Shown in pieces: positions 1-64,000 of a DNA stretch of 64,000 nucleotides. Under the pieces are notes generated by a model. That model saw only the letters and a list, made by a program, of their open reading frames with translations. It had not been told where the DNA came from and did no database searches. Location of the stretch: assembly GCA_964611575.1 (NCBI GenBank), contig CAZTAJ010000003.1, positions 15,360-79,359 of the forward strand. Direction: 5' to 3'. The stretch is from an uncultured Verrucomicrobiota bacterium. Its GTDB lineage: Bacteria > Verrucomicrobiota > Kiritimatiellia > CAIKKV01 > CAITUY01. Each line of letters opens with the position of its first letter. Positions within the stretch are counted from its first letter, which is position 1. The translations under genes were made by a program, and so were the position numbers.

Positions 1-1415
1 CTCAACGCGGAGACTCGTTCCTTCAAGGCGTTCACTTCGGCAACAAGTCCAGCATCCACGCCAATCTCTTGATACGTCTTCAGTCCCTCCTGAAGCGCAC
101 CCACAAAACGGTAGCGTTCTTTGGAGGTGTAAGCGGCGTGGCGAGCCGCTTCGGACGACTGCTCCAGGTCTCTTCGGCGTCGCTGTATCACGGCAAGTTC
201 TTCAGTAAGGGCCTTCAGCTGCTCCGTAACCGCTAGACGTTCACGGTCCATTATGGGAGGCACCTTCGCTAGTTTTGCAGCTTCATGTCCATACCTGCGG
301 GCCGATTCGGCAAGCAGTTGAAGTTCCTGCTTCGCCCGTTCTGATGTCTCTCCGCAAAAAGGGCACGGTCGATCAGGTGCAACTCGCTCCGCCAGCCAGT
401 CGGATAAAGCAAGGCGGTCTGATCTTGTTTGGAGACTCCCCAGGTACTGCCCAATACTGTCTCCCAGAGTCGCCATGCTGGAAAGCCGTGACTGGAGGGT
501 CCCGACCTGATACGAGACGGCAGCTTCCCGATTGTGGAGTTCACGGAGTCGGCGTGCTGTTTCAGTGATGTTGCTCACGGCTGTTGCATTGGATTCTTCA
601 ATCGCCGTAGCCGCAACATCCTTGAGCAGGCGCACCTGCTCTGCCCAGGATCCTGGCAATGGTATGTCCGCATGCAGCAACCCGTATTTGACCGCTTGAT
701 CGAGAAGACTCGCTACCTCGCCACGCCAACGCACCGAAACCGCAGTGACTGTCTTGAGTTCGAGCTCCTTCCTCTTGAGTTCCTTCTCCAACTCGACATG
801 CTGGTGCATGAGAACGAGCGTCTGGGCATTGATAGACCCCAGAGCATAGGGGAATATCTGCTTCAACCGCTGACGGTACTCTGTCTGACCGGTTTTGAAG
901 AACAGAACGTCCGAATTGGCTACGACATTCTGCGGCTGGAAGACGAAGGACACGAGATCGCGGAAACTGGGGCGTGACCCCTTGATGAATCCCTCAGTGC
1001 GTTGCGCCATCGGAAGATCGGTCAATCCCGCGAGTTCGTTCAATGACTGCTTCATGGCATCCGCAGTTGTGTTGCCACTGGCAATCACATCGGGGATAGA
1101 AACGGAAGCGCCACTCTCCACAAACATTTCGCCCGTGGACTCGTGCTGATCCGGGCCTTTCCGTGCAAACAGCCACTCCGCGCCTTCGACCTGCGCAAGC
1201 ACCCCAAACCAACAGCACGCATTCCGAATCGTGTCGACCGGGATAGCGCACTTCGATGCGCCAAGGCAGTAGTCAATGATCGGAATAACGGCCGACTTCC
1301 CGGTTCGGGATTCCCCGGTAATCACGTTGACCGAGTTCTCCCTGAAGGAAACGATTCTGGGGCCGAAGTCCACTTTCTTCGGCCATATGATCACTTTCTT
1401 GATCTGGAATTGCAT
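1..1415 (-). CDS. lmuB: SMC-like ABC ATPase (DUF3732-type), Lamassu LmuB-like; 3' end runs off the window
   Basis: Missing from the ORF track; translated by hand from ATG at 1415: MQFQIKKVIIWPKK...NVITGESRTGKSAVIPIIDYCLG (Walker A), RDLVSFVFQPQN, coiled coils, CPFCG zinc-hook motif. Frame is open to the window edge; start lies 1 bp after the upstream stop. Confidence 0.85.
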   Translation of the reverse strand, partial: MQFQIKKVIIWPKKVDFGPRIVSFRENSVNVITGESRTGKSAVIPIIDYCLGASKCAIPVDTIRNACCWFGVLAQVEGAEWLFARKGPDQHESTGEMFVESGASVSIPDVIASGNTTADAMKQSLNELAGLTDLPMAQRTEGFIKGSRPSFRDLVSFVFQPQNVVANSDVLFFKTGQTEYRQRLKQIFPYALGSINAQTLVLMHQHVELEKELKRKELELKTVTAVSVRWRGEVASLLDQAVKYGLLHADIPLPGSWAEQVRLLKDVAATAIEESNATAVSNITETARRLRELHNREAAVSYQVGTLQSRLSSMATLGDSIGQYLGSLQTRSDRLALSDWLAERVAPDRPCPFCGETSERAKQELQLLAESARRYGHEAAKLAKVPPIMDRERLAVTEQLKALTEELAVIQRRRRDLEQSSEAARHAAYTSKERYRFVGALQEGLKTYQEIGVDAGLVAEVNALKERVSAL

Positions 1416-1416
1416 T

Positions 1417-1992
1417 CTATGGCTCCACCTTAAGGGCCTGAGTTAGTTCTTGCATGGACAACCTGGCGAACCACGCCCCGAGTTTGGTGGCGCCCGCCCC
1501 CAATCTCTCTACGGAGTCAGGCAATGATGGCAGCAGAATGTCGCCGTCAACCCCAACACACCGCTGGCGATCATCGCTGAATGTTAACAGCCTGCACTGC
1601 ACGGCGGCGAAAAGTGCCTTGCACGTGAGTTCTCGGAAGTCCACAACCGCACCGTCCACAGCCAGAAGTGCGTCCGGGCCTGCATCTTCATCGCTCGGAG
1701 ACGATCCGCCGCGTTTCTTCACTTTCTCAGCAGGCTTCTCGACGCGAGCAGCTCGGCGTCCGTCCTTTACCTTTGCAAGCGCCTTGTGCAAACCAGACGC
1801 TACCTGAGTGCTGCAAATGACATCAGCAATGTCCCGATGCAGCATCAACGGGAGTACGTAGAACACCATTGTGGACGGCGACGCTGCCTGCTCCTCGTTG
1901 CCTTCTTGATACCCAATGGCATAACGCCACAAGAGGTAGGCGCAGAGCCCTGGGTTCCGAAGTTCCCGTATTTCATCACCAAATGTGTTCAC
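1417..1992 (-). CDS. lmuC: ABC three-component system middle component (Lamassu LmuC-like)
   Basis: 191 aa with RNPGLCAYLLWRYAIGY...FYVLPLMLH, typical of middle-component proteins. Sits between the nuclease and SMC genes with a GTGA overlap. Confidence 0.75.
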   Translation of the reverse strand: MNTFGDEIRELRNPGLCAYLLWRYAIGYQEGNEEQAASPSTMVFYVLPLMLHRDIADVICSTQVASGLHKALAKVKDGRRAARVEKPAEKVKKRGGSSPSDEDAGPDALLAVDGAVVDFRELTCKALFAAVQCRLLTFSDDRQRCVGVDGDILLPSLPDSVERLGAGATKLGAWFARLSMQELTQALKVEP

Positions 1993-3218
1993 GGTAGTGA
2001 GTCCTTACGCTTTGCGGCCTTTGCCTTTAGGTCATGGTAGCCCGGATGCCACCACACGACCTCCGTATCGGCCATCTCGTGGTAACTGCCTGGCACAAAA
2101 CCCGAAGGCACATCCATATTCTCGATCCGCGTGTGACCATCGGCACAGTCTGTGTAGATGAGCACCCCACGATCTACGTCGCGTAACCCGGCATCAGAAA
2201 TGCGTACTCGCTCTGTGACATTGTCCCACCGCCTCTTCAGCGAAGCCTCGAAATCCTTAAGACCCTTTGCGTGCACTCTTTGCGCTTCAACCCATTTTGA
2301 TCGGGTAACTGAGGCACGGAGCTTATCCTCTATGGCCTGCATCAGCCTGTCGCGGGAGAAGTCGATATACAGAAGCTGTTGCACATACGTGCGGGATTGA
2401 AGTTCTTGGTTCGTCTCCGATTCCGACGGAGAGTAGTCAAACGCCTCCAACACATGGTGCGCACCTACCCGTTGCTGGTACTGCTTCAGTTCCTCTATGA
2501 GTTCGTCACGGCTGATCCGAGCATCCTGATGACCCCCAATGGCGGCGTTGATCTTCTGTCTGATCCAGCTGTCGCCATGGTAGATGAGATCCAGTTCAAT
2601 CGACGAGTGAACCACTTGGTTCTTGGCAAAGTACTCCTTAATTTCTTTGAGGTGATCGCCACTGCCGCATTCGTAGACGAAATGCTGGATCATCTTGGAG
2701 ACAAGGTCGCAATGGTCAGTGAAGGCGCGCGCGAATCTCTTGATGTGCTTGCGGACTGTCTCACCAACTTCCGAGAAGCCGTCCTCTGTGGTGTCAACTC
2801 CACGCAGTTCATCAAGGATTGCTTGCACTGTCGCCTTGCACTCCTCGGGGCTTTGTGCGTCTCTGAGGCGATCCGCAAACGCGCCTTGGCATGGCTTCGC
2901 TATCCACAGAAAGAACGTTGTCTTCTCAGGAGACAGTTGCCCTGAAGACACTGCCTCAGCCCAGTTCGCCAGTGTCTTCCACAGATCCACGCTGCGGTCA
3001 GAAACCGGATTTCCGTCCAGCGATGACTTGTCTTGTTCTGCAAGAACCGTCTTGTCGGGGCGCTCAACACCGACATCATCAAACACTTCCATGCTGACGA
3101 TGCTGCTAGGTGGTGAGGTGAGAAGGCGATAGAAGACACGGTCATACTGCAGCGAATAGCCCAGTGCCTGTCCCGCTGCCGCTGTCTTGGAGATAGGGTC
3201 TATGGATGGTTCAGTCAT
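1989..3218 (-). CDS. lmuA: Lamassu LmuA-like effector: N-terminal Cap4-like PD-(D/E)xK nuclease plus ABC-3C C-terminal domain
   Basis: GYSLQY...EVFDDV...EQDKSS nuclease-like motif; C-terminal GSYHEMAD...WWHPGY; first gene of the lmuA-C-B order. Confidence 0.75.
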
Positions 3219-6200
3219 CCGTCTAAGCCTTTCTCCTGGGACTTCACTTGTGCGCCGAACACCGCCCAGGCCCTTCGGTAGTCTTCCTCGCGATCCACCT
3301 TGGTGAAGGGGGGATAGAAGGCCTTGGTCACGATCTGGAGGCCGTTGTCGATCGGCCAGGAGACCTCAAACGGGGCGTCGGGTGAGACTTTGCCGCTGGT
3401 GATGGCTTCCTGGCGCTGTTGCCAGGCGTCGCGGAATTCGGTGCCCCCGTCGTCTTTTCGGGCGGTATTGGGGATGTGGCGTCCGCGGGTGTCGTATTCG
3501 TCCACCCTTTCGTACTGGCGCATGACGGGGAACTGGATTCGGTAGATGTCGAGCAGTTCGTCCAAGGTCAGGCCGATGGCGAGAGCAACGAGCACGTCAA
3601 TCTCTAGCAGCGCCTGTCGGCGGGCGAAGTCGCTTCGGAGCGGAGTCTTCCAGTCCCATTGCTTCGGGTTGAGGGCAGTCCATGGATGTTCGAACTCGTG
3701 GCACAAGCGCGCATCAGCCGTGGTCCAACGTTCCGCTTGCATCGACTCGTCAGCAACAGCCGTCCACAGATCAGCGTAGGCGCGGGTGAGGCAGGAAAGG
3801 CGGAGAGCGCGATGACTTGCCCTGGCGGCATGCGGGCCTCCCAGCAGGGGAAGCATGGATGCGACATCGTGACGGCAATGCGTCTTTCCACCAGCCTTTG
3901 CCCAGAAATCCAGTACGAGTGAGAACGTCCCCGCAGCAAACTGGCAAAGCAAACGAACATCACTGAAGGTTACACTGAATGCTGCGTCAATATGGGAGCA
4001 ACCTGGAGGAAGAATCGCGGAGGTGAGCGTCCTTTCGGCAGCAGCACCTACTCGTGTTCGGTTCACGTATCGGGGATAGCTGGTTATCGGTCTTGGTAGC
4101 GCAGCAAGATCCACGTCTACCTTCTTCGTTTGACGCGTCGAGAAAGTGGACACTGCGCGACGTATCTCCGCCAGGTCTCTGACATCCGGATGCCCTCGCA
4201 TCCATGCAACGACTGATGGGATGTCCCCATCGGCTTCGGCAACGCACACGAATCTCCGGGCGGTGCGAGATCCGGGTTTGGCAGGCTCAATTCCGTAGAC
4301 GTGGGCTGGCTCGCGAAAGAGGATGATCCAGATCTCCACGTCCATCTCGTCCGCAACAGGCCAAAAACCGGGCAATGACGGTTTGGGCCACTCGTCGATA
4401 GCGTTGTAGAAGTCTCTGCAATCGTCCCTGTCATTGCCGGGACGGTAGCAGGAACGCGGCAGGTAATGATCTGGGATGACCGTGAGGTCAATGTCGTCGT
4501 AGTGAGAGTTCTCCGTGCACCGGGTTCTAGCCGTCTTGTTGAAGGGGGTGCCGACGAAGAAATGGGGGCCGGTGACAATCCAGTCGTCAACTGAGCTTGG
4601 CGTCAGACATGGTTGATCTTGACGAGTGATGATGCCGTCATCTTTGGCCGTCTTCTCATTGAACATTTGCGTTGAAAAGTACTGTTTGTCGAGGGTTCCT
4701 AATCGCCTCTCCGTTTTGCCCAATTTGTCGATTACCTGAATCAACGTCTGCGCGTGAACCTGAGGCATGCGGGACTGAAGTGGCGGTGTCCCAATCTCTT
4801 CCAGCAAGGATGTGAATTGTTCAAGTTCCTTGCTTGTGACGCGCACAACACGTTTGCAGTGGGGCCGGATGTTCCATTCGCCAGCATCGGTCTTGATCCC
4901 GGGGACCACTTCGGTTGCGTTCGTATGACTGAGACTCTGCGAAATCGTTTGGGGCAAGAAGAGGTTCGACATGTGTCGAAAGTCTACGATTGTGGCAGGT
5001 GGACCATAGAGGTTGATGCTGAACTTTAGGCGGCCATGGTCATTCGTGCCGACAAACAAGGTGAATTCGTTCTCAAATTGGTAGTGTGCGCGGAGACGGG
5101 GGTACATCTCTGCCCGTAGTTGTCCCCCTTTAGCATCATCATAAGGGCCCTCGGGATGGAGCAACCCGGCAATGCCATGTTCGTTGAGAATTGCCCAAGA
5201 ACGGACGATGAAATTCTTGAAGAGATTGGGCCGGATGCCGAGAAGGATCGGGTAGTTCACCTCATCGGCGAGGAAGGAGGAAGATCCTTGCGAGGCCACA
5301 TATGCCTCGCCGTAAGAGGCGCGAGCTTCCGGGTCCTGCAGAAGAGCGACGCGTTTCCTGGCAAGCTCGGTTGCACCGACATCCTTGACGCCGAGAAGGG
5401 GATCGATGTCGTACATCTTGGCGTCTTCAATCCAATCCGCCAAGATCCACGGCGGGTTGCCAACGATGAGATCAAAGCCGACATGCCTAGGTGACGGTCC
5501 AAGGATCTCTGCAAAAGCGAGATCCCAGTGGTGAAAGTTCTGCTCCCCGGCGATCGCGTGAGAAACACCGAGCGGCGCGAAAATATCGGCGAGTTGTTCG
5601 GCATCGGGAATTCGGCCGCCGGCCACCTTGATTAGAGCATCAACGTCAAATCCCAGGTGAATGCTCATCATGGCGCTGATACTCGGCAGGAGAGCCTGTT
5701 TCTCCAGGAGGAGTTCGGCAGCGCAGAGGAACGCCCGGCGTCCGGGCAGGTCGCCCATCCGCTCCAGCGGCCAGAACCACAAGGCACACCAGAGGTCCAT
5801 GATGCATTTGATTCGCTGAAAACTGCCGCTCTTGGATTCCAGTTCGGCTTTGATGCGTTCGCGGTAGGCCAAACCGCTTTCGCGGTCCTCCTGATGAGCC
5901 ACCGCGCGCTCGCCAAAGGCTATTTCGCCTTGCACGGTCTTCTCAAAGAAATCGGTCTTTTCGAATCGCACATTCGCGGGACTCTCAGCTCGGCGTCTCT
6001 GCGACTCCGCGAGGGCCTCTTCGATTACAGGCGGATTCGGCCAGACGGAGGCGGGCACGGCGGTTTTCTCCAGGGCATCGAGGCGGCGGGCGGTGTATTG
6101 GTCCCAGTGGTCATCCAGTAACTCGCTGACGCGCAACGCAATCGTCGCGTCCTCGTTCGTCCATTTCGCCTGAGCTTCCTTCTTCAACCATTCGCTGGCC

Positions 6201-8491
6201 TTCTTACACTCGGCCGGCCAGAAGCCGCGCATGATCTTGTCCCCGGCAGCGGGCACCATGGCGTCGTTGAACACAAGGAAATGGTAGATCTCATTCTTCT
6301 TCCGGCCTTCGCCAGGCTTGAGTGGGCGCGGAGGTACAGCCTCTGCGCCACGATGCTTCCCCTCCATGACCTGTTTGGTCGTCCAGACCGCTCGGCGAGC
6401 GCCGATCAGGCTGTTACCGGGGCGGAGGCGAAGCCCGAACCAGGGTGTAGCACATGGAACCGAGGATTGAGACGCGGAAGAGGCGCCAACGGTGAGTTGG
6501 TGGACGGAGCCAAGCCAGAGCGTCAGGGAGCCGAGTTCGACAGCGGTGGCGTTCAGGTCCACGCCGTACACGTTACGGGTGGTTATGAAGTGCTTCACGC
6601 GCCGCAGTTCTTCCTGGTAGCGCCCCGGGGCAATCCTGACTCCGGTCTGGTCCTGCTTGAGAGCCAGGTAGCGCGCTGCCAATTGGTTGGCCACTTCCTC
6701 CAGGAAGGAAGCACTCCCCATTGCGGGCTCGCACACCTTCAGATCGAGAACCTTGTCGGCATCGGCTGGTGTGAAGTCTTTCAGCAGTTCGCGCAGGGCT
6801 TCCTCCACCAGGCAGCGGGTCAGCACTTCCGGCGTGTAGTACGATGCGCTCTGCTGGCGATCGATCGCCGACAGATACAGAATGAAGCTGCCTTGCGGAT
6901 AGATGCGGGGCTTGCCGTTCGCCAAGCGCTCGACCTCGTCCCTATGGAACTCCTCTTGGCGGGCGAGCGACACAAACCACGATTGGGTCTTGCTGTCGCT
7001 CAGGTCTTTGCCCTTGGGCTTGACCTGGATCATGTCTTCCGGCGCGAACACGCCCTTGTAGGACAGCAACCCCTCGTAGACCGAGCCCAGTTGGTTGATC
7101 CCGAGTTCAGCGTAGTTGACGCGCCCGATAGTCTTGGCTTTCTCGCTGACGCTCAGCGACAGTTTCTTGATGACCTGCTGCAGGCACTGATTGCGGAGGT
7201 CGGCCTTGTCGAGCAGAGGCGTGCTGGCAGGATCGAACAGGGTCGCGGTCAGGGGACGGACGGTGAACGTCTGCGTGAGTCCGGCATCGGCAAACGCCAG
7301 TTCACCTTCACCGGCGGTATCGGGATGAAAACCCTGGTGGATGATTGCGAACAACTTTCGCAGGTGCTGCTGGAAGTAGGTCCCGTCCTCAGTGGCTGGG
7401 GTCAGGGGCACCTGTTCGAGATCCCGAAGCGACTCAAGGCTGTACCCGAGGCGGTAGGCATCGTCATTGATGGGCAGGATGCCGAGTTCCGCCCCCCGCG
7501 CCTCAGCATAGAAACAGAAGATGAGCCGGTACACGTATACGAGCGACTCATGTTTCAGGTCCTGGGCAGAGACCGTTCGCTTGCCTGTTCCCGAGAAAGG
7601 ATCTTCTACCTCCTTGTACGACAGGTGCTTTCTGCGTCGGTCGTCAACCCATTCGTTGGCCAGGAGCTCGATAGCTTCATGCACCGCCAGTTGAAGCGCC
7701 TCGGTGACACCGTGGGCGAACTTGTGTGACTGCTCTTCCAGTTTGTCGTGAAGTACCTTGTCGGACTCACCGCCAGGACAAAGCGTTTCAGAGGAAAGAA
7801 AGGCGGCCATGCAGTCAAACGTATCCCGTTCCTTGCGCCCAAAAGCATCGTCGAGGTCAAAAGCAAGGTAACGGCCTTGTGCGTAGGTGGTGCGGTCCAG
7901 AAGCACGATAGCACTGCCGGCGAGAAGCATCATCCAACGCGGCGCATCCTCCTCGGTGAAAAGTCGGCTGGCCAGGCGTGTCCAGTCGCCTGAACAGAGC
8001 TTCACCTGGTGTTCGTCTTCGGTCAATTGGTCGGCAAACGGAACCGTCTCCAGCGGATCTTCGCTGGCCATGCCTTCCTTGAGGCTTGCCTCTGGCCAGC
8101 AGAAAGCGGTTTCGCAGATGGCCAGCCACGGCTTGTTGTAGCGGCGCACGCAGTCGACCGTCGGAACAAAAGACTGCCCACCTTCCACAGGGACGTCTTG
8201 ACGCGCCAGACCAGTGTAGCCCAGCGCCCCCAGGAGCAGGTTGTGCCACTTGGACAGGTCCTCGTACTCGGCGCGGTTTTGCCAGCGTCGTTCGGGGTTG
8301 TCCTCCTCCAATGCCTGGCCTTTGGCTCGGAAATACGGTTCTGCGAGGGCCTGCAGCCTGCGAGGCGGCGCCTCAGACCCTCGCTCCTTCCACTTGGCCG
8401 TAAGCTCGCGGATGTCCTTCGCGAAGGTGGTATCGAGGTAGTGGGCGGAGTAATACTCGCCGACGTTGCTTATGGCAGTGTCCAGCGGCAT
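3215..8491 (-). CDS. Large N6-adenine DNA methyltransferase (type IIG / DrmMI-like), 1758 aa
   Basis: [14 protein letters not shown], motif [17 protein letters not shown], motif IV IVGNPPW; long C-terminal TRD-like region. Confidence 0.9.
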
Positions 8492-11475
8492 TACCTTCCT
8501 CCTCCTTCAATCACCAACACAAGCCGCGTTGTCGGCTGGGCGGTCGCATCGAAGTAGGTTCGCTGCCAGTTGTCCTCCCGGTCCTTGGCGTAGGCGTTGA
8601 TCTCCTCGATCTCTCGCCGCCAGCGCTTGGACGCTGCATCGCCATCGGCAATCAGCTTCTCCAGGAGTTCCACCCGCCGCTTCTTCCAGTTGCGCAAACG
8701 CCGGGTTTCCTTTCTCAGGAGGGGCGCCATCTTTGCGTCGCGGTCGTGCTTCACCTGGCGCATGTGCTCCAGACTGGCATCTACCGCAGCCGCGATGAGT
8801 GGTTCGGCCGCACCGGACGACTGGAACTCGCCTTTGTTGATGAGGCTCTTGAACTGGGCCGCATCGAGCGCCTCGGCAAGTGACCTGTGCTTGAATACAC
8901 CCCCCTTTTCAAAGGATATGGCGTGGGCGTCCACCACGAGCGGTGTGCCGGACTTGCTGGACACCTGCCCGATGAAGCAGAAGCAGAGTTCACCGGGATT
9001 CAGGCCTTTTGAGAGAATGTGTGGCGCTTGGCCGCGCTTCATGACCATGACCAGACGTTCGGCAACCCATTGCAGCACGGGATTCTGGTCAAGAATCATG
9101 TGCACTTTGGCCCAGTGGCCGGCCGTATTCCGGGCGGCTTGGATGGCTAGGTTGGCATGATCGATGTTGTCGGTGAACTGGAACTGGTCGTGCTCAGGCC
9201 ATGCCTCGGACGGGATCGCTGTGGCCCCAAAAACGACATCGTCACGCATGTTTGGCGATCCGAGTCTACGGCTCAGGTCACCGGGAGCATCGACGGTGAC
9301 CATGTGTCCATCCTCCCGGATGGGGCGGTAGTCGTGGTTCAGTTCGGCCAGGTAGCGGTATCCCTCGACAAGGAAATCCCTATCCTTGTACAAGCGAAGC
9401 CGTGACGTGCACTGCTCAGGCGCTCGCACGGTTTCATCCATGCTGGGTGCTGCAGGCCCTTCGCCCAAGAGGAATTTCAGATAATCTCCTTCACCTTCCT
9501 TAGTCGCCGACCGCAACACCTCCTCGAGAGCACTGGCCTCAGCGGACTGGGTAACGGTCGCCGCGCTTTCCAGCACGGCAGTGTTGCCAGCAAGAATCCC
9601 TTTCTCCGCGATGTACCGTTCCTCCGCCTCGGGGTCATAAAGCTTGAGGACACTCTCACCTGATCGTGTGGAACGGTTGATCTCCTCCACCTTGGTGATG
9701 AGACGGTCGAAAATGTCCCGATCTCCGGCGAGTTGTTCCTGCCGCGAGTTCACCATGAGGTAGCGCAGGCAGGGGGTGTTGCGCTGTCCGAAGCGGTCGA
9801 TACGTCCATTCCGCTGGATTAGCGTGATGATGGACCAGGGCAGATCGAAGTGGATGATGTTATGGCACTCGTGGTGAAGGTTGATTCCCTCAGAGGCAAC
9901 ATCCGTTGCCACGAGCATTCGCATGGGTGAACTGCCCGTGCCGAAAGACTCGACCGTCTTCATGAGGTGGATGTCCGGGACTCCACCGTGAATAACGCCG
10001 ATCGCCTGGTCCGGCTGTTGATCGAAGCTCTTGGAGTGCTTGATGTTGAAGTCCCTTACCAGCGCCGCTACCAAGGCTTCCTGGGTCTGGCGGTACTCGG
10101 TGAAGATCAACACTCGCGGGCTCTTCTTGCCGCCATCCCACCCGAGTTCCTTCAATTGCTTCTTCAGTAGCTTGTACCTTGTCGAGGCACCGATGGACTG
10201 TCCCTTCAAGGCGTCTTGCAGATCTCTCAGGTACGGGCTCTCGTTGCTCTGAGGATCATGCTTCTCAAGGTGCTCCTCGCGTTTGCTTGCCGTTGATGCA
10301 CAAGCCTCGGGACTCGAAAGGAAGAGCTTGTAGAGGCCATACTGGATGAGGGTGTCAATGCGTTCACCGCTGATGCCGAGGTTCTTGTTGTGCTGACGCA
10401 TTCGGGCGAAGACATCGAGGACCCTCTCTTCGGCCTCCGATGCTGACTCAGAAGTGGCGTTGAGCGGCACTACATGACGGTCCTTGAAGTTCTCGCCCGC
10501 CTCTTCACGGACATCTTCCTTGAAACGCATCAGGAAGAAGTCCTTGATGTCCTCCGGCTCGTACTCCCTGAATCTGGGGTCAGGGATGGCAGAGGGGTCC
10601 AGGAGGCTGATTAACCTGCCGAATGTCTCACGCTGGCCGTTGTGAGGAGTGGCCGTCGTGAGCAACAGACTATCCGTGCGCCTGGCCAGGAGTCTCGCAA
10701 GTCGGTGGCTGAGGTGTCGTTCCGGGACGCTGGCGCCGGCCACGTTATGGGCCTCATCAATCACCACAACATCCCATCGTGTCTCTTCCAGGAAATGCCG
10801 GTAACGGCCAACATCCTTCAGGGTGTCGATGCTGATGATGATGCGGTGGTAGATCTCAAAGGGGTTCTTATTCGCGGGAATACGCAACCTCAGACGGGCG
10901 ATGCCCAGGGAGTCCAGTCGAACAAGGGGAATTCCGAAGCGATTCCACAACTCCGACTGGAACTGAGTCAGCATGGACTTCTTGGCGAGGACGAGGATCC
11001 GGTTTGCCCGCCCTCGTCTCATGAGTTCCGTGATAATCATTCCGACTTCGATGGTCTTGCCCAGTCCCACAGCATCAGCCAGAAGGAGCCGGGGCCGAAG
11101 CTGCAGCAGCGCGCGATGGACTGCCTGGCGCTGGTACTCCATGGGCTCGAAGACCCCCATGCGATCGAGGTCCGGGGCGATTCCCGTGACAGGCATTTGA
11201 CGAAGTTGTGCCTCCAGGAACAGCCTTGCCATGCGGTAGCCGCTGGAACCGTCGGGGACGAGTGCCGTGTTGCGAGGATCCACCGGCTCGATGACATCCA
11301 GTTGTTCGAGGAATATCCGTTCCTGTCCGCGTACGAGATCGTCGGCCCCCACGCAGTGGATGGCGTTGTGCCTTCCCGACTTGTCGGCAGGAGACACGCG
11401 GGTGACCAGCCACTCCGCGTCTCGGCAAAGCACGCGCATCCCAGCGGCGAACGATGTATTCGTGCTAGACGGCAC
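8491..11475 (-). CDS. SNF2-family helicase/ATPase (DrmD-like), 994 aa
   Basis: [10 protein letters not shown] (Walker A), [24 protein letters not shown]; TAATG overlap with the methyltransferase start. Confidence 0.9.
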
Positions 11476-11476
11476 C

Positions 11477-11875
11477 CTAACAGTCCTCCGGATTGATGCA
11501 CAGATCGTCCCGTCCTGCCACGCGCAGGCAGGCGTTGATCACTTCGGCGTCATCGTCAAAGCCGATAGGCGACTTGTGGTCATCCTCTTCCTTGTTGGCG
11601 GACGAAAAGTACATAATCATGCCTTTGCACCAACAACGCGCGAACGGGGGAACAGACTCCCATTCCTTCACCACGGTCTCGATACGCCCGAGAAGCGCCT
11701 CGGCCAGTGCCAGGTCCAGGAGAGGATACCTTTTGTAGGCTGTCTGAGTCTGGACAACATGCTCACGCGCCTGTGCGAGCAGGGCTTCCACAGGCAGTGC
11801 CTCCGCCCGTGCAACGCACTCGTCCAAGTCCCTCATCTCGGTGGGCGACAGCCCCTCAGGCAGGAAACTCGACAT
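11477..11875 (-). CDS. Hypothetical 132-aa protein with a YkvA/DUF1232-like acidic motif
   Basis: Likely start MSSFLPEG (ATG at 11875, GAGG upstream). Motif YF...EEDDHKSPIGFDDDAEV resembles the G-x-x-DD motif of DUF1232. Stop lies 1 bp before the SNF2 start. Confidence 0.6.
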   Translation of the reverse strand: MSSFLPEGLSPTEMRDLDECVARAEALPVEALLAQAREHVVQTQTAYKRYPLLDLALAEALLGRIETVVKEWESVPPFARCWCKGMIMYFSSANKEEDDHKSPIGFDDDAEVINACLRVAGRDDLCINPEDC

Positions 11876-11879
11876 CGCC

Positions 11880-12071
11880 TCACCCTTCCTCGTCCCTGGC
11901 GCGGCCTGACTTGACCCAGTCGTTGACCTCCGCGACATCGAACTTCCAGAGCCGACCGACCTTGTGCGCCGGCATTTCGCGCATGCGGATCCACCGATGC
12001 ACGGTATCCTTGCTCACGCCGAGATGCGCGGCGATCTCCTCCAATGAGTACCATCGCTCAGGCCCAGACAT
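11880..12071 (-). CDS. Excisionase-like helix-turn-helix (HTH_17/MerR-like) DNA-binding protein
   Basis: 63 aa, WYSLEEIAAHLGVSKDTVHRWI...PAHKVGRLWKF; GGAGG RBS upstream. Confidence 0.85.
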   Translation of the reverse strand: MSGPERWYSLEEIAAHLGVSKDTVHRWIRMREMPAHKVGRLWKFDVAEVNDWVKSGRARDEEG

Positions 12072-12116
12072 GGTCTCGACCTCCCATCCTATGCAACATG
12101 CTTTACGCGCTTATAC

Positions 12117-12145
12117 AGCTTAAACCGGAGTTATTCGTATCACAA
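12117..12145 (-). promoter_or_regulatory. Possible sigma70 promoter for the HTH-SNF2-MTase-Lamassu operon
   Basis: Minus strand TTGTGA-N17-TAAGCT about 45 bp upstream of the HTH start. Confidence 0.3.
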
Positions 12146-12214
12146 CGGCCTTCGCGGACAAAGACAAAACGTGCGGTAGCGGCAGATCACGGCCACGGCA
12201 CAGAGCGCTGGATG

Positions 12215-15200
12215 TCAAGGGATTGGCCCATTCGGGGGCTCTAGCCGAATCTGCATCTGCTGGATGAAGCGTTCTACGTCGGATGGAGGAATCTGATTGA
12301 GGAGAAACGCGAGCATGTCTTCCTGCCTGGGCTGGCCGAAAACCATTCGATAGGCCACCAGCGACCGTTTGAGGTCCTCGAAATCTTGGACGTCCCGGCT
12401 CATGGGCAGCATGGGCACGTGCCGTTCAATGAATGCTCCATTCTGAACCGGGAAGACCCAGAAGGGATGAAGATCATTCGCGTCTGCCGGTCGTTTGCTG
12501 ACCGCAGCTCGGAAAACTGAGTCCCAAGGATCAGGGCTTGTGCCATCAAACGCTGCCTCGCTAAACACGCGAGCCAGATTCTTCCGGACGGCATGTCCTT
12601 TGTATCGGTGTATACGCCCCTCCCGCTGCTCAAGGTCCACGGGGTTGGACGGCAAGTTCCAATGCACAATCGCGTGGCAGTACAGGTGGAAGTCGAGCCC
12701 CTCCTGCCCTACCGAGGTGGTCGACAGGACGAACGGCCAAAAGGGGGAGTTGAACGCGCTGCGCACCTGATCCGTGCGTGCGACCTGCTCTTCATCCTCC
12801 GACCGCTCGGCACCGAAGCGAAGGGCGAATCGCACCCGCATGTTCCGTCGGTCGACGTCAATACCGCCTTCACCTTTGACTCGGATGCGATCAACTCCGA
12901 CACGCGAGGTGCGCAGGCTCACCGATCCGGCGATCTCTTCAGCGATGTCAGCGCAGGCTTCCTTGAACGGATGGTCGAACACTCCCAGCGATTCCCTCAG
13001 TACGTGCACGTACTCGTCGAGCACAGCCTGCAACCCTCCATCCAGGCAGTACTCGGTGACACGTAGCCAGTAAGGTTCGCGCCGGTTCATACCCCTGATG
13101 AGACCCAAGCTTTCGGGCAAGTTGAACAGGGACAGGAAGGCGTAGGCGATGGCACCTGCTTGGTTCCGCGCAATGGGTTCGGCGAGCGCATCGGCAGACG
13201 CAGAAAGTCGGCCGAGTGCCCGCAGGCAACAGGGGCCAAGGCCGGCAACAGCCATGAGCGCAAGTACATGAGCAAGATCAGCCGGGCGCTTCCCGAGCGA
13301 CAGGGTCTTCTGCAGGTACTTCTGAACCAGATCGCGAGCCTCTTCGACGTGATCACCCCAGCGGCTTTCCTCGGATTTGTCCTCATCCTGCGTTGAATAG
13401 CAGCGCCAGGCTTGAATGAGGTCCTTCTGGGAAAACCAGGCAACAGCAGCCTTCCGATCGCTAAGCAGGTCCAGAAGAATGGGTGCCGCCCAGTACCACC
13501 GCTCGTCTTCCGCTCCTGTCGTCGTGGCGCGGACTTTCAGTCTCGCCAGCATCGTCTCAATGTCCCGCTGAACAGAGGCGACTACGGCTCCGGCTGATGG
13601 GACACCCCCATCATGGATAAGGGTCGGCACAACTTTCAGTGGGTCCCCGCACCGGGCCAGCGTAATGCTGGGGTAGATCATCCCGAGCACCGCCATACCC
13701 GTAAGGCGCTCGTCCGATCTGGCGAAACGTAGCAACGGTCTACGTGCTTTGCGCGCGGCCTCATCATTACTCGCATCAGGCTCAAAAAGCAGAATGCTTT
13801 GCCTTTCGGCTTCGTAGCTGACCATAGCCGAAATCACCTTCGGGACGACCTTCCAGCAGGAGAAGACCAGACGCTTAGTGATACCGGCAAGGGCTGGATC
13901 TGCGTATGGACCGGCGAGTTGGTAGTATGGCAAAGATGGAGGCATCCAAAGCAGTTTCCACGCCCCTTTGTCAACGGTATCGGCCATCAGGGACCGGAGC
14001 CTGGCGTTTCCAGAATCGCATTGGCGGTACTTCGATATTTCACTCCAGCGGAGGAGCAAGTGCTTCCGGTCCGCCAGAAGCGTAGCGAGCCGGTCTGTCT
14101 GCCCGGAAGCCACATCACGTAGGAAGTCCCTCTTGAGGACATAATCATCCATGAAGTTCAGCAGGTAAGGTGCAGACTTCCAGTACTCCACGGTCGTACC
14201 GTGCGACAGTTCGTCGGCAACCTGTTCATGCCTGATGAATGCATGCAGGTCTTGCGGCGTGAGCGGGACAGGGTCTGCGCCCACCTGTTTCAGCATCCCG
14301 TCACGGTCTGTGGTTGCGGCCAGTCTCTCCGTTCGAACCATCACGCGCCTGAGTCGGGTCTCCATCTCCTGCTTTACGGCAAGCAGTCCGCCATCCGGTT
14401 CCTGGCCGAGCGTAAGCATGCGTCCTCTGTAGTCGTCGAGGACATCCTTGAAAGCATCGGTCTCGGCCTTGTTGTCCTGGAGAAATCCGAGTGTCGTCAG
14501 AAAATCGGCATAGTGGTCGTCCTGTTCCGTTTCATGGCTCAGGGTGAGCATCTTGTAGGGGGTGGCCGAGAGCAAAAGAACATGGGCACGCGAATGGCCG
14601 TCAGAGTACTGGAAGAGGTCCTGCGCCAGGATAGCGGCCTCGTTGTCTCCTGTTAGAAGATGCCGAAACCGCTGGAACTCATCCATGATAATCAGATCTG
14701 GCTCCAATGCCTCCAGACATGATGATGCGAGAAGAGCCCGAAGCTCACCAATCACGCAGTTACGCTCCTGCCCGTCCTCCCGCGAGATGCGTGCGTCGTG
14801 ACGGCAGAACGCCTCGCACAGTCGCTCAAATCGAGATCGGATGTCCGGCTTGCCCTCGCGCTTCTCAGTCGCAATTCGATGCTCCAGGTCTTCCAGGAAC
14901 CCGGCTTCCACAGAGGCGTCAACCTTGGTCTCTGAGGAAAACATGCGCCGGCAGCGGTGGTGGAAGTTATTGGCGTACATCCCACCGCGGAGCACGTTTG
15001 CCGGGGCTTTACCTCGAAGATTCCACGGCCCACGCAGGAGGCGGTACAGAAGCGCGCGTTCATCGGATATCCCCATGCTGGACTTCAGATCGAAAGATGT
15101 ACCCGGAGTGAAGGAAACGAAGTTCAACTTGTTCGCCTTGAGATCATGAATGCAGGTGGGAAGCATTGTGATCCGCGACGGCAGGGAGAAGTCTCTGTCC

Positions 15201-15490
15201 TTGGTGATGTTCAAGCGAGCGATGTTCTGTCGAGCGATGTCGCCGTTGGAACAGATATAGACAATGTCAATTCGTGGCACTTTGTCCCAGAGGTGGTCAA
15301 TGGCACGGGCAACGACTCCACGCGCGACCAGTGTCTTCCCCAGGCCGACTTCATCCGCGATGAGAAATCGCCGGGTAGGATCGCTGGGGTTGTACATTCG
15401 GTCGAATACGTAGTCCACAGTGCGACGCTGGAAATCCTTCAGGCCGGCAAGCACCTTGTTCACGTCGGGTTTCTCGCGTCGGCGGGTCAT
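12215..15490 (-). CDS. SF2/SNF2-like helicase of the DUF6361-PLD-helicase triplet (Azaca ZacC-like)
   Basis: IADEVGLGKT, IMDEFQ, SATP, GQEGLD, QREGRIHR; start MTRRREK inferred from an ATGA overlap with the PLD stop. Confidence 0.85.
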   Translation of the reverse strand: MTRRREKPDVNKVLAGLKDFQRRTVDYVFDRMYNPSDPTRRFLIADEVGLGKTLVARGVVARAIDHLWDKVPRIDIVYICSNGDIARQNIARLNITKDRDFSLPSRITMLPTCIHDLKANKLNFVSFTPGTSFDLKSSMGISDERALLYRLLRGPWNLRGKAPANVLRGGMYANNFHHRCRRMFSSETKVDASVEAGFLEDLEHRIATEKREGKPDIRSRFERLCEAFCRHDARISREDGQERNCVIGELRALLASSCLEALEPDLIIMDEFQRFRHLLTGDNEAAILAQDLFQYSDGHSRAHVLLLSATPYKMLTLSHETEQDDHYADFLTTLGFLQDNKAETDAFKDVLDDYRGRMLTLGQEPDGGLLAVKQEMETRLRRVMVRTERLAATTDRDGMLKQVGADPVPLTPQDLHAFIRHEQVADELSHGTTVEYWKSAPYLLNFMDDYVLKRDFLRDVASGQTDRLATLLADRKHLLLRWSEISKYRQCDSGNARLRSLMADTVDKGAWKLLWMPPSLPYYQLAGPYADPALAGITKRLVFSCWKVVPKVISAMVSYEAERQSILLFEPDASNDEAARKARRPLLRFARSDERLTGMAVLGMIYPSITLARCGDPLKVVPTLIHDGGVPSAGAVVASVQRDIETMLARLKVRATTTGAEDERWYWAAPILLDLLSDRKAAVAWFSQKDLIQAWRCYSTQDEDKSEESRWGDHVEEARDLVQKYLQKTLSLGKRPADLAHVLALMAVAGLGPCCLRALGRLSASADALAEPIARNQAGAIAYAFLSLFNLPESLGLIRGMNRREPYWLRVTEYCLDGGLQAVLDEYVHVLRESLGVFDHPFKEACADIAEEIAGSVSLRTSRVGVDRIRVKGEGGIDVDRRNMRVRFALRFGAERSEDEEQVARTDQVRSAFNSPFWPFVLSTTSVGQEGLDFHLYCHAIVHWNLPSNPVDLEQREGRIHRYKGHAVRKNLARVFSEAAFDGTSPDPWDSVFRAAVSKRPADANDLHPFWVFPVQNGAFIERHVPMLPMSRDVQDFEDLKRSLVAYRMVFGQPRQEDMLAFLLNQIPPSDVERFIQQMQIRLEPPNGPIP

Positions 15491-17346
15491 TGCTGAAGCT
15501 CCTGTCTCACCTGCCAGATGGGCTCCCATGCTCTGATGAACCCCGGAGGAAGCAGATTCATGCCGTCAGGAGTCTTCCCGAGATCGTCAACCAACCTGGC
15601 CACCCGGTCAAGTTTCTCGGGATGGCGATGAAGCGTTCGGAGTAGTGGCTCAAGGAGTGAGAGGTCTTGATGCAGCCAGGAAGTGCCGTCGGCATCGTCC
15701 TTGCCCACGTTCTTCCGGAAGTCAGCCAGTTTGGAGAACGCATCCGAGTCCTCGTCTGCCAGCAGGAATAGCAGAAAACGGATGACCTCACCGCGATTTC
15801 TAAGGAGTGTGCGCACTAGTCGTTCCCTGCGATCTTCTGGCATTCCCTCAACCGGTACGTTCACAACGAACTGCTTGATCGTCGTGTGTTTGCCCACCTT
15901 CGCCTTCACCTCAAAGGCAAAGAAAGTGGTGATGGCTTCGAAAGAGATGGCCTCAAAGGTCGCGGAGAAGCCGGATTGGCGGTCAGGGGGGATCCCTGCA
16001 CTGTCTGGCAGCGTGACAGGCCAGGCCTTCACTTCCACTCCGTCGGGAAAGACGGGTGTTCCTCTCGTGGTCAGCCGGAGGGAGAACCTATCGGCAATGG
16101 TCGAGGGACCCACTTTCCCTGTCATCCGTGCGGTTGCAATGGCTGTGCGCGCTGACTCGGCTAGGTCCTCAGCTTCCTGCTTTGCCTTGTCGATTGGCGG
16201 CGGTTCCGCCGGTGCGCTGTACTCTCGCAATAAGTCACTGAAACGTGTTTCCCCTTTGACCTGGGCCATGATGGCGTCCACACCACAGAAACTCTTCTTC
16301 CCAGTCAATTCCACCATGAACTCGACGTTCCGACGAAAGGCGGCCGTAGTGGCATTTGCCGAGCCAGTCCAGATGCGGGCATTCCATCCGGCATCCGCGA
16401 CGAACAGCTTCGCGTGAAGCCCCTGGAGGGGGGCATCGCGAAGGTCTTCCGCCGCTTCTGCGTCGTCAGCGTCCTCAATGTCGGCGTCCGGGTCCAGACA
16501 GTAGACCTTATGGAAGCACTGCAGGTCCTCTTTGCTCATGGCGTTCAGCACATCGACACGGGAAACGAGCATGTCCCCGTCTTCCGCAGCCGCCAATTCA
16601 GGCAGCACACCTGCATCCAGAAACGGCGAGATAATCAGGAGGCGATCCAAGCGACCGTCAGGCTTCCATCGTGACTCGCCCTCAATGCCGATAGCATGGA
16701 AACGAAGGTCCGAGAATCCCTCCGGAGGCGCGAAGTTGACCTTCCGCAACTCACGTTCCATGACGGCGACGTGCTGCCGAAGAGAAGACGGCGCCTCCCT
16801 GAGCATCATCCCTGGTAGCGAGGCCACAAAGTTGGCCAGGGGATGATTGGCGGCGTAAGCGTTCTTCCGCTCCATCACTTCTCCTTCGAGTGACAGCAGC
16901 GTGTCCCAAGAGCGATCGAAGGTGAGGTTGCGGCTGAGGCACAGGACGCGGTACATCACCGGCACGGACGAATCAGAAGGGAGAAAGCGGAGCACCCAGA
17001 CCTTGGGATGGAAGATGCCATGCTTCCGGGGCGCCGTGACTTCGTGGACCATGTTTTCGAGGTTGTTGAGGAGGATGCGATTCCCCTTCGGGACGGAGAT
17101 CCCGCCAGCCTGACAGAAGATGTGAACCCTATCCGCATATCGTCGTATGGCTTCCAGGATCGCCAGAGGGTCACCGGTAGGCTTCCCCGCGTCATCTTCC
17201 CAGTCGAAAAGCGCAAACGCGAGCGGGACCGTCAAGAGTGTCATAAGGTCCAACGAATAGGTTGTCCCGATGGCGCGTTCAAGGTCATAGCCGACCGGTG
17301 GACGAAGGGCTTCAAGCAGGTGACGACGTTCCAAGGGCCTAAGCAT
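15487..17346 (-). CDS. Phospholipase D-family nuclease-like protein
   Basis: Full HKD motif LHAKLFVAD...GSAN and a degenerate one FHPKVWVLR...SRNLT. Confidence 0.8.
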   Translation of the reverse strand: MLRPLERRHLLEALRPPVGYDLERAIGTTYSLDLMTLLTVPLAFALFDWEDDAGKPTGDPLAILEAIRRYADRVHIFCQAGGISVPKGNRILLNNLENMVHEVTAPRKHGIFHPKVWVLRFLPSDSSVPVMYRVLCLSRNLTFDRSWDTLLSLEGEVMERKNAYAANHPLANFVASLPGMMLREAPSSLRQHVAVMERELRKVNFAPPEGFSDLRFHAIGIEGESRWKPDGRLDRLLIISPFLDAGVLPELAAAEDGDMLVSRVDVLNAMSKEDLQCFHKVYCLDPDADIEDADDAEAAEDLRDAPLQGLHAKLFVADAGWNARIWTGSANATTAAFRRNVEFMVELTGKKSFCGVDAIMAQVKGETRFSDLLREYSAPAEPPPIDKAKQEAEDLAESARTAIATARMTGKVGPSTIADRFSLRLTTRGTPVFPDGVEVKAWPVTLPDSAGIPPDRQSGFSATFEAISFEAITTFFAFEVKAKVGKHTTIKQFVVNVPVEGMPEDRRERLVRTLLRNRGEVIRFLLFLLADEDSDAFSKLADFRKNVGKDDADGTSWLHQDLSLLEPLLRTLHRHPEKLDRVARLVDDLGKTPDGMNLLPPGFIRAWEPIWQVRQELQQ

Positions 17347-18550
17347 GTTTCAGGCCCTCCATGATGTCGGTAACGATCTGGTGGGTCACTCCCCATCGGA
17401 AATCCAGGCGCCCGGCGCCGGCTGCGCCAGTCCAGAGTTCGAGAGCCCTCGCATTTTCCAGCCGGGCCAAGGATTTCTTGAGAGCCCGCTCTCGTTCCTT
17501 GATGAGTTGCCGGGCCCCAGCGTGTGCTGCCAGCTTAGCGGGGGAAGGCGCAGTCAGAACCAGAATGACCCAGTCTTTCGTGAACCTAACGGTTCTGGAG
17601 GGTACTCTCGCCCCTGCGGTATCCAGAATCTGCCAGAATCGCTCCTGATTCCAACCGCGGAGAGCCGCGCCTCGTGCGTTGACCAAATCAGCCCACTGTC
17701 GAAACTGTTCGTCGTAGTGATGAATGAGTTCATCATTGCGGCCAAGCTGCGAGAGCATCAGATTATAGAGGAGGGCTGCACCATGGATTGTCTCGGAGAA
17801 ACACCGCGCGTGGTCCACTTGCTCCTTATTGAGCGAAGGAAAATCCCCATAGCCAGCGTCGGCCCAGCAGAATGGGCTGTCGCTCGGAGAGGTCCTGCGG
17901 GAGATCAGATGTGCTAGGAGCGACCTCGGGGCATGAGTCAATACCCGTTCCTGCAAGTATTTGGCCTCCTTGCGGTCCAGTAGGAAAGAAGCATCATCAG
18001 GAAATCCTTCGGGCACTGGGGGCAGGCCGGAGTGCCAATTCAGGCCGGCACTTCCAGACACGACATCCCCGTCCTCGCTTCGCAGCATCCGACCCCGTGT
18101 CGTGCGCCAGCGGTCGACCGAACGGTGATACTGATCCTGTGATCCGTTGAAGAGACGTATGCCCCAGGCCCCTAAGCCCTGCCAGTAGATGTTGCTCGGC
18201 AGCCGCCGTAACGTCTCTCTGGCGACGCGACCGATGACATCCAGGGTTTCCCCTCCCTTCTCAAGACCGTTGACCAGCGCGATCTCGCGTGTCCTCGCCC
18301 ATTCTGCGATGCGAGCCGACTCGATTCTTCCTTCCTCTGCTGCCCGGTAGATCCATGGGATGAACAGGAAATACCTGGCGCGCGTCTGGACGGTGCCGGT
18401 GCCCGGGAAGAGCAGATCAGCGAAGCCGTCGCGGATCGTGCCGATGCCCAACTCGTCCCGAGTGCCCTGCTCACCAAATGCCTCAATGACATCAACCATC
18501 TTCCGGCGTTCGTGCTCCGAGTAGTCTAGCCATGTGAAGGTTGATCTCAT
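17339..18550 (-). CDS. DUF6361-like protein, first gene of the triplet
   Basis: Likely start MRSTFTWLD; GTRDELGIG..RD.FADLLFPG..T.QTRARY.LF, LPSNIYW; 8-bp overlap with the PLD gene. Confidence 0.7.
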   Translation of the reverse strand: MRSTFTWLDYSEHERRKMVDVIEAFGEQGTRDELGIGTIRDGFADLLFPGTGTVQTRARYFLFIPWIYRAAEEGRIESARIAEWARTREIALVNGLEKGGETLDVIGRVARETLRRLPSNIYWQGLGAWGIRLFNGSQDQYHRSVDRWRTTRGRMLRSEDGDVVSGSAGLNWHSGLPPVPEGFPDDASFLLDRKEAKYLQERVLTHAPRSLLAHLISRRTSPSDSPFCWADAGYGDFPSLNKEQVDHARCFSETIHGAALLYNLMLSQLGRNDELIHHYDEQFRQWADLVNARGAALRGWNQERFWQILDTAGARVPSRTVRFTKDWVILVLTAPSPAKLAAHAGARQLIKERERALKKSLARLENARALELWTGAAGAGRLDFRWGVTHQIVTDIMEGLKHA

Positions 18551-18701
18551 ATTTTCTCGAATGCTAGCGCGCCTAACGCGCGGATATCTGAGGAAAGCTA
18601 CCACGGCAATCTAGCCGGTTCAAGGTTACGCACACCTCACACACGCACGACCACGCACCTGCTTGGGGATCTTGGCGAAACCGCGCCACACAAGCGTCCA
18701 T

Positions 18702-18731
18702 TTGACATAGCGCAGGGTGGCCCCCTATGCT
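18702..18731 (+). promoter_or_regulatory. Possible sigma70 promoter for the 208-aa ORF
   Basis: TTGACA-N18-TATGCT immediately upstream of the ORF. Confidence 0.45.
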
Positions 18732-18742
18732 GCCCGCAAGTC

Positions 18743-19369
18743 ATGTGGGGATTGATAATGCGTCGCTACCCAAAGAAGCTGTCTGTTCTGGTCACGAGGC
18801 TGTCGAATCAGGAGCGGAACGCCATTGACCGGACTCTGGCCTTTATGACGTACAACCCCTCGATTGGGCGTGTCCTGGAGAAAGGGGGCGTAGGGAAGTT
18901 CCAGGAATTTGCGGTAAAGCGCCTTCTCCCCCCGTTATCGAAATGCCAGACCCGTGGAGCCTTTGACAAACATGTGCTCGGATCAATCACGTCCCTGCGG
19001 AGGATCCTCAAGACTCACGGCGGCCAGCCGGCCTCATTCGGCCAAGCGCAAAAGCCGGTTACCGTATTCCTCAAGGTCTACTGTGACTGGGCGAATCGCC
19101 CCTCACCGGCCATTGCCGAGGTGGTGCGACCATGGCTTCACGTGCCACTGGACAGCATTCTGATGAAATGGCTCCGCCAGAACCTCCGCGCGGACTTCGA
19201 TGCCAGAATCGCACACATCTATATAGAACACGGGATCAGGCCATCGAAGCTGGATCTGCTACATATGAACCGGGCAATGTACCTCGCCTGGCAGAAGTGG
19301 TTCCGCGAAATCCACCCTAAACGCCCCGTTCTACTGGATGTCATCTGGGCCGTGCAGAGGGGTGCCTGA
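18743..19369 (+). CDS. Hypothetical protein, possible helical (HhH/AGOG-like) DNA glycosylase fold
   Basis: Motifs GQAQKPVTVFLK, HVPLDSILM and C-terminal LLDVIW; promoter upstream. The fold call is inference. Confidence 0.45.
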   Translation: MWGLIMRRYPKKLSVLVTRLSNQERNAIDRTLAFMTYNPSIGRVLEKGGVGKFQEFAVKRLLPPLSKCQTRGAFDKHVLGSITSLRRILKTHGGQPASFGQAQKPVTVFLKVYCDWANRPSPAIAEVVRPWLHVPLDSILMKWLRQNLRADFDARIAHIYIEHGIRPSKLDLLHMNRAMYLAWQKWFREIHPKRPVLLDVIWAVQRGA

Positions 19370-19385
19370 ACTGCTTTCGGCCAAA

Positions 19386-19760
19386 TCATCGCCGAACGTC
19401 CTGAAGTCTTCGCTCAAGCACCGCCTCAAGGCGCCGCACGAGGTTACTGCGCCACTGAGGGACCATGTCGGGTGGATAGAGCGCAAGCACGTCGAACTGG
19501 TTTTCCTGATAGACGCGCAGCTTGTGCCGAGCACTGGCGATGTAACCGGGATCTCCGGTAATGCCGAAGTATTCGATGAGCGGGCCGCATTGAAGCGAGA
19601 AATCTGCGTACCATATTTTCGTCTTCCCGGCATCCACAACAGCCGTCGGTTTTTCATAGATGAAGGGAATGCGCCGGCTGTCGAGAAAGTCGCCGATCTG
19701 GCGTTCCATGCGGGATTTGTACTCAGGCCTTCGGCCTGTTTGGTAATTGCAATCGTCCAT
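19386..19760 (-). CDS. Small stand-alone PD-(D/E)xK / Vsr-like nuclease domain protein
   Basis: E..I..FL....I.F.YEK...YADF...IEYFG...Y....K...Y pattern. Confidence 0.55.
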   Translation of the reverse strand: MDDCNYQTGRRPEYKSRMERQIGDFLDSRRIPFIYEKPTAVVDAGKTKIWYADFSLQCGPLIEYFGITGDPGYIASARHKLRVYQENQFDVLALYPPDMVPQWRSNLVRRLEAVLERRLQDVRR

Positions 19761-19850
19761 CCCATTGGGAGGGAAAGGTAGTATTTGAAGGTTTCGGTAA
19801 GCCGAATACCTGGCCGGTAGCTTTATAATCGAGTGGTGCCTGCATAAAGG

Positions 19851-20327
19851 ATGGCGCTCAACAACGGCCGGATCAAGTGCGGCAAGGGTTCATGCCGACG
19901 GACCAAAGATCCCGACTGGGCGGCGGCCGAAAAAGAAGTCGGCAGGATGCTGGCGGAGCTTCTTCTGGATGGCTGCCTTGTCCTGAATGATGTGCCGTTC
20001 CCGTATGGCAATCTGGATCATCTTGTTATCAGGCCGGATGGCACCGTATTCCTCATTGAAACGAAGTCCCATCGGGGCAAGGTCACCTGGGACGGTAAAC
20101 GGCTCTTGATTAACAGGCGCCCGTTCTCCTCAAATCCCATTTGCCAGATTAACCGAAGTATCCGGTGGGTGCGACAGATGGCCAAGCGGCTTTTCGGGCA
20201 CAACCCCTGGATCGTGGCGATCCTCGCATTCCCGAATGCTCAGGTGGTGATCCGGCGACCCGTGAAACGGATCAACGTGCTCAACTCCAAGGATATTCTC
20301 GCGTTCATCAGAGCGTACCGACGTTGA
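19851..20327 (+). CDS. NERD-domain nuclease
   Basis: E..V...L...LNDV...NLDHLVI...VFLIETK..G; no extra domains. Confidence 0.8.
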   Translation: MALNNGRIKCGKGSCRRTKDPDWAAAEKEVGRMLAELLLDGCLVLNDVPFPYGNLDHLVIRPDGTVFLIETKSHRGKVTWDGKRLLINRRPFSSNPICQINRSIRWVRQMAKRLFGHNPWIVAILAFPNAQVVIRRPVKRINVLNSKDILAFIRAYRR

Positions 20328-20491
20328 TCTCTCCCACCTTCACATCTCACTTGATTCCGCGCTCCCATCCTGTCCCAAATCTTCCCTGCCTGTTCCAGCG
20401 AAGCCCATGGACCCGCCGCACCGCACGCACGCATACTGACGAACAGAAACCGTACGCACGGTTTGGAGCTTTGTTCAGCAGGAGGACGGCG

Positions 20492-21433
20492 ATGACACCT
20501 GGCGTTACATTCAGACAACTTTTTGAGGTTCTCGAGAAGATCCCTGGATTGCAGCGTACGGACTGGGAGCACAATCAATCCGGAGCGGACAGGGGGCTTG
20601 AGAGCGTACTTATTCAGAGAACCACGCGCGAAGTGGCGACGTATGCGCTGGTTCAACTCCGATTTGTGACGATGCCGGAACTGCTGGCCAATGACAATCC
20701 CATTCGCGACGAAACACAGACGGCCGAACTACTCTCTTGGGCAAGGAGTCAAGGGCCCGGCGGGTCCATGATGATGAAGGTCGTAACGAACACAACGGCT
20801 CCAAGTGATCGGCGTCGGATCGGCGCGCTGGCAGTGCTGAGGTACTACCACAACAGGGAAGATGACAATCCGGTGGTCAAACGCCCATGGACAGACGAAG
20901 GCATGAACAAGCTTCCGACTCTCGACGTCAGTAGCCTTTTGGTCTATCCCACGTCTGGCGACTTCTGGGGAAAGAAATTCGAAACCATCCGACGTTTAGC
21001 GGACACCGTCCTCAGGATGAATCTGCCGAAGCTGTCCAGTGATCAGGTGCTATGGGACCTGAGAAGCGTCAAAGGGGTAGGCCCACAAACGGCCAGCATG
21101 GTCGCTCTATTCTGGCTCGCGAGGCCGATACCAATCATCGACAGCTATCTGACCAGATTACTCGTGAGTCACGGACTCGTGCCTGGCACGTTGGATGGCA
21201 GTCTCGCTCAGGATGACCTGAGGCGCCACCTCATCCTTTGGGCACAGGAAATGGCTGTGAGTAGACCTGACTGGCCCGCGCACCGATTACTTAGCGCGCT
21301 GTATCTCTGGGCGTGCGAAGTCGGCCGCTTGCACTGTACCTGCGCCAAGTTACCGTCATCGAACTGTCCCGTTCGACGATTGCTGAATCACATCAGCGGG
21401 CGGGTTGCTTCTATCCAAGACATCAGGCAATGA
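20492..21433 (+). CDS. HhH-GPD (endonuclease III-related) DNA glycosylase with an insertion, 313 aa
   Basis: GGAGG RBS before ATG 20492; VLIQRT, HhH LRSVKGVGPQTA, catalytic-type IIDSYLTR, and a C-terminal Cys cluster WAC..HCTC..NCP. Confidence 0.75.
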   Translation: MTPGVTFRQLFEVLEKIPGLQRTDWEHNQSGADRGLESVLIQRTTREVATYALVQLRFVTMPELLANDNPIRDETQTAELLSWARSQGPGGSMMMKVVTNTTAPSDRRRIGALAVLRYYHNREDDNPVVKRPWTDEGMNKLPTLDVSSLLVYPTSGDFWGKKFETIRRLADTVLRMNLPKLSSDQVLWDLRSVKGVGPQTASMVALFWLARPIPIIDSYLTRLLVSHGLVPGTLDGSLAQDDLRRHLILWAQEMAVSRPDWPAHRLLSALYLWACEVGRLHCTCAKLPSSNCPVRRLLNHISGRVASIQDIRQ

Positions 21434-22639
21434 GGACACCCACTTCCTCTCGCTATCTGCGTCAATGTGCGTGTAGATCGCATTCACCTCCACGCTGGAA
21501 TGGCCCATGATGGAGCGGGCAATGGCCTCGGGGCAACCTTGCTGCTTCAAGATGGAGACGAAATTGTAGCGCAGGGAATGAAAGTCGATCTCGGACTTAT
21601 GAAGTTTTGCCGGATGCTCGGACATGTATTCCACGCCTGTCCTTTCTGCTTGCCGCTTCGCCCTCCTTCTCTTCACGTAGCGCCGGTTTATGTCGTATCG
21701 GTTGTCCTTCCTTAAGCTGGCTCTGACAAGCGCCTTACGAAACGCCTCGCTTGCCCTGTGATGACTCTTGTAGAAAGTCGGAAAAACCGGACCACCAAGA
21801 CTCTTGACCCGGGCATCAATATGAGGTGAGAGCGTACTGTGGGTGTCAGGTAACTCAGTCGCTCTCAATTCGTAGGCAGACTGTAGTTCATCCAACAGAC
21901 GCGGATGGACGGCAATCTCCATGTGCTTGCCACGCCGCTTGCTCATTCGCCACCGAATGACTCGGTTCTGGAAGTCAACATTTGACCACGTGAGGCACAC
22001 AATGTCGCTTAACCTCAGCGCCCCGGCATAGAGGCCAATGGTGGCAAGCAGTCTGACATGGCCAGTAAGCGACACGAACAAATCACGAAGCTCTGTCTCA
22101 GTGAACGGACGACGTACGGATGGAGATTCGGGAAGGATGGGAATCCCAACTGTGACATCCTGAAGAGCGAAGCCATCACGCACCGCAGATCGGAAGACGC
22201 TTCGGAGCCGGCGCAGATAGCCGTTGTGCGTGCGGGCGTTGAAACGGTCAGCGACGTGATCGAGAAAGCACCGAAGCATGTTCCGGTCAAGTTGGGATAT
22301 GGTCGTAGCATGAGGAAAGTTATGCCTGAGCCAATCAACAAACCTCTTGTCACGGGAGCAATACAACTCTCTCGTCCTTTCCGCCACGTGTTTGCGACGG
22401 CTCTCAAAAATGACTTCGACAGCAATTGGACGTATGGTTTCAGACTCGATCGCTCGCGCCAGTTTCTGCGATACGGTGCCGGTCTCGGCTTGCTGTACAA
22501 GAACAAGTTCAACTTCGCGAAGTTGAAGCTGCGCCTTCCCCTCGTCGTCAGTACCTGTTGATTTACGGACTTGTTTCCCGCCGATGCTATAGCGGATCCA
22601 CCAGTTATCAGAACCGGGTTGTTTGAACAGTGTAGCCAT
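21356..22639 (-). CDS. Tyrosine recombinase / phage-type integrase
   Basis: Catalytic set ALRLSD (R), FHSLR (HxxR), MGH (H), IYTH (Y); N-terminal arm-binding-like WWIRY region. Confidence 0.92.
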   Translation of the reverse strand: MATLFKQPGSDNWWIRYSIGGKQVRKSTGTDDEGKAQLQLREVELVLVQQAETGTVSQKLARAIESETIRPIAVEVIFESRRKHVAERTRELYCSRDKRFVDWLRHNFPHATTISQLDRNMLRCFLDHVADRFNARTHNGYLRRLRSVFRSAVRDGFALQDVTVGIPILPESPSVRRPFTETELRDLFVSLTGHVRLLATIGLYAGALRLSDIVCLTWSNVDFQNRVIRWRMSKRRGKHMEIAVHPRLLDELQSAYELRATELPDTHSTLSPHIDARVKSLGGPVFPTFYKSHHRASEAFRKALVRASLRKDNRYDINRRYVKRRRAKRQAERTGVEYMSEHPAKLHKSEIDFHSLRYNFVSILKQQGCPEAIARSIMGHSSVEVNAIYTHIDADSERKWVSSLPDVLDRSNPPADVIQQSSNGTVR

Positions 22640-22796
22640 GTCGTGCGCCCTTCTGGTGTCTCCTGGCCATCTCTGAACCTGATGGTCCGTTTGCTGAACA
22701 ATTTAGCATAGTTCAGCATAGCAAGGAAAGCCAAAACGGCAGACAAATGCACTATTTTGCTACATTTGGCCACTTATTTGTTGATTAAGCGTGGAT

Positions 22797-22843
22797 ACAT
22801 CCAGCGTGTAAAGCTGGCGCTCTGCCAATTGAGCTAACCGCCC
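22797..22843 (-). pseudogene. 5' fragment of tRNA-Val(TAC); T arm and acceptor 3' strand absent (probable att site)
   Basis: Minus strand GGGCGGT TA GCTC AATTGGCA GAGC G CCAGC TTTACAC GCTGG ATGT has intact D and anticodon arms with TAC. It is followed by ATCCACGCTTAATC with no GTTC T-loop and no ACCGCCC. Confidence 0.85.
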
Positions 22844-22910
22844 GTCGGAAGGATCAGGGCAGGCATGATGAGGGATGGGTGGCGGGCATTCAAGGCAGAA
22901 TCGGCCGCCA

Positions 22911-24125
22911 TCAGACCGATGGCCGCCGCAGTCCCCCGCGCAAACCCCATACGCCCAGGAACAGAGCCGCCACCAGGGCCGCACCCGCGCAAACCAGCAA
23001 CGGCGCCATCCCGCTGCCCGTCTTGTCCCATAACCAGCCCGTGAACAGGCTGGCCACAATCAGCAGCACCCCCTCAACCATCCCCCAGAATCCAAACGCC
23101 GTGCCCCGCTGCCCTTCCGGAACGAGATCCGCAATCACCGCCTTCCCCGCCCCCTCAGTCAACCCGTAGAAGCAGCCGTAGGCCACAAACAACGCCCAGA
23201 CACTCCACGCCGGCCGGCTGAAGGCAAAGCCCACATAGACCAGCGCATACACCCCCCACCCCGCCACCAGCACCGGCAGCCGGCCAATGCGGTCGGACAA
23301 CTTGCCGCCCCAGACCGAGGTGCCGGTCTTGATCAGGTGCAACAACGCCCATAGCAACGGCAACAACGCGATGCGCACCCCCATGTCCTGCGCGCGCAGC
23401 AACAGGAACGCATCGCTCGAATTGGCGATGGCAAACAGGGACGCCGCCGCCACATAGAGAAAGTATTCGCGCGGCAACTGGCCCACACCCGCAAACGGGT
23501 TGCGCACGGGCTTGGGCGCCACCACACGATCCTCCCGGTCGCGGACAAAGAAGACGATCGTGAGCACCGACAGCACCCCCGGAATGAAGGCCCACAGAAT
23601 CGCCTTGCGCATGGCCGGCAGGTCGCTGCCCAGCCAGTACAGCAGGCCAAACCCGATCAACCCGCCCACCATCGCGCCGGCATGATCCATCCCGCGTTGA
23701 AATCCGAACGCATGCCCGCGCATCGACTTGTCCGAGAAGTCCGCCACCAAGGCATCCCGCGGCGCCGTGCGGATGCCTTTCCCGATCCGGTCAAGCACCC
23801 GCACGACCAGCACGAACACGGACCCCCGCGCGAAGGCTACGAGGGGCTTGAACAGGGTGGATAACGTGTAACCGGCCAGGACCAGCCACTTGCGGTTGCG
23901 AACCCGGTCGGCCAGCGAGCCGGCGAAAAGTTTGATGATCGCCGGTAATCCCTCGGCGATCCCCTCAATGGCCCCGATCATCGCCCGCGACGCGCCAAGC
24001 TGCATGAGGAAGGCGGGCATGATCGGATACAGGATCTCGCTGCCCATATCCGTGAAGAAACTGACAAAGCCGGTGGCTTTCACCACACGGTGCAGACGGG
24101 GGCGGGCGGTAGTGTCGGTGGTCAT
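22911..24125 (-). CDS. MFS transporter
   Basis: About 12 hydrophobic segments; GSLADRVRNRK and GKLSDRIGR MFS motif A repeats. Confidence 0.92.
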   Translation of the reverse strand: MTTDTTARPRLHRVVKATGFVSFFTDMGSEILYPIMPAFLMQLGASRAMIGAIEGIAEGLPAIIKLFAGSLADRVRNRKWLVLAGYTLSTLFKPLVAFARGSVFVLVVRVLDRIGKGIRTAPRDALVADFSDKSMRGHAFGFQRGMDHAGAMVGGLIGFGLLYWLGSDLPAMRKAILWAFIPGVLSVLTIVFFVRDREDRVVAPKPVRNPFAGVGQLPREYFLYVAAASLFAIANSSDAFLLLRAQDMGVRIALLPLLWALLHLIKTGTSVWGGKLSDRIGRLPVLVAGWGVYALVYVGFAFSRPAWSVWALFVAYGCFYGLTEGAGKAVIADLVPEGQRGTAFGFWGMVEGVLLIVASLFTGWLWDKTGSGMAPLLVCAGAALVAALFLGVWGLRGGLRRPSV

Positions 24126-24204
24126 GTTTGCTGAGTGTTCGGTGTTCAGTGTTCGGGGGAAATTGTGCCCTCACCCCATGTCCCGGCCCGGGCCCGGCCG
24201 GTTC

Positions 24205-25416
24205 TCACTCCATGAGCCGGTCCGCCATGCGTTCCGCTTCATTGGCCGGTGCATGGCCATCCTTAACCCACAGCTCCGACAGCAACTCGCGGGCATCCTT
24301 TCCTGGATGCTCGCGTTGCAGCAGCGCCAGGGCGGCTTTCGCCCCTCGCGCATAGCGCTCAGGCTCGATCCCCGCCTCCAGCACGCGCCTCATCGTTCCC
24401 ACCAGCCGGTCGTCCCATCCGAGTTTCCGACGCGGATCGCGGATGATGCGATCGACACGGTCACGCAGGTAGGGATTGACCATGCGGATCATCAGGTCGT
24501 CGACATACGCGCGATACCCGGCCTCGGTGAACAGGGCATCGATCCCGCGATGCCGCGCCCGCATGGCGCCGCCGGACTCGATCAGGAAGGCATCGCGCAC
24601 CAGACGCATCAGGGACTCGTCGCCGGCCGCATCGGACATGTATGCCAGGCCGCGCTCGTGGGCCAGGTAGCCCAACAGGGCATGCGTGGCGTTGTGCCCG
24701 TACAGTTTCGCCTCCTCGAAGGGCAACAGATCGTCCTTCTCCGCCAGCACGGTCAGCCCCCGCTGGAATCCGGGCAGCGTGATGCGGCTGATCAGGATGC
24801 GGTTGAACGCCTCGACCAGGATCGTCTTCGGCATGTCCGGCGTCATCGGCACAAGTTTCACGGCGCCGCCCTCGGCCGGCGTCGCCAGCACCTGGCTCAT
24901 CTTCCCGATGACTGTGTTCAGGAACTGGACATGAGGACTCAAGTCCGTGCCGCCCGCATGCGCCTGGACCTTGGCCTGGAGAATTTCCGCCGCGTGGTTG
25001 TGGTTCTCGGCGGCGTAGACGACGCAGGCCGGTCCGCCACGGCGCGCCTTGAGCATCAGTCCTTCGGCCAGCACGCGCGCCACCGAGGCCGCGCCGCGGT
25101 CGAAGAACTCCACGCTGGGCAGGGCCGTGGCGAGTTCCTGCGCCCCGGCCACCGCCTCCACCAGCGCCTGCCTGTCCGCCGGCGTCATGGGATTGAGCAT
25201 TTCCACACCCGCCACGTCGTGCTGCTCGACACCGCCGGCGGTTGCCACATTGAGGGCGTAGCGTCCCCCCGCCCGACGCAGGCCTTCAACCGTCTCCGCG
25301 ACGACCTCCGCCACGACAAAGCGTGTGAATGCCCCGGAGCGGGCCGCCTCATAGAGGAACAGGCCGCTTTGGATGGGACCAAACCCGAACCCGACAAATG
25401 TGCGTGTGTTGTCCAT
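24205..25416 (-). CDS. Mannitol dehydrogenase-family (long-chain polyol) oxidoreductase
   Basis: FVGFGFGPIQSG Rossmann-like motif, YAAEN, NTVIGKM, KLYGHNATH (KxxxxNxxH), PRRKLGWDDRL; start after an AAGGA RBS. Confidence 0.8.
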   Translation of the reverse strand: MDNTRTFVGFGFGPIQSGLFLYEAARSGAFTRFVVAEVVAETVEGLRRAGGRYALNVATAGGVEQHDVAGVEMLNPMTPADRQALVEAVAGAQELATALPSVEFFDRGAASVARVLAEGLMLKARRGGPACVVYAAENHNHAAEILQAKVQAHAGGTDLSPHVQFLNTVIGKMSQVLATPAEGGAVKLVPMTPDMPKTILVEAFNRILISRITLPGFQRGLTVLAEKDDLLPFEEAKLYGHNATHALLGYLAHERGLAYMSDAAGDESLMRLVRDAFLIESGGAMRARHRGIDALFTEAGYRAYVDDLMIRMVNPYLRDRVDRIIRDPRRKLGWDDRLVGTMRRVLEAGIEPERYARGAKAALALLQREHPGKDARELLSELWVKDGHAPANEAERMADRLME

Positions 25417-25441
25417 GGTTCCTTCGCGTTGCTCAGTCACA

Positions 25442-25505
25442 AGGGTTCAGGGTTCAGGGTTCAACGAGTTGATGCTGCATCCGTCTTCCTGACACCTGAA
25501 ACCTG
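25442..25505. repeat. Inverted heptamer arrays: (AGGGTTC)3 ... CCTGACA CCTGAAA CCTG
   Basis: Read directly, between pfkB and the dehydrogenase gene. Confidence 0.8.
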
Positions 25506-25541
25506 GTTTTCTCGACCGTCCACAACTCCATCAGGCCAGCA

Positions 25542-26735
25542 TCACCCGCCCGTCCCATCATCCGGCCCGCGCCAGGCGCCTGACGCGAGTCGCACCCAAC
25601 CGGCCCCCGGTGATTCATCGTTGAATCGGGGCCAGCCTGCGGCCTGCCGGGCGGCGACAGCCGTCCACGACGGAACGCCGCTGGTGGCGTCAGCCTGTTC
25701 GACACTGCAGGCGCCCACGGCCACCGCCGCGTTGACGGCCTGTTCCGGCGTCATACCCGCCTGCACGGCCATCAGGAACCCGGCGATCGTACAGTCGCCC
25801 GACCCCGTGGTGCCCACCACCTGTGCCTGGTAGCACGGCGCCAGCAGCCGCCGGCCGAGCCAATCGGGACCCACGCTCCCGCGCCCCATGGCCGCCAGCC
25901 GCTGCCGCGAACGCGTGGTGGCCAGGTAGAAGCCGCGATCGCCCAGCTTGAGACCCACGACCGCCGCGCCCCAGTCGAACAGGCGGCCGGCCAGCGTGTC
26001 CAGCAACGCCGGGTCCGCGCCGGCCACGATCCGCGCGCCGTGCCGGGCCTCGATCTGCTCATAGTGCCGCCGGTCGAGCATGAAGAGCATCTCATCGAAA
26101 CTGGGCAGGAACACATCCACCTGGGGCAGCACCCGCTCCAGCAGCGCCGGCCAGTCGACCCGCCCGGCGGGCGAATCGGGATCCGGTCGCGCCATGTCCA
26201 GCGACGTGGTGACGCCCGCTGCCTTCACGCGCCTGAGCAGCGTTTCCAGTTCCGCGCCGCCTTGCTCGTACATGCGCCGCATGAGCGGCGGGTAACCGAA
26301 ATGCAGGAGTTTCAAATCGCGCAACGCGGCGGCATCGATGTCCTCCGGACCGAAGCTGTCGTTGGCGCCGGGGCAGTGCAGGAACACGCGATCGGTGCCG
26401 GGCGGACTGATCACCACGGTGTAGGAGGTCGGCTCCCGGCCGACGACCAGTCCCGCCGCCAGGCCGGGCCCCGCCTGTTCGAGCAGCCCGCGCACCACGG
26501 CGCCGAGGTGATCGGACCCGGTCTTTCCCATCAGCCGCACGGGCACGCCGAGCCGGTGCAGCGCCAGGCCGGTATTGGAGACCGCGCCGCCGGTGGCCAG
26601 CACGGCGGCGCCCACATCGATCAGTTTGCCGGGAATCAGGAACCGGTCGAGAGGCGTCGCCCCCGTGCCATGAATGGTCGGAATGATGTCGAGACAGATA
26701 TGGCCGGCCACGGCCACGGCAGGATGTGCAGTCAT
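25542..26735 (-). CDS. PfkB-family carbohydrate kinase
   Basis: VAGHICLD, GGAVSNTG, GTTGSGDCTIAGF anion-hole motif. Confidence 0.9.
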   Translation of the reverse strand: MTAHPAVAVAGHICLDIIPTIHGTGATPLDRFLIPGKLIDVGAAVLATGGAVSNTGLALHRLGVPVRLMGKTGSDHLGAVVRGLLEQAGPGLAAGLVVGREPTSYTVVISPPGTDRVFLHCPGANDSFGPEDIDAAALRDLKLLHFGYPPLMRRMYEQGGAELETLLRRVKAAGVTTSLDMARPDPDSPAGRVDWPALLERVLPQVDVFLPSFDEMLFMLDRRHYEQIEARHGARIVAGADPALLDTLAGRLFDWGAAVVGLKLGDRGFYLATTRSRQRLAAMGRGSVGPDWLGRRLLAPCYQAQVVGTTGSGDCTIAGFLMAVQAGMTPEQAVNAAVAVGACSVEQADATSGVPSWTAVAARQAAGWPRFNDESPGAGWVRLASGAWRGPDDGTGG

Positions 26736-26782
26736 AAAGACCTCGCTCGGAAACGGGCCGCACTATGCCACAGCCCCCAAGG

Positions 26783-27205
26783 TCAAGTCGAGCCGATTGG
26801 CGGCGATTCCATGAGCATCCGGGCCATGGAGGTGGCGGAGAGCACGTCACGGATCGACAGCACACTCATGAGCTTCCCACGGTGGACCACCGGCAGGTGG
26901 CGGATGCCGTGCTTCATCATGAGCCCGGCGCAATCGTCCACCGGTTGGTCGGGACGGACCTTGACGATGCGCCGGCTCATGATCGTCCGGACGGGCGTCT
27001 CTTTCGAGGTGCGCCCCTTGAGGATGACCTTGCGGGCGTAATCGCGCTCGGAAACAATGCCCAGCAACCGGCCGTTCTCAACCACCATCAAGGCACCAAC
27101 GTCCGCCGCTTCCATGCGCCGGATGGCCTCAAACACGGTCTCGTCCGGCCCGATGGTGTGGCACGCGCCGCCGATCCGGGTCAACAGGTCATGAATGGTT
27201 TCCAT
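26783..27205 (-). CDS. CBS domain pair protein
   Basis: GIVSERD, IRHLPVV, LSIRD tandem CBS motifs. Confidence 0.92.
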   Translation of the reverse strand: METIHDLLTRIGGACHTIGPDETVFEAIRRMEAADVGALMVVENGRLLGIVSERDYARKVILKGRTSKETPVRTIMSRRIVKVRPDQPVDDCAGLMMKHGIRHLPVVHRGKLMSVLSIRDVLSATSMARMLMESPPIGST

Positions 27206-27216
27206 GATTACGAATC

Positions 27217-27438
27217 CAGAATTCAGTAGTCAGTAGTCAGAAGTCAGATGTCAGAATTCAGAATTCAGAAGCAAACCACACCAGCGGCTACCTGACCGGC
27301 CACGGTGCGCGTCCCCGCATAGCGCGAATTCAAATGACGTCTTTGATCTGACTTCCGTCTCCTGACTTCTGACTTCTGTCTCCTGACATCTGACCTCTGC
27401 CCTCTGCCCTCTGATCTCTGTCCTCTGTCCTCTGCCCT
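27217..27438. repeat. Inverted heptamer arrays: about 8 (CAGnnnT) units and about 13 (CTGnnnn) units
   Basis: CAGAATT CAGTAGT CAGTAGT CAGAAGT... at 27217-27272 and CTGACTT...CTGCCCT at 27348-27438, abutting the hypB stop. Confidence 0.9.
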
Positions 27439-28199
27439 CACCCCGCAAGCTTCTCGAGATACTCGATCCAGGCATCCATGCCCTGGCCGGTCTTGGCGCT
27501 CAATTCGAACACATACACGCCGGGCCGGATTCGCCGCAGGGACTCGCGGCACAGGCTCAGGCTCCAGTCCAGATGCGGCGCCAGGTCCATCTTCGTGAGC
27601 ACCACCACCGGCGCCTGGCTGAAGAGCGTGGGATACTTGACCGGCTTGTCCTCCCCCTCGGTCGTGGAGAGCAGCGCCACCTTGAACGTCTCGCCCAGGT
27701 CGAACGCCGCCGGGCACACGAGATTGCCCACGTTTTCGATGAACAGGAGCTTGACCCCCGCTCCCGCCACCTCGGGCAGCAACTCGCCCACCCGCCTGGC
27801 ATCGAGATGGCACGCGTTTCGGGTTTCGATCTGCCGCACCTCGGCCCCCTTGCCTATCAGGCGCCGTGCATCGTTGTCCGTCCGCTGGTCACCCGTGATG
27901 ACCGCGCACGCCACCCGCCCTCTCAGGCGTTCCAGCGTACGTTCGAGTAAATAGGTTTTGCCGGAGCCGGGCGACGAGATGAGGTTGATCGCGACGATCC
28001 CCCGGGCATTCAGCCAGGACCGATTCTCCTCGGCCTGGGCGTCGTTCTCCGAAAGCACCTTGCGCTCCAGCGTCAGCGTCCGCCGCGTGGGCGTCCCGTG
28101 ATCGTGATCGTGGGGATGATCGTGATCATGGGTGTGCCCAACGCCATGTACATGATCATGATCGTGATCGACATCGCCGCAACCGCAGTCTTTACACAT
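27438..28199 (-). CDS. hypB: Hydrogenase nickel incorporation GTPase HypB
   Basis: MCKDCGC plus His-rich N-terminus, SPGSGKT, ENVGNLVCPAAFDLGE, KYP. Confidence 0.96.
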   Translation of the reverse strand: MCKDCGCGDVDHDHDHVHGVGHTHDHDHPHDHDHGTPTRRTLTLERKVLSENDAQAEENRSWLNARGIVAINLISSPGSGKTYLLERTLERLRGRVACAVITGDQRTDNDARRLIGKGAEVRQIETRNACHLDARRVGELLPEVAGAGVKLLFIENVGNLVCPAAFDLGETFKVALLSTTEGEDKPVKYPTLFSQAPVVVLTKMDLAPHLDWSLSLCRESLRRIRPGVYVFELSAKTGQGMDAWIEYLEKLAG

Positions 28200-28263
28200 G
28201 GTCAGTTTCCCCTCTTCAATCACGGACCGACGATTCCGAAGCGCGATCAAGCGCATCCACTCA

Positions 28264-28313
28264 GGGAGGGACGGCGTGTCGCCGTCCGCGGCGCGCAACA
28301 GGCGCGCCCTCCC
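28264..28313. repeat. 50-bp REP/MITE-like palindromic element, copy 1
   Basis: GGGAGGG...CCCTCCC ends with two internal hairpins; reverse complement is 49/50 identical to 51337-51386. Confidence 0.85.
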
Positions 28314-28366
28314 CTGCGGGAACGGGCAGCAGCCCGTTACTCCAACTTAACGGGTCCTGGCTGAAT

Positions 28367-28738
28367 TCACGGTTCTTCATGCGCCTCTCCCGTCTCCGTT
28401 TCGATCTCGGCGGATCGGATGTAAAGCTCGCGGCCTGCCTCAATCTCGACCTCATGGCTCCCGCAGGCCGCACAGTAAACAAACGGCGCATCCGGGACGG
28501 ACACGTCTCCACAGGCCTTGCACCGCACCGAAGCGGCCACGGACTCCACCTCCAATGCCGACCCCGCGAGCAGGGTTTCTTCCGACGCCAACGGAAACAC
28601 CATGCGAAGCGCTTCGGGATCGACTCCCGAAAGGGCTCCGACCACCACCCGGATCGACAGGACCCGCGTCGCGCCCTGCGCCTTCGCGGCGGCCCCCACC
28701 TGGTCGATCAGCGCCTGGGCTATGGAGAGTTCGTGCAT
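28367..28738 (-). CDS. hypA: Hydrogenase maturation nickel metallochaperone HypA
   Basis: MHELSIA, CKAC/CAAC zinc site, GRELYI. Confidence 0.96.
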   Translation of the reverse strand: MHELSIAQALIDQVGAAAKAQGATRVLSIRVVVGALSGVDPEALRMVFPLASEETLLAGSALEVESVAASVRCKACGDVSVPDAPFVYCAACGSHEVEIEAGRELYIRSAEIETETGEAHEEP

Positions 28739-28755
28739 CGCAGACTCAGGTGGGG

Positions 28756-29005
28756 AGGGTTCGGGGTTCAGGGTTCAGGGTGGCCACCGGCTTGTGGACC
28801 CTATGGATCGGGACAGGGAGAACGAACGCCCAACCCCGCGGGACGCGGGGCAAGCACATATCCCGCCGGAGGCGGGAACCAACGTCTAACGCCGTACGTC
28901 CAAGGGGGAAGTTGCCGCTTTGAGCGTTGGTTGTTGGATGTTGAACGTTGGGCGTTGAGGCTATCTTCTCAGCCCTGAACCCTGAACCCTGAACCCTGAA
29001 CCCTG
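28756..29005. repeat. Composite element: (AGGGTTC)n arm, internal hairpins and (TTGnnnG)n array, (CCCTGAA)4 arm
   Basis: Arms at 28756-28780 and 28973-29005; 7-bp-period TTG array at about 28920-28960. Confidence 0.85.
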
Positions 29006-29020
29006 CGTATTCGCCGTGCA

Positions 29021-30031
29021 TCAGCAGATCCTCGGCAGCAGTTCGCCGCGCGGCACGTCAACCAGGCGCCGGCCGCCCGTAACCGTCTCCAGCCACACCC
29101 GCCCGCCCTGGCGAACGACGCTCCCGATACAGGCGGCACCGCGGCCCTCCTCCATTCCGTGCCAGCAGTGCAGGATGGCCTCCGACACCGATGGCGCGCA
29201 CACCAGCACCATCCGCCCCTCGGAGGCCACGTGCAGCGGGTCGAGCCCCAGCATGTCCGACACGGCCCGCACGGCCGGCGACAACGGGATCGCCGTCTCG
29301 TGCAGCAGAATGCCCAGGGGACGCTCCTCCACGACTTCATTCAGCACAGCCGCCAGCCCCCCGCGCGTCGGGTCGCGCATGAACCGCACGCCGGCCGCCA
29401 GCGGTTCGATGGCCTGGACCAGGCGATGGACCGGCCCCGTGTCGCTGACCGGCCCCTGCGTAATCCCGATCGCCTGCCGCGCCGCCATGACCGCCATGCC
29501 GTGTTCCGCCAGCGGCCCGCTGACCAGCACGCAATCGCCCTCGACGATCCGGTCGGCTCCCAGCGTAAACGCCTCGATCCGCTCGCCGATGCCGGCCGTG
29601 TTGATGTAGAGGCCGTCACATTGCCCGTGCGCCACAACCTTCGTATCGCCGGTGACCACAGCCACCCCGCACGCCGTCGCCGCATCACGCACGGCATCGA
29701 GCACGCGGCGCAGCACATCGAGCGGCAACCCTTCCTCCAGGATCAGCGCGAGCGACAACCAGCGCGGCACGCTGCCGCACACGGCCAGGTCGTTCACCGT
29801 GCCATGCACCGCGAGATCGCCGATGGTGCCGCCGGGAAACTCAAGCGGCTGCACCACGAAACTGTCGGTCGTAAACACGAAGGTGCGACCGCGCGGCACA
29901 GGCAGGGTGGCGCCGTCGGGCAGGCCCCGCAACGGACCGTCGCCAAACCGGCTCACAATCTCGCGCTGGATCAGCTCGCGCGAAAGCCGCCCGCCGCCCC
30001 CATGCGCCAGTTGGATGGTTTCAGTGTTCAT
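29021..30031 (-). CDS. hypE: Hydrogenase expression/formation protein HypE
   Basis: AHGGGG, TTDSFVV, TVNDLA, GDTKVV, MRDPTRGG, C-terminal PRIC; ATGA overlap with hypD. Confidence 0.96.
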   Translation of the reverse strand: MNTETIQLAHGGGGRLSRELIQREIVSRFGDGPLRGLPDGATLPVPRGRTFVFTTDSFVVQPLEFPGGTIGDLAVHGTVNDLAVCGSVPRWLSLALILEEGLPLDVLRRVLDAVRDAATACGVAVVTGDTKVVAHGQCDGLYINTAGIGERIEAFTLGADRIVEGDCVLVSGPLAEHGMAVMAARQAIGITQGPVSDTGPVHRLVQAIEPLAAGVRFMRDPTRGGLAAVLNEVVEERPLGILLHETAIPLSPAVRAVSDMLGLDPLHVASEGRMVLVCAPSVSEAILHCWHGMEEGRGAACIGSVVRQGGRVWLETVTGGRRLVDVPRGELLPRIC

Positions 30032-31125
30032 TCCATGTACTTGAAATACGCCGAGCACGTCCCCTCGGAACTCACCATGCAGGGGCCCACGGGACGATCC
30101 GGCGTGCAGGCGGTCCCGAACAGCGGGCACTCCGGCGGACGCAGTTTTCCCTTGAGCACGTCACCGCAGCGGCAGGCGGGGTTCTCACGCCCCAGCGCCA
30201 CGGTCACGCCGTGCCGACGTTCGGCGTCATACCCGGCCACCGCCTCGCGCAGTCCCAGCCCGCTGGCCGGGATCGTGCCGATTCCCCGCCAGGCCGCGTC
30301 GACCGGTTCCAGGTAACGCGCCATTAACTCCTGCGCGCGGGCGTTGCCACACTGGGTCACGACCCGCGCATACCGGTTATCCACACGCGCCTCGCCCACG
30401 GCAACCTGCTGCAGAATGCCCTCAACGCCGTAGAGAATGTCCAGCGGCTCAAACCCGGCAATCACGCACGGCACGCGGTAGTGTTCCACAAAGGGGAGGT
30501 AGGCGTCAGCCCCTATAATGGCGCTGACATGGGCGGGGCACAGGAACGCATCGATGCGAATCTCGGGATCAGCCAGCAGGGCATGCAGCGCCGGGGGCAC
30601 GAGTTTGAAGGCCGTAAGCAACGAGACGTTGCGCAAGCCGCGTTGCAGGGTGGTGTCGAGCATGCTGATCACCGGCGCGATGGTGGTCTCGAAGCCGATG
30701 GCCAGGAAGACGACCTCGGTGGCGGGCTCCGCCGCCGCCAGCTCGATCGCGCGGGCCGGGCTGTAACACACCTCGATCCGGCCGCCCTTCGAGCGACAGG
30801 CGGCCAGCGTCGTCTCCGAGCCCGGGACGTTCAACATGTCGCCAAACGTCACGACCAAGATGCCGCGGCCGGCAAGTTCGACGGCGGCATCGACATATTG
30901 CGTGGGCGTGACACAGACGGGGCAGCCCGGCCCGCTGATCAGCGTCACGCACCCGGGCAGGACCTGGCGGATGCCGTAACGCGCAATGGCCATGGTATGG
31001 CTGCCGCACACCTCCATGATGGCCACCCGGCGCCCGGCCGCCGTCAACGTCCGGCCGACCTCATCGAGGCGCACACGAATTGCCGCAGCGGCCGCCGGAT
31101 TTCTGAAGCCTTCGATGTATTTCAT
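30028..31125 (-). CDS. hypD: Hydrogenase formation protein HypD
   Basis: MEVCGSHT, GPGCPVC, GFETT, PVGPCMVSSEGTC. Confidence 0.96.
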   Translation of the reverse strand: MKYIEGFRNPAAAAAIRVRLDEVGRTLTAAGRRVAIMEVCGSHTMAIARYGIRQVLPGCVTLISGPGCPVCVTPTQYVDAAVELAGRGILVVTFGDMLNVPGSETTLAACRSKGGRIEVCYSPARAIELAAAEPATEVVFLAIGFETTIAPVISMLDTTLQRGLRNVSLLTAFKLVPPALHALLADPEIRIDAFLCPAHVSAIIGADAYLPFVEHYRVPCVIAGFEPLDILYGVEGILQQVAVGEARVDNRYARVVTQCGNARAQELMARYLEPVDAAWRGIGTIPASGLGLREAVAGYDAERRHGVTVALGRENPACRCGDVLKGKLRPPECPLFGTACTPDRPVGPCMVSSEGTCSAYFKYME

Positions 31126-31337
31126 CGGCTGAGTTCGTCGAATAACTGCAACACGGCATCCGCCTCAGCCTGGTTCATCTTCTCAATGGCATACCCCGCG
31201 TGGACGATGACGTAGGTTCCCAGCATCACGCCCGGCACCAGCGACAGGTCGACCTCATGACGACTGCCGTCCAACTCCGCGACGCCCGTTCCGTCGGCGC
31301 GCAGTTCCACAAGTTTCATCGGTACCGCCAGACACAT
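31122..31337 (-). CDS. hypC: Hydrogenase assembly chaperone HypC
   Basis: MCLAVP, VIVHAGYA. Confidence 0.96.
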   Translation of the reverse strand: MCLAVPMKLVELRADGTGVAELDGSRHEVDLSLVPGVMLGTYVIVHAGYAIEKMNQAEADAVLQLFDELSR

Positions 31338-31341
31338 CGTT

Positions 31342-33672
31342 TCAGCCCCCCGCCACCACCGCCTGTCCCAACGCGATGCACCCGTCCCCCGGCGGCGTGG
31401 ACCCGTGCCGCAAGACCTCCAAGCCGGCCGATTCCAGGTCCGTCACGAGCAACTCGTTGAGGATGCGGTTCATGAACACGCCGCCGCTCAAGGCCACCCT
31501 CCGCTGCCTACAGTAATGACACTTTGACTGTATCATTTGCGAAGCCGCCTTCGCAAGCGCGACGTGGAAGGCTAACGCCCACAGGGGTGCGTGGTCACGC
31601 ACCGTGGGATCGTCAGAGAGAACACGAAAGGCCGGGGCCCAGTCGACCACCAACAGGCCCTGTTCCTCGCGCGTTTCGAACGGCACGTCGGGCAACCGGG
31701 TCTCACGACAGGCCCGGGCCGCTGCTTCGAGCCGAATCGCCGGCTGCCCTTCGTAAGTAATGACGCGGGGCGCCACTCCCAGCGCGACGGCCACCGCGTC
31801 GAAGACACGACCGGCCGCCCGCGAGAGCGGAGCATTCACGCCCTGTTGCGCCTGCATCGCCCAGACGCCGGCTTCCATCTCCCCGACGCCCAACGCTGCC
31901 AGGCGTTCCGGCACCAGCGGAATGCCCGCGGTCGCCCAGCGGCCCACGAGTTGGCGCGCGGGTTCCCGGACCGCGGCATCGCCACCCGGCAGCGGGACAG
32001 GCGCGAAGGTCGCGAGCCGCCGGAACCCCGTTTCATTCACGGCCAGCAATTCGGCGCCCCACACGGTGCCATCGGCACCCCACCCCGTCCCATCCATGAC
32101 CAGCGCCAGCCCTTCGCGATACCCGTGCTCCGCCAGGCAGGCCACCGCGTGCGCGTGGTGGTGCTGCACCTCGACGACCGGCACACCGCTCGCCCGCGCC
32201 AGACGACGGCCGAACGCCGCCGATTGCATGTCGGGATGCGCGTCCACCGCCACTGCTTCCGGCGACTTGCGCAGAAACTCAGGCAGCGTCCGCACCACCG
32301 TCTCGAACCCGTCCAACGCCTCAGGGGTGTCCAGATCGCCGATGTGCGGCGACAGCACCACGCGGTTGCCGTAACCCAGCGCGACGGCGTTCTTCATGTC
32401 GGCCCCCATGGCGAGGGCCGGCCGACCCAGAGACCAGGCCAGCGCCACGGGCTCCGGCGCATACCCGCGAGCCCGCCGCCAGACCTGCGGCACATCGCCC
32501 TGCATCGCGCAAACCGAGTCGTCGTTGCGCAAGGTGATGTCCCGATCGTGCGTCAGCCAGGCATCCGCAATGCCCGCCAGTCGTTCGTGCGCCTCGGCAT
32601 TCCCCAACGCGATCGGCTCGCCGCGACGATTGCCGCTGGTCATCACCAGCAGGTCGAACGCCGGAGTGGGGTCCCCCGTCAGCGGCTCGGCGAGCAGTCG
32701 ATGCAAGGGCGTGGTGGGCAGCATCACGCCCAGCGTCCGGGCATCTGGGGTGAGCAGGTCCGTCGGCAGGCGCCCCGCCCCGACCGCGTCCGGCAGCACG
32801 TCCAGGATGACGATCGGCGCCGCCGCCGATTCCAGCAGTTCCGCCGCTGCCCGGGGAACCCGGCAGAAACGGCGCACGGCGGCCAGGTCGCGCGCCATGA
32901 CGGCGAACGGTTTGTGCGGTCGCCGTTTGCAGTCGCGGAGCCGTTGCAGCGTCGCGCGATTGAAGGCGTCGGCCGAAAGCAGATACCCGCCGAGGCCCCG
33001 TACGGCCACGATCCGGCCCGCCCGCAGCGCCGCGCGTGCCGCCGGAATCGCCCCGCCGCCCCGCACCGTTGGGTGGGACGGGGCCGCGTATGTCACTTGC
33101 GGACCGCAGGCGGGGCACGCCATGCTCTCGGCATGGAACCGGCGATCGGCAGGATTCTCGTATTCCGTCCGGCACGCGGGACAAAGAGGGAAGGCGGCCA
33201 GGGTTGTGCGCTCACGGTCGTACGGCATGGCGGTCACCACCGTGTACCGCGGGCCGCATTGCGTGCAGGTCGTAAACGGATAGCCGTAGCGCCGGTCGGC
33301 CGGATCGAAGATCTCGCGGGCGCAATCGGCACACAGCCGCAGGTCGGCGGGGATGACGATGTCGGCGGCGTCGGGACTCACGCTCGCCACGATCCGAAAC
33401 GGCAGGCGGGCGGGCCCCGTCAGGGATTCAGCCGACACGCGGGTCACCGTATCGAGCCGGGCATTCGGCGGAAGGCATGACGGAAGCGCGGCCATGAATC
33501 CGGTCACCTGGGACGCAGGCCCGTCGAGCACGAGCCGCACCACGCCGGCACGGTTCTGCACCCAGCCGCCGAGGCCGGCATCGCACGCCAGCCGGTACAG
33601 CGCCGGACGGAATCCGACCCCCTGCACGACGCCGCGCAGATCGTAGGTGTGTCTGACGACAGGTTCCGACAA
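31342..33672 (-). CDS. hypF: Carbamoyltransferase HypF
   Basis: Acylphosphatase GVVQGVGFR, CxxC zinc fingers, YrdC-like domain, QHHHAH, GDGCIALGQ; TTG start with a GAGGAG RBS. Confidence 0.95.
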   Translation of the reverse strand: MSEPVVRHTYDLRGVVQGVGFRPALYRLACDAGLGGWVQNRAGVVRLVLDGPASQVTGFMAALPSCLPPNARLDTVTRVSAESLTGPARLPFRIVASVSPDAADIVIPADLRLCADCAREIFDPADRRYGYPFTTCTQCGPRYTVVTAMPYDRERTTLAAFPLCPACRTEYENPADRRFHAESMACPACGPQVTYAAPSHPTVRGGGAIPAARAALRAGRIVAVRGLGGYLLSADAFNRATLQRLRDCKRRPHKPFAVMARDLAAVRRFCRVPRAAAELLESAAAPIVILDVLPDAVGAGRLPTDLLTPDARTLGVMLPTTPLHRLLAEPLTGDPTPAFDLLVMTSGNRRGEPIALGNAEAHERLAGIADAWLTHDRDITLRNDDSVCAMQGDVPQVWRRARGYAPEPVALAWSLGRPALAMGADMKNAVALGYGNRVVLSPHIGDLDTPEALDGFETVVRTLPEFLRKSPEAVAVDAHPDMQSAAFGRRLARASGVPVVEVQHHHAHAVACLAEHGYREGLALVMDGTGWGADGTVWGAELLAVNETGFRRLATFAPVPLPGGDAAVREPARQLVGRWATAGIPLVPERLAALGVGEMEAGVWAMQAQQGVNAPLSRAAGRVFDAVAVALGVAPRVITYEGQPAIRLEAAARACRETRLPDVPFETREEQGLLVVDWAPAFRVLSDDPTVRDHAPLWALAFHVALAKAASQMIQSKCHYCRQRRVALSGGVFMNRILNELLVTDLESAGLEVLRHGSTPPGDGCIALGQAVVAGG

Positions 33673-33695
33673 TGCTCAACTCCTCGTGATCACTC

Positions 33696-33842
33696 AGGGT
33701 TCGGGGTTCAGGGTTCAGAAAGAGAGCATGACGAATGTCTGGCCTTTATCGCCATCATAGTCGCAATCCTCATGGGCTGCCCCGTAAATTAGGATCGCGA
33801 TTATGGTTACGATTAGGCCCTGAACCCCGAACCCTGAACCCT
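33696..33842. repeat. Inverted heptamer arms enclosing an inner 6-bp-period (GATTAC-like) inverted array
   Basis: Perfect 18-bp inverted repeat AGGGTTCGGGGTTCAGGG (33696-33713) / CCCTGAACCCCGAACCCT (33818-33835). Interior reads ATCATAGTCGCAATCCTCAT...GGATCGCGATTATGGTTACGATTAG. Confidence 0.85.
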
Positions 33843-33845
33843 CCC

Positions 33846-34556
33846 TTACCTCGCTAATACATTCACCAACTCCGCCGACAACTGCTGCATGCGTTCGAAA
33901 TCGGGAAACCGTCGCTCCAGCCGGCGGTAGGTCGCATGATGATGCCGACACCGGACGCCGGATTCAGACGGCACCACGGCATGCAGCATCTCGTGAAAGA
34001 CAATGTAACTGACGAAATCGACGGGCACTCGCGGGTCGTCCAGCAGCGGGTTGATGCGCACGAGGTCCTGGGACTTGACGTAGGATCCGTAACGGATCGT
34101 TCGGGTCCGTGCCCGCCGGCGGCGCCGCCCGCGCGCGCCCCAGCCAATCCGGCACGCCAATCGCCCCTGGAAGAACTCATGGTTCACGCGATCCCGGATC
34201 ATGGCGAGGTCATGGACTCGTCCGCGCGTCAGCAATTGGCGCGAGGCCGGCGAACGCGGCGCAGGCGTCAGGGTGCCGGCAAAATGCGAGACGATGCGCC
34301 AGGCCGCGGCATCCCGCGTGCGCAGGTAACGGCCCAGAGCGTCAAGCACCGTGTCGGGAGCCTGGCTGAAGGCCCGGTCAACACGCAGGCGCACCACACC
34401 GAGCGGATCGAAGCGCATGGACACCATGGAAGCGCGGTTGCGGGTGAATACCACCCGGACAAGGCGCCCGCTCTGGGCCGTCAGCCACGCCTCCATCCGT
34501 TCCGCCGTCCAGCGGGGCGCGAAAAGGCTTAGTTGCGTCTGGGCTTTGAGCTCCAT
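33846..34556 (-). CDS. SprT/YgjP-like zinc metalloprotease domain protein
   Basis: YIVFHEMLH (HExxH) followed by HHH...Y. Confidence 0.75.
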   Translation of the reverse strand: MELKAQTQLSLFAPRWTAERMEAWLTAQSGRLVRVVFTRNRASMVSMRFDPLGVVRLRVDRAFSQAPDTVLDALGRYLRTRDAAAWRIVSHFAGTLTPAPRSPASRQLLTRGRVHDLAMIRDRVNHEFFQGRLACRIGWGARGRRRRRARTRTIRYGSYVKSQDLVRINPLLDDPRVPVDFVSYIVFHEMLHAVVPSESGVRCRHHHATYRRLERRFPDFERMQQLSAELVNVLAR

Positions 34557-34609
34557 TCATGTTCCCCAATGGCGCTGGCCGTCCTCCCCGGCCACGAACC
34601 CGGCGGCCG

Positions 34610-37600
34610 TCACTTCGCCGTCGCGATGGACACGCTCCACGGAAGTGCCGGCGCCGACGCCGGCCACACGGACTGCCGGCCGTCACCGTCGGTCGCCTCC
34701 ACGAAAAACTCCACCGTTCCCCCGGACATCAAGCCGGCGCTCACCCCGCCCGTGTACGACTGGCGAAATCGATGGGTCATCGGTATGGCTTGCCATGCCC
34801 GCTGGCCCGCCACGCGCCAGCGGAGAACAACGGACCGGATGTCCCGGTCGGACAGGGCCACCACACGCACCGCCAGATCGTCATTCGCTGCGAGACGGGT
34901 GAAGGGTTTGCAGGCAACCACCCGGGGGCCATCCTTCATGCGACCGTACGCGGTCCGGGCCACATGCGAACACGGGCTCTCCCAACCGTCCTGATCCAGC
35001 GCGCTGACCGCGTACTCATACTCGCCCGCTGCCGGGGGGCAGTCCACGAACATTTTGCAGCCGCCGGCCAGCGTCGCGCGGCTCACCCGTTTCCAGGTGC
35101 CCTTCCCTGCCCGTCTCCGGTACAGGTTCTGTCCGGCCGTGCGCGGTCCCGGGGTCCAGGAAATCCAGACTTCCTTGGCCCCGCCCCTGACCTGCACTTC
35201 ACGCGGCGGTACGGCAGGCAGGAATTCCTCGAGCCGCCCGATCGTCCGCCAGTAGTACGGCATTTGCTTGACGCTGAACGTCGCCAATGTCCCGAAATCG
35301 CAGCGAGTGGTGAGTTTCCGGGCCAGGGCGGCCACGGCGCGATTCATCCCCGCCGCCACGATGTCCCGATACGCCCGGGCCGCCACGGTGGCGGCCCCGG
35401 AAGCGTTTCCGCCCTCTTTCTCCCGGGCCGCTTCCGCGAGCGCCTGCTCCGCTGGCTCGCCATCCGCGAGCAACATCGCCGCCCTATCGTAGGCCAACAC
35501 CATGTCCATGGTCGCGGCGAGGTAGTCCAGCCGCTCCAGGCGGGCCACGCGCTTCTGCCGGCCGTACAACGCCGCCAGCCGATCCAGATCGCGGCGGATC
35601 ACCCGCACCGCTGCCATGTGCCGCTTGGCGCCGGCATTGCGTTTCAGGTGATGAAGGGGGATCAGGAAGCCGTCAATCGCCTGGTACGAACGGGACGTCA
35701 TTCCGTGGGCGACCAGCTTCGGCCGTATGGCGTAGACCGACTCCTCGATGTCCGCCAGTTCTTTCCGCAGCCGATCCTCATCGGTCTCCGTCTCCAGCGC
35801 ATGCAACCGGGCCGCCGCCTGTTCCAGGTCGCTCACGCCGAGCCGGGCACGGTCCTCGCGCACCGCCGCTTCCTGCGCGTCCTGCGGCAGCAGATGGAAG
35901 GCCGCCTCGGCATCGGCTGACACCGGCACCTGGGCCAGCGCCTTGGCCGCGGCCTCGGCCTTGGTTGCCAGAAACGCGGCCGCCTTGCCATCCACTTCGA
36001 ACGGGTAATGCGGGACCCAGCCGCACCAGCGCATCTGACTGCACTCCGCCGTGCCGCGCACGCCGGTCCACCGCGACCCGAGCCGCTGGAGAACCGCGAG
36101 ATGCCGGCCCATGCGCTTCTCCTGATCGGGGCCGAACGCACAACGGGCAAGACGCCGGTAGAAGCGATCCGGGGTGAGTTTCGTATCCCAGGCGAACTGC
36201 GTTATATAGCCCGTCTCCTCCTCCACGTCACGGGTCCGCCACTGAAGCGTCAACAGGCCCTGGCATCCCTTGCTCAGCGCATCGGGGGCGAGCAGGCCGA
36301 GCGACTCGACATTCGGCTGACGCACCGCGCACTCGTCGATGTCGCCCTCCACCCAGGGCATGGCCCAGCGTTCGCGCCCGGGCGGAAGTTGCCCCCACGG
36401 CGTGCTGACGTTGGGCCCCATGGAGGCATCGATGTTATCGTGGCAGGTGAACGCCACGCCGGCCGGCAACAGCTTGTCATAGCCCAGGCAGTAATCCGCA
36501 AACTGCATCCAGCGGTCGCCGCCCCAGCCCACCAGAACGAGCTTCACGCGCGGCGCCTGGCGCGCCAGGACATCGAAAGCGATCTCGGCGAATCGTCCGA
36601 ACCGGATGGCTTCCCACACTCTCTGCTCGTTGCCCAGGTAGGCGAAGTCCGCGCGACGACCGGCCAGAAGGGCGGCGCCCGGCGAGCCGGCGGGCGGAGG
36701 CGGGGTCCCCACGCAGCCGCCTCCCTCGTGCTCCCACAGGGCGAAGCGCGTAATATACGGATTGCGTTCCAGGAACTGCGTGACACGGGCCTTGAACCGC
36801 GCTTCGACCTCCCGACAGGCGGGATCCTCGCGCGGCGCCTCAAATCCCGCGGCCACCTCGATGCCCGCGCCCCGGGCATACCGCGTGGCGTCCCGGAACA
36901 GCGCCTCCGTGCGTTTGATCTCCGTCAGAAGGTCTGGCAGATCCTCGCCCGCCGGGCTTGAGTAGATCTCCTCATCGAAGAAACGGCCGGCGCCAAACGA
37001 AAACTCCGACGTGCGGAGCGAGGCCACCGCGCCCCAGGGTTTCGTCAGGGAATTGGGCGTGACGCCGCCGGTCCTGTATTCGCCGCGCCACTGATAGGCC
37101 GCGCCGGGCTCGTCGTCATACCAGTGCATGAGCAGCATATTGCCGCGCATCCGCGCCAGTTGATCGAAGTAGAACTTGTAGTCCGCCGCGCCCCAGTCGG
37201 TGGTGCCGCAAAGGAAGTTGTAGTGGAGCATGTTGCCGCGCACCGTGAAGGCCGGACGTTCCACCGCGTCAAGGCCGGCGGGGATAGCGGCGGGCGCCGG
37301 ACGTTCCGGAAACGTGTCGCCGCCTGCGTAGAACCCCATCCCCAGTCGTTCCAGCAGACCGTACACCCCGTAGAGAATGCCCACCGGCTCAGCCGCCGTG
37401 ATGAACAGACAGCGCCGGGCACCAGCTCCCACGGTCGCCAGCCGGTATCCCTGCGTCCCGAGAGCCGCCGGATCGGCCTTGACGCCGAAACCCGCGGCCA
37501 GCGTGCGGTCGAGAACGACACACGTGCCCTTGGACGGCAAACGCGGCACGACCGGCGAGACCCACCCTGTCAGCAGGTAGAGATAACGCGCCAGTTCGCC

Positions 37601-37699
37601 GCCGGCAGTCCGGACGACTTCCACCGCGTTCCGGTCCACCACCACCGCGGCGCCCGCCAACGACCACACGGATTTCGCTCCCTGCTTCTGTGTCTTCAT
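34610..37699 (-). CDS. Large uncharacterised glycoside-hydrolase-like protein (GH67/115-like N-domain, probable barrel, FN3-like C-terminus)
   Basis: QGYRL...GILYGVYGLLERLG...RPAF.VRG pattern and DQLARMRGNML; C-terminal WTP...YEYAVSALD FN3-like segment. Confidence 0.55.
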   Translation of the reverse strand: MKTQKQGAKSVWSLAGAAVVVDRNAVEVVRTAGGELARYLYLLTGWVSPVVPRLPSKGTCVVLDRTLAAGFGVKADPAALGTQGYRLATVGAGARRCLFITAAEPVGILYGVYGLLERLGMGFYAGGDTFPERPAPAAIPAGLDAVERPAFTVRGNMLHYNFLCGTTDWGAADYKFYFDQLARMRGNMLLMHWYDDEPGAAYQWRGEYRTGGVTPNSLTKPWGAVASLRTSEFSFGAGRFFDEEIYSSPAGEDLPDLLTEIKRTEALFRDATRYARGAGIEVAAGFEAPREDPACREVEARFKARVTQFLERNPYITRFALWEHEGGGCVGTPPPPAGSPGAALLAGRRADFAYLGNEQRVWEAIRFGRFAEIAFDVLARQAPRVKLVLVGWGGDRWMQFADYCLGYDKLLPAGVAFTCHDNIDASMGPNVSTPWGQLPPGRERWAMPWVEGDIDECAVRQPNVESLGLLAPDALSKGCQGLLTLQWRTRDVEEETGYITQFAWDTKLTPDRFYRRLARCAFGPDQEKRMGRHLAVLQRLGSRWTGVRGTAECSQMRWCGWVPHYPFEVDGKAAAFLATKAEAAAKALAQVPVSADAEAAFHLLPQDAQEAAVREDRARLGVSDLEQAAARLHALETETDEDRLRKELADIEESVYAIRPKLVAHGMTSRSYQAIDGFLIPLHHLKRNAGAKRHMAAVRVIRRDLDRLAALYGRQKRVARLERLDYLAATMDMVLAYDRAAMLLADGEPAEQALAEAAREKEGGNASGAATVAARAYRDIVAAGMNRAVAALARKLTTRCDFGTLATFSVKQMPYYWRTIGRLEEFLPAVPPREVQVRGGAKEVWISWTPGPRTAGQNLYRRRAGKGTWKRVSRATLAGGCKMFVDCPPAAGEYEYAVSALDQDGWESPCSHVARTAYGRMKDGPRVVACKPFTRLAANDDLAVRVVALSDRDIRSVVLRWRVAGQRAWQAIPMTHRFRQSYTGGVSAGLMSGGTVEFFVEATDGDGRQSVWPASAPALPWSVSIATAK

Positions 37700-37731
37700 C
37701 TAAGCCCTCTCCTCTTTGACCCTATGCCCTA

Positions 37732-38106
37732 CTACGCCAAATCCCGTTCGGCCAGTCCGTCCTCACCGAGGCCCAGGTAGTGTCCGATTTCGTGCAACAG
37801 GGTGATCCGCACCTGCCGGCGGTACTCGTCCTCGTCGCCGTCGGCATCATCCCACAGGTTGACGAGAAAGAGGAGAATCTCCGGCGGCAAGGCATCGCTG
37901 CCGGGGTCCGCATAGGCGTCGCCGACGAAGAGTCCCAACAGATCGGGATCGAGTCCCTCCTCGACCATGGCGCGGCTCGGAACTTGTTCGAACACGATCG
38001 GTATGCCGCGGATCCCCTCGCGAATCGCCGGGGGCAGTTCGCCAAGGAGCCGTTGGGTCTCCTCGTCCGCCACCGCCTGCAAATTCTGCCACTGCGCCTT
38101 GTCCAT
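37732..38106 (-). CDS. Zincin-like metallopeptidase (DUF1025-type)
   Basis: LLGLFVG, ITLLHEIGHYLG. Confidence 0.85.
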   Translation of the reverse strand: MDKAQWQNLQAVADEETQRLLGELPPAIREGIRGIPIVFEQVPSRAMVEEGLDPDLLGLFVGDAYADPGSDALPPEILLFLVNLWDDADGDEDEYRRQVRITLLHEIGHYLGLGEDGLAERDLA

Positions 38107-38133
38107 GGGACGCCGATTATGAATCCAGAACCT

Positions 38134-41100
38134 CTACTCCAGCACCAGCAGGCGATAGTCGTGCCGCTTGATGACCATCTCGGCCCAGTCGCTGCCCTTC
38201 CGCGCTATGGCCGTCTTCGCCTCGACATCCGTCAGCCTGGCGCCGGCCTGTCCGATAAGCGTCGCGTCGGCCGTGGCCAGGTTGACGGCAGCCTCCTTGT
38301 CGCCGGTGTTGAAGACGACCAGCAGCGCCGCGCGCGGGATCCCCGGCAGGGTGCGGCGATAGACCGTGCAGACCACGTCTTTGCGGCCCGTCTTGACGAG
38401 GTCGCCGCTGCGCCAGAAGGGCACCCACGCGACGGCCGCATTGAAGTAGTCGAAGTCGGTCAGACACTGGTACAGCCGTGCGTATTCGTCGCGACTCGTC
38501 CGGCCCTCCGTTACCCCGATATCCATGAGCAGGCAGGCGCCGTGCACGGAGCGGCTCTGGAAAGGATACCGCTTCAGGTCGGTGTCCAGACCGGGGTAGC
38601 CGCTTTCCCAGGTGAGGGAGGTCACCAGCGTGGGGTTGCCGGTGTAGCGGCCGGCCAGCACCTTCATCCCGGCGATGCCGGCATTAAGGTTGTCGAACAG
38701 GTCCAGGTCCTTGCCGCGCATATACCAGAACGACTCGACGGCCCAGTTGTACTGCATGAAGGCGCCGATCGGGCCGACGTTGTTCGGGGCGTAGTAGCCA
38801 TGCCAGGGCCTCACGCCATTGAGTTCCGCACAGGTGGCCATGCGTTTCATCATCTGGCGCATCAGGCCGATGTTGAAGGTTCCCTGCACGGTGCCGTCAT
38901 CGCGGGTGTAGGCCGTCCCCTTGATCAGGTTGCCGGACGACCAGAAGCGGTCGTGGTCCCACCAGTAACCGTTCAGGTCGCACTGCTTCTGCTGCTGGTC
39001 GAAGTTGTGGACCCGGCAGTCCACGGTGGATTGCACCAGGTCGGCATACGCCCGGCATTGCTGGCGCGGCTCGCGGAAGACCGTCCACGCGTTGGTGGCA
39101 TTGACGTAGTGGGCCTCGGGCTGGGGCTTCTTCCAGGTCGTGCCCAGCCATTCGCCGGAATAGGTGTCGTAGTCCGGCTCAGCCAGGCCCTTCGTATTGG
39201 TCGCCACATACCAGCGTGACAGGGGGGCGTGGCGCGGGCCGGGTTTGGCGGTAATGGCACGCCAGGCTTCCGCCTTTTCCTTGCGGATCAGGTCCGCGAA
39301 CACCTCGAAGTGTTCCGGCTTGTAGAAACTGATCACCGGACCGGTGCCGTAGGCCCAGAAGCAACTCAGCGCGCCGACCTGCCCGTAGCCCCAGGCGCGA
39401 TAGCGATAGTCCGGCGGCAGCGGCTTGGCCGGCAGTGCCTGCAACATGAAGCGAATCGTGCGGGGGGCCCAAAGCTGGGTCGGCTGGTTGCAGAACCGGG
39501 CACGCAACACCACGGCCTGGCCCCGCCGCTCGAGGAAGAACGAAGGTTTGGCGTCGTCGAGCATCCAGCCCTGGTCGGAGTCCGCCGCCCAGCAGAGTCC
39601 GCGCTCGCCGTCGCCCACGAACGCAAACGGCAGGAAAGTGCCGACGACGTTGGGACAGGTGGCCAGTTTGGAGGAATCCCAGAACGCGCCGTCTTTATCG
39701 GGAATCGCGCCGTACGTGACGTCCCGCCCGGAGCGGTTGAGCATGTAGCCGTCCATGCCCTGCAGGGGGATCTCCAGATCCATCTGGTCGACACGAGACG
39801 GCGCCACGGGCGTAAACGTCAGGGCGTACAGCATGGTGCCGTCGTACTCGGTGCTGGCTTCCACGTTTACGGCGAGAGGGCCGAGGCGGTTCTGGGCCGC
39901 CAGGGTGCAGGTGTGGCCGGAGCGTGTCGTCCACGTGGGCCAGTTCTGCGGCGTGAGAACCTCGTCCCTGCCGTTGATCCGGGCGGTCAGCGTCGCCGGC
40001 CCGGCCAGCATCTCCTGATTCTGCGAGACGAGCGAGGCGGGCAAGGCGTCGTTGCCGAACGTGTAGGTCCGGCCCCAGGCGCTCAGCGACCTGCCGGCCG
40101 CCGCCAGGGGCGTGAAGGGGGCGACGACGATCGGTTCGGTGCCTGCCTGGCTGAGCTGCCAGGCATAGGGACGCACGGTGAAGGGATCGAGTTTGGAGGC
40201 GAGAACCTGGTCGCCTTCGCCAAGCACTTCCACTCCAGCCTCGTAATCGCCGTCTTCAAGCGCGGGTAAGCCGATCACCAGGTGGCCGGCGCCGTTGGGC
40301 AGAATGTAGTCGTGCGCTTCAACCCGGGGCTTGCTCTCGGCCTTGTTCCGGACAAACACGCGGTAGCGGGTGGCGGCGCGGAGAACCGGCGTAATGCCGA
40401 GGATGTCCGTGTCGACGAACACCTCCAACTGACGGGCCGTGTGATAGTAAACGGTCTTGAGCTGGGGCTCGCCGGCCTTGCCCTTGGAGGCGGCCAGGGC
40501 ATCGTACAGCAGCGCTTTCAGGTCGGCGGGCCGCTTGACGAATGGGATCCTGTTTTCGTAGAGCACGCGGCCGTCGGTGGTGGCCGCCTGGTAGCGCAAC
40601 TGGTAAGGCGCGCCGCGTACGCCGCCCCACTTGAAGACGGGATCGGCGACGATGGGCAGGTCCGCCGTGATGCGGCCCTGGGCGGTCGCGCCCGGCCTGG
40701 CCTCCACCTGAACGTCCTTCCGGAAGAGGGGCCCGTTCGTGGCATCGGTTACCTCAACCGTCACCGTGACCGTGCCCGCCTTCGCCGCGGTGACCTCGAT
40801 CGGCAGATCGAGTTTGCCGTCCATCAATTCGCCGAGCGCGGGCATCTGGACGGCGGGCGCCGTCGCATCGAAGACGATCTCCGGGAACAGATCGAACACC
40901 GTCCAGCCGACCGGGACCCAGGCGAAGTAGTACGCCTCGGACGTGGGCGCACTGGCCAACTGCATGAACCAGCGCGTACCGTCCGGCACGGGGCCCTTGT
41001 AGCCGAGGTTGCGCAAGGGCACGGCCATCTCGAAGGTCCAGGCGTCATCGGTGACCTTGCTCTTGACCTGTGCGCCCGATTCCCACTCGAAACCGTACCA

Positions 41101-41604
41101 GCCGACCTTCAACTCCGGCCGGTGATCCACGACGGCCCCGTAGGGGTTGACCATGATCTTGTAGAAGTAGTTGTTGAGCGCCATGCCGCGGTCGGGCAGA
41201 TTGCAGATCTGGATCTCAACGTGGTCATCCGACAGGATGGCGTCGGGCTCCTGGGCGATGCCGCCGCGGTCGCCGAGCTTCATGGCCGCCTTGATCGCGC
41301 CCTTGGGATAGAGCGGATAGCGCTGGGCGACATAGAGATACTGGTCATCGTATCCCATCCACCAGACAGGCTGGAACTCGACCGGCAGGGCGACCCGCAT
41401 CTGGTAGTCCTGAAAGCCCGTGAAGGCGCTCATCGCGGCCCACTCGCCGGGCTGGATGACGCCGTCCAGCGTTGGCGGCTTCACGACTTTGGGGATGCGC
41501 ATCCGTGGGATGAAGGCGGGCTCAGCCGCGCTTGCGGCCCACACCGTCGCCAGCAGAACCCCGCCCAGCAGCATCCCTTTCCAGCCTGTGTGACACCGTC
41601 TCAT
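38134..41604 (-). CDS. Secreted 1156-aa protein: CBM9-like N-domain plus DUF6067/GH123-like domain
   Basis: Signal peptide after MRRCHTG; PTLDGVIQPGEW...DDHVE...WTFEMAVP; PWGRTY.F, GLCWAADSD.GW, GYWWD. Confidence 0.55.
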   Translation of the reverse strand: MRRCHTGWKGMLLGGVLLATVWAASAAEPAFIPRMRIPKVVKPPTLDGVIQPGEWAAMSAFTGFQDYQMRVALPVEFQPVWWMGYDDQYLYVAQRYPLYPKGAIKAAMKLGDRGGIAQEPDAILSDDHVEIQICNLPDRGMALNNYFYKIMVNPYGAVVDHRPELKVGWYGFEWESGAQVKSKVTDDAWTFEMAVPLRNLGYKGPVPDGTRWFMQLASAPTSEAYYFAWVPVGWTVFDLFPEIVFDATAPAVQMPALGELMDGKLDLPIEVTAAKAGTVTVTVEVTDATNGPLFRKDVQVEARPGATAQGRITADLPIVADPVFKWGGVRGAPYQLRYQAATTDGRVLYENRIPFVKRPADLKALLYDALAASKGKAGEPQLKTVYYHTARQLEVFVDTDILGITPVLRAATRYRVFVRNKAESKPRVEAHDYILPNGAGHLVIGLPALEDGDYEAGVEVLGEGDQVLASKLDPFTVRPYAWQLSQAGTEPIVVAPFTPLAAAGRSLSAWGRTYTFGNDALPASLVSQNQEMLAGPATLTARINGRDEVLTPQNWPTWTTRSGHTCTLAAQNRLGPLAVNVEASTEYDGTMLYALTFTPVAPSRVDQMDLEIPLQGMDGYMLNRSGRDVTYGAIPDKDGAFWDSSKLATCPNVVGTFLPFAFVGDGERGLCWAADSDQGWMLDDAKPSFFLERRGQAVVLRARFCNQPTQLWAPRTIRFMLQALPAKPLPPDYRYRAWGYGQVGALSCFWAYGTGPVISFYKPEHFEVFADLIRKEKAEAWRAITAKPGPRHAPLSRWYVATNTKGLAEPDYDTYSGEWLGTTWKKPQPEAHYVNATNAWTVFREPRQQCRAYADLVQSTVDCRVHNFDQQQKQCDLNGYWWDHDRFWSSGNLIKGTAYTRDDGTVQGTFNIGLMRQMMKRMATCAELNGVRPWHGYYAPNNVGPIGAFMQYNWAVESFWYMRGKDLDLFDNLNAGIAGMKVLAGRYTGNPTLVTSLTWESGYPGLDTDLKRYPFQSRSVHGACLLMDIGVTEGRTSRDEYARLYQCLTDFDYFNAAVAWVPFWRSGDLVKTGRKDVVCTVYRRTLPGIPRAALLVVFNTGDKEAAVNLATADATLIGQAGARLTDVEAKTAIARKGSDWAEMVIKRHDYRLLVLE

Positions 41605-41834
41605 GACGTGTTCCTCCCCCAGGGTTGTTCCATTCCGGTACGAGATCGGAGTGCTCGCCGTTGCGGAATCGCGTTCAAGGCAACCCGACAAACGCTGCGT
41701 TTTCATCGAGCGAACGGTGCCAAAACAGAACCGGGAACGCAATCCCGATGATGAAGCGTGTCGGTGTCGCCCTTGCCGTACAACTGTGAAAACACACTGA
41801 CGAGTCCATCGCAATCTCGGCATCCGAGGGTCAA

Positions 41835-43838
41835 CTACCACATTACTTCCAACTCGTGCTGCCCGGACGCGGCAATTCGAACCCTGAGGGCCTGCCCATC
41901 GCAACGAAACTCGACCGGCGACCGGTCCACACGCACTTCCTTCGGCGCCCGTTCGCACCAGGCCAGAAACTCGCCGCCATCCCGCAGTTCGATGGCCACC
42001 CAACTGCGCCCGGCACGGAGGGATCGGATCGTTCCGCCGCTGTTGATCTTGTCGGTCAGCCCGATGGGAGCGAATCCGTCAACGATCGGCGCAACGGTAA
42101 ACACCTCGCATCCCAACGGCCCCAGAACGATCGGAGTATCCTCTCCCGCCACCCGCGGAACCAGGGCTCCAGAATGATGCGCATAAACGGCAAACCGGTC
42201 GCCCGAGAGCCCCTCCACATCCGTGGGGCGGATCGCGCCGGCGATCTCCTTCCCCGTATCCGGCGCGTGCAAGTTGAAGGCGCCGATCACCCCCGAGAAT
42301 CCATTCCGGGAAAACACCGTCAGCAGGCACTCATCCCGCGTCGGGTCCAGGAAGAGACATCGCCGCGTCGGACGCGCGGGCCGCAGGGTTCGCGGGACGG
42401 TGCCGTCGGACAGAACGAGTTTCCGCAGGAGCGTAAAATCGTGTGCGTCAGGCTTGTCCGACACATAGACCGGCCCACCCGAAATCGCCCGCGCCGCCGC
42501 GTGAAAAGCGCCGGATGGATGGCCGGACTGAAACATGTCCCAATCCGGGAGGACGAATTCGCCCATCCAGAAACTTGCCAGCGCATTGGCATAGAGGTGT
42601 TTTCCGTGCGAGGACCCATCGTTCGGCGCGAAATCCGTCGAGGACCGGGTCACGGTTGAATTCAGGGCGCTGAAGATCATGTCGTTCGAGCAGGACATGC
42701 AGTTGATGAGCCGCCCGCCGAACTGCGTTTGCGCCGCCCCTTCCAAGGCCGCATGATAAACGCGCATCATCGCCACGCGTCCGCCGCAACCCCTCGCGAT
42801 CACCTCCAGTACGGCCTGGCAATCCACTTTGACCCCGTCCACGCCCTGCAGGCGCAGGTGACGGTGGTAATCCTGGTAGAACCGGAAAATGTCTTCCGGC
42901 GCGACAAGTCCGTTGATATAGATTGCCTGCTTCTGACTTTCGCTCAGAAGCGTCTGCATGCCGGCGGAGAATATCTGGTGAATGTCGCGGACACGGTATT
43001 GCGGAAACGCCGCCGCGGCAACCCCGCCCCAATATCCCAGAAACGCATGCCACACCAGAAACGACCGGACCCCGAACTCCTCGCGCGCCATGCGCACCGT
43101 CGGCCCCAGATCGCCGGGAAACTTCCCGTTCGCGGCGAAGGCCGTCAAACGCGATTCGTCGGTCGGCGACTTGCCGACGGATTGCCAGCCGTCGTCGAGG
43201 ATCAGGAAGGCCGGCTTGACACCTCCGGCCGTGAAACTCTCCAACCCCAGGCGGACCTTGTCGTGGGTAACGTCCTGGTAGAACGCGTCCCACGTGCACC
43301 AGCCGAAGAGGTCGGCGAAATCCGGAACCGGTTTGTCTTCCCGCAGCCGGCCGGTGCGCATGGTCTGCATGACGCTGCGCGCCGCCGCCTCCATCAGCGC
43401 AAAGGGATTCTCGCCCACCGCCACGAACAGGGCGGTCGCCGCGTCGCCGGCCACCGCCGGATCGCCCGTTTCGACCGTCAGGACGAGAACGCCGTCCGAC
43501 CGCCCCTGGAGCGAAGCGCGAAAAGGCCCGTCCAGCAGGGGCAGGAACAGCGCGAACCCGCCCCCGGTCAGTTCGACCAGCAGCGACTGCGTCTCGACCG
43601 GAATCGCCGCCACATCGCGCCCGGCCTTGGCGGACATGAAGAAAAGGCAATGCCGATGGGTGCAGGTGAACCGCTGCCAGTCGCCCGCCCGCCCCACTTC
43701 GAATTCGTGCCGGGCCGCCGGCTTCTCCGCCGCGCACCGGAGAAACACGCCCGTCCCCAAAGGGTCGTCCTGCTGCGAAACCGACGAGGGCAGTCCGAGC
43801 AACACCGTCCTGTCTTTCAAGGTCAAGTCCACACTCAT
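41835..43838 (-). CDS. Raffinose synthase / Sip1-type GH36 alpha-galactosidase
   Basis: FGWCTWDAFY, ILDDGWQ, DGVKVDCQ, RSSTDF, PDWDMFQS, AISGGPVYVSD; GGAGG RBS before ATG 43838. Confidence 0.9.
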   Translation of the reverse strand: MSVDLTLKDRTVLLGLPSSVSQQDDPLGTGVFLRCAAEKPAARHEFEVGRAGDWQRFTCTHRHCLFFMSAKAGRDVAAIPVETQSLLVELTGGGFALFLPLLDGPFRASLQGRSDGVLVLTVETGDPAVAGDAATALFVAVGENPFALMEAAARSVMQTMRTGRLREDKPVPDFADLFGWCTWDAFYQDVTHDKVRLGLESFTAGGVKPAFLILDDGWQSVGKSPTDESRLTAFAANGKFPGDLGPTVRMAREEFGVRSFLVWHAFLGYWGGVAAAAFPQYRVRDIHQIFSAGMQTLLSESQKQAIYINGLVAPEDIFRFYQDYHRHLRLQGVDGVKVDCQAVLEVIARGCGGRVAMMRVYHAALEGAAQTQFGGRLINCMSCSNDMIFSALNSTVTRSSTDFAPNDGSSHGKHLYANALASFWMGEFVLPDWDMFQSGHPSGAFHAAARAISGGPVYVSDKPDAHDFTLLRKLVLSDGTVPRTLRPARPTRRCLFLDPTRDECLLTVFSRNGFSGVIGAFNLHAPDTGKEIAGAIRPTDVEGLSGDRFAVYAHHSGALVPRVAGEDTPIVLGPLGCEVFTVAPIVDGFAPIGLTDKINSGGTIRSLRAGRSWVAIELRDGGEFLAWCERAPKEVRVDRSPVEFRCDGQALRVRIAASGQHELEVMW

Positions 43839-43876
43839 CCTCCCAGGTCTTGCCGACACGGTTCCGCCACGCCGGT

Positions 43877-45049
43877 TCAGCCGCACAATTCGTGGCATCG
43901 TTTGCGATAGTGCAGGTAGCTCCGAAGGGGCACTTCCTCGGGCACCCCATGATCGCAGGTGGGAATAAAGCCGCCTCGGGCGCGCAGCGGCGGGATGATT
44001 CGATCCACCATGCGGTCGATCTCCGCCGGCCCCTGCGCCAGCACGCGCTTGTCGATGCCGCCGGCCATGAACAACCCCGGGAACTCCCGCCCGATCGCGA
44101 CCACGTCGCAGCCCGACGCGACCTCGAACGGGACCATGGCATCCATGCCGATGGCGTCCCGATAGAGAGGAATGACGGGCATCGCGTGGCCGTCGGTGTC
44201 AACCTGGACATACAGGTGGCGAGTTCGATCCAGTTGCCGCCGCCGCACATTTGCGAGGAACTGCTGGTAGTAGGGGAACAGGAACTCCCGCATCATGTCC
44301 GGCGAACACAGCGGCCCATGGTTGTAACAGATATCCTCCGCAAAGAAGACGACGTCAATCGTCACGTGTTCCTGGTGCCGGGCGGTTACGGCATCGGCCA
44401 GTTCGAGCCAGGTTCGCATGCAATCGTGCAGGACCTCCGGCATGTCGTAGAACGCGTAGAACAACGGCTCGGGGCCGATGAGGCTGCGCAGATACATGTA
44501 GCCGCCTATGACCCCTTGCACCATCATGGTGCCGGTGGCCGCGACGGCGCGCGCCTGGCTCATGCGCGCGTCGAAATGCTCCCACCGTTGCGGCGTGGAT
44601 GGGCTCAGGCGCCATTTGCATCGCTCAACCCAGGTCTTCATATCCTTGACGGGATGGTCCAGGTATTCCGGCATGAAACCGTTCCGCCGCCCCTTGAAAA
44701 CCAGCACATGCCGACCGGCGCCGTCCTGAACGACTTCGCAGTCGCCGCGATCCTCAATCGTCAGGGAATCGAAGGCGGGCGAAAAGGCCGCTTCGCACCA
44801 ACCGAGGCCTCCCAGCCCGAAGTCGCCTGGCGGATCATAACCGAACACCTTGGCCAGGTCGGCGTCGCGGGCGAGCCCCTCCTCATACCAGCGCTCCAGG
44901 CAGTAGAAACCGAATTCGCGATGCAAAATCGGCGCCCCCGGAACGCCCGCATAGAGGTCACGCAGTTTCCTCGCCGAAGGCGCCGTCTTCTCGCGGGCAA
45001 CCAGCGCCCGCACTCCGTCATCCGACTTGGTTTCGCACATCTTGTCCAC
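43877..45049 (-). CDS. Uroporphyrinogen decarboxylase (URO-D/MtaA-CmuA) family protein
   Basis: LRSLIGPE, FAEDICYNHGPL.SP, VDTDG, GGIDKR, GFIPTCDH.VP. Confidence 0.85.
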   Translation of the reverse strand: MDKMCETKSDDGVRALVAREKTAPSARKLRDLYAGVPGAPILHREFGFYCLERWYEEGLARDADLAKVFGYDPPGDFGLGGLGWCEAAFSPAFDSLTIEDRGDCEVVQDGAGRHVLVFKGRRNGFMPEYLDHPVKDMKTWVERCKWRLSPSTPQRWEHFDARMSQARAVAATGTMMVQGVIGGYMYLRSLIGPEPLFYAFYDMPEVLHDCMRTWLELADAVTARHQEHVTIDVVFFAEDICYNHGPLCSPDMMREFLFPYYQQFLANVRRRQLDRTRHLYVQVDTDGHAMPVIPLYRDAIGMDAMVPFEVASGCDVVAIGREFPGLFMAGGIDKRVLAQGPAEIDRMVDRIIPPLRARGGFIPTCDHGVPEEVPLRSYLHYRKRCHELCG

Positions 45050-45171
45050 TCTATCCTCCCGCTTTCCAACCCGTTCTTCCATGGAAACACTCGCGCGCGA
45101 TCTCCCCACTCACCCCCCCGCGCCCCATCGGGGTCAGTCGCCCATCGAGACACGCAGGGGTCAAGACACGC

Positions 45172-46292
45172 AGGGGTCAGGCCTTGATTAGCGATTAAGC
45201 ACATAAGGTCTTCCGCAAGGCGGCGTACCGGCGGCGCAGACTCCATCGTGACGCCAGTTCGCCTTCCGCCCCCTTCAGTAAACGCCCCAGCCCCGAACCG
45301 TCTCCCAGGCCGACATGGCGGCCGATATCCCGTTGCGACAACCCCGTCAATTCCTTCAGCAACAATGCCGCCACCAGACGGCCATCGGACAGACTCCTTC
45401 GTTTTCGCAATTCTTCCGCGGCCGTCTTGAAAGCCCGGGCGACCTGGGCCGTCACCTCCGCGGGATCCACGCCCGCTTCCACACGCCGCATCGCCACATC
45501 GACCGACGACCCCGCGCGGCGGCGGCGCTGCCGGTAGTCGCGTTCCACTTGCCGGCAGAACCGCCAACCCCCCACCGCCTTGCTTGACCGTTGCATCGCC
45601 TCCCGCAGGTCTCCGTCATCCTCGGCCAGACCGCTTTCCACGAAAACGCGATACCCCTCCTTGCGTTCCCCTGCGTACCGGCCTGCGAGCGCGCTTAACG
45701 GCCCGACATCCACCCATCCTTCCGGTTTGTGTATGCCGGCATAGCCTCCGTAACTGCTCCACCGGTACGCACGAAGTGCCGTGATCCGCTCCACCAACGG
45801 CCGGTCCCGCACGCCCGCAATCTTCACCGGGTTCAGGTGCACATAGCGCGTCAAAGCCAGAAGGTATTCGTCGCCCGACACCACCTTGGCCTTGTACCGC
45901 CCGCTGAATACGTGCCCCACGCGGTCATGCCGGACATTGTAGTACATGGTGTAGGACGTATTCAACTGCGGCATGAAGGCGGCCAGGTTGGCCCGCGGCG
46001 TCTCCAGCAACAGATGATAGTGGTTGCGCATCACCACGTACGCATACAGTCGGACATGGTGCCGCTCGACGTTCTCGGCCAACTTCTCCACAAACCGACA
46101 CTTGTCCCTATCCAAGGAAAAGATGTCACTCCGCTCGTTCCCTCGCGAAGTCACATGATGAATCGCACCCTCATATTCCAGCCGCAAATGCCGCGCCATC
46201 CCGCACCCTCCTGCCTTCGCCCTACCGCTGACACTAACGCACTCGCACCTCTTCCGTCTACTCGGTTAATCACTAATCAAGGCCTGACCCCT
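45172..46292. mobile_element. RAYT cassette bounded by 27-bp inverted repeats
   Basis: AGGGGTCAGGCCTTGATTAGCGATTAA (45172-45198) vs TTAATCACTAATCAAGGCCTGACCCCT (46266-46292): 26/27 complementary, enclosing one transposase gene. Confidence 0.8.
45195..46199 (-). CDS. REP-associated tyrosine transposase (HUH Y1, IS200-like) with C-terminal DnaA-C-like HTH
   Basis: HHVTSRGN, NHYHLL (HUH), YVHLNPV (catalytic Tyr), YRWSSY, C-terminal LSQRDIGRHVG. Confidence 0.9.
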   Translation of the reverse strand: MARHLRLEYEGAIHHVTSRGNERSDIFSLDRDKCRFVEKLAENVERHHVRLYAYVVMRNHYHLLLETPRANLAAFMPQLNTSYTMYYNVRHDRVGHVFSGRYKAKVVSGDEYLLALTRYVHLNPVKIAGVRDRPLVERITALRAYRWSSYGGYAGIHKPEGWVDVGPLSALAGRYAGERKEGYRVFVESGLAEDDGDLREAMQRSSKAVGGWRFCRQVERDYRQRRRRAGSSVDVAMRRVEAGVDPAEVTAQVARAFKTAAEELRKRRSLSDGRLVAALLLKELTGLSQRDIGRHVGLGDGSGLGRLLKGAEGELASRWSLRRRYAALRKTLCA

Positions 46293-46318
46293 TGGCTTCC
46301 TGACCCCTTGGCTTCCCG

Positions 46319-48448
46319 CTATCTCAAGCGCCCGGCCGGCCGCAACGCCCGCGCACAGCGGTCAGGGCCACATCTCCGCACCGACAGCAGGACCGACCGG
46401 AATGGCTCCGGGGCGGAGACCCCGATGCCGGCCGCCAGAACGCGGCCTGTCGCTTGCCGCTCGCCGCCGTCCATGTCCACCACACCATACGTGGCCCGTT
46501 CGTCCAGACCGCACAGGGCAAACCGTCGGCGGGAGGTGCCTGCGGCGAGGCGGAACGCCAACAGAACGCCGCTATCGCCGTTCTTGGCCACGTGCCACAT
46601 GGCCGCCCAGTCGCCGTCGCCGGTCAGGCAGGGGTGCGCGCCGAGCGCATGGGCCTCGCCGTCCCGCAGAAGGGGGCGTAGTGTCTCTTTGTAGAACGCG
46701 ATGTGCCGGCGCGCCAGATCGCACTCGGCCGCACTCCACCGCTCCAACGGATACCCAAAGCTGATCCCGCCGAGCATCAGCACCCTCAATCGGAAGGCAA
46801 GATCGGGCCGTTCGTCAAAAAGGACCGCTCCCCGCGGGTCTCTCGCCGGCCAGTCCATCTGGAAGGCGTTGCGCTGGAGCGGAAGGCTCATCCTGTGCCG
46901 ACCGAAATGAATGGCCAAGTTCGGCAGCGCCTGGGCGGCATCGGAAAGGGTCATGGTGTGACCTTGAGCGAGAACGGCCTGATCAAACCGTCCCCCGCCC
47001 CCGGCACACATTTCGAGAATCAGTTCCGGGAACCGCTCCCGCAGTTCGGCCTGCAAACGGTAAAGTCCGCGGTAGTGGGCCGCCAGCGGGTCCCTCCGCG
47101 TCAACGCGCGGGGCAGACCGGGAGCCCAGCCGCCCTGGGCCAGCTCTATATTGAAATCCCATTTCATCCAAGTTGCCCGAGTCTGGGCGAGGATGTCGCC
47201 AATCCGGTCCCGCACCCAGGCACGGGCCGCGGGAACGCCGAGGTGCAGCGCCCGCACCCGCCCGCCATACGCCTTGCTGAGGAACCCCGTCTGCGGATGC
47301 AGCCATTCCGGATGGGCCGCGCGCACCCAGGCCGATTCGTCAACCGTTTCAGGCTCGAACCATATCCCGAACTGCAGCCCGAGCCCCCGGCAGTAATCGC
47401 TGAACGCGGTCAAGCCGTCGGGAAACATCGCGGGATTGGGCAGCCAATCGCCGCGGCTGGTCCAGACGCCACCGCCAGCGCCATCGCGTTGCGTGGTGTA
47501 CCACCCGGCATCCAGCATGAAGACTTCCAGTCCTATTTCGGCCGCGCGCCGGGCATGGTCCTTCAGCCGTTCCGACGGTGTCGGCGCCGGGCAGACGCCC
47601 CAACTGCAAAACTGCGTGGGCAACGGACGTCCGGAGTCGCGTCGCGCCGCCCGCAGGGTTTCGTGCAACCGCCCGGTGGCGGCCTCCAGGTCTCCCGGGA
47701 CACACCCCAGCAACGCGCCGGGCAACGCAACAGTCTCGCCGGGCGCCAGGGTCTCGGCCAACCCCCACTCGCTGGGTCCGCCACTGACGTCCACGCATCC
47801 CGTCCCGATCCGGCGCGCGCTCATCTGCCAGTTCCCGCTCCAGTTAAGCATGGCCAAGTACGTATGCCGCGGACTTTCGAGGGCCAGGTAAGGCGCATAG
47901 TCATAGCCCGTCTTGCCATTCCGGCTTTCGAGGACGACCGTCGCCGGCGTCAGGGGCAAACGCTGCGGTTGGGCCTCGCGCCCGTATCCCCCCGCGAGGA
48001 ACAGCAGCGCGCTCACGTCCGCCGGCAGGCGCACGGCAAAGCTCGTCGCGCCCTCAACTGTATGAAGGCCTGCCCGCCCGGTGTGCCTCACCAGGTTGCG
48101 CCGTTCGAGAAAGCCGGTGGCCGGGTCCACCGCGTACGTCAGCCTGGCCTCCAAAGGGTAATCCCGTGCGCGCAGCACGAGTTCGAATCGGGCCGGATCC
48201 GTCCGTGCCCCCTCGGCGCTTTCCCACACCACCATCTCGTCGCGGGTGCCCAGCGATATGGTGGCTTCAGACCGGCTCTGGCACAGGGAGTCCACATGTG
48301 GCGTTTCCGGCACCGTCACGGGTCCCGGCCGTTGCGGCCCGAAATACAACGACTGCAACACACCGCGGAATAGAACGAGGTGCAGTTCGAGGTCCGCCCA
48401 GATCAGTCGCCAGCCGGGGCGGCTCGCATCAAACTCGACGTGCATCAT
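46319..48448 (-). CDS. GH36 alpha-galactosidase (melibiase)
   Basis: FMLDAGWY, FGIWFEPE, WMKWDFN nucleophile, EMCAGGGGRFD. Confidence 0.88.
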   Translation of the reverse strand: MMHVEFDASRPGWRLIWADLELHLVLFRGVLQSLYFGPQRPGPVTVPETPHVDSLCQSRSEATISLGTRDEMVVWESAEGARTDPARFELVLRARDYPLEARLTYAVDPATGFLERRNLVRHTGRAGLHTVEGATSFAVRLPADVSALLFLAGGYGREAQPQRLPLTPATVVLESRNGKTGYDYAPYLALESPRHTYLAMLNWSGNWQMSARRIGTGCVDVSGGPSEWGLAETLAPGETVALPGALLGCVPGDLEAATGRLHETLRAARRDSGRPLPTQFCSWGVCPAPTPSERLKDHARRAAEIGLEVFMLDAGWYTTQRDGAGGGVWTSRGDWLPNPAMFPDGLTAFSDYCRGLGLQFGIWFEPETVDESAWVRAAHPEWLHPQTGFLSKAYGGRVRALHLGVPAARAWVRDRIGDILAQTRATWMKWDFNIELAQGGWAPGLPRALTRRDPLAAHYRGLYRLQAELRERFPELILEMCAGGGGRFDQAVLAQGHTMTLSDAAQALPNLAIHFGRHRMSLPLQRNAFQMDWPARDPRGAVLFDERPDLAFRLRVLMLGGISFGYPLERWSAAECDLARRHIAFYKETLRPLLRDGEAHALGAHPCLTGDGDWAAMWHVAKNGDSGVLLAFRLAAGTSRRRFALCGLDERATYGVVDMDGGERQATGRVLAAGIGVSAPEPFRSVLLSVRRCGPDRCARALRPAGRLR

Positions 48449-48789
48449 GGCATCCCCCTCCTGCCGAATCCGGCTTACCGGTCTCTCCAACTCGCGACGC
48501 GGCCCTCCCTCGCCGCCCGACGCCTTGCCGACATGAATTCAGGCCGCTTCGGGATGCAAACGCTACACTTTCCCCGCGCCGGAACGATACTTCTTTTCCA
48601 TCGCGAGTGACACGCCCGGACGCGCAGGAAGGAGAAGGAGCATCGGAGGGTTAGCGTGTGTGTGATGCGACGATCACGACGAGCCGCTGCCGTTTCGGCA
48701 AGGAAGCCCTGGTTGCGGGTTGACTCCGGCCGGAGGCCGTCCGGTCATCGGCACGGACTCACGGCCTCAGCAGGCGGACCAGCGCTTCG

Positions 48790-49173
48790 CTACTTCCCCA
48801 GCCTGGCTTTGAGGGCGGACAAAAGCACTTGCGGGTTGATCGGTTTCTGGAGCACCCCCGACAGGCCGAGTTGCGAGTAGTCGGTGCTCAGATTCAGGCC
48901 GTCGCCCACGGAACTCAGCATGTAGATGGGCGGCGTCGGTCCCAGCGCCTTGATCTCCTTGACCAGGTTCGTGCCGGAATCGACCTCCTCCATCATCAAG
49001 TCGACGATCACGAGGTCAGGCCGTTCCGCCTTGTACCGCCGCAGCCCTTCCTCGGCGCTGTTAGCCGTGTCGACGATGTAATTGCTGCTCTCGATGATGA
49101 TCTTCATCGAATCCAGAAAATCCTGGTCGTCGTCGACACAGAGTATGACGTGTTTGCCTTTCCTCATGGTCAT
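48790..49173 (-). CDS. Receiver-only (CheY-like) response regulator
   Basis: ILCVDDD, VIVDLMM (phospho-Asp), MLSS, LQKP; no output domain. Confidence 0.9.
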   Translation of the reverse strand: MTMRKGKHVILCVDDDQDFLDSMKIIIESSNYIVDTANSAEEGLRRYKAERPDLVIVDLMMEEVDSGTNLVKEIKALGPTPPIYMLSSVGDGLNLSTDYSQLGLSGVLQKPINPQVLLSALKARLGK

Positions 49174-49241
49174 CGCCTCCTCATCGCTTCGTCTTTACCG
49201 CAGATCCCCGCATCCCGCAACCGGAAACAGCGGAGGGACTT

Positions 49242-49324
49242 AGGGTTCAGGGTTCGGGGTTCAGTACGGAGCAGGCTCCACATCCACGCATTGTTGCGCC
49301 TGAACCCTGATACCCTGAACCCTG
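49242..49324. repeat. Inverted heptamer arms overlapping the hoxW 3' end
   Basis: AGGGTTC AGGGTTC GGGGTTC AG (49242-49264) and CCTGAA CCCTGAT A CCCTGAA CCCTG (49299-49324). Confidence 0.8.
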
Positions 49325-49800
49325 TTCTCTCCCCCCTCGCCACACTCCGCGGCCGCGCACCGGTCCTCGCGCAGCACACGCTCCAGAAAATCCGACGCTG
49401 CCGCCAGGTTGGCATGCGCCCGTTCACTCAACCCTTCGCCGAACTCGTTGAACGCATAGCCGCGGATCCCGAGCACGTACGCCTCCGGCCGGGCCCCGAA
49501 GATCGCCTCGGCCAGCGCCAGCACTTCCCCCGGCTCGACGCTGTGGCTGCTGAAGCCCGGCGATCCCCGGGGTTGCACCCGCTGGAAATAGAACGGCTCG
49601 CTCCCGCCGACCGACGCATCGGCAAACACCACGACCTCCTGCCGGGCCACGGCTTCGGCATCCTCAACGGTCAACTGGTAATCGGAATCGACGCTCACCC
49701 CGGGGAGGCCCCGCCCCTCCAGCCAAGCGGCCAGGGCCGGCCCGAGCCCGTCGTCACGCCGGCCCGGGTTGCCGAATCCGATGACCAGTTTCCTGCGCAT
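49261..49800 (-). CDS. hoxW: Hydrogenase maturation endopeptidase
   Basis: GFGNPGRRDDGLG, VVFADA, SSHS; directly after the large subunit gene. Confidence 0.88.
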   Translation of the reverse strand: MRRKLVIGFGNPGRRDDGLGPALAAWLEGRGLPGVSVDSDYQLTVEDAEAVARQEVVVFADASVGGSEPFYFQRVQPRGSPGFSSHSVEPGEVLALAEAIFGARPEAYVLGIRGYAFNEFGEGLSERAHANLAAASDFLERVLREDRCAAAECGEGGENRVQGIRVQAQQCVDVEPAPY

Positions 49801-49821
49801 GGGGAATGCACCGCCCGCCGG

Positions 49822-51276
49822 TCAGCCTCCGGCGTTCCGAGTCCTCTGCGCGATCACCTGTCCTTCGTGATCGATCAATTCGATGATGAGCGGCATGCGG
49901 CCCATCGCATGGGTGGCGCAGGACAGGCAGGGATCGTAGGCGCGAATCGCCACCTCGATATGATTCAGCAGGCCTTCCGTGATTTCCGGCTTGCCCGAGA
50001 GGTAGTCCTGGGCCACCCGCTGCACGGCCATGTTCATGGGCGTGTTGTTGTTCGTGGTGGACACGATCAGGTTGGCCATCGTCACCTGGTCATGCTCGTC
50101 GACCTTGTAGTGGTGGAAGAGCGTCCCGCGCGGCGCCTCGATCAGGCCCACGCCTTCGCCGCGGCGCTCGCCCTTGACGACGAGATCCTTGCCCTGCAGA
50201 TCCTTGTCGTGCAGCAGGTCGCGGATCTTCTCGATGGAATGCAGCACCTCGATCATGCGCGCCCAGTGATAGGCCATCGTGATGTTGTTCGGCTTGCCAT
50301 TCGTCAGCGCCATGAAAATCTTGCGCTCGGCCTCGGCTTCCGGCGTGTCGATGAATGTCGCCGTGTTGACGCGCGCCAGGGGGCCGACCCGGTACCAGCC
50401 CTTTTCGGGACCCAGGCTCTTGATGAATGGGAACTTCATGTAGGACCAGTCGCGCACTTCCTCGACGATCTGGTCCTGGTACCCCTGGTAATCGACCTGG
50501 TCGAAGATGGTCTTCCCCTGGGCATCGATGGCGCGCAGATTGCCGTGGTACAGGTCCATCGCGCCATCCGCCCGGATCAACGAGAGGTGGTTGGAATCGA
50601 ATGACCCGAACGTGGCGAGCGTGCTCAGATGCTCGGCCGTGTAGTCCTTGGCCAGTTTGAGCGCCGAGCGGGACCAGGTCATCATCTGGTCCAGATCCTT
50701 CAGAAACCCGTCGCGTTCGGCAATCGACAGGTTCTTGTTGACCCCGCCGGGGATCGCCCCGGTGCCGTGAATCTTCTTGCCGGCCGTCGCCTTGATCAAT
50801 TCCTGGCCGTATTTGCGCATCATCACGCCCTGCACGGCAAGTTCGGGATACTTGCGCGCCACGCCGATCACGTTGCGCACGGCGACATCGGCATCGAACC
50901 CGAACAGCAGGTCGGGCGAACACAGGTGGAAAAAATGCAGCGCGTGCGACTGGAACATCTGGCCATAGTGCATCAACCGGCGCATTTTCTCGGCGGTCGG
51001 CGTCAGCTTTTCGCCGCCCACGATACGGTCCATGGCTTTGACGGCCGCGAGATGGTGACTCACCGGGCAGATGCCGCACAGGCGCTGCACCAGCACGGGA
51101 ATCTCCCAGTAAGGGCGGCCCTGGATGAACCGTTCGAATCCGCGGAACTCCACGATATGCAGACGCGCCTGCTTGACCTGGTTCTTCTCATCCAGCAGCA
51201 GCGACACCTTGCCGTGGCCCTCCACGCGCGTCACCGGTTCAATGATCACCCGTTTCAATTCGCTCTTGCTCTTCAT
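49822..51276 (-). CDS. hoxH: NAD-reducing [NiFe]-hydrogenase large subunit
   Basis: RVEGHG, L1 RLCGICPVSH, L2 DPCLSCATH with a cleavable C-terminal tail. Confidence 0.95.
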   Translation of the reverse strand: MKSKSELKRVIIEPVTRVEGHGKVSLLLDEKNQVKQARLHIVEFRGFERFIQGRPYWEIPVLVQRLCGICPVSHHLAAVKAMDRIVGGEKLTPTAEKMRRLMHYGQMFQSHALHFFHLCSPDLLFGFDADVAVRNVIGVARKYPELAVQGVMMRKYGQELIKATAGKKIHGTGAIPGGVNKNLSIAERDGFLKDLDQMMTWSRSALKLAKDYTAEHLSTLATFGSFDSNHLSLIRADGAMDLYHGNLRAIDAQGKTIFDQVDYQGYQDQIVEEVRDWSYMKFPFIKSLGPEKGWYRVGPLARVNTATFIDTPEAEAERKIFMALTNGKPNNITMAYHWARMIEVLHSIEKIRDLLHDKDLQGKDLVVKGERRGEGVGLIEAPRGTLFHHYKVDEHDQVTMANLIVSTTNNNTPMNMAVQRVAQDYLSGKPEITEGLLNHIEVAIRAYDPCLSCATHAMGRMPLIIELIDHEGQVIAQRTRNAGG

Positions 51277-51336
51277 TCGGCGTTCCTCCGAAAACTCCAC
51301 CGGCCTCTTCCGCGTCTAACGCGGTCACGACCCCAT

Positions 51337-51386
51337 GGGAGGGCGCGCATGTTGCGCGCCGCGGACGGCGACACGCCGTCCCTCCC
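51337..51386. repeat. 50-bp REP/MITE-like palindromic element, copy 2
   Basis: GGGAGGGCGCGCATGTTGCGCGCCGCGGACGGCGACACGCCGTCCCTCCC, inverted copy of 28264-28313. Confidence 0.85.
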
Positions 51387-51393
51387 CCGCCCC

Positions 51394-51945
51394 TCAGTCG
51401 TACTTGACGAGTTCGTACGGCAGCTCAAGCGGCTTGTTGGTCAACAGCGCCACCAGGGCCTGCCAGATCAGATCGGCCGACGGCGGACAGCCTGGCAGGT
51501 AGTAATCGACCTTCACCACGCTCTGGATCGGGTAGACCTTGTCCAGGATCAGGGGCAGTTCCTTATCGTTCGGCAGCACCCGCTTGGGGTTGTAGACGGT
51601 CGGCCCGTTCAGGTAGGCCTCATCGAGGCATTCCTTGAGCGGGATCGTGTTGCGCAGGGCGGGCAGGCCGCCCATCATGGCGCATTCGCCCAGCGCGATG
51701 AGGATGTCGCAATGCTTGCGGAAATCGCGCAGCACGCGCACGTTCTCCTCGTTGCAGCAGCCGCCCTCGATCAGGCCGACCGCGCAGCGCCCGGTGAACT
51801 CCTTGATGTCGTCGATCGGCGATTTGTCGAAGTCGACCAGGTCGATCAGTTGCAGGATGCGGTCGTCGATATCAAGCACCGACATATGACATCCGAAGCA
51901 TCCTGCCAGCGATGCGGTCGCTACTTTCGGTTTGGTCTTGGCCAT
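51394..51945 (-). CDS. hoxY: NAD-reducing hydrogenase small subunit
   Basis: GCFGC, EGGC, GECA, PGCPP (single proximal cluster). Confidence 0.93.
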   Translation of the reverse strand: MAKTKPKVATASLAGCFGCHMSVLDIDDRILQLIDLVDFDKSPIDDIKEFTGRCAVGLIEGGCCNEENVRVLRDFRKHCDILIALGECAMMGGLPALRNTIPLKECLDEAYLNGPTVYNPKRVLPNDKELPLILDKVYPIQSVVKVDYYLPGCPPSADLIWQALVALLTNKPLELPYELVKYD

Positions 51946-52002
51946 CGTTCGTTCTCCTGACTGATTCTGTTCCCGGCGCCCGCGCGCCGCCTCTCCGAAG
52001 CC

Positions 52003-52058
52003 CTGTAGCCGCGGCGCTGTGCGCCGTGTCTTCGCGTCGCGCAGCGACGCGGCTACAG
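52003..52058. repeat. GTAG-type REP doublet hairpin
   Basis: CTGTAGCCGCGGCGCTG...CAGCGACGCGGCTACAG between hoxU and hoxY. Confidence 0.7.
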
Positions 52059-52086
52059 CGGCCGCAGAAATCGCCGATGCGCCCCT

Positions 52087-52794
52087 TCAGCCCTTGCGCG
52101 CCTCGATCTCCGACCCGATGGGCGCCTTGTCGTACAGCCGTTTGCCGATCGGCACGGCATAGCCCACCCGTTTCTTGATGATCGAGCCCACGGGGCACAC
52201 CTCGGCCGCGCGATCCTTGAGACTGGCCTTGGTTCCGCTCAATCCCGCCGCGGCATCGACCGCAATATGCTTATGGGCGCCGCGGCCCACGAACTCGAAG
52301 ACGGTCTTGCCGTCGACATCGCGGGAGGCGTTCACGCAACGCCCGCACAGCACGCAGCGGTTGCGGTCAATCAGAAGGTCGGGATGCGAGGCGTCGACCT
52401 CGCGTTTCGGGAAGGTGTAGGGATAGCGCGGCGCCAGGATGCCGAGCCGGTAGGCCAGCGCCTGCAGCTCGCAATTGCCGCTCTTCTCGCAGAAGGGACA
52501 GAAGTGGTTGCCTTCCACGAACAGCATCTCGACGATCTGGCGCCGGTGTTCCTTGACCGCCTCGGTATCGTTCTCCACGATGATGCCCTCGGCGATCGGC
52601 TGGGTGCAGGCCGCCTGCGGCCGGCCGTTGACCATCACCGTGCAAACGCGGCAACTCCCGCGTGGCTTGAGCCCCTCGGCCTTGCACAGTCGCGGGATAT
52701 AGACCCCACAGTGGTCGGCCGCCTCCAGGATCGTCATTCCCGGCTTGCCCTTGATTTCCGTCCCGTCAATCGTGAAGGTTACTGTGTCGCTCAT
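52087..52794 (-). CDS. hoxU: NAD-reducing hydrogenase diaphorase subunit (NuoG-like N-terminus)
   Basis: IPRLC, GSCRVC, HFCPFCEKSGNCELQ, CVLCGRC, CPVG. Confidence 0.93.
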   Translation of the reverse strand: MSDTVTFTIDGTEIKGKPGMTILEAADHCGVYIPRLCKAEGLKPRGSCRVCTVMVNGRPQAACTQPIAEGIIVENDTEAVKEHRRQIVEMLFVEGNHFCPFCEKSGNCELQALAYRLGILAPRYPYTFPKREVDASHPDLLIDRNRCVLCGRCVNASRDVDGKTVFEFVGRGAHKHIAVDAAAGLSGTKASLKDRAAEVCPVGSIIKKRVGYAVPIGKRLYDKAPIGSEIEARKG

Positions 52795-52849
52795 GATGCA
52801 TCCCTCTTTCCGCCCGCGTCCGCCACCCCCGCCCCTCGTCTCTCGACCC

Positions 52850-54661
52850 TCAGTATATCTCCGACGGCCGGCCCTGGGCCTGTTCCGCATCGGCCAGTGC
52901 CGCCCGGATATCGAACGCCGGCTGGAAACGCTGCGGGTCGGTCTTGACCAGGGCATCGTACATCGGCCTGAAATTCTTGAGCGTGCTGAGCACCGGGTTG
53001 CACGCCGTCTGGCCGAGTCCGCACCGGCTGGCCGTCTTCATGGTCATGCCCAGCGTCTGCAGGTACTCCAGATCCGACGGCTCGCCCTTGCCCGCCGCGA
53101 TGCGCGCGAGGCACTCCTTCAGCAACGGATTGCCCACCCGGCAGGGCGTGCAGTAGCCGCAGCTCTCCTCCTCGAAGAAGGCGTTGAAGGCGCGCACGAC
53201 CTCGAGCAGGTTGCGGCCTTCGCGAAAGATCATGAACGAACCGCCTGTGGCCAGGTCGTCGTAGCAGATCGTGCGGTCGAAATCCGCGGGGCTGATCATC
53301 TGGCCGGATGGCCCACCCACCTGGATGGCGGCCGTATTCTCGGCGCCGACCAGTTTCAACAGGTCGCGCACCTTGATGCCGAATGGCACCTCGTACACGC
53401 CCGGACGCTGGCAATCGCCCGACACGCTGAGCAGTTTGGTGCCGGGGCTGCCTTTCGAGCCCATCTGGGCGAACCAGCCGGGACCCTTGTCGAGAATGCG
53501 CGCCACGCAGCAGAACGTCTCGACGTTGTTGACCGAGGTCGGGCACCCCAGGTAGCCCTTCTGCGCCGGGAATGGCGGCCGGTTCTTGGGATCGCCGCGC
53601 AGCCCCTCGCATGAACTGAGCATCGACGTTTCCTCGCCGCACACGTAGGCGCCCGCGCCAACCTGGATGCGAACGTCGAAGTTGAACCCGGCCTTGCCGC
53701 ACACGTTCTTCCCCAGCAGGTTCTTGCGGCGCCGTTCCTTGAGCACGTGTTCCAGGTACGCCAGCAGGTAGACATATTCGCCGCGCAGGTAGAGGATGCC
53801 CTGCGCCGCCCCCACCGCGTACCCGCCGATGGTCATGCCCTCGATGATCAGGTCGGCGCACTCGGTCAGCACCACGCGATCCTTGAACGTGCCCGGTTCG
53901 CCTTCGTCGGCATTGCAGACCACGTAGCGCGTCGTCCCTGTCGCCTGGCGGGTGAAATCCCACTTCATCCCGGTCGGGAACCCGGCCCCGCCGCGCCCGC
54001 GCAGGCGCGAGGTCTTCACATCGCGGATCACTTCCTGGGGCGTCATCGCCAGTGCCTTCCGGAGCGCAATCCCCGACTCAAAGGCGTCGAAGATCACCGG
54101 CCCGCGCTGGCGGATGTTGTTCATCACCATGGACCGGACCAGGTCGTGCGCGTTATTGCCGTCCCCGAGCGTCTTGACGAGTTCCGGAGAGGCGCCCTTC
54201 TGCCGCACCAGCCGGGCGATCGTGCGTGCCCGGTCGGTGTCGAGGTTGGTGACCACGATCTCATTGATCAGAGCGGCGGGCGCCTGGTCGGACATGCCGA
54301 TGCAGGGCGCATATTCGAGCGTCACCTTCCCATCCGCCGTCGTTTCGCCGACCTTGATGCCGAGCTCCTGTTCGAATGCCGCCACCACGCGGTCCAAGCC
54401 GTTCAACTCGTCGATGATGTCGTTGCACAGCCGGATGACTGTCTTGCCCTTGGTTGTGTCGGAGAGGAAGGCATAGAATGACACGAGGCTCTCCACCTCC
54501 ACGCGGTGCAGGCCCAGTTCGCGGGCGACCGTGTCCAGGGCCTCGCCGCAGACGCAGCCGCATTCCGCCTGCACGGCGCGCGCCACATCCATGAGCCGGG
54601 TGCGATCGTTGCCAACCGCCTTGCAGGTTTCCTTGATAAAACGTTCGAGCGTCTTGTCCAT
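52850..54661 (-). CDS. hoxF: NAD-reducing hydrogenase flavoprotein subunit with fused NuoE-like domain, 603 aa
   Basis: RGRGGAGFPTG, NADEGEPGTFKD, GAGAYVCGEET, ESCGYCTPCRVG...CGLG. Confidence 0.93.
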   Translation of the reverse strand: MDKTLERFIKETCKAVGNDRTRLMDVARAVQAECGCVCGEALDTVARELGLHRVEVESLVSFYAFLSDTTKGKTVIRLCNDIIDELNGLDRVVAAFEQELGIKVGETTADGKVTLEYAPCIGMSDQAPAALINEIVVTNLDTDRARTIARLVRQKGASPELVKTLGDGNNAHDLVRSMVMNNIRQRGPVIFDAFESGIALRKALAMTPQEVIRDVKTSRLRGRGGAGFPTGMKWDFTRQATGTTRYVVCNADEGEPGTFKDRVVLTECADLIIEGMTIGGYAVGAAQGILYLRGEYVYLLAYLEHVLKERRRKNLLGKNVCGKAGFNFDVRIQVGAGAYVCGEETSMLSSCEGLRGDPKNRPPFPAQKGYLGCPTSVNNVETFCCVARILDKGPGWFAQMGSKGSPGTKLLSVSGDCQRPGVYEVPFGIKVRDLLKLVGAENTAAIQVGGPSGQMISPADFDRTICYDDLATGGSFMIFREGRNLLEVVRAFNAFFEEESCGYCTPCRVGNPLLKECLARIAAGKGEPSDLEYLQTLGMTMKTASRCGLGQTACNPVLSTLKNFRPMYDALVKTDPQRFQPAFDIRAALADAEQAQGRPSEIY

Positions 54662-54790
54662 GGCCTCTCCTCCGTGCGGCTCGCCAGGCGGGTTCAAACG
54701 GCACCACAACCCGCCCGAAATGATGTTATTAAGTAGACAAGCAAGGCCCGACTCCGTCAAGGGACTTCAGTCCTTCCATCCGTTAATCCG

Positions 54791-55300
54791 TTAAGCCGGT
54801 GATGAGAGTGGACCGAGGAAAGGCAAATGCAGCGCGTCGGGGTGCTTCACAAAGTCGTCCGCGCACAGGGGCAGGTCGCTGGCCGCCATGGGAACATACT
54901 TGGCCGCCCCGGTCGCCAGCACCACGCCGGCCTCATCGACGATCCGACCCTCGGTCACGGCCAGCCGTGACTTGCGCTCCACCGTCCACCCCTCGACCTG
55001 AATCGCCCGGCCGGTCTGGACCGGTTGCTTGAGGCGCACGGTGATTTCCGCCGCAACGCAGGCGCGCTGCAACGCCAGGATCGCCGCCCACGTCATCACC
55101 TCGTCCATCAACGTCATGGATAGACCGCCATGGACGATGTGGCGCCAGCCGAGATCGGCCTCGCGGGGCGTGTAGCGAATCACCACCCGGTCGCCTTCGA
55201 TGCGCGAACGCAGATGCAACCCGTGCGGGTTCGCCTCGCCGCAGACGAAGCAGCCCTTGGTCCACGGCAGCCAGCCTTCGGGAGTCATTGCTTTACTCAT
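54791..55300 (-). CDS. PaaI-family (hotdog) thioesterase
   Basis: CFVCG..NP.GL, HGG...LMDE. Confidence 0.88.
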   Translation of the reverse strand: MSKAMTPEGWLPWTKGCFVCGEANPHGLHLRSRIEGDRVVIRYTPREADLGWRHIVHGGLSMTLMDEVMTWAAILALQRACVAAEITVRLKQPVQTGRAIQVEGWTVERKSRLAVTEGRIVDEAGVVLATGAAKYVPMAASDLPLCADDFVKHPDALHLPFLGPLSSPA

Positions 55301-55309
55301 GCCATCTTC

Positions 55310-55816
55310 TCAGAACCGGTCGATGCGCCGGAACAGTTGGACGGAAGCCATCAACCGGCCGGCGGGCCGATCCAGCAGGGCGTTGAAGGTATCCGCCTGC
55401 CGGTTATACGCCTCATGCAGCAGGTCGATCCGGGCATTCAACTCACCCAGCCGCGCGCGCAACGGCTTTAGCGTGGCATTGGCGGCGACGGTCTGATCCT
55501 GATTGAGCTGGCCCGACAACCGGCTCAGCGCGGCGCCCAGGCGCGCCTCGGCCTGCGAACTCTCGCGCACCCCCTCCACGTTGGCAGCCAGGTCGCAGGC
55601 ATTACCGATCACATCGACCAGCGCGCCTTTGCCCGGGTTGGCCGTCGTGACCAGATAGGGGATCATCTCACGCCGCCCGGCCAGTTCGGCCCGCAGTTGC
55701 CCCCAGGAATCCATGCACTGCGCGCGACAGAACGTCAGGGCGCGCCACGCCTGGATCAGCCACAGGGCGAACCCCAGACCCGCCACGACGCCCAGGATGA
55801 TCAGGATGGATTGCAT
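55310..55816 (-). CDS. lemA: LemA family protein
   Basis: N-terminal TM helix, W.Q...EL..R...IP.L, YN.....FN. Confidence 0.7.
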   Translation of the reverse strand: MQSILIILGVVAGLGFALWLIQAWRALTFCRAQCMDSWGQLRAELAGRREMIPYLVTTANPGKGALVDVIGNACDLAANVEGVRESSQAEARLGAALSRLSGQLNQDQTVAANATLKPLRARLGELNARIDLLHEAYNRQADTFNALLDRPAGRLMASVQLFRRIDRF

Positions 55817-55820
55817 GGAC

Positions 55821-57206
55821 TCACTTCAACCAAACGTCGCCCGAAACGGCATACCCGGTCGGCAGCCGCGCTTTCAACTCGTCCGCGCCATTGGCATACA
55901 CCGGGTCGATTTCGAGTTTCACCGTCAGTTGGCCCGCCGCATCGCGCGGCACCGTCACGCCGCAAGCGTCCAGCCAGCGGGCGGCCTTCTCCATCATGGC
56001 CGCGCGTGCCGTCGCGGGAGAATCGCTGCCCTCGGCGTTCTTGACGGGCGCGAACTCATCCACCCGCGCGAAGGCCAGCACGAGCGGTTGGGCCGCGTCC
56101 GGCAGCGCGTCGAAGATGAATTTTTCGAACTTGTACGCGTTCGCCGCCGCGGGTTTCACCGTCACGCCGTCATCGCCGCAGGTCGGCACCTTCTTGTGGG
56201 CCTGATGAAGCGGCAGGCCGGCCGCCGTCTCCCGTTCGAGGAAGGCCAGGGAAAACACGTGGATGGCGACGCTGCCGTACTTGAACAGCAACTCCCCGTC
56301 CGGCCGGCGCGCGTTCTTCTGCGCCTCGGTCAGTTCGGTGTACTCCACCACGGCGTGACGCCCCCCGCGCTCGACAACCACGCCGAGTCCCTCGGACGGA
56401 TCGCGCTTGGCGCACACCTTGATCGACATTTCCGATCCGCGGCGCAGGTGCAACCCGATGAACGCGGGGGCCGCGATGTCGACCATGGGATTGTCGACCT
56501 GGAAATAGAAGAGCGTGGTCAGCCCGCGCCGGCGCATATCGGCCAGCATGCCCGTGCGGGCCAGCGCCGCCAGCACGCCGCCATGCCCGTCCGGCGCCGT
56601 GAACAGGCGGTCCGGCGCCTCAAGCACCATGCGTCCGTCCGGATGAAACGCGGGCAGCATGCCCTGCGGAAAACACTGCACGTGCTCAGGGTTGAGCCCG
56701 AAATGGCCGTGTTGCGCGAAGAACCGCCGCGTATCGGCGTCGTTGGCCCGGCTCGTCATGATGTAAAAGGGAACGGCCGCCCCGTACCGGCGTTCGAGCG
56801 CCAGGATCTTGCGCGCGTGGATCTCGAACAGCGAGGCGCCGCTGACCGGCGCCAGGCCGTAGGTGCCCTTGGGCCCGTCATACCCGAGTCGCGTGCCCTG
56901 GCCGCCGGCGACGAGGATCACCCCCACCTGGCCGCGGCGCAAGGCCTCCACGCCCGTCGCGTGCGCGGCCGCCTCGTCGGCGCCCGTCAGTTCGACCACG
57001 GGCGCCGGGACGATGCCGCCCGCCGCCTGGGCCGCCGCCGCGGGATTCGCCAGCAGGGCCCGAATGCGCCCGATGGCGTCAACATCCAGTTCCTCGATCT
57101 GCCGCAGCAGCGCGTCCCGTTGCGCCGCCTTCAAGCGCGGCCAGAAGCCAAGCACGTGCTCCTGCCCGTGCGTTTCGAGGCGTCGTTTCGCCGTATCGTA
57201 GTCCAT
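55821..57206 (-). CDS. UDP-N-acetylglucosamine/UDP-glucose pyrophosphorylase (UDPGP, eukaryote-like family)
   Basis: LVAGGQGTRLG..PKG, PDGHGG, QVDNP, VVEYTE, KFEKFIFD, EFAPVKN. Confidence 0.9.
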   Translation of the reverse strand: MDYDTAKRRLETHGQEHVLGFWPRLKAAQRDALLRQIEELDVDAIGRIRALLANPAAAAQAAGGIVPAPVVELTGADEAAAHATGVEALRRGQVGVILVAGGQGTRLGYDGPKGTYGLAPVSGASLFEIHARKILALERRYGAAVPFYIMTSRANDADTRRFFAQHGHFGLNPEHVQCFPQGMLPAFHPDGRMVLEAPDRLFTAPDGHGGVLAALARTGMLADMRRRGLTTLFYFQVDNPMVDIAAPAFIGLHLRRGSEMSIKVCAKRDPSEGLGVVVERGGRHAVVEYTELTEAQKNARRPDGELLFKYGSVAIHVFSLAFLERETAAGLPLHQAHKKVPTCGDDGVTVKPAAANAYKFEKFIFDALPDAAQPLVLAFARVDEFAPVKNAEGSDSPATARAAMMEKAARWLDACGVTVPRDAAGQLTVKLEIDPVYANGADELKARLPTGYAVSGDVWLK

Positions 57207-57233
57207 GAGGATGCTCCTCTTCGACGGCCCGGC

Positions 57234-60200
57234 CTACGGGCGACGAATCAGTTTGCGCAGTTCTTCGCGATCCGGCAGCGACAATTCACTGCCGCGCGCC
57301 AGCAGGGCTTCGGCCAGGTCAGCCGCCTGTTTCGCCTCCCCCTTCTTCGCGTATAATTGCACCAGGTGCACCTGCACGCCCAGGTCGTCCGCGTACAACG
57401 ACACCGACTTCTTCAGCGCCGTCTCGGCCTCGCCGAAGACGCCGCGCTTCATGAGGATCACGCCCAGCGTGTCCCACATCGAGTGCGACATGTCGTTGGC
57501 CTTGATGGCCTCGCGGGAGAGCGACTCGGCCTCCTCCAGCGACCCGCGTTCCTGCAACACCCAGGCCAGGTCGTTCAGCGCCTCCGGCGTGCGCCGGTGT
57601 TCCACGCTCTTGCGCAGGGAGCTCTCCGCCAGGATGAATTCCTGTCGCTTCAACTGCAGCGACCCCAGAACCTGGTTCGCGAAGGGGTGATTGGGGTCAA
57701 TCAACAGGAGGCTGCGCACGTGCATCCCCGCCAGATCCTCGCGGCCTTCCAGGATATCGAGCCCCAGGAGCTGTTCGAGGACGAGCGGATTCGAGGGGCG
57801 CAGCGCCTGGGTCTTGTCGAACAGCACGCGGGCATTGACGTAATCCGCCTTCCGGACCGCGATCTGCCCCAGGACGAACAGCACGATGAAATCCTTGTCC
57901 TTGATCCGGTCCAGCTTGCGTTCGCATTCCTCAAGCGCCTTGGTGTCCTTCTGCTGTATCAGCACGGCGGCCAGCATGGCCCACGCCGTGGAGTGTTCGG
58001 GTTTGAGTTCGGTGATTTCCTGCAGCACGATCCGCGCCCGCGGCAGGTCGCCGGCCGCCAGGTGCAGGGTCGCATACTCCATGGCGATGCGGTCCTTGGA
58101 CACGCCGGCTTTGCCCGCGCGGTCCAGCAGGACGCCGGCTTCCTCGTATTTCCCGCCCAGCGCCAGCAGGCGGGCCAGGCCCAGCAAGGCGCGGGTGTCG
58201 GCGGGATTCTTCTCCAGCAGGCGCCGGTAGAGCGTCTCTCCTTCCTGGGCCTGATCCTGCGCCAGGTAGGCCGCCGCCAGGCCATAGGTCAACTGGTCCC
58301 GCGCGCCGGGTTCCAGTTCGATGGCCTTCTTAAAACCCGCCACGGCCATGCCGGGCTCACCCGAGAGCGCCCAGACCATCCCCATGTCCGCATACGCCTG
58401 GGGCATGCGCACGTAGCCATAGGTGCGGGCCAGGGCCCAGACCTGGATCTTGGACTTGAGGCCCTCGATCATCGTCTTCAATTCCGCACGGATCCGGTCG
58501 GCGTCCGGCGTGCTGTAGCCGCGGTCGATCAGGGTCGCCTCGTTGAGCATGGCGCTGATGTTGTCGCCGTCCAACCGGCGCGCCTGCCCGTAGGCCTCAT
58601 ACGCCTGCTTCTGCCACCCCAGATCCTCCAGCACGACGCCCGCATTGTTCGCGACCATGCTGAGCTGCCGTAACGCGTGGCCGGCCAGCGGGCCGACCGT
58701 CGGATCCTGGCGGGCCGCACGGAGATCGGCGATGAAGGGCCGGGCCCAGAAGGCCTGGTGTGTGTCCCAGAAGGACTGCGGATCAACGTCAGACCCCTGT
58801 CGCACCCCCCTGAATAGCGCGCCATTGGGGATCGGCTGGTACCCGGCCGACAACCACAGGTCCGGCAGGACCATGAACGCCACCTGCTCAGCGAAACGGG
58901 CGTCGGTGGTCATCCACTCGCGCAGGAAGGCAAACAGGTCGACCGAGGCAAGGCTGCGCAAGCGGGGATCGTTGAACTGCCGACCGATAAGGCCCAGGTA
59001 GGGCCCATGGTTGGTATACCGAAGGTTGATGGTATGCAGCGGTTGGCCGGCTTCACGCGCCGCCACCAGGAAGTTATCGTCGAACACCCCGTCCGTCAGC
59101 AGCCAGGTCCGCTTGCCGACACTCTCGACCACGGCGCGCGCATACCCGTTCACCGCGCCGGCCGCCCGCGCGTCGGCCGACTTGAAATTCAACACCCCGG
59201 CCGCCGCCACGGCCGCCAGAAGGAGCACGGCGGGAATCCAGCCGATCCGTTCCCGCCAGCGGATATGCAAGGGATCGTCGTCGTCCTCCATGTACATGCG
59301 GGGCAGCAGGAACCAGTAGGCCGTCAGGTAGCCGAACACGAGCGCCAGCAGCAGGTAGGGGGTCACGATCAGCCGCCACTGCCCCATGAGCGACCAGGGG
59401 GCGAAAGGCGCGTTGAACAGCACAGACAGCGTGACGGCCGTCAGCATGAGATGCAGGATGTACAGCCCCCAGTCCTTCTCGGCGTTGAGCCCCCGTCGCC
59501 CGACCATCAGCATCGCCAGCCATGGCACGATGCCGACGATGATGACGAGCAGCCACCCGAGCTGCGGCAGGCTCCGCGCCACAAGCCCGTAGTGCATCCT
59601 CAGCACCATGTACAGGGCGCGTCCGTAGCCGGAATCCACAAACGTCATCGCGAAGACATCCGACTGCTGGAATCGCCAGGCCGTCACCCCATAGGCCAAA
59701 AGGCCCACCAGCAACCCGCCGGCGATCGGCAACACCCGGCCCCAGCGCCATTCGCCGTGCGCCCACAGCGTGAGGAGAATGCCGATGAGCGCCACCGGCC
59801 CGAAAACGACCAGGGAGGGAAATTCCACGGCGCCCAGGCCGTAGGCCAGTCCCAGCGCAAGGCCTTTCCAGCGGGACGGGGCCTGCATGAAACCGAGCAC
59901 CAGATGCGCCAGCCCAAGCAGCAGAACCAGATCGAAAGCCGCCACATGAAACCGGTTGGCCGCATACCAGAAGGGCATGCTGATGGCGAGAAACAGGCCT
60001 GACGCCAGACCGCCCAGCCGCGCCGCCCAAGCCGCCGCCCGGCGATTCCGGTCGTCGATCTCGATCGTGATGAAGATCGCCGTCGCCGCCAGCCGGACCA
60101 GCAGCCAGAGGGCGCCGGCCGCGCAAATCGCGCTGGCCACATTCAGCCGCATCGCGACGGAACCCAGCGGCACCCTCACGACCGCCCGGCACACCCAATC

Positions 60201-60371
60201 CCACAGCAGATGCAGATTGAAGGCCAGCGGACTGACACCCAACTGGCTGGCCATGAGTTGGGCGGACTCGCCGGGATAGGGTCCCTGGCTCAGGGTCAGA
60301 AGGTAGAGGGTCAGTCCGCCCAGGGCTACCAGCGGAGCGATCCATGCGGCGTATCGTGGTGAAGCAGTCAT
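57234..60371 (-). CDS. Multi-pass membrane protein (DUF2723/GT-C-like N-terminus) with C-terminal TPR repeats
   Basis: YLLTL...YPGES motif, about 10 TM helices, multiple TPRs (EALNDLAW, DTLGVIL). Confidence 0.7.
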   Translation of the reverse strand: MTASPRYAAWIAPLVALGGLTLYLLTLSQGPYPGESAQLMASQLGVSPLAFNLHLLWDWVCRAVVRVPLGSVAMRLNVASAICAAGALWLLVRLAATAIFITIEIDDRNRRAAAWAARLGGLASGLFLAISMPFWYAANRFHVAAFDLVLLLGLAHLVLGFMQAPSRWKGLALGLAYGLGAVEFPSLVVFGPVALIGILLTLWAHGEWRWGRVLPIAGGLLVGLLAYGVTAWRFQQSDVFAMTFVDSGYGRALYMVLRMHYGLVARSLPQLGWLLVIIVGIVPWLAMLMVGRRGLNAEKDWGLYILHLMLTAVTLSVLFNAPFAPWSLMGQWRLIVTPYLLLALVFGYLTAYWFLLPRMYMEDDDDPLHIRWRERIGWIPAVLLLAAVAAAGVLNFKSADARAAGAVNGYARAVVESVGKRTWLLTDGVFDDNFLVAAREAGQPLHTINLRYTNHGPYLGLIGRQFNDPRLRSLASVDLFAFLREWMTTDARFAEQVAFMVLPDLWLSAGYQPIPNGALFRGVRQGSDVDPQSFWDTHQAFWARPFIADLRAARQDPTVGPLAGHALRQLSMVANNAGVVLEDLGWQKQAYEAYGQARRLDGDNISAMLNEATLIDRGYSTPDADRIRAELKTMIEGLKSKIQVWALARTYGYVRMPQAYADMGMVWALSGEPGMAVAGFKKAIELEPGARDQLTYGLAAAYLAQDQAQEGETLYRRLLEKNPADTRALLGLARLLALGGKYEEAGVLLDRAGKAGVSKDRIAMEYATLHLAAGDLPRARIVLQEITELKPEHSTAWAMLAAVLIQQKDTKALEECERKLDRIKDKDFIVLFVLGQIAVRKADYVNARVLFDKTQALRPSNPLVLEQLLGLDILEGREDLAGMHVRSLLLIDPNHPFANQVLGSLQLKRQEFILAESSLRKSVEHRRTPEALNDLAWVLQERGSLEEAESLSREAIKANDMSHSMWDTLGVILMKRGVFGEAETALKKSVSLYADDLGVQVHLVQLYAKKGEAKQAADLAEALLARGSELSLPDREELRKLIRRP

Positions 60372-60427
60372 GGCCTATACATTGTCGGTTTTCGAGGGCG
60401 GGTGCAAAGGGAAAAGTGCGCCCCTCC

Positions 60428-61309
60428 CTACGGCGGCGGGAGGTAGCCTTCCTCCACCAACTGGGCGTCGGTTTCGGGCGTCAAGGGAATGGCGAGCGGC
60501 GTTTTGCCGCTTCGAATCAGGCTCTTCTGGTATTCCTGCAGGAGCTGGGCGATTTCCGCCGGCGTCAGTTCCTCCTGATTGGACAGCGACTGCGTGATCC
60601 GTGCGACCTCCACGTCGTCGCCTGCGGGTGCCCGGGAGCCGGTCCCCGCCTGCCCAGGGCGCATCACGCCCGGCACGGCGTTGGTGCCGCGCCCCTCGAC
60701 CGGGCCGCCTTCCGGCGCCGGTTCCTCCGCCCGGCGCCGGGCCGCCTCGCGCTGGAGCCGGCGCAACGCGTAGGAAAGCTTCTGATCGCGTTCCCCTTTG
60801 CGCGCGGATCGCGGCGAGCCCAGGGAGAGGGCGGGAGCAGGCAACGCGGAGGCGGCGCCCGAATTCGTCTCCGGCCCCGCCCCCCGCGTCTCGCCCGCCG
60901 ATTCCCTCGTCACCGCCTCGAACCGGTTCGACCCCCCGAACATCGACACCCAGTAATCCTCGGGGCCGCGCCGCAATCGGGCGCGCTCGAGTTCGTAGTC
61001 CGCCGCGACCACTTCCATGTCGCCCAGCGACTCGCCGATCCCCAACAGGTAATTCCGTTTCTCCTTGAGGTCGACAAGGCCCACGCGCAAGACGCCGGCC
61101 TCGTCGCGGACCACGGCCGTCATCTTGACCTTGTTGACCATCGACTCGCCCGGCGGAATCACCGGAGCCGGCGGCAGCGCCACCACTTCCTGACCAAAAG
61201 GCTTACGGTCGAGAATGACTTCATACCGGGAAAAAAGGTCGGCCGCCGTCGCACATCCCGCCGCCAGGCAGGCCAGAATCAGGGTTCTGAAGCGGAGAGT
61301 CATGTCCAT
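60428..61309 (-). CDS. Exported hypothetical protein, possibly GspC/PilP-like
   Basis: Signal or lipobox-like LAAGC, YEVILDRKPFG, MTAVV...YLLGIGESL...V. Confidence 0.45.
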   Translation of the reverse strand: MDMTLRFRTLILACLAAGCATAADLFSRYEVILDRKPFGQEVVALPPAPVIPPGESMVNKVKMTAVVRDEAGVLRVGLVDLKEKRNYLLGIGESLGDMEVVAADYELERARLRRGPEDYWVSMFGGSNRFEAVTRESAGETRGAGPETNSGAASALPAPALSLGSPRSARKGERDQKLSYALRRLQREAARRRAEEPAPEGGPVEGRGTNAVPGVMRPGQAGTGSRAPAGDDVEVARITQSLSNQEELTPAEIAQLLQEYQKSLIRSGKTPLAIPLTPETDAQLVEEGYLPPP

Positions 61310-61350
61310 CCCATAGCATAAAGAGGCGCCCGGTCAGAAGATAGAACTTA

Positions 61351-61380
61351 TCGACACATATCATACACCTTGTGTATCAT
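61351..61380 (+). promoter_or_regulatory. vapBC promoter with an operator palindrome
   Basis: TCGACA-N18-TATCAT with inverted repeat ATACAC-CTT-GTGTAT (61363-61377) overlapping the -10. Confidence 0.5.
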
Positions 61381-61386
61381 TTGAGC

Positions 61387-61626
61387 GTGAGAACCAATAT
61401 TGAGATGGATGACGACCTGCTCGCCGAGGCGGCTAAATACACGTCGACTCGAAGCAAGCGAGGGTTGGTTCAGGAAGCGTTGTCTTTGTACGTGGCCACC
61501 AAACGCGAGGAACGGCGTCGGATGACTTATCGGGAACGCCTGCAAAAAGTTCGGGCCCAAACCGAGCGCCTGCGCGGCCATAGCGACGCGCACGATCTCG
61601 TTCGACGGGACCGCGACACACGATGA
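61387..61626 (+). CDS. vapB: VapB antitoxin
   Basis: GTG start giving MRTNIEMDDDLL...KRGLVQEAL; ATGA overlap with vapC. Confidence 0.85.
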   Translation: MRTNIEMDDDLLAEAAKYTSTRSKRGLVQEALSLYVATKREERRRMTYRERLQKVRAQTERLRGHSDAHDLVRRDRDTR

Positions 61627-62036
61627 GCACCTATATCATCGACACGAGCGTCACCGTCGCGTGGTACCTGGAGGAGCGCTTCTCGGCGTCGGCAAGAACC
61701 TGGCAGGATCGCCTGCTCAACGGCAAGGTGCGACTGCTGGTGCCGTCCTTTCACTACTGGGAGTTCGCCAATGTCCTGCGTACGCTGGTGACGCGGGGCG
61801 AGATCGGTCAGGATCTCGCATCGGATATCTTCGATCTGCACCTCGACGCGCCCATGGAGGTAGCCGAACCGGAGCGGCGTGTTGTGTTGAGCACGGCCCT
61901 GGAATACGGCGCCACCGCGTACGATGCGGTGTTCATCGCACTGGCCGTCGCCAATCAGGCGCCCCTGATCACGGCAGAACGCACGACCACGGGCTGGGTA
62001 ACGAAGCTCGGCGCCTTGATCGAGCCCGTCCGTTGA
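61623..62036 (+). CDS. vapC: VapC PIN-domain toxin
   Basis: IIDTS, WEFAN, AYDAVFIALA, LITAE. Confidence 0.9.
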   Translation: MSTYIIDTSVTVAWYLEERFSASARTWQDRLLNGKVRLLVPSFHYWEFANVLRTLVTRGEIGQDLASDIFDLHLDAPMEVAEPERRVVLSTALEYGATAYDAVFIALAVANQAPLITAERTTTGWVTKLGALIEPVR

Positions 62037-62084
62037 CGCAAGTCAAAACGGCTGACCTCATAACGCTGAACGCTGCCCGATGCC

Positions 62085-63083
62085 TCACCCATCCCGTTCG
62101 GGACGCGGGTCGCGGGTCAGCAGCGCCTCCACGGCGGCATGGGGATCCTTGCCTTCGTGAAGCACGGCATAGACTTCCTCGGTGATGGGCGCGGGAATGT
62201 CGCACTTGCGGGCAAGGGCCCGCGCTGCCGCCGCATTGGAGACGCCCTCCGCGACCTGTTTCATCCCGCCCAGAATGGTGGCGATGGACTCGCCACGCCC
62301 GATTCGCTCGCCTACCGTGTGGTTGCGGCTCAGACGGCTCGTGCAGGTCAACACCAGGTCGCCCATGCCGCTGAGCCCGGCGAAGGAGGCAGGGTGCGCC
62401 CCCATGGCCACGCCAATGCGGGAGATTTCCGCCAGGCCGCGCGTGATCAGCGCCGCGCGGGCGTTGTGCCCCAGGCCAATGCCGTCGCTGACCCCCACCC
62501 CGACGGCGATCACGTTCTTGAGCGTGCCGCCCAGTTCGACCCCCACCACGTCGTCCGAGGTGTAGACCCTGAACCGGCGCGTGTTGAACACCGCCTGCAA
62601 CGCCTCTGCCAGGGCGTGGTCGCGCGCGGCCATCACCACGGCCGTCGGCGCACCCGCGGCCACTTCGCTGGCGAAACTCGGCCCGGACAGGGCCGCCACG
62701 GCGCCATGTCCCAGCACCGCTTCAGCCACTTCCGTCATGCGCTGGCCCGTCGCCGGGTCCAACCCCTTGGCCACACTCACCACCTGCGCCCCGGTCGGGA
62801 TGAGGGCTGCCGCCGATTCCAGCACGCCGCGGAAGAAATGCGTCGGTGTCGCCAAGACCACCACTTCGGCCCCCTTCAGGGCGACGGCGCGATCGGCCGT
62901 GAAGTCCAATTCCGGCGGCAACGCGACCCCGGGCAGGTAGTCAAGGTTCTCGCGGGCCGCCGTCAACCTGGCAATATAGTCCGGAAACGGCCCCCAGATG
63001 CAAACTCGGTGGCCCGCCCGCAGGAGCGTCAACCCCAGCGCCGTCCCCCAGCCGCCGTCCCCCATGATGGCAATACGTTTCAT
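62085..63083 (-). CDS. gpsA: NAD(P)H-dependent glycerol-3-phosphate dehydrogenase
   Basis: GDGGWG, SGPSFA, GTLKNV, TCTSRLSRN, VAEGV. Confidence 0.96.
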   Translation of the reverse strand: MKRIAIMGDGGWGTALGLTLLRAGHRVCIWGPFPDYIARLTAARENLDYLPGVALPPELDFTADRAVALKGAEVVVLATPTHFFRGVLESAAALIPTGAQVVSVAKGLDPATGQRMTEVAEAVLGHGAVAALSGPSFASEVAAGAPTAVVMAARDHALAEALQAVFNTRRFRVYTSDDVVGVELGGTLKNVIAVGVGVSDGIGLGHNARAALITRGLAEISRIGVAMGAHPASFAGLSGMGDLVLTCTSRLSRNHTVGERIGRGESIATILGGMKQVAEGVSNAAAARALARKCDIPAPITEEVYAVLHEGKDPHAAVEALLTRDPRPERDG

Positions 63084-63087
63084 GCGC

Positions 63088-63729
63088 TCACCCCGATTTC
63101 CTGCCGAACCGATGCTCGGTGCCGACGCGCAGGCGCTGGAGGTTTCCGCGGTGCCGCCAGACGATCAGCGCGCCCAGCAGCGTCAGCGCCACGGGCAACA
63201 CCAGGGAGGCGTCGGGCTTATGCCACCACCAGGCCGCGGCAGGCACCGCCACCGCCGCGGCGATGGACGCCACCGAGACGTAGCGGGACACCCCGAAGAC
63301 CAGCACCCACACCAGCACCCCGAGCCCGACCGCCTTGGGGGCAATCCCGATCAGGGCGCCCGCACTGGTGGCAACGCCCTTGCCGCCCTTGAACTTGAGA
63401 TACACCGGCCAGGTGTGACCGGCAATGGCCAACGCGGCAAACAGGACGCCCAGCGACGGGTCGGCGGGGGCATGCCCGGCCGCCGGAACCCAAAGCGGGA
63501 AGAACCACGCCGGCAGCCACCCCTTGACCGCGTCGCATACGAACGTCAGGACGCCCAGCGGTTTACTGACCGACCGGAACACGTTCGTCGCGCCGATGTT
63601 GCCGCTGCCGACCTGGGTGATGTCGACCCCTTTGAGACGCGCCACCAGCAGGCCGAACGGCACGGCGCCGATCAGGTATGACGCCACTGCCAGCCCGGCA
63701 ACAACCGCCCATTCGCTGAGACTGTTCAT
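63088..63729 (-). CDS. plsY: Glycerol-3-phosphate acyltransferase PlsY
   Basis: YLIGAVP, GSGNIGATN, DAVKG, GHTWP..FKGGKGVAT, RH.GN..RL..G.E. Confidence 0.95.
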   Translation of the reverse strand: MNSLSEWAVVAGLAVASYLIGAVPFGLLVARLKGVDITQVGSGNIGATNVFRSVSKPLGVLTFVCDAVKGWLPAWFFPLWVPAAGHAPADPSLGVLFAALAIAGHTWPVYLKFKGGKGVATSAGALIGIAPKAVGLGVLVWVLVFGVSRYVSVASIAAAVAVPAAAWWWHKPDASLVLPVALTLLGALIVWRHRGNLQRLRVGTEHRFGRKSG

Positions 63730-63801
63730 CCCCGGTCCTCCGGTTCCATGCGAACGCGATACGCGGCGCCATGGACACACCACTGCACTGGCTGCTTCTC
63801 T

Positions 63802-63857
63802 GGTAGGGCCGGCTTTACGCCGGCCATGCGCATAGCCGGCATAAAGCCGGCTCTACC
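63802..63857. repeat. GTAG-type REP doublet
   Basis: GGTAGGGCCGGCTTTACGCCGGC ... GCCGGCATAAAGCCGGCTCTACC inverted pair. Confidence 0.8.
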
Positions 63858-63875
63858 TGTCGTTCCGTCTTCGCA

Positions 63876-64000
63876 TCATCGTACCGCTGGCACCGCTGTT
63901 TTGGCCATCCGCTTCTGCCTCAGGAGCTGGACGATCATGAGCACCTGGTTGGCGGTCCAGTACAGCACCAGCGCCGACGGCATGCTGTACAGGAACATCA
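63876..64000 (-). CDS. yidC: Membrane insertase YidC, C-terminal fragment
   Basis: Hand translation MFLYSMPSALVLYWTANQVLMIVQLLRQKR...* matches the PSxLxLYW...N..Q motif. Confidence 0.8.
   Translation of the reverse strand, partial: MFLYSMPSALVLYWTANQVLMIVQLLRQKRMAKTAVPAVR

What the first reader, a model, noticed from the sequence alone, without database searches (positions are those of the whole stretch)
18702..21433. Candidate new base-excision defence cassette: two HhH-fold glycosylase-like genes plus two minimal nucleases
Four genes between the Azaca-like operon and the integrase match no system I can name. They encode a 208-aa protein (GQAQK..FLK / HVPLD / LDVIW, reminiscent of helical AGOG-like glycosylases), a 124-aa PD-(D/E)xK domain, a stand-alone NERD nuclease and an endonuclease III-related HhH-GPD protein. 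DNA glycosylases that excise modified phage bases are an established defence theme (e.g. Brig1). Inference: these could recognise hypermodified phage DNA and pass abasic sites to nucleases, complementing the methylation-based module. Mixed orientation (+,-,+,+) argues against one operon.
Basis: inference. Interest (0 to 1): 0.75.

Follow-up and report, generated by a model that had tools for sequence, protein, structure and literature searches.

The report
Mosaic of nuclease and glycosylase genes
The four genes are not one defence cassette but three separately inherited pieces, one of which (a divergent pair of small nucleases, often followed by a rare iron-sulfur glycosylase-like gene) recurs beside the integrase of several genomic islands and has not been described.

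Summary
All four ORFs are real: A 18743-19369(+), B 19386-19760(-), C 19851-20327(+), D 20492-21433(+).

- **C** is a NERD nuclease with an intact D...ExK triad.
- **B** is a miniature T7-endonuclease-I-like PD-(D/E)xK protein.
- **D** is a genuine but very divergent HhH-GPD, endonuclease III/MutY-like protein. It keeps the catalytic Asp, has Gln at the lyase-Lys position and carries a four-Cys cluster.
- **A** is not HhH-like. A confident all-helical model matches nothing in PDB or BFVD.

The four genes are a mosaic of three blocks.

- A travels with the Azaca operon (same block in L001). It has lost its N-terminal DUF7669 domain.
- B|C is a conserved divergent pair, seen in six independent islands; a seventh has C without B.
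- D sits at the end of the C operon in four of those seven islands. It also occurs alone elsewhere.

In a same-genus genome, C, D and the integrase are kept at the same site while all cargo, including B, differs.

Function is untested. The pair could be island-backbone DNA processing or a split, END-like modified-DNA defence. The evidence does not decide between these. The four-gene base-excision cassette reading is only partly supported.

The parts
12215..18604 (-). Azaca operon: zacC 12215-15529, zacB 15487-17346, zacA 17339-18604. This is context; it forms one inherited block with gene A.
   Evidence: PADLOC ZacC E 0, ZacB 1.5e-182, ZacA 1.2e-130. blastn block 12312-18552 is 75% identical to L001.
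18702..18731 (+). Promoter-like site of gene A (TTGACA, 18 nt, TATGCT)
   Evidence: Consensus scan, 10 of 12 matches. The same words precede the A homologue in L001.
18743..19369 (+). Gene A. 208 aa from the first ATG; 203 aa (P0001) from Met6. An all-helical protein of an unnamed family. This copy lacks the N-terminal DUF7669 domain that its closest relatives carry.
   Evidence: 191 homologue clusters. 913 representatives at E<=1e-3. Model pLDDT 94.4. No fold neighbour. P0002 and P0004 are 335/333 aa with PF24706.
19386..19760 (-). Gene B, 124 aa, a T7-endonuclease-I-like mini PD-(D/E)xK protein. E19, D53 and E63 are kept; Phe stands at the Lys position.
   Evidence: PADLOC PDC-S69/S68 C-terminal domains at E about 1e-4.
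19761..19850 (.). Divergent B|C control region. It holds a conserved motif (CTGGCCGGTAGCTTTATAAT) about 30 nt upstream of the C start.
   Evidence: Compared by eye across WIN, L007, L067 and L010. Homology to G001 begins at 19797.
19851..20327 (+). Gene C, 158 aa, a stand-alone NERD nuclease with invariant D56 and E70-T-K72
   Evidence: Pfam PF08378 E 2.2e-17. Alignment A5.
20492..21433 (+). Gene D, 313 aa, a divergent HhH-GPD (endonuclease III/MutY-like) protein. It has GVGPQTA, invariant D217, a four-Cys cluster (C275, C282, C284, C292) and an extra helical segment of about 80 aa.
21356..22639 (-). Tyrosine integrase of the island. Its 3' end overlaps the 3' end of D by 78 nt.
   Evidence: Pfam PF00589 E 3.8e-14. 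The same overlap is seen in G001.
22767..22843 (-). Degenerate tRNA-like remnant (5' part reads as tRNA-Val TAC), the likely attachment-site end of the island
   Evidence: Rfam tRNA 27.7 bits, below the gathering score of 29. ARAGORN finds no tRNA. Sequence read.

Best explanation
The stretch is a junction of three separately inherited modules inside a genomic island of at least 38 kb that carries defence systems.

**Module 1: gene A.** A belongs to the Azaca-carrying block. It is an N-terminally deleted member of a widespread, uncharacterised all-helical family. It is not an HhH glycosylase.

**Module 2: genes B and C.** B is a T7-endonuclease-I-like mini nuclease and C is a NERD nuclease. 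They form a tight, divergently transcribed pair.
- In each of the five B|C islands where an integrase is seen, the pair lies within a few genes of it.
- The integrases involved are only distantly related to one another.
- The C operon always reads toward the integrase.

**Module 3: gene D.** D is an optional last gene of the C operon. It is a rare Fe-S-type HhH-GPD protein. Because it keeps the catalytic Asp but has Gln instead of the lyase Lys, I predict it to be a monofunctional base-flipping DNA glycosylase.

**Most likely mode of action (inferred, not shown).** B|C(+D) is a DNA-processing module carried as part of the island's conserved integrase-proximal core.
- D would find and excise a non-canonical base.
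- The two PD-(D/E)xK nucleases would cut branched or damaged DNA.

The evidence does not settle whether this serves the element's own excision, replication and repair or excludes foreign modified DNA. I lean slightly to the backbone reading.
For: **Block structure**
- blastn of L001 matches the window at 12312-18552 plus 18810-19362 only.
- L007 matches 19382-20239 and 20530-21390.
- L067 matches 19384-20278.
- G001/L010 matches 19797-24126 (all).

**Synteny**
- B(-)|C(+) occurs in WIN, L007, L009, L067/G010, L068 and L087.
- C-D occurs in WIN, G001, L007 and L009.
- Integrases lie beside the module, yet share only 22-35% identity or are not detectable as related.
- G000 and G001 share C (77%), D (90%), the integrase (93%) and the chromosomal site, but have entirely different cargo.

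**Neighbours in the C operon or near B are mobile-element genes**
- SSB, HU, ArdC-N, RadC, DUF87 and an AEP primase.

**Protein identities**
- C.
- B.
- D.
- A.
Against: - No experiment bears on function.
- Only seven independent islands were seen, all from metagenomes or MAGs.
- D also occurs without B or C: near Bil/UvrD, MoxR-VWA and ArdC/CobT-VWA genes. B also occurs without C in ICE-like regions. The three genes are therefore not obligately linked.
- The domains involved also occur in defence proteins. NERD is found in PglW and MAD6. The B-like domain is found in PADLOC candidates PDC-S68/S69. DUF488 of the L009 operon matches PDC-M45C. The islands carry defence cargo. A defence role is therefore about as plausible as a backbone role.
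- The invariant Asp of D could be structural rather than catalytic.
Confidence: 0.55

Rival explanations
1. B|C-D is a stand-alone anti-phage system that targets hypermodified DNA. On this reading it is a split, multi-gene counterpart of END nucleases or of Brig1. D recognises modified phage bases and perhaps excises them. The NERD and T7-endo-I-like nucleases then destroy the marked or abasic DNA.
For: - EndoIII-like domains are proven sensors of hypermodified phage DNA when fused to PLD, NucS-like PD-DExK or McrB modules (PMC12191111).
- A glycosylase alone can give immunity (Brig1, PMC11078745).
- D neighbours include Bil, a Schlafen/AlbA_2 ATPase and MoxR-VWA genes.
- The B-like domain occurs in PADLOC candidates PDC-S68/S69, and NERD occurs in PglW and MAD6.
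- The adjacent Azaca cleaves glucosyl-hmC T4 DNA (10.1101/2025.07.10.664194), so the island already has a modified-DNA theme.
Against: - D has no PADLOC hit.
- C, D and the integrase are retained while cargo is exchanged.
- B|C occurs without D in three islands, and D occurs without B|C in at least four contexts.
- In END nucleases the EndoIII domain is inactivated and fused. Here it is separate and keeps its Asp.
- Neither nuclease belongs to a known AP-endonuclease family.
Confidence: 0.3
2. The genes are unrelated neighbours: leftover single genes in a recombination-prone island end, with no joint function. Each acts alone or is decaying.
For: - Three different block boundaries fall within 2 kb.
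- A is a deletion derivative.
- B is replaced by an unrelated 234-aa gene in G001.
- D and B each occur alone elsewhere.
Against: - The B|C divergent arrangement, with the same spacing and a conserved upstream motif, recurs in six independent islands at 57-82% protein identity.
- All catalytic-type residues are intact and invariant across the families. That argues for purifying selection and for a functional pair.
Confidence: 0.12
3. One reading: all four genes, including A as a second HhH glycosylase, form one base-excision defence cassette.
For: Physical adjacency in this window. A's homologues are often near restriction or defence genes: Azaca in L001, DpnI/NmeDI-type genes in L076, an Eco57I-type methylase in L084.
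Against: - A has no HhH fold by Foldseek.
- A is absent from every other B, C or D locus examined.
- Homology to L001 ends at 19362 and homology to the B|C loci starts at 19382.
Confidence: 0.03

Closest known systems
END nucleases (nuclease fused to an inactivated endonuclease III domain; Yee et al. 2025, PMC12191111)
   Same: An EndoIII/Ogg-type HhH domain sits together with a nuclease (PLD or PD-DExK) in island contexts. The proposed logic is the same: a base-flipping domain reads non-canonical bases and a nuclease cuts.
   Different: - Here the HhH-GPD protein is a separate gene, not a fusion.
- It keeps the catalytic Asp and a four-Cys cluster, so it may be an active glycosylase.
- The partner nucleases are NERD and T7-endo-I-like.
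- No sequence relationship to END proteins was tested.
Endonuclease III (Nth) / MutY / MagIII, the HhH-GPD DNA glycosylases
   Same: - Fold: Foldseek probability 1.0, TM up to 0.64 on MagIII.
- HhH hairpin GVGxQTA.
- Pro-rich loop and Asp 20 residues after the hairpin.
- C-terminal Cys cluster.
- The host's own Nth aligns over this core.
   Different: - Below Pfam HhH-GPD detection.
- Gln replaces the lyase Lys.
- Cys spacing is C-x6-C-x-C-x7-C rather than C-x6-C-x2-C-x5-C.
- About 80 extra residues lie before the HhH.
- It is island-borne and rare: 24 clusters in 5.8 billion proteins, and 2 of 101 related genomes.
Brig1 (single-gene anti-T-even DNA glycosylase; Hossain et al. 2024, PMC11078745)
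   Same: The idea that a mobile, monofunctional glycosylase could disable modified phage DNA by creating abasic sites.
   Different: - Brig1 belongs to the uracil-DNA-glycosylase superfamily.
- It works alone.
- It needs no nuclease partner and none of the host AP endonucleases.
Phage T7 endonuclease I (PF05367; PDB 2pfj, 1m0d)
   Same: B shares the core E...PD...E pattern and the order of secondary elements. The family is detected by the Pfam model in 24 of 33 members.
   Different: - The catalytic Lys (ExK) is Phe in the whole B family.
- B is chromosomal or island-borne, and no close relative turned up in the phage or IMG/VR collections (searches cover plasmids and IMG/VR; the phage collection was searched with A only).
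- Junction-resolving activity is untested.
Azaca (ZacABC; Millman et al. 2022; 10.1101/2025.07.10.664194)
   Same: Gene A sits divergently next to zacA here and in L001, and it moved with that operon as one block.
   Different: - Azaca is defined and reconstituted as three proteins.
- A is not in PADLOC.
- A is absent from the 400 other genomes of the phylum sampled.
- A is mostly found without Azaca.

Membership tests
HhH-GPD DNA glycosylase superfamily (gene D) | Helix-hairpin-helix followed by a Gly/Pro-rich loop and an invariant Asp about 20 residues later | tested here: met
   GVGPQTASMVALFWLARPIPIID. G197 and D217 are invariant in 23 of 23 homologues. The motif aligns to GVGRKTA...VDVH of the host Nth.
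HhH-GPD DNA glycosylase superfamily (gene D) | Two-domain all-helical fold matching solved glycosylases | tested here: met
   Model pLDDT 89. The top 50 Foldseek PDB hits are all MutY, MagIII, EndoIII, MIG, AGOG or ROS1, at probability 0.96-1.0.
HhH-GPD DNA glycosylase superfamily (gene D) | Reaches the curated Pfam PF00730 score | tested here: not met
   Only PF00633 HHH at 14.6 bits, below its cut-off of 24. The PF00730 search of the own genome finds only the host Nth.
Endonuclease III (bifunctional Nth) | Lyase Lys in the HhH (GxGxKTA) | tested here: not met
   Gln199 in 22 of 23 homologues, Glu in one.
Endonuclease III / MutY Fe-S subgroup | C-x6-C-x2-C-x5-C [4Fe-4S] loop | tested here: inconclusive
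   Exactly four Cys in the protein: C275-x6-C282-x1-C284-x7-C292, conserved in 21-23 of 23 homologues. The spacing differs, and metal binding cannot be tested here.
HhH / AGOG-like glycosylase (gene A) | HhH-type glycosylase fold | tested here: not met
   The pLDDT 94 model has a best PDB hit of E 1.2. OGG1 appears only at E 4-6 with TM 0.24-0.29. There are no Pfam or PDB sequence hits.
NERD (PF08378) nuclease (gene C) | Pfam model over cut-off and PD-(D/E)xK triad | tested here: met
   64 bits against a cut-off of 22.1. D56 and E70-T-K72 are invariant in 6 of 6 homologues.
T7 endonuclease I family (gene B) | Pfam PF05367 match | tested here: inconclusive
   The window protein itself gives no hit. 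24 of 33 homologues match at E<=1, best 1.2e-5. The family profile against PDB 2pfj gives E 0.006.
T7 endonuclease I family (gene B) | Catalytic E20, D55, E65, K67 | tested here: not met
   E19, D53 and E63 are invariant, but the Lys position is Phe65 in at least 90% of the family.
END nucleases | Nuclease and inactivated EndoIII domain in one polypeptide | tested here: not met
   C, B and D are separate genes, and D keeps the Asp. Definition taken from PMC12191111.
Brig1-type defence glycosylase | Uracil-DNA-glycosylase superfamily fold | tested here: not met
   All structural neighbours of D are HhH-GPD, and none is a UDG.
Single co-inherited cassette A-B-C-D | The four genes recur together in other genomes | tested here: not met
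   No locus other than the window holds A together with B, C or D. The blocks have different boundaries.
Known or candidate defence systems (PADLOC 2.0) | Match to a system protein model | tested here: not met
   A and D give no hits. B gives only domain-level hits at E about 1e-4 to PDC-S68/S69. C gives a weak hit to the PglW N-terminus.

The most novel reading that the evidence does not exclude
B|C, with the optional 172-aa gene and D, is an undescribed module that a family of integrative islands carries next to the integrase. It would work as a split, catalytically active relative of END nucleases.
- An Fe-S HhH-GPD glycosylase would excise hypermodified bases from incoming phage DNA.
- The NERD and T7-endo-I-like nucleases would convert the lesions or stalled forks into breaks.

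Separately, gene A would represent a new-fold enzyme family of defence islands.
Probability: 0.2. Interest if true: 0.7.

Novelty: new variant of a known kind. Interest (0 to 1): 0.42.

Why it matters
- **A possible new defence layout.** If B|C-D is a defence unit, it would extend the EndoIII-as-sensor principle of END nucleases to a multi-gene form that may be catalytically active. It would also add an HhH-GPD enzyme to the glycosylase-based immunity so far known only from the UDG superfamily.
- **A marker for islands.** If it is island backbone, it defines a recognisable core: a T7-endo-I-like gene divergent from a NERD gene, reading toward the integrase. That core could be used to find defence-carrying islands in Verrucomicrobiota-type and other uncultured bacteria.
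- **Two families worth biochemistry.** D is a rare Fe-S HhH-GPD clade of 24 clusters. A has about 900 representative clusters, a confident model and no fold neighbour.
- **Annotation.** The result corrects a tempting over-reading of four adjacent DNA-enzyme genes as one system.

Tried and rejected
- **A as a 5-hmdU DNA kinase relative.** One homologue (P0092) gave PF18748 at E 0.033. None of the 45 family members reproduced it. Rejected.
- **A as AGOG/OGG-like.** OGG1 appears only among insignificant Foldseek hits. Rejected.
- **Fusion partners of A-like domains.** P0300 and P0340 were searched against PDB sequences to get a functional hint. Nothing was found.
- **Phage and plasmid collections.** There are no real homologues of A or D, and none of B in plasmids. 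IMG/VR gave only distant B-like hits and one A homologue. A prophage-backbone reading was therefore dropped.
- **Search for a universal partner of D.** All-vs-all clustering of neighbours across 14 loci found only NERD, and only in the clade at 64% identity or above.
- **Literature.** Searches for DUF7669, for NERD plus endonuclease III, and for DUF488 gave nothing useful.
- **Wider genome search.** A second phylum-wide search centred on L009's genome turned out to sample the same phylum and added no loci.
- **Promoter/terminator scan.** Apart from the promoter of A, it gave no more sites than shuffled sequence.
Full report
**1. What is there**

The window's first ~22.8 kb have 54-62% G+C, against about 66% for the host DNA to the right. 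The low-GC tract continues to the start of the contig, so the island is at least 38 kb. It ends at a tyrosine integrase (21356-22639, minus strand). Beyond the integrase lies a degenerate tRNA-like remnant at 22767-22843 (Rfam 27.7 bits, below threshold; none by ARAGORN; sequence).

Left of the finding lies a complete Azaca operon: ZacC, ZacB and ZacA, with PADLOC E values of 0, 1.5e-182 and 1.2e-130.

The four ORFs of the finding exist:

| Gene | Coordinates | Strand | Length |
|---|---|---|---|
| A | 18743-19369 | + | 208 aa (the database form starts at Met6) |
| B | 19386-19760 | - | 124 aa |
| C | 19851-20327 | + | 158 aa |
| D | 20492-21433 | + | 313 aa |

D most probably starts at ATG 20492, behind an AGGAGG.

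Spacings are as follows:
- A and B converge with 16 nt between their stops.
- B and C diverge across 90 nt.
- C and D are 164 nt apart.
- D and the integrase converge and overlap by 78 nt.

**2. The proteins one by one**

*C* is a NERD domain protein (PF08378, E 2.2e-17). D56 and E70-T-K72 are invariant in six homologues.

*B* belongs to a well-conserved family of 110-160-aa proteins, with 77 clusters at 45-87% identity.
- 24 of 33 members hit the T7 endonuclease I Pfam model. The family profile hits T7 endo I structures at E 0.006.
- E19, D53 and E63 align with catalytic E20, D55 and E65. The Lys of ExK is Phe throughout the family.
- The same domain forms the C-terminus of PADLOC candidates PDC-S68/S69.
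- It also occurs inside ~300-aa proteins in 44 of 401 genomes of the phylum.

*D* is rare: 24 clusters among 5.8 billion proteins.
- Full-length copies occur in only 2 of 101 related genomes.
- Its family profile hits MagIII, 3-methyladenine glycosylases and EndoIII at E 2e-6 to 1e-4.
- The AlphaFold model (pLDDT 89) retrieves only HhH-GPD glycosylases in its top 50 Foldseek hits.
- Against the host's own canonical Nth (L021:1384-2046), hhalign puts GVGPQTA on GVGRKTA and IIDSY on CVDVH.
- Q199 is present in 22 of 23 homologues and D217 in 23 of 23. The protein's only four cysteines (C275-x6-C282-x-C284-x7-C292) are conserved in 21-23 of 23.
- The predicted chemistry is therefore a monofunctional glycosylase with an Fe-S-type cluster of unusual spacing. 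This is an inference.

*A* has 191 close clusters and 913 representative clusters at E<=1e-3.
- Many polar residues are invariant: R38, Q96, Q98, K99, K106, H128, D132, Q179 and D194.
- The model is confident (pLDDT 94.4, pTM 0.89) and all-helical.
- It has no significant neighbour in PDB (best E 1.2) or BFVD.
- It has no Pfam, NCBIfam, PHROG, PADLOC or PDB sequence match.
- The AGOG/HhH idea is therefore not supported.
- The closest relatives (P0002, P0004) are 333-335 aa with an N-terminal DUF7669. The window copy keeps the first 12 codons and the promoter but lacks about 130 codons.

**3. Are the four genes one unit? No.**

blastn of related loci against the window gives sharply different blocks:

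| Related locus | Matching window coordinates | Content | Identity |
|---|---|---|---|
| L001 | 12312-18552 and 18810-19362 | Azaca, then the A core | 75-77% |
| L007 | 19382-20239 and 20530-21390 | B\|C, then D | 73%, 69% |
| L067 | 19384-20278 | B\|C | 69% |
| G001 (L010), same genus | 19797-24126 | C promoter, C, D, integrase, tRNA remnant, host MFS gene | 86% |

None of the other B, C or D loci holds A. Other A homologues sit in other settings:
- an ICE-like region (L075);
- an operon beside DpnI/NmeDI-type genes (L076);
- near an Eco57I-type methylase (L084);
- among ordinary genes (L002).

A is found in only 1 of 401 genomes of the phylum, namely this one.

**4. The recurrent module**

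Seven independent islands show the same layout:

| Island | Layout |
|---|---|
| WIN | B\|C-D-Int |
| G001 | 234aa\|C-D-Int |
| L007 | B\|C-172aa-D-(3 genes)-Int |
| L067 (G010) | B\|C-172aa-Int |
| L087 | B\|C-HU-172aa-68-82-Int |
| L009 | B\|C-123-(rSAM-like+DUF488)-391-D |
| L068 | B\|C-42-SSB-168-112-263-62-Int |

- The integrases share only 22-35% identity or are not detectably related. B and C are 51-82% identical across the same islands.
- A short motif upstream of C is conserved.
- Two earlier notes of this scan (e1-1481370, e1-1925748) report the same NERD|small-nuclease pair beside defence genes in two further genomes. I did not re-examine those genomes.
- D also occurs without B|C. 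It lies next to a Bil system and a UvrD/M78 gene (L005), after a MoxR-VWA pair (P0125), and beside ArdC-N/M78 and CobT-VWA genes (L011/L012).
- B occurs without C in ICE-like regions with ArdC, SSB, RadC and DUF87.

**5. How it probably works**

Shown:
- the fold and family assignments;
- the intact catalytic-type residues;
- the synteny and the block boundaries.

Inferred:
- D flips out and excises a non-canonical base, leaving an abasic site and making no strand cut, because it lacks the lyase Lys.
- C and B cleave DNA. By analogy with T7 endo I, B may prefer branched DNA.

Two readings remain.

*(a) Island backbone (about 0.4).* The module sits at the integrase end. It is retained when cargo is swapped between G000 and G001. 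Its neighbours are SSB, HU, ArdC and RadC. One member is a junction-resolvase relative.

*(b) Defence against modified DNA (about 0.3).* EndoIII-like domains fused to nucleases are proven sensors of hypermodified phage DNA (END nucleases, PMC12191111). A glycosylase alone can protect (Brig1, PMC11078745). NERD and the B-like domain occur in defence proteins. The islands carry defence cargo, including Azaca, which cuts glucosyl-hmC T4 DNA (10.1101/2025.07.10.664194).

I cannot separate these two readings with sequence data.

**6. Comparison with known systems, and novelty**

- D is a member of the HhH-GPD superfamily by fold and motif, but lies below Pfam detection. It is not a canonical Nth (no Lys, different Cys spacing, about 80 extra residues).
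- The gene set is not an END nuclease, because the genes are separate and the Asp is retained.
- It is not Brig1-like in family, because Brig1 belongs to the UDG superfamily.
- I found no paper describing a NERD / T7-endo-I-like / EndoIII-like module.
- I rate it a new variant of a known kind (nuclease plus HhH base-reader).
- A is an uncharacterised family in its own right.

**7. Verdict**

- Observation: partly confirmed.
- Interpretation: partly supported.
- The four-gene base-excision cassette is not a unit, and one of its two supposed glycosylases is not one.
- A real, recurrent and undescribed B|C(+D) module does exist.
- Interest is moderate.

Noticed in passing
window 22767-22843 (-): A degenerate tRNA-like sequence next to the integrase. 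The acceptor, D and anticodon arms read as tRNA-Val (TAC). The 3' part diverges. It scores 27.7 bits against Rfam's 29 and is not called by ARAGORN. It is probably the island's att end.
   Followed up: partly
window 18743-18800 vs L001:10001-10420: Gene A lost about 130 codons (the DUF7669 domain) by an in-frame internal deletion. It kept the promoter and the first 12 codons.
   Followed up: partly
window 21356-21433: D and the integrase gene converge and overlap by 78 nt. The same overlap is present in the same-genus genome G001.
   Followed up: no
L007:1260-1778, L067:10517-11035, L087:6427-6945: A conserved 172-aa protein (66-74% identity) with no Pfam or PADLOC match follows NERD in three islands. 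It takes the place D has in the window, or precedes D.
   Followed up: partly
L009:2485-3852 and L068:3211-4002: A radical-SAM/DUF5131-like protein lies inside the NERD-led operon of two islands (59% identity). In L009 it is fused to DUF488, which matches PADLOC candidate PDC-M45C at 5e-25.
   Followed up: no
G000:C99:10358-10630 and G000:C45:2465-2725: The own genome holds two more copies of the B-like nuclease domain inside ~310-340-aa open frames. Such ~300-aa proteins occur in 44 of 401 genomes of the phylum.
   Followed up: no
window 19800-19850; L007, L067, L010 equivalents: A conserved motif (C/T)TG(G/A)CCG(G/A)T(A/G)G(C/G)TTTATAA lies about 30 nt upstream of the NERD start codon. Its spacing does not fit a sigma-70 promoter.
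   Followed up: no
L080 (G000:C3:1-15400) and window 1-12071: The low-GC island runs to the contig start, so it is at least 38 kb. It holds further very large genes (2194, 694, 662 and 653 aa) that I did not annotate.
   Followed up: no
L005:1-6949: A D homologue (50% identity) lies at the edge of an island with a Bil (ubiquitin-like) system and an M78-UvrD-PDDEXK protein.
   Followed up: no
L011 and L012 (same Planctomycetales MAG): There are two paralogous copies of a block of about 10 kb. Each carries a D homologue next to a CobT-VWA gene, an ArdC-N/M78 gene, an ADP-ribosylglycohydrolase and a DSP-phosphatase.
   Followed up: no

Follow-up and report, generated by a model that had tools for sequence, protein, structure and literature searches.

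A 5′ remnant of tRNA-Val(TAC) beside a tyrosine integrase marks a defence island that probably carries the 5′ part of its target gene

Results

The window, by which we mean the whole 64,000-nucleotide stretch of DNA that was analysed, lies on contig C3 of a metagenome-assembled draft genome of an uncultured Verrucomicrobiota bacterium (G000; 4.77 Mb in 319 contigs, 88.7% complete with 1.6% estimated contamination). Coordinates without a prefix are those of the window, and the part of the contig to its left is C3:1-15359. At the junction described here, the features follow one another on the minus strand from the host chromosome into a genomic island: a host MFS transporter gene (22911..24125), a candidate host tRNA promoter (22865..22893), a displaced 5′ remnant of tRNA-Val(TAC) (22797..22843), the integrase-proximal arm of the island (P′ arm, 22640..22796), which is the non-tRNA DNA from the junction to the integrase start, and a gene (int) for a tyrosine integrase of 427 aa (21356..22639). 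The MFS transporter gene shows 80% identity in the sister species G001 and about 71% in six genomes of the family.

The remnant, or stump, was characterized by sequence reading, by the Rfam tRNA model and by comparison with an intact tRNA gene on contig C136. Read from 22843 to 22797 on the minus strand, its sequence is GGGCGGTTAGCTCAATTGGCAGAGCGCCAGCTTTACACGCTGGATGT. It comprises positions 1-47 of the tRNA: the 5′ strand of the acceptor stem, the D arm, an anticodon arm whose anticodon is TAC, and the first bases of the variable loop. Neither the T arm nor the acceptor 3′ strand follows the stump, which leaves positions 48-76 missing at the int-side junction, and the island sequence directly past it is ATCCACGC... 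/ ATCCACGCTTAATC.... ARAGORN called no tRNA across the whole window. The Rfam tRNA model scored the stump at 27.7 bits, below the gathering score of 29, and needed a forced false acceptor 3′ strand to do so. A preliminary description, made from the letters alone, had read the stump as a tRNA-Val(TAC) with perfect D and anticodon arms that diverges at the variable loop, and as a copy left unrestored beside the integrase. The sequence and its identity to C136 bear out the first point, and the two tRNA searches the second.

The candidate promoter was read by eye and consists of TTGAAT (22893-22888), 17 nt and CATCAT (22870-22865). It is kept in G001, and was not listed by our sigma-70 consensus scan. 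It points through the remnant into int. Between the stump and int we found no terminator-like hairpin, and the sigma-70 consensus scan gave no promoter before int.

The integrase matches PF00589 with 53.3 bits (cut-off 27.1) and also contains SAM-like N-terminal domains. Its gene runs in the same direction as the tRNA remnant and starts (22639) 157 nt past the stump. Within the intervening arm lies a tandem motif, CTATGCTGAACTATGCTA (22704..22721, minus strand), a candidate pair of arm-type integrase sites that is conserved before int across the integrase clade. The 4.77-Mb assembly contains exactly two copies of this motif (CTATGCTNAACTATGCTA), even with three mismatches allowed: one before int, and one 140 nt upstream of the intact tRNA-Val(TAC). 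By chance, the window would be expected to hold none. An 8-bp inverted repeat, TGCTGAAC/GTTCAGCA, occupies 22692-22699 and 22711-22718. Its second arm overlaps the tandem motif, and its first takes the place of an inverted half-site, AGCATAG, in the relatives. The conserved cluster before int consists of two direct half-sites and one inverted half-site. The inverted repeat forms part of this cluster, for which an arm-site role is a candidate function, and the earlier suggestion that the repeat may be an arm or regulatory site was broadly right. The integrase presumably binds the motif. Only one integrase of this clade is present in the G000 assembly, the next best match being 29% identical. 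As a separate observation, contig C46 contains a tRNA-Leu(TAA) together with a distant tyrosine integrase match at 29241-30437. This tRNA is among only six calls in G000 without an encoded CCA (two of which are unreadable calls at contig edges), and C46 is possibly another island junction.

The rest of the integrase module (18743..21355) is 85-89% shared with the island of G001 and includes a gene for a NERD-domain nuclease (19851-20327). The module common to the two islands spans roughly 3.4 kb, and their other cargo differs. In the window, defence genes on the minus strand occupy 1..18604. They encode ZacABC (12215-18604), a DrmD-like SNF2 helicase with a type IIG RM/DrmMI enzyme (3215-11475), and the Lamassu proteins LmuA (1989-3218) and LmuB (C3:14771-16774). 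The left part of the contig adds Gabija GajA with a UvrD-like helicase partner (C3:10715-14664) and a 2194-aa DEAD/MZB helicase (C3:2152-8736). The GC content of the island (C3:1-38155) is 0.576, compared to 0.653 for the chromosome flank on the right. Since C3 starts inside the island, the island is longer than 38 kb.

G000 contains 41 tRNA genes, including a single tRNA-Val(TAC), which is intact and located at C136:1923-1998. The two other Val tRNAs have the anticodons GAC and CAC. All 47 nt of the stump, plus one upstream C, match the 5′ part of the C136 gene at 100% (E about 2e-20), an identity far above chance. Base 22844 and the stump thus form a 48-nt direct repeat with C136:1922-1969; the identity block begins one base before tRNA position 1, and the flanks outside the 48 nt are unrelated. 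The preliminary description had pointed to a full copy, or to the T-arm and acceptor half, as what might be found elsewhere. The C136 gene is such a full copy, and the G000 assembly contains no displaced 3′ fragment of tRNA-Val. One candidate was rejected: contig C13 matches the tRNA 3′ end over 20 nt, through a simple repeat of the CCCTGAAC type and not a tRNA fragment.

The DNA upstream of the intact tRNA (C136:1-1922) resembles accessory DNA. Its GC content is 0.50-0.60, no DNA homolog turned up among 30 relatives or when G001 and G012 were searched specifically, and it codes for an HTH_17 (excisionase/AlpA-type) domain and for a sigma-70 region 4 HTH protein. The second copy of the tandem motif, CTATGCTAAACTATGCTA, which is nearly identical to that of the window, lies here at C136:1783-1800 in the same orientation. 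Just upstream of the rebuilt tRNA, the sigma-70 consensus scan listed no promoter; an extended -10-like element, TGCTGTAAT, was seen by eye at C136:1906-1914. On the other side, C136:3885-9469 is conserved chromosome in several relatives and starts about 1.9 kb downstream of the tRNA, which indicates that host DNA resumes soon past it. C3 and C136 are separate contigs, with no overlap that links them.

For the chromosomal part of C136, G001 offers no homolog at the DNA level, and the identity to relatives more distant than G001 is 78-92%. The GC content of the contig (0.604) and its tetranucleotide use do not depart from the range seen across the bin, and by these measures mis-binning is not indicated, though mis-binning or horizontal transfer of the segment may still have occurred. 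Should C136 be foreign, the attR structure seen on it would nonetheless be that of this element family.

Two further features lie in the DNA just downstream of the rebuilt tRNA (L021). A 167-aa ORF fragment (C136:2103-2606) without a Pfam match is multi-copy; it also occurs on contig C127 of G000, and often at contig ends in many relatives, G004, G008, G009, G011 and G014 among them. The fragment probably belongs to a mobile element that is repeated. About 90 nt past the tRNA, at C136:~2080-2115, there is a CA-rich simple repeat, CACACACACAAACACACACACATACACACGCGC.

The integrase clade consists of about 20 clusters at 53-60% identity, plus the 93% ortholog of G001, and for each member whose flank was long enough we read the sequence that precedes int. 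The motif precedes int in all of these. In nine elements, including the one in the window (relatives at 53-93% integrase identity), a 5′ tRNA stump in the same direction as int comes first, then DNA unrelated to the tRNA, then the tandem motif and finally int itself. The stump derives from Val-TAC in G000 (positions 1-47) and at the same junction in G001. It derives from Arg-CCG in the L040 family, which has a host oxidoreductase gene upstream, and in L053/L054, which have a second motif upstream. It derives from Pro-TGG in L043, L050, L047, L066 (with host mnmG upstream) and L068. Across the nine elements the stump ends at positions 40-47. On an integrase tree, tRNA identity tracks the phylogeny, with Val, Pro and Arg subclades. 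In the alignment, the distance from the anticodon stem-loop to the motif is constant, which suggests that the anticodon stem-loop is the core site.

L053 and L054, which come from two different samples, carry a second motif in slightly degenerate form, CTATGCTAGACTGTGCC, 141 nt upstream of the tRNA start, a spacing that matches the 140 nt of C136. The order in these contigs is an arm with motif, tRNA-Arg 1-41, an arm with motif, and int. They would represent an attP-like or tandem-copy form of the junction, as expected if the element carries the 5′ part.

Other members of the clade differ in layout. L070 (1-400) has the canonical arrangement, in which an intact tRNA-Arg stands 36 nt before the motif with its 3′ part in the near arm; its core-to-motif spacing is the same as in the members with a 5′ stump. 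In L069 (553-775), which is nested in the Pro subclade, the layout is flipped, and the reverse complement of tRNA-Pro positions 76->27 adjoins the near arm. Both may be decaying copies, since their int genes have no ATG at the conserved start (ACG in L069 and ATC in L070). In L037 (416-852; also L038, L039 and L051), an intact tRNA-Gly(CCC) with a terminator hairpin is located 176 nt before the motif. We recognised no tRNA stump in L037, whose cargo is BREX-like with a PAPS-reductase. A scan of genome contigs for the integrase returned only G001 and two partial matches in Lentisphaerae/Victivallales MAGs, and a scan of viral contigs for the arm motif returned only coding-sequence matches in unrelated phages.

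The preliminary description had named an assembly chimera at about 22797 as an outcome that would undo its reading. A chimera appears unlikely, because the junction is also present in the independently assembled G001 and the architecture recurs in eight other elements. Furthermore, at 48 nt the repeat falls short of the contig overlap of 55 nt found in the G000 assembly; both junctions were therefore assembled through, and are no artefact of repeat collapse.

G001 is the only genome of the same genus, and its tRNA-Val site is also occupied. It has the same junction, a stump with two substitutions and the same int module. As a far arm of its island, we found in G001 neither a second copy of the motif nor a homolog of C136:1-1922, and no intact tRNA-Val(TAC) was found in this 94%-complete assembly. 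Of the gene, the assembly holds positions 1-47 as a 5′ fragment and positions 30-76 as a 3′ fragment, with an overlap of 18 nt. The 3′ fragment has no encoded CCA and lies about 65 nt downstream of the gene for a different, 630-aa tyrosine recombinase (loci G001:C188:60854-60897, which is L014 1501-1544, and L020 3-1892). We considered this fragment as the far end of the present island and ruled it out on account of that neighbour, which points to another element, one of the usual type, in this tRNA gene. Two arrangements could account for the fragments: elements in tandem with an intact copy missing from the assembly, or a gene that is genuinely split.

We found no relative free of the island, and those at the family level do not keep the MFS gene beside tRNA-Val, so attB could not be reconstructed. 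In G003 both flanks occur within 14 kb, but in divergent orientation. In G012, which belongs to another genus of the family, a contig-end 3′ fragment of tRNA-Val(TAC) (positions about 31-76, CCA present) lies at G012:C200:7700-7953 (L033 2650-3054). It is preceded by an AlpA-like small gene, a far junction of the usual type at the same tRNA.

Discussion

We consider it likely that a defence island of at least 38 kb has inserted into the single tRNA-Val(TAC) gene of this bacterium, that its attP includes the 5′ part of the tRNA, and that the gene is re-formed at the far end, on C136. In order, the attP would contain a far arm made up of the HTH_17 gene, the motif and about 120 nt; then tRNA positions 1-47; then a near arm with the motif cluster; and then int. 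The tyrosine integrase would recombine this site with the anticodon stem-loop of the host tRNA gene, the crossover presumably falling in the anticodon loop. The resulting attL, in the window, would consist of the host promoter, the host 5′ part, the island arm and int, with the 47-nt stump being dead. At attR, on C136, the island arm with the Xis-type gene and the motif would be followed by the island 5′ part and the host 3′ part. C136 would then be the far end of this island, and the attR tRNA-Val(TAC) would be the sole working copy, now reliant on upstream signals, including a promoter, that the island supplies. No displaced 3′ fragment is expected from this arrangement, and none was found in the assembly.

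The preliminary description had left two options: either the attP supplies the 5′ part and the intact gene stands at the far end, or the tRNA is inactivated and restored only on excision. The first is supported by C136, where the intact tRNA, island-type DNA and the motif occur together, by the attP-like contigs, and by the clade-wide architecture. These, together with the stump, are direct observations.

A disruptive integration is an improbable alternative. Here the attP would share only a short core with the host gene, which would be split, and the C136 tRNA would be a complete gene inside the island. Element-borne replacement tRNAs of this kind exist in mycobacteriophages (PMC10865867), and C136 is without a physical link to C3 and holds a multi-copy, mobile-looking gene fragment within 1999-3900. 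The overlapping fragments of G001, with no intact copy, would also suit a split gene, but the 3′ fragment adjoins the 630-aa recombinase and so belongs to another element, and G000 contains no such displaced fragment. The identity between stump and C136 covers 48 nt from the tRNA 5′ end, whereas a core of roughly 10 bp would be expected. Finally, the motif lies at almost the same distance upstream in C136 (140 nt) as in L053/L054 (141 nt), where only the 5′ part of the tRNA is present.

The second option of the preliminary description, a gene-integrity switch, is very improbable. It would hold tRNA-Val(TAC) inactive until excision and would attribute C136 to another strain or organism in the sample. 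G000 is a draft bin whose contamination is estimated at 1.6%, the sister species has no homolog of the chromosomal part of C136, and the G001 assembly likewise has no intact copy. These points are outweighed by the one intact tRNA-Val(TAC) in the same assembly and by the lack of a displaced 3′ fragment there. The counts of the motif and of the clade integrase in the bin fit one element, and C136, even if foreign, would show together with L053/L054 that elements of this family bring the 5′ part with them and make the gene whole again. Moreover, tRNA-Val(UAC) is normally the sole decoder of GUA by wobble decoding. As the other Val tRNAs are only GAC and CAC, its loss should be strongly counter-selected.

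Very improbable, too, is secondary damage, in which a canonical island like L070 (with its intact tRNA-Arg directly before the motif and int, and the same core-to-motif spacing) later lost the 3′ part by deletion or a second insertion and the intact copy is unrelated, since the break region (positions 40-47) repeats in nine elements, three tRNAs and different hosts, G000 and G001 have the junction in common, and the evidence for the far arm from C136, L053 and L054 would be left unexplained.

Within the reading that we favour, in which the attP supplies the 5′ part, the comparison across the clade prompts a more tentative idea. Core and motif distance are fixed, while the carried half or its facing varies (nine 5′-fragment elements, one canonical in L070 and one flipped in L069), and for this reason target polarity might be an easily switched trait. 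Integration might also rewire the expression of int as well as the promoter of the tRNA itself, because the host tRNA promoter points through the stump into int without a detected terminator. We regard this combined proposal as possible but rather doubtful.

For annotation, these results mean that half a tRNA next to an integrase need not indicate decay or assembly error, and that programs looking for a 3′ fragment will overlook islands with a 5′ fragment or place their bounds wrongly. For the host, the sole GUA decoder under standard wobble rules would now depend on upstream signals from a mobile defence island. Such tRNA dependence would tie the fitness of host and island, and precise excision would be needed to return the gene. 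With three tRNA identities, three layouts and one core-to-arm geometry, the clade offers a compact comparative set for the change of integrase target polarity.

Comparison with known systems

In canonical islands and prophages at the anticodon loop (the Islander ‘A’ site), as probably here, an anticodon stem-loop core is accompanied by flanking arm-type repeats and an adjacent int, and the tRNA is kept functional. Those islands carry the 3′ part of the tRNA, whereas this one would carry the 5′ half, which leaves the int-side fragment dead; unlike them, it would have to supply the signals upstream of the tRNA. The int-side junction is without positions 48-76 and the assembly is without a 3′ fragment of tRNA-Val, which sets the island apart from the canonical 3′-fragment class. 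ICEKp1, in which promoter use for int depends on the state of the element, offers only an architectural parallel: when it is integrated, int is described as lying downstream of a tRNA gene promoter (PMC13023037).

In the tRNA-dependent lysogeny of mycobacteriophages, a core of about 10 bp is used and a separate, complete phage tRNA complements the host gene (Guerrero-Bustamante and Hatfull 2024, PMC10865867). As in our case, the int-side tRNA is not reconstructed; the element is responsible for keeping tRNA function, as it would be here. The present element differs in its 48-nt identity from the tRNA 5′ end, with L053/L054 carrying the whole 5′ part, and in that the gene would be re-formed at the other junction.

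A passage of PMC6563490 that cites Zhao and Williams 2002 (J Bacteriol 184:859) documents integration events in which a tRNA gene has its 5′ part displaced. Islander lists a 5′ tDNA fragment for 159 of 3919 islands and a 3′ fragment for 3760 (PMC4383910, Table 1), and its pipeline accepts 5′ fragments upstream of the tDNA (PMC4383910). The preliminary description had treated the arrangement as exceptional, which was overstated: it falls in a minority class of about 4% of Islander islands.

The reversed-orientation islands of that class (Zhao and Williams 2002; Islander), as citing papers describe them, likewise combine a tyrosine integrase and a tRNA gene with a displaced 5′ part. They re-form the intact gene with the 5′ part and upstream DNA of the element, at a site centred on the anticodon, as the present island probably would. 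The present case has its two ends on separate contigs and a stack of defence systems as cargo, and its integrase clade is small, comes from uncultured bacteria, has no named members and also includes canonical and flipped layouts. The island is a further case of this documented class, whose 5′-fragment layout is itself already known, and the new part, modest and purely observational, is the variety of layouts seen across one integrase clade.

Follow-up and report, generated by a model that had tools for sequence, protein, structure and literature searches.

The window, that is, the whole 64,000-nucleotide stretch of DNA analysed here, carries five loci at which inverted arms of tandem short units face each other and can form long stems. 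All five sit between or within protein-coding genes and not in a helix of the 23S rRNA, and an ORF of the PF05635 family is absent from each of them. Both reading of the sequence and Tandem Repeats Finder recovered these period-7 loci, which had been described in an earlier note on this DNA. The features are as follows.

25442..25506, no strand: locus 1 as a whole, with an AGGGTTC left arm, a 24-nt loop and the right arm CCTGACACCTGAAACCTGG
25442-25463: locus 1, left arm, AGGGTTC x3.1 (Tandem Repeats Finder)
25488-25506: locus 1, right arm, CCTGACACCTGAAACCTGG, a related but distinct unit, the complement of GGTTTCA/GGTGTCA
25542 and 25416: flanks of locus 1, stop of a PfkB-family kinase gene and ATG start of a mannitol-dehydrogenase-like gene
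27217..27439, no strand: locus 2 as a whole, flanked by the HypB stop (27438-27440) and the start of a CBS-domain gene (27205)
27217-27271: locus 2, left arm, CAGAAGT x7.9 (Tandem Repeats Finder)
27346-27439: locus 2, right arm, CTGACNT, about 11-13 units (Tandem Repeats Finder and reading)
28732..28739, no strand: left 8-bp direct repeat of locus 3, CGTGCATC (GATGCACG on the mRNA strand)
28740..29014, no strand: locus 3 as a whole, a 275-bp insert at the HypE|HypA junction
28756-28781: locus 3, outer left arm, GGGTTCR x3.7
~28815-28835 and 28879-28905: locus 3, inner inverted arrays of the CAACGNC type
28925-28957: locus 3, inner array of the GNCGTTG type (CGTTGGA x4.7)
28973-29005: locus 3, outer right arm, CCCTGAA x4.7, 100% matches (Tandem Repeats Finder)
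29015..29022, no strand: right 8-bp direct repeat of locus 3, the second copy of CGTGCATC
33694..33842, no strand: locus 4 as a whole, flanked by the stop of an SprT-like gene (33846) and the HypF start (33672)
33694-33718 and 33818-33842: locus 4, arms, TCAGGGT x3.6 and CCCTGAA x3.6
49242..49324, no strand: locus 5 as a whole, in the 3' end of the hydrogenase maturation protease ORF
49242-49264 and 49299-49324: locus 5, arms, AGGGTTC x3.3 and CCTGAAC x3.6
49261-49800, minus strand: hydrogenase maturation protease ORF, which carries locus 5

The placement at gene junctions, often beside stop codons, that the earlier note had pointed out is borne out in detail. The HypB stop codon directly adjoins locus 2, the HypE stop lies 15 nt from locus 3, and locus 5 encodes about 21 of the last 24 residues of the protease ORF together with its stop codon. 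Repeats in such genomes can encode ORF tails and linkers, which calls for caution in annotation. The two 8-bp repeats around locus 3 are themselves part of the adjoining genes: the left copy contains the functional HypA start codon, and the right copy overlaps the HypE stop codon (29021-29023) and contains a leftover ATG. Nested arrays were likewise found as described, in the form of GTTG/CAAC heptamers in locus 3 and of 'GATTAC-like' hexamers (ATCNTA type) in the 99-nt loop of locus 4, where the inverted hexamer arrays pair with each other in the predicted fold.

All five loci are missing from the matching junctions of G001, the one genome of the same genus that was compared. At the junction of locus 1 the G001 genes share an ATGA overlap, and at that of locus 2 HypB and the CBS-domain gene are separated by 7 nt only (ggtcgct). 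HypE and HypA are overlapping or directly adjacent (TGATG, 3-nt spacing) in G001 as well as in G003, G008 and G021, which represent three other genera of the family. The SprT-like gene and HypF of G001 are joined by ATGAaccacGTG, and at the site of locus 5 the protease ORF continues up to an ATGA overlap with a response-regulator gene, with no element in either place. The element is also absent in G001 from two more junctions, both on contig C23 of the window's genome, and the G001 site matching a C23 cassette with a four-helix-bundle gene, described below, holds a lone (GGGTTCA)2.4 only. Since the elements are absent and the genes in G001 overlap or lie 7 nt apart, the comparison argues that the five loci are insertions at tight stop/start junctions, with the direction of gain, not loss, fixed by outgroups only at HypE|HypA.

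The 275-bp insert at HypE|HypA is flanked by the perfect 8-bp direct repeat GATGCACG, which is present as a single copy in G001. A target duplication of this kind can leave both a stop and a start codon intact. At the other loci, 5 consecutive bases of the 8 are shared at loci 1 and 4 and none at loci 2 and 5, so that a clean 8-bp duplication is seen at one of the five loci. Genome-wide, direct repeats of at least 8 nt flank three array pairs, against about 1.2 expected, and two of these three derive from flanking hairpins. Repeats of at least 7 nt flank 11 pairs, against about 4 expected, a weak excess; nested hairpins or duplicated ribosome-site/ATG contexts account for several of them. Outer terminal repeats beyond the heptamer arms could not be defined in this genome; the arms themselves are the inverted repeats.

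Few unexplained intergenic repeats of bacteria are commoner than tandem heptamers. In the assembly that contains the window (4.8 Mb, PVC group, 88.7% complete), 521 period-7 runs were found, compared with 34 in shuffled sequence and 47 runs of period 8. The excess is thus specific to period 7. The genome has about 450 period-7 arrays; 451 were scored for G-quadruplex (G4) motifs. Inverted pairs number 75, 61 of them with the G-rich arm in front. The rule of CAG in the left and CTG in the right arm, as proposed in the earlier note, fits 44 of the 75 pairs and is not general; G-rich-first describes the family better. Among neighbouring arrays of the GGGTTCA type the order is G to C 28 times and C to G once. 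Pairing and arm order are therefore strongly non-random, which speaks against random orientation and simple unpaired slippage. An assembly artefact was rejected as well, as the arrays lie inside long contigs with orthologous flanks and the same architecture recurs in independent MAGs. With rough gene calls, 55% of the arrays are intergenic compared with 11.6% of random positions, and same-direction, convergent and divergent junctions are hit in proportion to their numbers, with no preference for positions within operons. A three-frame stop (TGA every 7 nt) was considered as a common trait of the 3' arm and discarded after a check by eye, as it fits CTGA-bearing units only; the TAGGCTG/GAAGGCT families have stops in the 5' arm, and several other units have none.

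The way in which arms and loops vary bears on how the arrays arose. Pairs that share their arms have, for the most part, unrelated loops, and loop sharing is limited to a few small groups, which is unlike a simple family of copied miniature elements. In four paralogous in-frame copies, all units of the two arms have gone from GGGTTCA to GTGTTCA. This joint rewriting shows slippage and arm-to-arm correction, and together with the variable number of units (3 to 10 or more) and the lack of target duplications at most elements it would fit an origin on the spot, in which replication slippage builds an array and a fold-back template switch copies the inverted arm, with no transposition involved. 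We nevertheless regard such an origin as improbable. The ATGA and TGATG junctions offer no spacer, yet the inserts add 25-200 nt of new loop DNA; dozens of loci, and cassettes of other phyla, have in common a particular 24-nt arm without strict periodicity, GGGTTCAGGGTTCGGGGTTCAGG; and the HypE|HypA insert carries its 8-bp duplication.

PF05635 is a large family whose function is, to our knowledge, known only in diversity-generating retroelements. The same GGGTTCA/TGAACCC arms as in the window surround a PF05635 gene on another contig (C23:23760-24478), and inverted tandem arrays bracket all seven strong PF05635 genes of the genome, with a unit of its own at each gene. The association of heptamer arrays with four-helix-bundle genes, which the earlier note had brought up, is thereby confirmed. 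Units shared between a PF05635 gene and empty copies in this genome are GGGTTCA, CAGAGGT, CAACGCC/GGATGTT, AAATCCG and AAACCCG; families with no matching PF05635 gene in the assembly are ACAGCCT (28), AAGGCTG (18), AAGTCAG/AATTCAG (31) and ACCTCCC (34). A search with the C23 protein returned 72 loci, and all but 4 of the 51 that were typed have arms. On a tree of 52 proteins from several phyla (the 51 typed loci and the C23 protein), the unit label changes 9 times, compared with 19.2 times after shuffling, and none of 200 shuffles matched this value. From phylum to phylum, a protein clade keeps its arm unit. Furthermore, the arm GAGGGTTCAGGGTTCGGGGTTCAGG is nearly unchanged across phyla while the cassette proteins share only 80-89% identity. 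The loops of the empty hairpins do not look like decayed four-helix-bundle genes: tblastn with 5 protein queries against 45 loops gave nothing below E = 0.07. The proposal of the earlier note that the loci are remnants of a mobile element thus holds as far as insertion is concerned, given their absence from G001, and is not supported as to decayed gene copies.

We consider it probable that the five loci belong, as members without a gene, to a genome-wide set of inserted palindromic elements with period-7 stems, the same stems that enclose PF05635 genes. Their stem units include GGGTTCA, CAGAAGT and others, nesting is frequent, and the elements entered or adjoin tight stop/start junctions of same-direction genes. 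A relative that can transpose is found in the long-read MAG CAVUUJ01, which contains at least 12 near-identical copies of a 661-bp cassette with terminal inverted repeats of about 25 nt; of 8 simple copies, 7 are bounded by perfect 8-bp target duplications. The actual ends of the cassette are found some 65 nt beyond the heptamer arms. The gene-plus-arms module can hence ride within a unit that has terminal inverted repeats and makes 8-bp target duplications, and the kinship with mobile DNA suspected in the earlier note stands in this respect. The ISL3 family generates 8-bp target duplications, and the CAVUUJ01 genome has one ISL3-family transposase gene with terminal repeats that resemble those of the cassette. 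The cassette is like ISL3 MITEs in its GG-starting terminal inverted repeats, its 8-bp duplications, its many copies and the lack of a transposase of its own, but unlike them it carries a passenger gene with internal heptamer stems; in the genome of the window, the empty-hairpin loops differ from MITEs in not being copies of one another.

The palindromic elements of this genome would have been placed by a trans-acting transposase making staggered 8-bp cuts, and at HypE|HypA the duplication would have been retained, preserving the upstream stop and the downstream start. After insertion, the arrays would evolve in concert, both arms being rewritten together and the loops drifting or being exchanged. 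No transposase could be tied to the heptamer elements in this genome. The CAVUUJ01 terminal repeats have scattered, unpaired, chance-level matches only, and neither an ISL3 transposase nor a reverse transcriptase (RVT_1) was found in the 88.7% complete assembly; a reverse-transcriptase or telomerase-like origin of the G-first arm order was rejected for lack of an RVT_1 match.

The genome does have 13 Y1_Tnp matches, one of them in the window (45195-46199), so that REP/REPIN-like elements, moved as single-stranded hairpins by Y1 (RAYT-like) tyrosine transposases, were considered. HUH transposition acts on hairpins and makes no target duplication, consistent with most of the loci. Tandem repeats with periods of 12-24 nt occur near four Y1 genes, and two of these genes (in the window and on contig C9) have inverted arrays on both sides, in parallel to the heptamer arms. 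However, a location among heptamer arrays is seen for just 1 of the 13, in an array-dense region, and one more has a single array about 300 nt upstream; no Y1 gene was seen flanked by heptamer arms, the layout that defines a REP-RAYT system. Elsewhere in the genome the inverted repeat and 16-mers of the window's RAYT gene do not recur, and the 8-bp duplications at HypE|HypA and around the CAVUUJ01 cassette are not products of HUH transposition. With the Y1 genes not linked to the heptamers, they were rejected as the mobilising enzymes, and we hold this explanation to be very improbable.

Because the palindromic elements lie inside operons, they are probably co-transcribed with the flanking genes and fold as long RNA hairpins. 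Predicted folding energies are -27.9 kcal/mol (z -1.9) for locus 1, -101.9 kcal/mol (z -6.1) for locus 2 (246 nt), -136.4 kcal/mol (z -5.7) for locus 3 (301 nt), -83.2 kcal/mol (z -6.5) for locus 4 and -60.8 kcal/mol (z -5.5) for locus 5. The modelling gives strong indications of very stable RNA hairpins at four of the five loci (z -5.5 to -6.5); locus 1 is the weakest, with its weak fold score and a right arm of a different unit. A tuning of hyp/hox transcripts, raised in the earlier note, would be a candidate role of the hairpins. Such hairpins would break translational coupling, and by analogy with the homologous stems of 23S rRNA intervening sequences they could serve as RNase III sites or as stabilising hairpins. 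An intrinsic (Rho-independent) terminator was rejected, as a T-run after the 3' arm on the mRNA strand is missing at all five loci. Neither the window nor two further stretches rich in arrays gave an Rfam match.

G-quadruplexes, which the earlier note had suggested for the telomere-like arrays, are possible at individual loci: five G3 tracts lie at 28973-29005 on the mRNA strand, and four or more occur in some arms of loci 3, 4 and 5, though not in locus 2. The suggestion does not extend to the class. A canonical G4 motif is present in 87 of 451 arrays (19%), and 61 of the 87 belong to the GGGTTCA family. Judged from these motifs, G-quadruplex potential is mainly a property of one unit family.

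These properties could also be those of selected regulatory elements. The arrays would then be binding sites (RNA or ssDNA) of the matching four-helix-bundle pentamer, and/or processing hairpins or G4s that set relative cistron expression, and empty hairpins would be trans targets of the protein gene with the same unit. Such a role would explain why protein clade predicts arm unit, why GAGGGTTCAGGGTTCGGGGTTCAGG is almost constant in different phyla although the cassette proteins are only 80-89% identical, and why pairing survives the unit change in the four paralogues. Moreover, a PF05635 gene with the matching unit is present for several families with empty copies, and similar G-rich heptamers of Xanthomonas and Nostoc form G4 in vitro (Rehm et al. 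2015, PMC4692102). On the other hand, the agreement of unit and clade follows from joint inheritance of arm and gene as one mobile element, with no need for binding, and repair between the arms of a palindrome can maintain pairing without selection. The large ACAGCCT, AAGGCTG, AAGTCAG/AATTCAG and ACCTCCC families have no matching gene in the assembly, and G4 formation is possible in only 19% of arrays. In addition, four of the same junctions hold quite different units or nothing in the sister species, which speaks against a sequence-specific function conserved at any one gene. Selected regulation is therefore a rather unlikely explanation, and by default the inserted palindromic elements may be read as mostly tolerated selfish DNA.

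Parts of this picture are already in print, namely heptamer inverted pairs in Xanthomonas and Geobacter and the intervening sequences of 23S rRNA; in the literature searched, neither a link between heptamer hairpins and four-helix-bundle cassettes nor evidence of insertion was found. The heptamers GGGAATC and GGGGAYT of Xanthomonas and Nostoc have a G3 tract and about 4 units, are spread genome-wide with intergenic enrichment, and form 70-75 convergent pairs per genome with the G-rich arm first (Rehm et al. 2015, PMC4692102). They lie near stop or start codons, in species-dependent copy number but at a constant type of site, and they were viewed as G4-forming simple repeats without a tie to mobile elements (Rehm et al. 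2015). The family of the window agrees with them in its period of 7, its three or more units, its convergent G-first pairs and its intergenic position near stop and start codons. It differs in that most of its unit families are unable to form G4, its arms are common to four-helix-bundle gene cassettes, and its sites are empty in the sister species.

The 23S rRNA intervening sequences of Coxiella burnetii and Leptospira contain an S23p/PF05635 ORF in a long inverted-repeat stem that is cut by RNase III, with GACAGAT heptamers beside the ORF in strain-variable number, and their mobile origin has been discussed (Warrier et al. 2016, PMC4990558). Unlike these elements, the five loci of the window lack an ORF and lie in or between protein genes instead of in rRNA.

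It is conceivable, if speculative, that PF05635 (Avd-like) proteins and heptamer arrays form one protein-and-repeat system, in which each clade would recognise its own 7-nt unit (RNA or ssDNA), the gene would travel between its own arrays, gene-less hairpins would be trans targets or offspring, and arms would be rewritten in concert. If so, the unexplained heptamers reported from Xanthomonas, Geobacter, cyanobacteria and Beggiatoaceae would, like the 23S rRNA intervening sequences, be forms of one widespread element, and mobility might be borrowed from any transposase at hand, as the ISL3-like ends in CAVUUJ01 would illustrate. The genome offers a compact case that brings together operon-junction insertions, stems that enclose four-helix-bundle genes, a unit that follows the clade and a transposable sister cassette. 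A vague annotation as 'simple repeat or G4' can thus give way to testable hypotheses on binding of the unit by the protein, mobilisation in trans and RNA processing at the stems.

Two further heptamer groups share features with the arrays. Geobacter metallireducens has families of four or five tandem heptamers, GGACCGG and MTYCTGA, the former between and within genes and the latter drawn as strand-switching pairs; they were annotated as putative binding sites of a global regulator, with no link to four-helix-bundle genes or insertion (Aklujkar et al. 2009, PMC2700814). Locus 2 of the window has arms (CTGACTT/CTGAATT) that match the MTYCTGA unit. TAACTGA direct repeats are abundant intergenic heptamers just upstream of start codons in Beggiatoaceae, cyanobacteria and Bacteroidetes, and their patchy spread across phyla suggests horizontal transfer (MacGregor 2015, PMC4679880). 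A role in translation was proposed for them, and only 1 indirect repeat was noted among 170 sets (MacGregor 2015). Whereas TAACTGA repeats are thus almost always direct, the arrays studied here are inverted; a CTGA core is common to the arms described here, the TAACTGA repeats and the STRR heptamers of cyanobacteria.

Sequence inspection and Tandem Repeats Finder bear out the five loci as the earlier note had described them, with a period of 7 at all. Every gene of this stretch is carried on the minus strand, the order being MFS transporter, mannitol-dehydrogenase-like gene, PfkB kinase, CBS-domain gene, HypB, HypA, HypE, HypD and HypF, followed by a SprT-like gene, glycosidases, a Y1/RAYT-like transposase, a response regulator, a hydrogenase maturation protease and the NiFe hydrogenase large subunit.

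Period-7 arrays of the five loci (Tandem Repeats Finder), their gene setting (minus strand) and predicted folds of the mRNA strand
Locus 1: 25442-25463; junction of PfkB and mannitol dehydrogenase; z -1.9
Locus 2: 27217-27271 and 27346-27439; junction of HypB and CBS, array adjoining the HypB stop codon; -101.9 kcal/mol, z -6.1
Locus 3: 28756-28781, 28925-28957 and 28973-29005; junction of HypE and HypA; -136.4 kcal/mol, z -5.7
Locus 4: 33694-33718 and 33818-33842; junction of SprT and HypF; -83.2 kcal/mol, z -6.5
Locus 5: 49242-49264 and 49299-49324; within the 3' end of the hydrogenase maturation protease ORF; -60.8 kcal/mol, z -5.5

The left and right arms, said to be inverted throughout, are reverse complements at loci 2-5, where very stable hairpins are predicted on the mRNA (minus) strand, but locus 1 departs from this in part: its right arm (25488-25506) complements GGTTTCA/GGTGTCA units, not GGGTTCA, and its predicted hairpin is weak. 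The nested arrays were recovered as CAACGNC/GNCGTTG heptamers within locus 3 and ATCNTA-type hexamers within locus 4, the latter base-pairing together in the predicted fold. Since a U-run after the 3' arm is absent at all five, the loci are not intrinsic terminators. No Rfam family matched the window or two further array-rich stretches.

Comparison with relatives shows the elements to be inserts at closely packed gene junctions. The same-genus comparison rests on one genome, G001, whose HypD is 86% identical to that of the window; after it, the HypD comparison ranks Victivallales, Kiritimatiellae and Verrucomicrobia MAGs nearest, which places the window's genome in a PVC-group lineage. The presence/absence check proposed in the earlier note found gene order kept around each junction in G001 and the element absent at all five. 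In G001, the PfkB and mannitol-dehydrogenase genes overlap (ATGA), 7 nt separate HypB from the CBS gene, HypE and HypA overlap (TGATG), ATGAaccacGTG joins SprT and HypF, and at locus 5 the protease ORF continues into an ATGA overlap with the response-regulator gene. The HypE-HypA spacing is 3 nt also in three other genera of the family, so the empty state is ancestral at this junction. Two further empty hairpins (arms and loop without a gene) on contig C23 occupy junctions that are ATGA overlaps in G001, and where the same contig has a cassette, a four-helix-bundle (PF05635) gene between GGGTTCA arms, a lone (GGGTTCA)2.4 is all that G001 has. On contig C1, four junctions hold a hairpin in both genomes, with markedly different unit families (for example GGGTTCA versus TAGGCTG in G001, and AATCTCC versus GGTGGAA in G001), and G001 has an array upstream of HypE where HypD and HypE overlap in the window's genome; turnover is therefore rapid and goes both ways. 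In two cases, locus 5 and C23:13302, the insertion fell short of the upstream stop by a few codons, and the protein tail and stop codon are now encoded by the element.

The HypE/HypA insert of 275 bp (28740-29014) lies between perfect 8-bp direct repeats, GATGCACG on the mRNA strand, which G001 carries in single copy. In the mRNA sense, the left copy supplies the HypE stop and the right copy the HypA start, and insertion at a staggered cut would therefore of itself leave the two genes intact. The match is just five consecutive bases at loci 1 and 4 (ATGGA and CGAGG at the corresponding positions), no flanking direct repeat is seen at loci 2 and 5, and there is no clear genome-wide excess of 8-bp repeats flanking elements.

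Two other differences and likenesses between the genomes were seen. About 2.7 kb, with an 805-aa ORF in G001, lie between HypB and HypA in G001 (L001:4065-6482, contig C208) and in the further genomes G003 and G007; the window's genome lacks this stretch and has a gap of 68 nt. A ~200-nt sequence is present in at least two copies in the window's genome (C23:25412-25607 and C1:106791-107012; L012:12913-13108 and L013:7692-7913 in the extracted stretches) and on five G001 contigs at 77-89% identity; no Rfam family matches it, and it could represent either a small conserved RNA or a miniature mobile element.

The elements are probably transcribed with the flanking genes and then folded in the mRNA, where a hairpin would break the translational coupling of these genes. 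It might also provide sites for RNase III or serve as a stabilising hairpin, by analogy with the Coxiella intervening sequence, in which a PF05635 ORF beside tandem heptamers lies inside an RNase III-cut stem (PMC4990558).

The five loci belong to a genome-wide family. The assembly (4.77 Mb, 319 contigs, 63.6% G+C, 88.7% complete) holds 521 period-7 runs, compared to 34 in shuffled sequence and 47 runs of period 8, and the commonest unit, AACCCTG (= GGGTTCA), forms 101 arrays, all array counts being lower bounds; ACCTCCC, ACAGCCT, ACCTCTG, AAGGCTG, AAGTCAG and AATTCAG are also common. Long (GGGTTCA)n arrays form the ends of several contigs (among them C16:1-56, C39:1-56 and the end of C77), so some arrays are longer or more numerous than short-read assembly resolves. 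Judged by our approximate gene calls, 55% of arrays fall between genes, compared to 11.6% of random positions, and same-direction, convergent and divergent junctions are occupied roughly in proportion to their abundance. With inverted pairs defined by units matching within one base, 75 were found, the G-rich arm coming first in 61; among neighbouring GGGTTCA-type arrays the G-then-C order occurs 28 times and the opposite order once. As an inverted pair reads identically on either strand, the handedness is genuine, and it would be expected from copies of one element or from end-directed synthesis. Many arms are not free-running repeats, a specific 24-mer, GGGTTCAGGGTTCGGGGTTCAGG, and its complement being shared between them; the loops that they enclose mostly show no relation to one another. 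A canonical G4 motif occurs in 87 of 451 arrays, 61 of them in the GGGTTCA family, and G-quadruplex potential therefore marks one unit family, not the whole class. A subfamily with TAGGCTG arms and a conserved loop bears a further short hairpin, GGCGTCCC-NNN-GGGACGCC, beyond each arm and is present at differing sites in both genus genomes (C5:25215-25400 and C30:34550-34740; G001 C190, about 19730-19880).

How arms change can be followed in four paralogous ORFs (~1200-1600 aa) that carry one in-frame hairpin at the same place (C90:15303-15407, C104:2983-3079, C89:13205-13310 and C132:2477-2596), translated as a linker such as QGPGFRVQG...TLNPEPRTLNP. Homology extends over both flanks and some of the loop, and the hairpin therefore predates the gene duplications. 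The arms are GGGTTCA/TGAACCC in two copies and GTGTTCA/TGAACAC in the other two, the same position being altered in every unit of both arms, with four stem pairs changed on both sides and none broken at those positions. The arrays were therefore rewritten as wholes with the arms kept complementary, which could reflect selection on the hairpin or arm-to-arm repair within the palindrome; either fits.

The tie between heptamer arrays and four-helix-bundle genes, brought up in the earlier note, proved correct. The window's genome has 10 PF05635 matches in 9 genes, eight of the matches being in seven strong-match genes, and all seven of these genes lie between inverted tandem arrays, each with its own unit.

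Units flanking the strong PF05635 genes, by contig
C23: GGGTTCA
C33: CAGAGGT
C72: CGGATTT
C112: CGGGTTT
C74: the 8-mer GGAGTGAT
C70: CAACGCC/GGATGTT, C-rich arm first
C213: a 27-mer

The C23 arms are exactly those of loci 3, 4 and 5, and the inner pair of locus 3 matches the C70 unit and its C-first order. A scan of species-representative genomes gave 72 loci with relatives of the C23 protein, in Verrucomicrobiota, Kiritimatiellota, Lentisphaerota, Planctomycetota and other MAGs; arms were typed at 51, and all but 4 of these have heptamer arms. GGGTTCA is the unit at most loci with roughly 70% protein identity or more, and a sister clade on a supported branch has GGTTTCA, GGTGTCA or GTGTTCA. 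On a tree of 52 proteins (the 51 typed and the C23 protein), unit labels change 9 times compared to 19.2 when shuffled, a value matched by none of 200 shuffles. This shows that the arm unit follows the protein clade, arm and protein being inherited together.

These relatives are stronger evidence on how elements are placed than the flanking repeats in the window's genome. CAVUUJ01, a long-read MAG, has at least 12 near-identical copies of a sister cassette, each simple copy being 661 bp with terminal inverted repeats of ~25 nt (GGYTCTKTCGCGA...) located ~65 nt outside the heptamer arms, and seven of eight simple copies have perfect 8-bp target duplications, showing that this cassette has transposed. 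In this cassette the heptamer arms lie internally and do not form the termini. The single ISL3-family transposase gene of CAVUUJ01 has ends, GGTTCCTCGCTACTTTCAGTGGCT, that match the cassette ends at ~18 of 23 positions with one gap allowed per side; ISL3 elements make 8-bp duplications and their ends begin with GG. A gene-plus-arms module can therefore ride on borrowed transposon ends. In four stretches (L049, L051, L060 and L072) the 661-bp cassette is directly followed by a partial copy that begins exactly at the left heptamer arm, without the outer 64 nt, and the arm therefore acts as a joint for recombination or one-ended transposition.

Repeats of this kind have been published before, and the five loci add new members. 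In Xanthomonas and Nostoc, G-rich heptamers lie near stop and start codons, with 70-75 convergent pairs per genome (an order equal to the G-first order here), and were not tied to mobile elements or any protein (Rehm et al., PMC4692102). The Geobacter metallireducens genome has families of four or five tandem heptamers, its MTYCTGA sites, which share the unit of locus 2, being drawn as strand-switching pairs (PMC2700814), and TAACTGA direct repeats occur in Beggiatoaceae (MacGregor, PMC4679880). A full-text search by family names found no paper tying the PF05635 family to genome-wide heptamer arrays; the cassette link, filled and empty sites, target duplications and concerted unit switch go beyond what we could find in print.

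A transposase acting in trans may have placed the elements. In the 88.7%-complete assembly of the window's genome, no ISL3 transposase, reverse transcriptase or copy of the CAVUUJ01 cassette termini was found, and the 13 Y1 transposase genes show no link to heptamers. The HypE/HypA duplication is the only direct clue to the placing enzyme there. The RAYT-like gene (45195-46199, minus strand; Y1_Tnp and DnaA C-terminal helix-turn-helix, 334 aa) itself lies between 26-bp inverted repeats, GGGGTCAGGCCTTGATTAG[C/T]GATTAA (region 45130-46316), with 16-bp units outside them, (AGACACGCAGGGGTCA)x2 at 45148-45179 and (CCTGACCCCTTGGCTT)x2 at 46283-46316; repeats and units are found nowhere else in the genome, and in G001 the gene is represented by paralogues alone, located elsewhere. 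Other Y1/DnaA_C transposase genes lie near tandem repeats of 12-24-nt period (C9:39263-40772, C15:15666-15712, C303:213-240 and 1528-1635). The C9 gene has such tandem repeats on both sides in inverted order, G-rich first, (GGTGACCGTTGGGGT)x3 and (CCCCACTGGCGCCAC)x6, a layout that parallels the four-helix-bundle gene between its heptamer arms.
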